Below are positions 1 to 25,189 of a DNA stretch of 25,189 bases, piece by piece. The notes under the pieces are model-generated. The model saw only the letters and a list, made by a program, of their open reading frames with translations, made no database searches and was not told where the DNA came from. The position numbers and the translations under genes were made by a program. The stretch comes from Lophium mytilinum (taxonomy: Eukaryota): positions 563,106-588,294 of the forward strand of contig MU004201.1 in the NCBI GenBank assembly GCA_010093605.1, read 5' to 3'. Position 1 is the stretch's first letter; every line of letters begins with the position of its first letter.

Positions 1-191
1 AACATTATCAAATATCTATAAAGCAGTCTCGCTCTAACAGGAGAGCACCTACTAAATGTCGTTAAAGTTAATACGTGTTGGAAGGAAAGGTGATTATTAA
101 GCTGAAAACCCTCCATATAACGGAATCCACCCCTAGCCGCGTAATATAGCTAATAAAGAAGCCGTTTCTCTTCCTGCAAACTAACTGGATT

Positions 192-893
192 TTAAATGCA
201 GGCCGTTGCGTCTAAATATACAGAAATGCACCTAAGTTTTCTACCGTGGTTGCTTGCTGTAGTGAATGTCCCAATCTAACAACCTCCCTCAATCGAACAG
301 TGGGCAATAATGGTGGGAAACCTCCTTAATGGTGAGCATCTAGTAATGAACTAAGTGAAACATGCTGTAGTGATAAAGAGCGAGTCTTGCATTGTGCATC
401 AAGGAGTGTTGTAGATGAATGCAGTAAGGAGCGTATTTTGATGAATGAATGGAGCATCCGTTGATGGCGGACGATGGCAATAGCGCGCGAAGGTGAAGAG
501 GAGCGATATCCTGTGGCGATAGCTGGCAGGAGCGTTGTAGTGGTGAATGGGTAAAGCGTCTAGTATCAGTGATGGCTAACAACCTGTGATGATGGCTGAT
601 ATCTTATAGTAATAGCTGGCATCCGTATGGCGATGGCTGTGCATCTAGGAATGCATCGAAGAAGCCATCTAGGAAAGCATGCTAATGATGCTGGGCGCGA
701 GGATCTGCTATTAACACCCTGCAGGAATGGTCGGACGACCTGAGGCTCATGGTAGCTTTGAATGAAGCCGGGCTTATTACCTATTAAATGCAGGCCATTG
801 CGTCTAATGTTAGGTGGAAGATAAGCTAATATACGGAAATGCACCCACGTTTGCTACCGTGATTACTCGCTATGGTGATTGACCTAATCTGAC
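192..893. repeat. Dispersed direct repeat of about 90-110 bp (192-280 and 784-893)
   Basis: TTAAATGCAGGCCRTTGCGTCTAA..AATATACRGAAATGCACC..CTACCGTG..AATCTRAC is present in both; the second copy has an insert of about 20 nt. Confidence 0.85.
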
Positions 894-914
894 ACCGGAG
901 CAACTCTTATACCT

Positions 915-1180
915 ACGCCGAGGGGCTCACTTGCACAATCTGCCTGGTACGACTAATTGTGATGGCAAGAGTCACGGTTTTCCTCCTGCAAGCTATGCTA
1001 AGGGGCTCCTCGCCCAAGCTGCCTGGCGTGGCTAATAAGCGCGTTCCTCTTCATCTAAACCAACCGGACAACTCTCACGTTAAAGCTGTCTAGCATAGCT
1101 TATAAGGAACGCATTTCTCCTCCTATAAACAATGCTGAGGGGCTCTTAGTCCAAGCCGCCGGCTTAGCTAATAATAACGA
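915..1180. repeat. Degenerate 68-80 bp tandem array, about 4 units
   Basis: AGGGGCTC....CAA.CYGCC.GG....CTAAT at 921, 1001 and 1138, with a more diverged unit at about 1070; TTYCTCYT recurs at unit ends. Confidence 0.65.
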
Positions 1181-2060
1181 GAATTCGGCTTCAATATTGC
1201 CCTGAACAACGTCCTTTACAACAATCTCCTAGAGACGGCGGCAACCTCCCACCCAATAAAAGAAGGCTGTCATACGCCCACCATAAGAAGGTCCTGTTTA
1301 TCATGAACGGCTAAGAACGTAGTTGGATGGCGTATATTTTAATTCAAGGACTATCTCTAAATAGTAAAGAGTTTACGGGCTACAGCTCTAGAACTTTCAG
1401 GGAATATAGTTTAGGCGATAAGGCCTTCGGATACCTTCTGCGCCATTGAGTGTAATAAAGTCGCATTTAATGGCCCCAACTCTTAATTCATGCCCTCTAT
1501 TGAGGCTCGCTGGGCAATCTCCTGGTCTAGCTGAGACTGGAGAGATAAAGCTCGAGCTTGAAATTCTTTACGTCGAGTGCGCCTAAGGATTGTCAGTGTT
1601 GCCTGCGTTGTGTTGACAGCCTATTGGAGTTATATATCAATATCTTCCGCATTACCTAGCTAGGGACCGTTGGCGTATTGAACGCATGGTAGATAATTAT
1701 GAGCCTCGCTATAAGAAGCTATCTGGATCTCGTTATCACGTTAGCCTGGAGCTCTAGGTCCTGCGGGTTGACGCTGTCTAGGACGGCCTTAATAAGGAAG
1801 CATCTCGCGGAAAGGATTAGCCAGCTCTGTTGTCGGTTAGTAGCGAGCGGCGAGCGCGAGGTAAGGCCTTCGGAGACCTCGCCCCGCTCCAGCTTAGATG
1901 ATTCCTCCAGCCTAGACTTCTTTAGGCGCTCCGCCTCTTTAAGAGCCCATATCGGTTTCGGCGACAATAGATGCGGATGAGAGGGCGTATGGGGTTGAGA
2001 TTTGGGCAAGGCAGATGGGGTTGCGGCGGCAGAAGGTGGACTAGAAGAGAGCGGTGGGTT
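1180..2060 (-). pseudogene. Possible degraded gene with a coiled-coil segment
   Basis: ORF 1719-2009, followed by a CTGAC..TAG acceptor at about 1585 and then RTRRKEFQARALSLQSQLDQEIAQRASIEGMN. No family recognised. Confidence 0.3.
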
Positions 2061-2264
2061 TCAAGCTGTTTAAGACAGCCTTAAGCTAGGTAAGCCTCTC
2101 GGTAATAAGGTTGTGAAATAGATTAGCGACAGCGACTGCGAATAAGAGAGTGTATAAAGTTTAAGATATACGCAACGTTTTATATATATAGTTATCGCTT
2201 AAAACATTAAGGGAGGTACTTATTGCGACCTTTATATAGAAGGACTATAACGCGAACCTTTAGT

Positions 2265-4400
2265 ATGCTGCCTAGCTATGCCTCCCCGATTATATTAAAG
2301 AGGGCAACGCGAACCCGCTCCACTCTAGCAAGATTGTTAATCGAAAAGATTATGGGGTATTTCAACAAAGCGGAAGAAGACTCGAGGATCTCGCAATCGG
2401 CGATGAGGCGGTACGATGCGCTCGTAAGAGAAGAGAAGGACTCCGTAGACGGAACAAAAGATGACCAGATAATGGATTGCTTGATTAATATAGTTGTTTT
2501 GCGGCGCACGCCGCATGGACGTCCAGCTAGAGTCTCCTCCAGCCACCCGGGCAGTTTACAAAAACTCTAGGAGTAGGTTCCAGACGTATACCAGCCACAA
2601 GAAAACCCGGTACTTAGAGCAAACCGAAGTATTCTAAGGGGAAAGTGCCTAATACTAGTATATGCCCGTTCCTCCCCTTTATGCATCTTCCTTGGCTGCA
2701 GCCATTACCTGTAGATACACGTGGTAATTCTCTAGTGCCTATAAGGCCCTAATGTATACTACAGCGCTTACTAGTATATACTGTAGGTAGTTAGCTAGCG
2801 GGTGTTCTTATAGATATTAGGATCATTAATATCTTACACTAAGGCGGCCTCTTCTCCCGTGCCTACTGGCCTAGGAGTGCTAAATCTGCTAAGACTGCGT
2901 GCGTGGATATAGCACAATCATGCCACCCACAGTTATGCCAACTAGTGTTAATCTTAACTGTAAGCATGTATTGCTGTCCCGTACGGTTAAGCCCTGTGCT
3001 GTTATTGGGTCCGGAAGGTTTATGCAGATCTAGGGAAACTGCAAGCTGCAGAACGCTGCATTACTAGGTACTGTACTTTCTTAGCATCTACCTAACAGTC
3101 TTAGATCCCTGATTTCAATGTCGCCGTAGTATTTGTGCCAATGTAATGGTTTCTCGCGATAAGGGTTGGTGTAAAGAGGCGCAAAACGCGTTTGCAAAAT
3201 CGGCTCCCTGGGGCAACATCGCGAATAACGTCCTAAACATGTCTAGAGACTTTCGTTAAAGCGATAGTTCTGCTTATTAGACCCCGACGAGCTAATTGCG
3301 GTTAGCTTTATTAATTGTTGCAATGTATGTTCGAATAGTTAGCTCGTTAGGTGTGTAGTGTTTTTTAAGATAACCATGCCAGGTTGCGGAGAACCCAGCA
3401 ATAACTGGAACATTATATGCTAAAAGGCCTCTAAGGGCAGTTAACTCCCTAAATATAAGAATGCTTGGAAGCCAGGCGGCTGCATAGGTGGTGGAAATCA
3501 ATTGTCGCAAGAAGGAAGAGGCAAGGAAGATGGGCCGGCGGTTAACCCTTAGACCTCCGCTCTACACCGGGTACCCCCGAGGTTTAGCCCTGTCTGTCTA
3601 TTGCTCGGGCCTTTCTAAACCTACCTCTACCTCCCCACACTCCCTGCGCAGGGTGTTAGGAAGGCCCGAATAGCTGCTTAACTCTAATCAGACGTCCGGA
3701 CTTACTCTCGAGGAGTCCGCCCAGGCGTTGCGGGGCTACGCATCGTATCGCACGCATAGCAAGGTCTCCGCCATCCTCACCCTCTATTATCTCAACTTCA
3801 AGTACGCTCAATAACCAGTCCTGCGCTTGCTCATATAAGCATTAGCGGACGCGACCTTACGCAGTATACCTATTATCCGGAACTAACTTGCAAATAAGAG
3901 GCTAATAGAGGCTGCAGGACTATTCGACAGCCTTGCGTATGTTAGCTAATACTAGAGAGTTAAAGCTTAAGAGATCTACTGCAAGGTAAAGGAGCTGCTA
4001 ATTAAGAAGGGCAATATATTAGATTAGCCGCATGCGATTTTAATACACCGAGACCTCGCTGCAGCTTTAACGATATATATAGTGGCTTGTACTACCCCCA
4101 GACTATCTATTACTACTTAGCAGCAGCGTTGTTGCGAACTGCCTGCGCCGCGTTAGAATACATAGCCCTCGGTCTACGTAACCCCGTCACCAACCGCCCA
4201 TTTTCCATCGCGTCGCAATTCCCGACTACTACCTTACGAAGCTTGCGGAGACTCGAGCAATAGCTAGAATATACTTGCCTATAGATCCTACCCGAACGAG
4301 CTATAATATCTGCTAAAAGACCTCTCTAGGCAATTGTCTCGCGCCCGCTAAGATAAGTATCGGCGGGGGCGACCTTCACTAGTACGCCCGCCACCCGGAG
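2265..4400 (+). pseudogene. Degraded gene of unknown product
   Basis: Open frame 2265-2570 (..EKIMGYFNKAEEDSRISQSAMRRYDALVREEK..), branch point/acceptor CTAAC..TAG at 3092-3104, and a protein-like frame from about 3488 onward (..LEESAQALRGYASYRTHSKVSAILTLYYLNFKY..) with TAA/TAG stops. Exon structure unresolved. Confidence 0.4.
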
Positions 4401-4577
4401 CCGAATCGCAATTAAAAGGCTAATGGAGGGGTTTCACTTTAAGAATCCGTAGCGAGTGTGATCTAATGAAAATTGCTAGCATTAGTGGTCTTTTCTAAAG
4501 AACGCTTGTATGCAGTTACAACAAAGCCTTAATGGCCGGTAAGAGTGCACGGGGGAGGAGAGTAGTAGGGGCTCACG

Positions 4578-4940
4578 TCGTAATGCTACACTTTGGAAGT
4601 CCGGAGCGGGAAGGGGGGAGAGGGGAAAGGGAAAAGGGCAGCGGGCCGCTCCCATTGTGATGCTGCCTGCACTTTAAGAGTCCGGAGTGGGAAGGGGGAG
4701 AGGGGGAAAGGGAAGCGGGCCACTTCTATTGTAATGCTGCACTTGGAGATTCCAAAGCAAAGAGGCCCCCGAGGAGAGGGGAAAAGGGAGAAGGGAGCGG
4801 GACGCTCCTATCGTGATGCTGCACTATAAGGTTCCGGAGCGGAGAGGGCGGAGAGGGAAAGGGGAGAGGGGAGCGGGCCGCTCGCATCGTGATGCTGCAC
4901 TTTAAGATTCCGGAGCGGAGAGGGGAGGGAGGGGAAAGGA
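4578..4940. repeat. Tandem array of five 74-82 bp units with a conserved core and G/A-rich tract
   Basis: Core TYGTRATGCTGCACTTTRAGRTTCCGGAGCGG at 4578, 4655, 4729, 4811 and 4887, each followed by GGG-run purine tracts. Confidence 0.9.
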
Positions 4941-5610
4941 AATGTTGTCCTTTGTTAGAACTATGTGGTCTTATTGGCGTATAACTTTGAATAGTTATAG
5001 TTGTGTTAGTTATTAAACGTGCTAATCGTAAAGATAATGTAATGGATTAGTGTTATATTTAAAGTCTTGTAAAGGAGTGCCGGCCTTACTATAGCACGGC
5101 GGTATAAGCCTCTACTAAGGGTGGTGAAATATTATTTAGATTATAAAAACTTTGCATTTATTACGCAGGAGATACTATGGTGGACGTGTAAGAGTTATAA
5201 TCTCCTACTAGCATATACTTGGGTAAGATCTAGTAATATAGGCTACGGATAGATGATGTAATGTGGAGATGACGCTGCATGTTAGCGCCAGGCCTATCCG
5301 GGGTTGGCGGCTGCACGGTCCAGTCTCGGGTTACACTACGTGCTTGTTTGCCTGTGGCATTTCCACCACAACTTTCTATATACTGTTGTGCTGTGGCCGG
5401 TAGCTATAGACTTTAGGTAGTGCGCAGGCGTTACGCGATAGTTTTATTAGTGTCTAATAGTTATATAAGCCTCACGTGCCGTAGCGGAAGTAACATGTTT
5501 ATTCTATCTCTAAATGGCGCAACTAATGGAAGGATAACCTAGTAAATGGAGTGCGATGGCTTTATTAGTTCGGGTTAGTTGGAGGTTAGAGGGTTTGGAT
5601 GTTTCATTGG

Positions 5611-5840
5611 ATGTTTTCTTTCCGTCTTGCCATGTTTTCTTTCCGTCTCGCTATGTTTTCTTTCCGTCTCGCCATGCGCTCATTTTGTGGCTCGCCATGC
5701 GCTCATTTCGTGGCTCGCCTCGCGCTTATTTCGTGGCTCGCCTCGCTCTCATTTTGTGGCTCGCCTCGCTCTCATTTCGTGGCTCGCCTCGCTCTCATTT
5801 CGTAGCGCCTCGCTCTTATTGCTCTCGCTCTCGTCTCTCC
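5611..5840. repeat. Compound minisatellite: three 21 bp units followed by about six 23 bp units
   Basis: ATGTTTTCTTTCCGTCTYGCY at 5611, 5632, 5653; then ..GCKCTCATTTYGTGGCTCGCC at 5674, 5697, 5720, 5743, 5766, 5789. Confidence 0.95.
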
Positions 5841-6111
5841 TACAGTTGCTCGCCGGTCTCCCTTCACCTAAGAGTTGCCGCTCTTCGTCACTCGTGTAAT
5901 GAGTCTCTCGGAACCCGAGCACTAACGGCCGTAGGCTTAGTATACAAAACAACACGTTAGTAGTTAGTAAACATCGCCAAGAAGAAGCGCGTTACCACGC
6001 ACGCTTTCTCCCTCTACGAGCCTCCCCCCACTTATGCAGCGCGAGCGGCAGCTATTAATATACTCCTTGTAAACCTCCTTATATCTGCACTAAGCCTCCA
6101 CTATTAACCTG

Positions 6112-7869
6112 ATGCAGAAACATTCCGCAATTACGCTTCCTACGACTCTCTTTTCTAATCCTCTTCCCGTCCCCAGCGCCGTCGGAACTAGACACCCGCC
6201 CCCGCAACAGTCTACCTTTTGGGCCGGAACTGTGACAGCATCTATAGGCCGTACATATACTTGTGGATGTGGTACAGTATTATCGCGCTCTAACCGATCT
6301 AGGCATCTCACACATCTTGAATGCCCTCGGGACGACAATCGTAGCTCCCCCAAGACACCCACGTATAAATGTAGCTGTAATAAAACTCTTAGTAGTTAAA
6401 ACTACCTTAGGAATAAACGCGGCAAGCACCGTGACTATTTATTTGTTAAAGTAGATCGCCGCCTTGCCATAACCGGACGAAGCTACAGGTGTAGATGTGG
6501 CGAAGTACTTAGTGTTACCTACAGGGCCAGACATCGCAAGGGCAGGCATTGTACGTGTCTAGACCCAGAGCGGTTAGGATTAGCCGCGGCCTTGGTGTTA
6601 GGTGGTAGTGCAAATTAAGAGGAGATCTAACGCGCGCATACTCTAGTATAGGCATCTATCGTGGACTACTCTAATAAAACTAACCCTAATTACTTTAAAG
6701 ATATTATAATTCTAATGCCGGACCTGGGCATGCACCCTACTGTCGCACACTGCCCTTTCTTTAAGCGCCGGCGGTTTTCCACCCTGCAGAAGCATCTGGG
6801 ACACGGTCTTGCATTTCTCCGCGTTGGCGTGCCTACTGTTTACTAAGCAATTACTATAATGGAGGTCCTAAGACCTAACTATCGCCGGCCGGTTGTCTAC
6901 AGGACACTATAATCACTCCTTGGCGACGAAGACTATCCGCCAGCATTCTATAAAGTAACTGACGAGGGCGCCTATAGTGCTATTGTTATAGTCGACTATA
7001 ATAGCGACCTTGCGTGCACTGTAAAGTTCCGACAACTCTCTAACTACGTGCAAAACTGGTCCACTGCCACCGGGCGCCGTTTGAGGCTTTTCCCCTCGAT
7101 TGCCGAAATGGAATGGAACAATGCCAAGGTCCACGATATTCTAGCTCTTAATAAGTTCGCGATGCAGGCTGCAAAGCTTGGAGACTGTAATTTAGGCTAC
7201 TGGCCTTAAACTTACTACAGCTATAACGGCGGATTATGTACCCTCTTGCGGCAAGCGTCTGTTCTCAAAGGTAGTTATAGTTTAGGATCGAACCATGTTT
7301 AATACCTTAAGCGCCGTCGCGACCCAAGGCTCCAGTGTAGATAGCGGGCAGACACTGTGTATAAGCGTTGCGAGAGTAGTGGTCTTAGACTTTATTTCTA
7401 TTAGGAAGCCGTCGCTACCTTTGCTAGCATCGGGGAGTTAAGGGTATTAATTGCCACGGTACCCAGCCTAAGTGGCTTGCGCGGCCGCGAAGCATGTGTT
7501 AAGAGCATTGTGCACACCAGCTTTAACAAGAAGAAGGTAGCCGTTACTCCGTTCCTCCCTGTAAGTGGCTGCGAGCCTTTCTAGGCACGTGCTGCTCCCC
7601 TTAACGTTGACAAGTTACGGGCCTATGCTCTTAGAGTGGTCAATTATCTTTAAAGTAGGGCAGATTGGAAAGCTTACTACGAGACCCTTAAAGTTGGAGT
7701 ACGATTAGATATTAGTATTTCGCCCGGGAAGAACCCCCGGTTTTTTGTAAACGAGATTACAAGATTTCAACAAGGGTGCTAGTTCTTAAGTTGCACTCCT
7801 TCGCCTCATCTTGGAGTAGTTAGTGCGTTTGCGAGAGCACTGCGCAATTATTTCCCTTCTCTTCCTTAA
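6112..7869 (+). pseudogene. RIP-inactivated gene: three N-terminal CxC zinc-finger-like motifs fused to an ATP-grasp-like domain
   Basis: One 586-codon frame with 13 internal stops, all TAA/TAG. YxCxC motifs at 6256, 6364 and 6484. ATP-grasp-like motifs in canonical order: VLKGSYSLGSNHV (7261), YFY*EAVATFASIGELRV (7393-7446), GVRLDISISPGKNPRFFVNEITR (7696-7764). The true start may be ATG 6034, and the end is uncertain. Confidence 0.75.
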
Positions 7870-8499
7870 CTAGGGCGAGTACGTGGCTCGCGCTACAACT
7901 CTGTTAGAAAGGTGGCAACAAAAGGGAAGGTTCTATGTGCTTGTATTCGGGGTGCATGTAGCGAGAGAGTTGGTGTGCACCGCGTGGGGGGCTGGCGTCC
8001 ATCTAGCCATGGACGTGACTTTTGGGTTTGGGGATTATAACTGCATTATTGGTAGTAAAGCAGTTACAACGTTAATGTAGTTATGTAACATGGAATATAT
8101 TAGATCCGAACCGCCGACCTTAGCATAGAATAGTGCCACGCTCAGGCCGCTGGTATTATCGCCCCTTACTTTCACCAAACTCGTCGGATAAATACCGAGA
8201 TCTCTTTTGTAGTAGTCTTCTTAGTCTCCTCTTTCTTAAGATGCATGGAATGGAAATCCGCAGCTAGGTTTAGCCCCGGGCAGTTCACCTCCTTAGAGCT
8301 AAGTTGTTAGCTGATCCCGATGCTATCCTCTATGGCTCTTTTCCTTTTGCGTAATTGGATATTCATGCTTCCTTAAACGTATACGCCCAGGCGAGGGCTA
8401 CAGATTGCGTTACCCCATCTCTAATGATACTCATTTATCGCTCCGGAGTCCCGATAACGACCTATGACCTGGAATGCCCTAGGCTCTTCTAGCATTCTA

Positions 8500-9480
8500 G
8501 ATTATTATTACGCGTAATTCCTTCCATTTCTATAACGTGCAGAACTATCGCATGCCCCGGTCTTTACAGTTAAGAATAAGCTATCCCTATCTATGCGATC
8601 CCACGTCTTATAGACTATGGAATCTTCAATTGCGATAGCGGAGACAACAATAGTGAATAACGGTTGAGAAAGTAGATTTGGTCGAGTGGGCGCGCCGATT
8701 AGAGACAACGGACGCTACCTAGCAAGAAGTTAGTTGGCTGCGTTGCTAGAAGACTATTTTACTGAGTAGTGCTCTATGTAGGCCAAAGGTTAGCTTTTAA
8801 ACTTAATAATGGAAAGAACGGAGGCTTACAGGGACCGGGCGTTTAATCCCGAGTGCTCCAACCTGGTTCATGGAGCAACCGTAGCCACGTTCTTCGGGGC
8901 CGTTAACGTAGATAATGAATTGTCTAAGGTAGTCTAATAGGGCTAGCAAGGACCTGCTACAAAACGTTGCTTCTGCTTCCCAGGCACTATTTTGGTAGAT
9001 CCCTAATCTTCTACGCCGGGGTGTAATTCTTCTATATGCGGTCTTTAGTAGAACTGCCCTAAGACTGTTAAGTTTAAGCTTCTGCAAGGGTGCGATAATA
9101 TGACTGTGTCTTTTAAAATATTAACCGTACTATCCAAAGAAAGCTAGACCGGATTCAAGCTTATAGAGCGTCTCTGGTAATCTTAGTTCTTAAATGCTTC
9201 CGCCCTTCCATAGTAACGTCCTACCTCCTTAACCAACGTTAGTGGACGGACACGACGAGTATGTGGTAAAAAAGATCGTCTAGCGTAGCCGTGGTTAAAT
9301 ATGCTTGCAAAGCTGCACTGTCTACTCCATCCCGTTAATACGTTCTAGGAATCTTTTCGAAGATGCGAGGGTTGCACTTGTTGCGGTTAAACGGGTTATA
9401 AAAGAAGCGGTCCTCCGCGCTTTCCCATCTATTGTCTTAACTAGGTCCATTCTTCCGCCCGCCGTCTCCGTTAGTGCCAT
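8500..9480 (-). mobile_element. Highly degenerate Ty3/Gypsy pol fragment (RT thumb/connector and RNase H)
   Basis: Minus-strand translation gives SI*ELRLPETLYKLESGLAFFG*YG*YFKRHSHIIAPLQKLK (RT thumb-like), LDYLRQFIIYVNGPEERGYGCSMNQVGALGIKRPV (like RNase H F.LYVD.S.E.G.GA.L.Q...ERPV) and, after a frameshift, YRNGRNYA (like HRPGR.HANAD). No YxDD, integrase or LTR recognised. Confidence 0.7.
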
Positions 9481-10114
9481 AGAGCTGTTGAGTGGATGTA
9501 AGATAATAAAAGCTACGTCTAGAAGTAAAGGTAGCTAGTCGGCTTGCTAGAAGACTGTTTCATTAATTACAGCTCCCGAAGTAGGCAGAAGTTAGATCTT
9601 ATACTTGAGATACGAAAACACGGAAGCTTCCCCGCGGGCTTGTTACCTCCCGTCACCGTGAGCGCCGAGTGCAGCGTCCTCGTGGCCCCATGCTCCCCCG
9701 GCCTATAGTTATCTTTATCTTGCGGTCTAGCAGTAATGCCCCCCAACATCTCAATCCTATATAGGTTTACGGCATGCACGCTGCTAACGAAACAGTCTTT
9801 TATACAGGGGGCTAGGAGGCCTTTTCCACGCTCTTAGAGTTTTTTGCGGTTGTGCTAGATCCTTCTTACTGGTCTTTAGCTTCTTCGGAATAAGAATCCT
9901 GGTGATGACGATGAAAGATAAGGATAAGGAAGATAGACAAGGTGTCGGGAGCTATGCCGCGCAATTTATGGTGTTTGTTAGCGTAACATAGAGACGGCGT
10001 ATGGGCATTTAAGAACGCCTGCACTAATGGTGGAGCTTGGAGACACGGTTGTTTTATGCCTTAAGAACACATTAAAGGCGGATATAACACCGGAGCGAAT
10101 GGAGTTGCACGGGA

Positions 10115-10297
10115 GAGAAGGGAGAGTGTTCCTATCCCTGGGAGCATAGATTGATATTGCGTGGATGCTAAGGGAGGGATTAGGGGGGGGAGGGGAGAGG
10201 AGAGTGTTTCTATCTTTGGGAGTATAGAGTGATGTTGCATAGACGCTAAGGGAGGGATTAGACGAGGTTAGAGAGGGGAAAGGGTTTCTATCCCTGT
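10115..10297. repeat. 78 bp tandem repeat, about 2.3 copies
   Basis: GTTYCTATCYYTG at 10128, 10206 and 10284; GCTAAGGGAGGGATTAG occurs twice. Confidence 0.85.
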
Positions 10298-10329
10298 ATG
10301 ACACGCGATGTATAGAAGGGCGTGCATGA

Positions 10330-13300
10330 GAAAGCCTAGGGGTAACAGGGCAAGTACTACGGTTTGAACACGCAAAAAGCCTCTATATGCGGTGGCTATA
10401 ATATCTTGGATCTAAGAATATAGGTGCCGCTTCAGGACCACTAAATTCTAGCAGAGCGCAGTGGCGTCTTAGAAAGACTGCTTTTATCTTCGACTATAAA
10501 CCAGGGGACCGCAGTGGTAGGGAAGCTCTTGTAGCTTTAATATTTGTAGCGGAAGGGGGAATCGCGTGGATAAGAAGATAGTATATAAGGCTACAGATTG
10601 AAGGCTTTATAGGTAGGATTTGCACGGTAAGGTAGAGCATGGAGGCATATCTGACGACTACCAACTAGGTTAGGAATTACCGTAGTAGAGGACTTGCATT
10701 CTAGCATGTAAAAGTAAATTTACTAGCCAGTTAAGGAAGGCTTTAAGGCACCCCAGGCGGCGGCACTATTTTAGAAGGCCCGGCCTTTTTCTTCTATATT
10801 TAATATGCGAAGCTACATCTAGGCATTTAGCTTTGGGCTTTATTTTAGAATGGTAAAATGAATGTTTTGCACATACAAACTTGGGTATTGAGGCACGCCT
10901 AGCAGCGCGATATATTTAGAAGAGCTGCTCTTCTTCTGCTCTTATTTATAAAGCCCTATTATAACCTTTGTGTCGCAGGACTTATATTAGCTTCGCTGGC
11001 AGGGGACTTGCGTGGTTGGACTAGCCCTTGAGCTACTTGCCAGGTCACAGAAGATGGGATATCAAGCATTAACTTAGAGCTCCCAACTCTTAGGGAAGCC
11101 ATCTACTTTAGCTTCTATTAGGCTGAAAGGTATGTTTTCTAGATTAAGAGAGACCACTCTAAAGCAGTGCCAGACGGCCTTAAACATCTTATTTAACTTT
11201 TCACTCTTCCATCTTACTTTATAAGACACGCCAAGATAAGCTTATAGAAATTTAATAGCAATATTAACTCACCACAGATTTCCTATATTAACTTTCCGTA
11301 GTTCCGTCCCAGACGCCTTCCGATCTACTGCACGAACAGTGTAGCGTTTTACCGCAGTCTACATTAGTCAAAAAAAAGGAAGGCAGTAAGATAAGACTCT
11401 ATCGCTAAAGATGACAATGACTCCGATAGTTCGGGGCCTAACAATAACACCGATTGCTACAAAGACTTCCTTCCGGGTCGCCTTTCATGGGATGAATTTG
11501 TCTGTTCTCTTCGAATTAAGCAAGAAGAATCTCCTCTTGTCGCCAACCTTCTTGGTGAGTGTGCTGGCGTTCGCTATCCGGAGGCAGTAGCGATGGGGGA
11601 GGTGGGATAGAGGAGGAACTGGATAGTTTTTCTTCTAGATTCAACAGGTGGGTTCTATGAGATGTTTGAGGTCGCTAATTAGAGACTGGCAGGATAGGTT
11701 GAGTAGTGGGTGGGAGGTCGTGCTTAGTGGTATAGTAAGAGGAGGGAGGAGAGGGAGGTTAAAGGATCTTGAGCTCTAAGAGCGAGCGCAGGAAGACCTC
11801 TCGCCCAGTGCTGGACTTTCTAAGAAGAAGACGCCTTGTTACAGTACGCATCTAGGTCTGGCAAGACGGGGACAAGGGCATTCCGATTTCAAGCTAGTTA
11901 TAGTAAGAGTATTCCAATGCAAGCTAAGTATGGCCGGAGATGAAGAGAGATAAAATAGCTCTAAATCCAACGTTGAGAACGTAGCAGCGACGCTAATAAT
12001 AAGTAAGTATGTCTTTACAGCTTTTCTAATTAAAGTTTTAAGTACCTCATTCCGTTTCGAACCTAGGGCGTGGAGCATAGTAATAGCGTGGTGGGACTAT
12101 TAGACATTTGTAATATTTCTAGAGACTCCTATAAGCATACGCGCTAATTAGCTACCGCGCTAGGTACAAGGAGTTCCGACTCGCCCACCCGCTTTGCAAG
12201 ATTAGAGCTGGGCACTTCTAACTTAATAATGAGGCTTAGGTCGCCCGTTCCTTCTATGGTTGGCAAGTTAGTTTCATGCAGCTTGGCGGTTGCATATATG
12301 TTTTCGTCGGTCTCCCGTCGGTCTCCTTGGTTTCGCCACGACGAGCTTATTTGGGTCTAAATTCGTTAGCAGATAGATTGGTGATTAAGGCCACTAAAGG
12401 CGTAGAATTAAGGGCCTGCAGGTTCTTCGGGTGCTTAATGCCGTGGATTCTAGTTAGCGTCTACTTTCTCATGGGAAGAGAAAACCAGAGAAGTGTACCT
12501 TTGCGGGTCCTCCCTTCCTCTTTAGATGTGGAGTTGATTTTGCTGGAAATAAAGAAGGGGCGAAGGCGTATGGTAACGCATGAGAGCATATGGTCTGCTT
12601 CATGCCCTTATAGCATTTAGTTTAGTCTTTTTTAGAGGCTCGGCATTAGCCAATCCATCGTTCAGGCCTCTTAATGTTAGTTAAGTCCCCTAGTTAACGT
12701 CCATTATACTTGCATTACTGCTGGAGTTGCTCTTCGGTTGAATACTAGAGTCTCCAGCATTAGGATTATCTCCTAAGGAGTGGTCATCTACTTGCATTAC
12801 GGTATCTACATCTATGGGCTCAACCCTAGCATCTTCTCGCTCTACGATATCCTTGCTTTAAAGGACAGCGTTATACCTTAGCCGTACTGCAATGGCATCC
12901 CCTTTAAACTCTCTGTAGTCTCGCGCGGCCGTATTAAGCAATTGGGTAGCACTATCTGCACTCTTAGGTGTCTCCTCGCAATCTCGAGTAGTTTCTAAGC
13001 TTCCTTAACAACGCAATTAGCGGCCTACACTAGTGCATCATCGGCTCTCTCTTTAGGCACTTACTCCGTAACTACTTGTTCCCGGTGAAACGTCCAGCAT
13101 ATCTTAATCCATCTCCGGCTCGTGCATGCGTGCGTGTTGTGTGGCATTGTTGCCGGCATCTTAATATCGTGTGGCTATAAAGTTAGTTGCTGGCACAATT
13201 GCGCCGGCGCTATAGTTGATCGGCCTCTTCGGGACCTTCTTTATGGTAGCCTGTTAGTATCTTACAAGTACTCTCTCTTTAAAGTCTCCTAGTGTTTAAT

Positions 13301-13343
13301 GTTGCTTCTGTAAGAGGTCTGAATTAATGTAGTTAATTGACAT
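10330..13343 (-). pseudogene. Degraded gene or genes of unknown product
   Basis: ATG at 13343 opens a long, low-complexity, protein-like frame interrupted mostly by TAA/TAG. Intron-like segment at about 10877-10819 (GTATGT..GCTAAA..TAG) and a donor GTGAGT at about 11272. No family motif recognised; boundaries approximate. Confidence 0.4.
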
Positions 13344-13539
13344 GCAAATGGCAATAGGGACTTAGCCTAGCGCACGGCTGGTGTTAAGGGCAGTGGAAGG
13401 TATGGTAGGAGTAGCAGTTACTTAAGGATAATACGATGTAGTGTTCTGTTAATAAGGCGCATGCATTAAGCCTATATAGCTAAGTTACCCCAGCCGTAAT
13501 TAAATATCACCAGTCCGGCCCGTTCGAGGAAGATGAGAC

Positions 13540-14427
13540 ATTAGTGAGCCTCCTCCGCCTGCTCTCCGTAGAGAGAGTCCCTTAGGTCCCACCTATGTCT
13601 ACTAGGAACCACGCCTCGCCCTTAGGAGGAGTCCATAGGAGCCAAGCCTTCGCAGTCCCTAAAGAGAACCAAAAGACATTAAGAGCCCCATCCACCGCCT
13701 CTCTCTTAAGTAGTTCACGACACCTCCGACGTCTCTAGTTAAGCCTATTTAAGAAAGCCTTTATAACTTGTTCAAGGACTTCGGCATGGAACTCTTTGAT
13801 TATTCGGGTTGTCGTCTTCTAGTAGGAATCTGTGCGGTATTTAAACAAGCGACCATGCTTATTGGTGTAATATTCCTAACTCGTCTAAGGTATTAAATAT
13901 TAACTTGTATTTGTGGCTCCTGCAAGGCCATAGCCGGAAGCCTCCCTCTCCCAGCCCAAAGGTCTTTAAAGTACGGTGAGTCTTATGCGACATCCGAGTA
14001 TATCGATTGTTATCGTGTGCTGTGTCGTGTGCTGCGTTGTGTGGTTATTCCTTAGGGCGCATTATTGATAGGTGTTAAAGTTAACTGCCTCCAGAGGCAT
14101 AATATTAAGGAGGGGGGCGGGAGGGGATTTAGAGGATACGTCTCTGCGTATACGTCTCTGCGTTGGCCCGTAAAGACGGGAAGACGTATAGATTTCCTAC
14201 CGACACTACGAGGAGGTGCAGAGTCCGATTTCACCGCATATTTGCTCGACGGCTCTAACCAGGGTATATCATCGTGCGCGCAGCACGATCTCGAGATGAA
14301 GATTATAACGGACTTCACGTCATTCGACAACAACGCGCCGTACGAGTTGCTAAGACGCACTTGGGGTGGTCGTCTTGAATGCAGTAGATTTGCTTCGTGG
14401 TTTCGGGCCTATGCGCTATTAGCTTGA
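13540..14427 (+). pseudogene. Possible degraded gene of unknown product
   Basis: The frame of ORF 14065-14427 extends upstream about 500 nt through TAA/TAG stops only, and ends at TGA. Confidence 0.3.
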
Positions 14428-14809
14428 GTCCTCTACCACGGGTGAAGCGTCCACGTACCTGGGAGAAAATAATCCGTCGCCTCCTAAAAGCCCCGTCAGA
14501 TTATAAGACTGCCTATAGATATTACTAAGCTCTTACTATTACCGGCGCATCTACTCCTACCACATTGTCCTCCTTGATTAACAGCTCCCTCGCCTTGTAG
14601 CAGAGCTCTTTTACTTGGCTCCCTGGTATTAGCCAACATGTGCAAGGTTGGCGAATCGCCCCAGATTAAGAAGGGAGCGAGTGAGAACGTTCCTACCACG
14701 ACGTATGTCGACTAAACCGGCCTTAGAATTAGGAACCAAGGGTAAGCGTTTGTGGCATATTTCTCAAGACTCTTAATAGATAAGCAGCGGTTTAAGTATC
14801 TAGTTTATG

Positions 14810-16215
14810 CTATTTCATTTAAAGCAATATTCGATTCTTCGTCTATACTCTATTGTTAGAGTTGGGCATCTACTTCTTCTTCTTCTCTGTCACCGTCTGC
14901 GTCTTGTCTTGTCCTTCGCTTCAGCCGAGCCGTCTTGCTGTGTCGCGATGGCTTACCAGAATTTCACCAGCCGTTCTTTCCCCTCCGAATACGGCGTCTT
15001 CCTTACGCGGCTTCTATCTCTACTTGTGCAGAGCAGCCGCTGCAAGAAGAGCTCTTCGCCCCATAATTGGTGCGTTTCTAATTCCTCCCTTATTTACATA
15101 ATCGCGCGACAACTCCATCGCGTACTGTGGTTGTATACTATAGTTAGTGCAGCGGCGGTAGGGATATGTTGGGTACGTTTAACTTGTTGTAAGGGATAAA
15201 TTGTTTGGAGAGAGAATGTAATATAGATGTAGATACCCCCAAGAGCGCTCTTTAAGACTTTTATTACTTAAGTGGGAGGGTCCGTTTAACGAGGATGGTT
15301 CGGGAGCTTGGGTGTCTGGCCTGGCCCATGTTGGGCTTGTAGTTGTTAGCGCAATTAGAATAGGGCGCAGGGAGAAGGTGCTTGCCCTTCTCGTTATTAC
15401 TCGAGCTCAAGACGCGTGTAGAGCCTCAGGATCCGAAGGGCTAAGCTACCTCGATAGCTGTATTGTAGCCCAGCGAGGAGTAAGTATAGGTTGAGTCACG
15501 GCACTCTTCTGCGCCGCAGTACGTTACGTCGAACTTTAATTTCCCACGCCTCTCGCCTTTTCTTCACAACCCGCAGATCTATTTCCTATCGTCCCATCTC
15601 ACCGCCTATTATATCCTCTTTGAATTTAAGTCCAAAAACTTACGAAATCGGCCCTAAGAAAACAAATCCAAGATAAGCGCACGGAACCTGAGCGGGACGG
15701 GAACATCGAGGCAATGCCCCATTGACAGTATCTGTAGCGCATTCGCAGTTGTAGATAATAGGGGGGTATAGTGCGGTTAAATGGCGGGGGCCTGGATAGA
15801 ATTGTGGGTGTAACGGTAGGCTAGACGCGCCGCGGTGGAGCTCCGAGGATGACGAGAGAGCGGGGTGTAGCGTTGGGGATACTCTTCTAGGTCTGCGCAA
15901 GCTTGACGAAGAAGGTTTACTAGGCAGCGAAGATGTTGTCGTTGGCGCCGAGGCAAGACATGATGCCGTCGATAGGGGCCAGGCGTCGCAATACTGCCTT
16001 AGCGCTTTCTTCGATGTATTTGTAGGTGGAATGGGTAGAGAAGGGCTTATAGTGTTTTCAGCGTCTGCATGGGACTAGAGGTGCAGTAGGCTGGAGGCAT
16101 TGCGATGGGAGGTGCAGCTGGAGGCATCGCAATGGGAGGTGCAGCTGGAGGCATCGCGATTGCGATTAGGCCCTGTCGTAGGGCATCGCAGGTGGGATTA
16201 ATGGAGCGGAGGCAT
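14810..16215 (-). pseudogene. Possible degraded gene of unknown product
   Basis: ATG at about 16215 starts a Ser/Pro-rich frame that includes ORF 15640-15900 and continues with scattered stops. No motif recognised. Confidence 0.25.
16090..16160. repeat. 27 bp tandem repeat, about 2.6 copies
   Basis: GCTGGAGGCATYGCRATGGGAGGTGCA at 16090, 16117 and 16144. Confidence 0.9.
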
Positions 16216-16860
16216 AGTTTGTATAAACAAGGTACGAGACTGGGCCTGTGAATAGAATAGCCAGTGCTAAAGTGTAGATGCATAGTATAGTGCTTCCGGC
16301 TGGAATATTTCAGCCGCTAAGAAAGAACCCCTGCTTACCCAAGACGCTAACGCGATTGAGGACATCTCTTTCTTTAATAATATCTCCGTCTCTAGTAGTT
16401 AGAAAGCTGCGAGATTCTATAACATGTCGTTTCAGGTACCCAGGACTATAATCGACCGGGCTTTAAGTTACTTTGTGGTTGATGAAATCCTAAGATATCT
16501 TATATTCCTGGCAGATAGGTACTTATTCTATAGGGCCGTGGGGCCGACCACCAGCGCAGCGGAAAGCACCCCCGCAAAAAGGTTGCAGCTGGCAAAGTGG
16601 GTACGAAAGTGGCCATAATAGGCCGTTTCTGCGACGCATAACTACTAAAGTATAGAGTGAGAGTCATTATTTAGCGTGAATTAATTGTTGGAGATCCCGA
16701 AGTTCTTGGGATATTGAATCGAGATAAGAGCGCCGCCGCGTGGGGGCCCTGCCCAGACAGGGTCTAGGAACCCGGGCAACCGCAATACGTTACAGCGTCG
16801 CACAATAAAATATACCCGCATCCTGTATATAGGCAACTAACAACCCTTATATCTATAGCC

Positions 16861-18378
16861 ATGCAGTTTAATAACTCTCCTTCTACGCCGGCCTCGGAAG
16901 ATCGCATCTCCTTATGTGTTGAATTGGTGCGCGAATACTACCCTACACCGCCCCTCGAAGAACAAAGACCCTTGAAGCGGCGTCGCGCCATGTCCCTCCC
17001 GCGCGCCCTTTAGCACCGCAATTGCAGCCTAAAGCGACCAAGGATGGACAACAACGAAGAGGACCTCGGCCTAAAACCTGAACAGAGTGTGTCGCAGATT
17101 GGAATCAATCCGCTTGCGTTGAACTAAACGAACAGATTTAACTTAGCCGTTAGTGGTATTTCCGCCAACGGCACGAAACGTCCATTAAGCCCAACGCGCG
17201 AAGTATCTGTTTAACTTAAAGGCGCATCGCCGTCAGTGCACACGGATGACCTGGTATATCCAGGGAACACCTATTAGAGCAAGTCTTTTAACTCAGTAAA
17301 CGGCTTTCGAAGGGCTTTACTTCCGGATTCATTCCACCTTGTTTGAAAGTACGTGTGCATACCCACGAGACGTTTTGATTGGACTAACGTGTGTCTAGAA
17401 AGTGATCGAAAATGACACTATGCTGGGCCCTCAACTATTACTAGATATCGACCCCGAAGATTATAAGATAGATTCCACCCGCAACGTTGCTGAGGCGTTT
17501 ACTATATGGAAGGAAGTTAAGAGCATCTTTCTCGACGCGCATATATGCAAGATTGACGGTCAAGATAAGAATGCGTGGTGTAGCCATGTGGTTAAGCCGC
17601 TTCTTCGGCTAGTCATAGCTATATACGGCAAGGAGAAATGGAAGTACTACAGCGTGTACGCATCTTCCTCTTAATAATTGTTAAATAGTAGCTAACCAAA
17701 CTATTTGTCTAGGCAAACGCAGTCCATTAATTATAAGTACCTCTCTACGACTACGACTGGCCCCCTTGGCTATCCTAAACCCTTCGATCGCAAGACTAAC
17801 TACGCTTTCTTGTACTTGAAAGCAAACTCTACACACTCTAGACTCTACGACAAGGCTTTTAGGAAAAAATGGAAATTGGGCACACAACTAATACGTCCTT
17901 AAAGCGGATTGCCCTCTTTTCTAGTATTGAGGTCCAACCGCGATTAGGGGATAATACAGAGGCTGAGGTCCAGATGAGCGTATGGATCGCTGCGTCGTTA
18001 CGCAAGAAGCGAGAGCTCGCTTAGCTTGCGAAGAAATCCTGCAAGCCCGGAGTTATTGTGGAGCCCGCTTTTACGATTGTTGGACATGTCCATACCGTCT
18101 TTTATGCGTATTTGCGCTCGGCCACCCCATCTAATAATGGTGTTGCTGTCCCAGGTGCAGACAAACTGTTGGGTGATGACGAGTGTAGGGAGGATGTGCA
18201 TACCCTTAGAGACACGTCTGCTCGGCTTACTTCGTTGAAAACAGATTCTATTCGTGGAGTCTTTCAGTGGCTTAGATTGTACGGGAACGTATTGGAGTAT
18301 GGGATGGATGAGGGGAAGACCGGGTATTGGGGACGGTTCCTTGGGCCTGTGCTAGAGAAGCTGGCTGCTGACTCGTAA
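16861..18378 (+). pseudogene. Fungal PD-(D/E)xK nuclease-like gene (PDDEXK_12-type), disrupted
   Basis: ATG at 16861; introns 17349-17398 (GTACGT..CTAAC..TAG) and 17656-17712 (GTACGC..CTAAC..TAG). Motifs: GFIPPCLK, DKNAWCSHVVKPLL, RKTNY, SSIEVQP..G...EAEVQMSVWIAA, EPAFTIVGH. Carries TAA/TAG stops plus two frameshifts (about 17250-17280, and the A-run at about 17864). Confidence 0.8.
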
Positions 18379-18429
18379 CTTGTGCTTCCATAGAACGCTT
18401 TCTTTACTTAGGCTGTAGACTCTATATCT

Positions 18430-19080
18430 ATTAGTATGAACAGTATTTTAGTATGAACAGTACGTCTCCAACAATATAAACTGTGCTTCTGCAGCACTAT
18501 CGATATGCCCTTCGATGCCATGTTAATGCTCGGGAGCGGACTCTAACTTTATTGATGCTTCGCGTTCACGATCCTCTAGATGGAACGAAAATTAGATGTT
18601 AAAACAATATAGCTCCTACATTGATATGAACAGCTTCTACATGATATAAACGGTACGTCTGCAATACTATTAACATGCCCCTTACTGCCATATTAACGCT
18701 CAAGAGCGCACTCCAACTTAATCGACGCTTCGCGTTCACGATCCCCTAGAAGGAACGACACTCCCGGTTACAGCACTCTCTAAAGCTGCTTCAGGCATTA
18801 AATAACGTAACGATATAGCTCCTACAACAATGGGAACGGTATTACGATTAGTGTGTCTACATTGGTAGAATGAGTGCTACTACAATGCTATCCATCTACC
18901 CTTCTTTGCTATGTTAATTCGAAGTGGACTCTAAATCAATGCTTTGCGTTCACGATCTCCCGCAAGGAACTCGCCCCCAGGTTAGGCCACTCGCTGAAGA
19001 CAATCTAGGCATTAAAACGACACAGCTCCTACTCCCCTAGAAAGAAAGAAAATTCCCGATCACAGCACCCTTTAATGACG
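18430..19080. repeat. Three diverged 170-215 bp tandem units between convergent genes
   Basis: GCTTYGCGTTCACGATC at about 18557, 18727 and 18941; AGCTCCTAC at about 18611, 18817 and 19024; shared upstream block ATGCCCYT..TGCCATRTTAAYGCTC. Confidence 0.85.
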
Positions 19081-19295
19081 ATCTAGACATGGAAAGAAAT
19101 AACACCGCCAAAGACCCTTGGTTCCTGCATTCTGGAAACAGCCTCGAGTGCCGTAGGTATTATACCGTTTCGAGCATCGCCAAGTGGAGAAGGAAGGAAA
19201 AGATAACGCCATGATCTTAACCGGGTGCTGTTATGCTTAATAGAGACAGCGAGCGGGCTCCAGGCACCTAACAATTGCCGAAGGAACTGATGCGA

Positions 19296-22200
19296 TCATC
19301 GCGTTTGCCGAACCTGTCTTCGGCCCCCTCGTGTGGATGAAGGGGTTGGAAGGGATTGCTTAGGGTGATGAGCGGTTGACGAGACCCCGGGTTTAAGTTT
19401 GAGTCTGCGAATCTGTTTCCGTTTTGGGGACTTATCTTTAGCATTAGCGTCGACCTCAGCTCTCCCCCTTTTTAAGCTGACGCTATTGCTAGACGATATA
19501 CTAGGAGTTTAAGGGGTCGGAAGGGATTGCTCGGGGTAATGGGCAGTTGACGGGACCACGGGCTTCGGGAGCTTCTTGGGCTGTTTCGGTTTTGGTGGTT
19601 TATCTTTAGCATTGGCGTTAATCTTATCTCTCCTCTTTAAGCTGACGCCATTCCTAGACGATACACCAGGAGTTTGAGGGGTTGGAAGGGATTGCTCGGG
19701 GTAATGGGCAGTTGACGGGACCACGGGCTTAGGAAGAGGCGTGTGCTGTTGCTGGTTTGGCAGTTCATCTTTGGCTTAGGCTTCGGCCTCGTCTCTCCCC
19801 TGTCTTAGGTTGACGCCCATCTTAGGCGATACCTCCCGAATTAGCGCTTCCAATGTTGGAAATACTTGGAGCGGAGCCTTCCCCTTTGGCTAAAGCTATT
19901 TCGCAATCGCTTTGCAATCAATTGCGCTTATACGTGCGAGGTCGGGGCGAAGAATATCGAACCATCGCACGAAATAGTCTCGCTGACCTTTACTTATACC
20001 TTGATACCTTTAAATAGTTAGTGCAACCTTCTAATAATGGGAGACATGACTTACTCGGAGGGTTGTATGGGACGCTTAAGTCGTGTTAAATTACCCGGGC
20101 CGGATGTGACCCTTAGGTTCATATCAACGTTTTCTACTGTGGTGCTGGGAAGAATAAATAACACCTAAACCCTAAGGCGCGAGCACAGCGTATTAAGAAT
20201 GGCGCCGTAGTTTACATACATCTGTAACCTTGATTTTCTGCTCCTCTTAAGTTTCGGATGACTATCTATGGCTTCGTAGGCCCGAGTGGCGGCGGTTTTT
20301 CTGTAACCGGTTTTCAGTTTCTCCTCTTTTATTGCACTTCTCTCCTTGATTGTTAAATGTTTGTCACGCTGTCTAGCCTGCTTTATATCCTTACTTATGC
20401 TCTTCTCCAATTGGACGAATTCGTGAGCAATTCTAAGATATAGAATACGCTTTTTTAGTGTACCTATATAATGTTTATTCTTAACTACTTTAAGCTCGCG
20501 AAGACATCTTAATATGGAGTCCGTGGGCGAAGTATCGTCGGGTTTATTAATCTAGCTGATGGGCGTCTAGCTTAGGCAATTTAGCGTCCGGTCAGCGGTG
20601 CACTGCAGAATTAACTGGAGTGTTCGTGCTTTCCAAACTTCGTCTAGCTTCGGGAAATAGTGTCCTGCATCGTTGAACGCCTCCAGAAGGGCGTTTCTTC
20701 CCGGCTTATCGAATTTATAGACGCTGCTGCACTTGAAAGTATACTAACCACTAGTTACAGTGCGGCACTCTCGAGGTGCTTGCGAGAAATCTTCTTCCGT
20801 TTCGAGGGTTGATAGGTTGATGGATGCCTCTATGGCCAGAGCGTCGGCAAATTAGTAGGAGCCGGGGGGGCGGTTAAAAAGGTACGCTCTCTAGGTAGGA
20901 GCCACACATGTTCGGTAGAGCCAAGTAATGTATTAAGTCCTAAGCGTTTGTGACTCTATTTTTGTGTAGAGCCTAAGATAGCGCTCTATATTATAGTAGC
21001 ATAAGAGAGTATAGAATGCACTATCGGCATTATGGCCGGACTGGAAGAGATAATATTAGATAAGATGACCGCCGGTTCTTGGAAGTTACAGCAACTTACC
21101 GACTTCCTACGACATTGGATCGTTTTCTTGCTCCCGCGTTTTACGAGCTCTAACTGGAACGCGTCCTTCCATTTTAGTGCCGGACCTTCGTTAATACCGA
21201 ATGCCCAAAATTCCCCACGTTACTAATCGGCGATAGCAACAACCTAATGATCCTTCTCTAGTTTCTCGCTTGTTTGGTTATTTGATGGGACATGAAATGG
21301 CAATATAAGGCCGTTATAAGACTCTAGGTTAATGTTCTCCTAAAAAACAAGCTCTGCTTTATTGATGTTGGCTTTAGTGGAGTCGACAACTTTTAGACGA
21401 CGACCATTGTAGATGCCGCTTAGAAGCATTATAAGAAGGCTATTATCCAGCTGTCCTCCTAGAAGAAATCGTTGAAGTCTCCGTTCTAAGTTAGCCGCGT
21501 TTGAATAATTGAACCACGGTGGGGGAACGTTATAGGCGATGAATGCCTTGATTAGACGAGCGATGTTTTTATCTTCTGAACCTTTAGAGATTGGTATATA
21601 GGCGGGGGCGATATATAGCGCCAAGTCCTTGTCGTCTAATATCTTGATTGGCGCTGGAGCTTTGCTCTTAGAGATTTTAAAACGATTGCCTGTTAACAGA
21701 TTTTTGCCGCAGGGGGTTTTTATGCCTTTCTTGCTAGGTTTATCGCCTTCCTTGCTAGGCCTGCACCATCGGTAATCCTCTGGCGTGTCCGGCCATAATG
21801 GGTCCTCAAAATTCATAGAGACAGTAAAATTCTCGCCGGCATTGAGAACCTGGTGGTAGGTCTTAGGTAGGGTTACCATCATCTATCCCGCGGACTGTTC
21901 GATAATGGTGTAATCAATGTCCCACTCCTTTAGGAGTTCCGGCTTAAGAAGGACGTCGAGATGTCGGACAAATTGGAAACAGAAGGAATTCGACTTCTCA
22001 AGCTCGAAAAGGGTCTTTAGTTTCTCCTTAAGATCTTTCTGTGCACTAGGAGGGACAAGCAGCTAGACCTTAGGTGCCCCCACGACTAGTAGATTAACCG
22101 AACTAGTGTATCCATCTTCTAGGTGCATACTGGCTGGCGTACTAGAGTATCTACTAACATACCAATACGGGATGTTGATACCAGGGAGATTGCCCTTAAA

Positions 22201-22638
22201 TCTTCGGCGGAGTTTCTCTCCTGCGTGTATAAGAGAAGTAACAGAATAAGTTCCTAATTTAGGGCTATAGTAGTACGGTAGGCGGTCTAGAGGTAGGTTG
22301 TTGATAGTTTTGTTAAAGAAGTCTTTAGGATTAAGTGCAGGCTTATCCTAAGGAGTAGGGTATTTGTTTGGAAATATAAAAGGTTTTTCTTCGGTGACGT
22401 ATGTGTGGACGAAGCCATTATTGCGGTTAGATGCGAAGCGAAGGGCTGTGACTTCGCGACATTTGCGTGGTGTTTTAGCCGGTATGCCATCCGGCTTAAT
22501 CCGGGGGAGATCATCAACAGTGAATACCATGAAGCCGAATTTACTGGCGGCTCCGTTAGTTTTGGCCTTTATTGTAGCTACCATGTTCTGTCCTAGATCT
22601 TTCACCTTGCATGTGCGATGGTAAATTGGTAGGGGATC
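19296..22638 (-). pseudogene. RIP-inactivated KDM4/Rph1-type JmjC histone demethylase-like multidomain gene (JmjN-like + JmjC + Ulp1/C48-like + C-terminal repeats); start codon not identified
   Basis: Exons 22638-21100, 21040-20055 and 20007-19296 join in frame across introns 21099-21041 (GTAAGT..CTAAT..CAG) and 20054-20008 (GTAAGT..CTAAC..AAG), ending at TGA 19298-19296. JmjC motifs: PGINIPYWY, MHLEDG (His at 22125-22123), SVNLLVVGAPKV*LLVPP, CFQFVRH, EQSAG*MMVTLPKTYHQVLNAGENFTVSMNF. About 18 internal stops, all TAA/TAG; no frameshift needed. Confidence 0.9.
19340..19835 (-). repeat. Three coding repeats of 165-171 bp (55-57 aa) at the C-terminus of the JmjC gene
   Basis: AGGGATTGCT at 19351, 19522 and 19687; translated unit KPVVPSTAHYPEQSLPTP..GVSLKR..ANAKDK. 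Confidence 0.9.
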
Positions 22639-22647
22639 CTAACCGTA

Positions 22648-22732
22648 ATGACAACGGTAGCTAGTAATAATATTATTACTAGTGTCATCGGGTAACGGTA
22701 GTAAACAACGGTAGTAAACAACGGTAGTAATA
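22648..22732. repeat. Perfect 22 bp palindrome with flanking inverted hexamer, followed by three 13 bp direct repeats
   Basis: CTAGTAATAATATTATTACTAG at 22661-22682, flanked by ATGACA (22648) and TGTCAT (22683); AACGGTAGTAAAC-type units at 22694, 22707 and 22720. Confidence 0.85.
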
Positions 22733-25189
22733 AAAAGGGTTAGTTTCTAAGAGTTCTCTATATAATTTAGTATTACTAGCGTATATTTTATATAGGGACG
22801 CTAATTTAATAAGGGTTAGGCTATTTAAATATTAAATATATATATTTATTTTTATATATACTAATAATACTTAGAATATTTTAAGTAGTACTAGTATATA
22901 CTATAATAGCGCTAGGCTAATACTAGATATACTAAGTAGATATAGTCTATTTAGATTTATATAGAAGCTAAGCTATACTACTTAATAATAATTATATATT
23001 AAACCCCTTTAAAAAAATAGTTTAATACTTTACCTAATAAAATAGATAAATATAGTAAGGGTTAGTAGTTATAGTATATAGAAGTACTATTTTATAATAA
23101 AGCGTCTATATTATTACTACTAGTACTATTTTAACTATTAGATACCTAATATTTAACTTAGTTTCTTAATATAGCATATACTAGATTACTTAAAAATCAA
23201 AAGTAATAACTATTACTGAAAATAATTAAGCAATTTTAAAAGCATATTAACGGGCATAAAAGCGCGGTTATAGTAAAATTATTTTTATAAGATTTGGTAA
23301 ATATTTCACTAAGCTACTTAAAGTAGCTTTAGTAAGCTTATTTTATATAGCAGGGACGTTGAATTAGAGCTCGTTTTAGTGCTAAAACCTTATTTTAACG
23401 CCGCGATTTCTAATTAAAAGCAAAATAATAGCTAAACTAAAGCGTTTTAAATTATTTTTAATTCCTAATATAGTAGAATTTTGCATAGAATAGAGAAAAA
23501 ATATAAAAAATATAATATTACTAAAATAATATATATATATATATAGATACCTTAGAAAGTATTAAATATAGCTAATAGTAGATACTATAGTAATTACCTC
23601 TTATACTAGTATTTTAAATTACTACTATATATAATATATTATATCTAGATTATATCTAGAAAATATTTCTAATATATTAAGTATCTATAGTAAGTAAGAA
23701 TTATCTATTCTATAAGATTATATATAGGTAATAGTACCTTACTAGTATATTTAGGATATAATTACTAGTATAGTATATATATAGTATTAAACTAGATATA
23801 AGAGATCTTAGAAAGCTAATATAATATATACTTTAATACTAAGGCTTACTACTCTTTAAAGGTAATAATAAAAATAACCCTTTTAAATTTCTATTCTAGC
23901 TTAGTAATATATATTTCTACTCTATATAGCTTTATTATAAAGCTATTTAAGTTATATAAGATTCTATAAGAGAAATTCTATTAAAGTTCTATAATACCTA
24001 CTTTTATACTTAGGCCTATTACTACCTAAAATAAGAAATTAGAATTAACCCTTAAAAATTTATCTATCCGCCTAAGACTAAAACCTTTAACTACTAATAC
24101 TAAAAAATACTAGATGCCTAAACTTTAGAAGGGTAGAATTAGTAGAAACTTTTATATACTATAAAGACTTTAACTTAAGTTATTCTTAGTAGTATCTTAA
24201 AACCTAGATAACTATATAACTAAAAATAATAATCTAGTACTTTTAAGTTTCTATATTATTAACTAGACCCTATCTAGATAGCTAAGGGCGTTTTAAAAGG
24301 TATCTATTAGTAGTTATAAAGAAGTATAAACCCACAATTTTTTTTTAATTTTATAGCTATACTATTAACTCCTTACTCCTTTTACAAATAACTAGCAAGC
24401 TAAATTACACTTAAACCAAGAATTCAGAATAGTCAAGCGAGTTAAGCGAGTCAAGTTCAGCCCAATTAATACCCCCCCTAATATCTTTATCTACCTATAT
24501 ATAGTTTCTATAGTAAAATATTAACTTTTAAAGCTTTCTAGTAAATATAAGTAATAGATATTAACTTACGGGTCTTAAAACCAGTTAGAAGGGCCAGCAT
24601 CTTCAGTCGAATAGAGAGTAGAAGAGTTGGAAGGGAAAAAAGAGCTAGAATAGCTATTTTCAACAGAAGCCTTCTCCTTTTCCTTAAGAGAAGTAAGGGG
24701 TTTTTTAGCAGCAGTAGCAGCAGTTAGAAGCTCTAATTAAAGTATAAATTAGCCTAATATAAAAGGTAAAAAAGGGTTAAAAGATAAGTACTTACTTTCT
24801 TCTAAATTGCGAATTTCTCCAGCATAGCATTCACCTAGAATTTGCAATTGAACTTCCAAATTTGTGGAAATCCTTTCCAGCGTCTCAACCCTTCTAAAAA
24901 AAAAGATTAGTATACTAGAAAGTATATAGAAGGGTTTGCATTAAAGGGAAAGTTAAAAAAGTTAATAGAAAATAGTAAACTTACTCCTTCAACTTACACT
25001 CTCTAGGTTTAGTTTTGCTCCCCTTAGGTCTTCCACCCTTTGCAGTAGATTTCTGCACTCTAAAAGCGCGAGAAATCATTGGAATAATTACTTGAGGTGA
25101 AAGAGCTCTCATCTTTTATTGTTGGAAGAAAGAGAAGAGAGTTAGATAAAGAAATAAAGAGTTATCTTAGGGTTCTTTTATATCTAATA
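22690..25189. other. AT-rich, heavily RIP-mutated block, probably repeat/transposon-derived; family unrecognisable
   Basis: Abrupt drop in GC, extreme TpA enrichment with CpA/TpG depletion, and no ORFs in the supplied track beyond 22624. Confidence 0.85.
24411..25112 (-). pseudogene. Four-exon gene for a ~161 aa AT-hook + coiled-coil + acidic-tail protein, with two RIP-type stops
   Basis: Exons 25112-24985, 24893-24796, 24732-24570 and 24507-24411 sum to 486 nt (162 codons). All three introns are GTAAGT...TAG. Translation includes GGRPKGSK, ERVETLERISTNLEVQLQIL and INWAELDSLNSLDYSEFLV*. Internal stops are TAA 24577-24575 and TAG 24497-24495. Confidence 0.8.

Follow-up and report, generated by a model that had tools for sequence, protein, structure and literature searches.

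The window, a stretch of 25,189 nucleotides from Lophium mytilinum, carries pseudogenes broken by stop codons, and the question raised by this locus is on what kind of DNA these genes died. The preliminary description had read the block as RIP-killed cargo of a giant multicopy element. The analysis as a whole is best explained if the window is part of a degenerating accessory chromosome, represented by the contig C21, which was RIPed throughout and which took up scraps of other genes; this was judged to be the probable reading.

Three pseudogenes were followed in the window and their positions, together with those of the other features, are summarized in Table 1. The JmjC gene matched its Pfam profile with an E value of 2e-18 and the nuclease matched PDDEXK_12 (E 1.5e-13 and 6e-8), while for the ATP-grasp pseudogene no sequence match was found in Pfam or PDB. 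The structure model of its intact relative P0007 (46-47% identical, pLDDT 87) matched LysX/ArgX, RimK, Ddl and ITPK1 with an E value of about 1e-6, and by way of this model the window family is predicted to have the ATP-grasp fold. The gene content described earlier was thus confirmed for these three genes. The zinc finger ascribed to the ATP-grasp gene was detected in one of eight relatives as C2H2 with an E value of 0.004, which supports it weakly, and the Ulp1-like domain ascribed to the JmjC gene was not confirmed: no profile matched peptidase C48, the fold model was unusable (pLDDT 32), and the resemblance is a motif seen by eye in which the Cys is absent at the expected place of the His-Asp-Cys. 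The JmjC gene has six found relatives, merely 31-38% identical, and the two JmjC genes elsewhere in the same genome are both distant. A distant ATP-grasp paralogue lies at C21:506.4-507.5 kb, and C15 has a diverged nuclease paralogue whose last exon is open. The chromatin and nucleic-acid flavour noticed before is borne out by the JmjC and nuclease genes and by an Scm3-like gene elsewhere on C21, and the tandem arrays between the genes are present as described.

Table 1. Features of the window (strand is given where assigned)
Feature	Position	Strand	Remark
Moderately GC-rich island, RIP-eroded, 45-50% GC	1..22650		flanked by two AT-rich repeat blocks
Dispersed repeat, 69-87% identical to numerous copies on other contigs	215..900		
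Four scraps, one with a match on C1, two on C6 and one on C15	1107..1963		
Pieces of a sequence family also found on C1, C6, C7 and C15	2503..3300		
Part of phosphatase scrap, second copy, more RIP-damaged	3817..4015	+	40 RIP-direction changes vs 5 reverse
Calcineurin-like phosphatase gene (C11), 5' piece, intron retained	4016..4432	+	
Inverted 10.2-kb segment	4433..14664		phosphatase scrap cut cleanly in two at the ends, which have 1 base in common
76-bp tandem array, 4.4 copies	4600..4939		
21- and 23-bp tandem arrays	5611..5839		
ATP-grasp family pseudogene, unnamed fungal family, Cys/His-rich N-terminus	6196..7875	+	12 stops in 418 codons counted
Repeat piece, AT-rich RIPed copies on C1, C6 and C9	8882..9223	-	Gypsy pol-like by eye, no Pfam match
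Scraps from an orphan gene on C9 and from a gene on C11 judged nucleoporin-like by eye	9681..9884	-	
78-bp array built from 3' end of C2 MutS-family gene (MSH6-like)	10092..10296	+	
Scrap of C1 ankyrin transcription-factor gene, intron retained	10304..10514	+	
Scrap from start of C1 BTB-domain gene	10559..10778	+	
Two scraps of one C2 locus	11057..11460	+	same locus has pieces at C21:486.9 and 511.4 kb
Scrap of unnamed C14 gene	12177..12522	-	
Repeat piece, AT-rich copies on C2, C13 and others	12694..13311		
Two scraps of C9 C2H2 transcription-factor gene	13462..14351	+	
Phosphatase-gene scrap, continuation beyond the inversion	14408..14665	-	
MSH6-like gene scrap, MutS_V Pfam match	15829..15985	-	
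PD-(D/E)xK nuclease pseudogene (PF20516), two introns	16861..18378	+	5 stops in 419 codons
Direct repeat, 173-bp spacing	18452..18758		
165-171-bp tandem repeats	19340..19832		
JmjC pseudogene, long C-terminal part	20192..22581	-	13 stops in 774 codons
JmjC-gene parts that also occur as isolated scraps on core contigs	20593..21155	-	271 bp (C13) and 314 bp (C2)
AT-rich repeat DNA, heavily RIPed	22651..25189		

The damage to these genes was attributed to RIP in the preliminary description, and the data support this cause. The in-frame stops of the JmjC, nuclease and ATP-grasp pseudogenes (13, 5 and 12, respectively) are TAA or TAG in 30 of 30 cases and never TGA, for which P is 5e-6 if one third TGA is expected. 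In the ATP-grasp gene five of the twelve stops fall at sites occupied by Q or W in 10-13 of 13 relatives, and the other seven lie elsewhere. The longest open frame among the 42 window frames of 80 or more codons is at most 180 codons. Sequencing error was rejected as the source of the stops; the contigs of the runs X1 and X2 are the same as the window with 0 differences in the listed pieces, and they may be the window's own source. The RIP index was positive in all 62 bins of C21, compared to values of -0.34 to -0.62 in 12 of 13 samples from other contigs. Across 41 alignments the C21 side carried 882 C>T or G>A changes (490 and 392) against 382 in the reverse direction, and between the window JmjC gene and its scrap on C2, 21 of 26 substitutions are C>T or G>A on the window side. 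The C>T rate on C21 was 0.30 for CpA, 0.21 for CpG, 0.12 for CpC and 0.095 for CpT; CpG changes are nearly as common as CpA changes, so methylation-driven deamination contributes. Of the methyltransferase machinery needed for RIP, three PF00145 loci with long open frames were found on the contigs C4 and C9, and from their architecture they are presumed to be of the RID, DIM-2 and DNMT5 types.

The window lies on C21 (614 kb), 26 kb short of the telomere at its right end. Its block limits of 1-22650, as given earlier, are not biological, since the whole contig is in the same dead state. Nine frames of 250 or more codons were counted in the 614 kb of C21, whereas a sample of 106 kb drawn from 12 other contigs held 28, and 57% of C21 is masked as repeat or AT-rich. 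The contig is small, gene-poor and free of whole housekeeping genes, as expected of an accessory chromosome. The median depth of C21 contigs against core contigs was 58 vs 135 in X1 and 82 vs 161 in X2 (ratios 0.43 and 0.51), values which were read from assembled contigs of one sample, some of them assigned to C21 or core by sequence match, and which are not a copy number. The run X3, from another sample and probably RNA, covers only pieces common to core contigs and is uninformative on expression or absence. At the left end of C21 no telomere was found, with one internal CCCTAA tract at 222.4 kb, so C21 may be the arm of a larger chromosome. C21 is most likely an accessory (B-like) chromosome and is probably dispensable, and the accessory status proposed before for the block is in accordance with these results.

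The earlier statement that no housekeeping gene is recognisable has to be corrected, as pieces of MSH6, calcineurin-like phosphatase, Mbp1-like and Swi5-like genes are present and whole ones are absent. The phosphatase of C11 is presumably PPG1-like; the ankyrin transcription factor of C1 was taken to be Mbp1-like and the C2H2 factor of C9 to be Swi5/Ace2-like. Nineteen pieces of 84-417 bp match other contigs and make up 3,881 of the 22,650 bp of the block (17%). The 10.2-kb inversion, judged from its ends in the sequence, is taken to postdate the capture of the phosphatase scrap. A denser arrangement was found 50 kb from the window at C21:513.9-517.1 kb, where 20 scraps with a median of 112 bp from 12 source contigs are butted end to end. 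With joint spacing taken from BLAST end points and not from donor flanks, 9 of the 19 joints of this tract lie within 6 bp, compared to 2.5 under random spacing (P=1e-4), and 3 of 15 in a second tract (P=0.02). A patchwork akin to these tracts is located at C13:116-122 kb. The donors of the C21 scraps include DIM-2-like, MSH6-like, POT1 and histone H4 genes, some of them in several places. The scraps keep their introns and their orientation is mixed (11 of 26 sense on the + strand); retroposition is ruled out because introns are retained. Flush, mixed-orientation and intron-bearing tracts look as expected of end-joining capture at breaks.

The following history is proposed on this basis. C21 would be dispensable, present in about half of the nuclei or at half dosage, as the depth data moderately suggest. 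Amid transposon relics it had a set of accessory genes (JmjC, nuclease, two ATP-grasp and Scm3-like). Its breaks may have been mended by end joining, which would have captured the observed runs of 36-450 bp genome-wide scraps; gene scraps of C21 may have moved to core contigs as well, with inversions and tandem copying afterwards. RIP then struck the whole of C21 including its single-copy genes, for which the simplest trigger would be that premeiotic nuclei at times contained two copies of C21, through disomy or a large duplication since lost, and RIP leakage from repeats within about 1 kb would have added to it. Under little selection nearly all genes would have died, and a few, including the Scm3-like gene, may have withstood the stops.

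The extent of RIP bears on whether this duplication is needed. It is possible, at roughly the chance of one in a few, that on the same chromosome RIP acted by leakage from dense and partly unrecognised repeats together with heterochromatic C>T change, making whole-chromosome duplication unnecessary. The TpA/ApT ratio on C21 indeed falls clearly from 1.68 at up to 250 bp from repeats to 1.36 within 1 kb, the CpG rate is 0.21, hAT, Tc1-like DDE, Copia- and Gypsy-type relics lie within the GC-richer block, and on C. fulvum Chr14 RIP in 24% of unmasked bases was read as leakage by its authors in the cited part of the work (PMC9453070). Beyond this the ratio remains on a plateau of 1.21-1.25 between 4 and 16+ kb and is 1.21 in the 62 kb sited 16 kb or more off mapped repeats, against 0.73 in the core (0.84 in non-ORF DNA), where the repeat mask comprises second copies on C21 and AT-rich DNA only, so that transposon relics with copies on other contigs sit inside the distant class and could leak RIP. 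A run of 88.7 kb of C21 with no mapped repeat also argues against leakage, as it holds stop-riddled single-copy genes and scraps with RIP asymmetries of 36:3 and 20:5. The preliminary description would have counted as refuted by a single-copy block with RIP decaying away from the AT-rich edge, as from leakage only. Half of this was seen: one copy of the block is present, and its RIP stays above the core level away from AT-rich edges, so leakage by itself does not account for it either. That C21 is instead the repeat-rich distal arm of a core chromosome, its half depth a library or replication bias and its scraps products of subtelomeric repair, is considered rather improbable. The single telomere, an OrsD/DUF3505-type frame near the tip, the patchwork on C13 and the capture of internal sequence during repair at blast-fungus chromosome ends agree with it; 614 kb of nearly gene-free DNA and a twofold difference in depth, seen in X1 and X2 alike at GC contents of 47% vs 52%, do not, and the size of C21 is near that of known accessory chromosomes in the cited passages (mean 576 kb, PMC3111534; 460 kb, PMC9453070).

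Mobile elements were weighed for the block and for the tracts separately. It is very unlikely that a Starship or some other giant element, once in two or more copies and now derelict after loss of its captain, carried the block as cargo, and as a giant element the finding does not hold. An accessory region with orphan genes and genes for nucleic-acid enzymes is consistent with such an element, and captain-less derelict Starships are on record in the cited part of 10.1101/2021.12.13.472469. The reading is not supported because sister copy, captain, terminus and common neighbourhood were all not found. Self-comparison of the genome, C21 included, revealed no duplicate of the block, the longest outside match being a repeat of 634 bp. 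The whole-genome search for DUF3435 scored 2 candidates with 0 matches; the search was blank in the control genomes as well, and it could overlook a captain with heavy RIP damage. DUF3723, ferric reductase (FRE), patatin (PLP) and NLR had no Pfam match in 30 window frames or in 81 selected segments, some of which fall in the window, with about 75 likely coding segments of C21 covered outside its AT-rich half, and inverted terminal pairs were at chance level in the window and four 10-kb loci. The idea of a conserved module also failed, as 0 of 13 metagenome loci with an ATP-grasp relative (contigs of 1-11 kb) have another C21 gene; three of the 13 have a different neighbour in common. The dead state, moreover, is contig-wide. 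For the snippet tracts, construction by a transposon (Helitron, Pack-type or telomere-linked element) in place of host end joining is unlikely, at about one chance in five by our estimate. Such elements typically yield gene scraps that contain introns, and transduplication is known in a Dothideomycete, but Helitron_like_N (PF14214) gave 0 candidates in the genome with an uninformative control, inverted termini around the tracts were not found, and the tracts are single-copy and of mixed orientation.

The degenerating accessory chromosome thus preferred has relatives among described systems, compared here with the cited passages of their reports. The dispensome of Zymoseptoria tritici (PMC3111534) is a known case of accessory chromosomes amalgamated from core genes, and further precedents are PMC3681731 and PMC4478554. 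The dispensome has about 80 genes per chromosome and C21 nearly none; its dispensability is demonstrated, whereas that of C21 is deduced; and in the main-text passages, with Figures S5-S8 possibly holding finer detail, its joints are unresolved and flush tracts of 36-350 bp scraps as on C21 are unreported. C. fulvum Chr14 and Chr15 (PMC9453070, PMC10823647) are likewise mini-chromosomes rich in repeats, on which RIP has reached single-copy DNA and pseudogenised copies of core genes, but their copied blocks are 0.9-8.6 kb with whole genes, whereas C21 has tiny scraps from many donors and its own unique genes are dead. In complex insertions at yeast double-strand breaks (PMC11372161) short pieces of unrelated loci are end-joined as on C21; these insertions, from laboratory assays, hold two to four pieces, most of them mitochondrial or Ty DNA, whereas the C21 tracts reach 20 nuclear pieces that are fixed in a natural genome. 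Starships and derelicts (10.1101/2021.12.13.472469) similarly hold accessory genes in RIP-affected accessory regions, and differ in the captain, auxiliary genes, termini and second copy, which were not found on C21. Plant and animal B chromosomes (PMC9846793) are also mosaics of A-chromosome fragments with irregular dosage, but without RIP, and drive on C21 is conjectural. No paper describing such flush tracts on accessory chromosomes of fungi was found in the main-text literature covered. The origin of amalgam accessory chromosomes has been open since the Zymoseptoria genome, and C21 displays the process at base resolution. Scraps of about 110 bp from a dozen contigs with flush joints and traffic both ways point to break repair, which is testable on existing assemblies, and RIP over a whole single-copy contig offers a natural test case for the disomy-plus-RIP model.

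The Scm3-like gene, located outside the window at C21:433.6-434.7 kb, carries the CENP-A-binding domain PF10384 (E 3e-8, above the curated cut-off) and has RIP at silent sites with merely one stop. It is a candidate self-maintenance gene of C21. From this, C21 might be seen as a selfish B-like chromosome kept by its own predicted CENP-A loader, dying otherwise and building genome-wide snippet arrays by repeated capture; since the donors include DIM-2-like, MSH6-like, POT1 and histone H4 genes, unpaired arrays might silence defence and repair genes in trans at meiosis. This extension is highly doubtful. A search with the protein (202-646 residues) for relatives returned the identical record alone, and the downstream part of the gene gave a Myb-like lead with scores below 0.9.

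The window (G000:C21:563106-588294) lies on a contig of 614,441 bp (C21) in a genome of 43.4 Mb and 49 contigs. C21 terminates on the right, 26 kb beyond the window, in TTAGGG repeats, while telomere repeats were not found at the left end. Seven internal CCCTAA repeats at C21:222422-222463 may mark a fusion or an old end. Among the 42 frames listed for the window the longest had at most 180 codons, and pseudogenes were reconstructed by translating TAA and TAG as X. The reconstruction revealed three genes: one for a JmjC protein (PF02373, E 2e-18), one for a PD-(D/E)xK nuclease (PF20516) and one whose family is unnamed and counts 140 relatives. The last has an ATP-grasp fold as judged from the model of an intact relative (P0007, 46-47% identical). 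In this order the three genes have 13, 5 and 12 in-frame stops and all 30 were TAA or TAG, which is in accordance with the gene killing claimed in the preliminary description. The nuclease and the ATP-grasp part of its ZnF-ATP-grasp gene were also borne out; of its JmjC-Ulp1-like gene the JmjC part stood, and the Ulp1-like part, seen by eye alone, gained no support from four sequence comparisons and one fold. Three metagenome relatives of the ATP-grasp gene (L134, L135, L139) have a common convergent downstream gene, absent from C21.

Gene death and RIP, the C>T/G>A genome defence of fungi, extend over the whole contig. Only 9 frames of 250 or more codons were found on all of C21 compared to 28 in 106 kb sampled from 12 other contigs. 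The RIP index was positive in 62/62 bins of C21 and negative in 12/13 samples from other contigs, the one non-negative sample being an AT-rich repeat. When C21 pieces were aligned to the other contigs they match (41 alignments), T/A stood on C21 for C/G on the other contig at 882 positions against 382 in reverse and 474 transversions, with change rates of 0.30 for CpA, 0.21 for CpG, 0.12 for CpC and 0.095 for CpT. The TpA/ApT ratio was 1.68 adjoining the repeat mask, dropped to 1.36 at a distance of 0.5-2 kb and reached a plateau of 1.21-1.25 past 4 kb, above the 0.73 of samples from the gene-rich core contigs (0.84 in their non-ORF part). This profile therefore points to leakage plus a baseline, a reading weakened by the mask, which takes in 57% of C21 (AT-rich sequence and sequence recurring within C21) and misses relics with copies on other contigs. 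Long AT-rich open frames occur within RIPed DNA at C21:23750-26248 and C21:592403-594226, the latter with an OrsD domain (PF12013), a domain known from telomere-linked helicase genes. Dead frames at C21:369-371 kb and 381-382 kb showed SNF2-like and PHD-like motifs by eye and no Pfam match.

The block at window positions 1-22650 had been read as cargo of a giant multicopy element or as a segmental duplication, and the giant-element reading fails. DNA searches of the whole block against the genome gave no sister copy and outside matches of at most 634 bp, and no second copy was found within C21. Signature domains of mobile elements were not found either: DUF3435 gave no match among 2 scored candidates and Helitron_like_N no candidate, with controls that gave no positive and leave absence unproven, and no Starship auxiliary family matched in 81 segments (49 + 32) picked by codon score in GC-richer parts of C21, some inside the window. 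What these segments did match was transposon domains, MutS_V, OrsD and Scm3, besides a few families with weak scores. A conserved gene module was not seen either, as 0/13 metagenome loci with an ATP-grasp relative, each only 1-11 kb, had another gene in common with C21.

The block is instead interspersed with scraps of genes from other contigs, searched for in the window and two 10-kb loci to its left. Leaving out three repeat families, 19 pieces cover 3,881 of the 22,650 bp. Among the donors supported by Pfam are genes for a MutS-family protein (MSH6-like), a calcineurin-like phosphatase (PPG1-like), two transcription factors, one with ankyrin repeats (Mbp1-like) and one of C2H2 type (Swi5-like), and a BTB protein. 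Further donors were histone H4, POT1, a DIM-2-like methyltransferase (two places), an ankyrin protein, a methyltransferase and a hydrolase. The scraps retain introns, and of 26 with known donor strand 11 lie on + and 15 on -. A 10.2-kb inversion, whose ends have one base in common, subsequently cut the phosphatase scrap in two.

Scraps lie flush in two tracts, which deserve further work together with the Scm3-like gene.

Snippet tracts and surviving gene on C21
Feature	Coordinates	Strand	Description
Snippet tract 1	C21:513948-517085 (L015:843-3980)		20 scraps from 12 contigs, end to end
Snippet tract 2	C21:493106-497718 (L017:1-4613)		16 scraps from many contigs, end to end
Scm3-domain gene	C21:433608-434714 (L036:503-1609)	-	284-codon frame, Scm3 above Pfam cut-off

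The scraps of tract 1 measure 36-337 bp (median 112) with 70-100% identity. Counting one row per scrap and dropping both the additional copies of multicopy pieces and whatever lay outside the tract (11/31 rows for tract 1 and 23/39 for tract 2), 9/19 joints of tract 1 fell within 6 bp compared to 2.5 expected by random placement (P=1e-4), and 3/15 joints of tract 2 (P=0.02). MSH6-like pieces occur in at least five places (C21:368.5, 460.2-461.1 and 517.0-518.0 kb; window 10092-10296 and 15829-15985). Pieces of the DIM-2-like gene of contig C9 lie at C21:454343-454773 and 468892-469622, detected incidentally; pieces of the other two methyltransferase loci were not found on C21. Traffic also ran outwards from C21, as pieces of the JmjC gene are present on contigs C2 and C13, the latter at 3 bp distance from sequence that matches C21:490 kb. 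The surrounding C13:116.6-121.8 kb is a patchwork matching four C21 places including the JmjC gene, and is covered in part by a contig of run X3 (another sample, probably RNA). Of 26 substitutions between the JmjC gene and the isolated C2 scrap, 21 were RIP-type changes on the window side and 2 were such changes on the scrap side; therefore mutual pairing did not cause the JmjC damage.

The scraps may have been gained through end-joining capture, and RIP of C21 could have been triggered by disomy or by a duplication since lost. Accessory-chromosome disomy with subsequent RIP has been proposed for Z. tritici (PMC3681731), and in Neurospora a 145-kb duplication undergoes RIP (PMC4478554). C21 itself is probably dispensable. 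The stretch was present only in two sequencing runs (X1, X2) of one sample, possibly the source. With contigs placed by their matches, and with depth of assembled contigs giving no copy number, median depth was 58 for C21 (n=5) versus 135 for core contigs (n=6) in X1, and 82 (n=6) versus 161 (n=7) in X2, a hint that C21 is absent from about half of nuclei.

The Scm3-like gene is a candidate self-maintenance gene of C21. Past one TAA it continues for 84 open codons with a putative Myb-like part, and Atlas clusters link Scm3 and Myb in ascomycetes. Its silent-site RIP index, which internal repeats inflate, is 0.56, as in the JmjC gene, against 0.34 in the core. It contains 1 stop and still has 26 Q/W codons, compared to 40 stops and 72 such codons in four dead genes (P=7e-4, for a gene chosen post hoc among about 40 segments). 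The single stop may already have crippled it. A 292-codon frame at C21:474526-475401 (L019:1421-2296, - strand) has 0 stops, a high silent RIP index (0.64) and no Pfam match.
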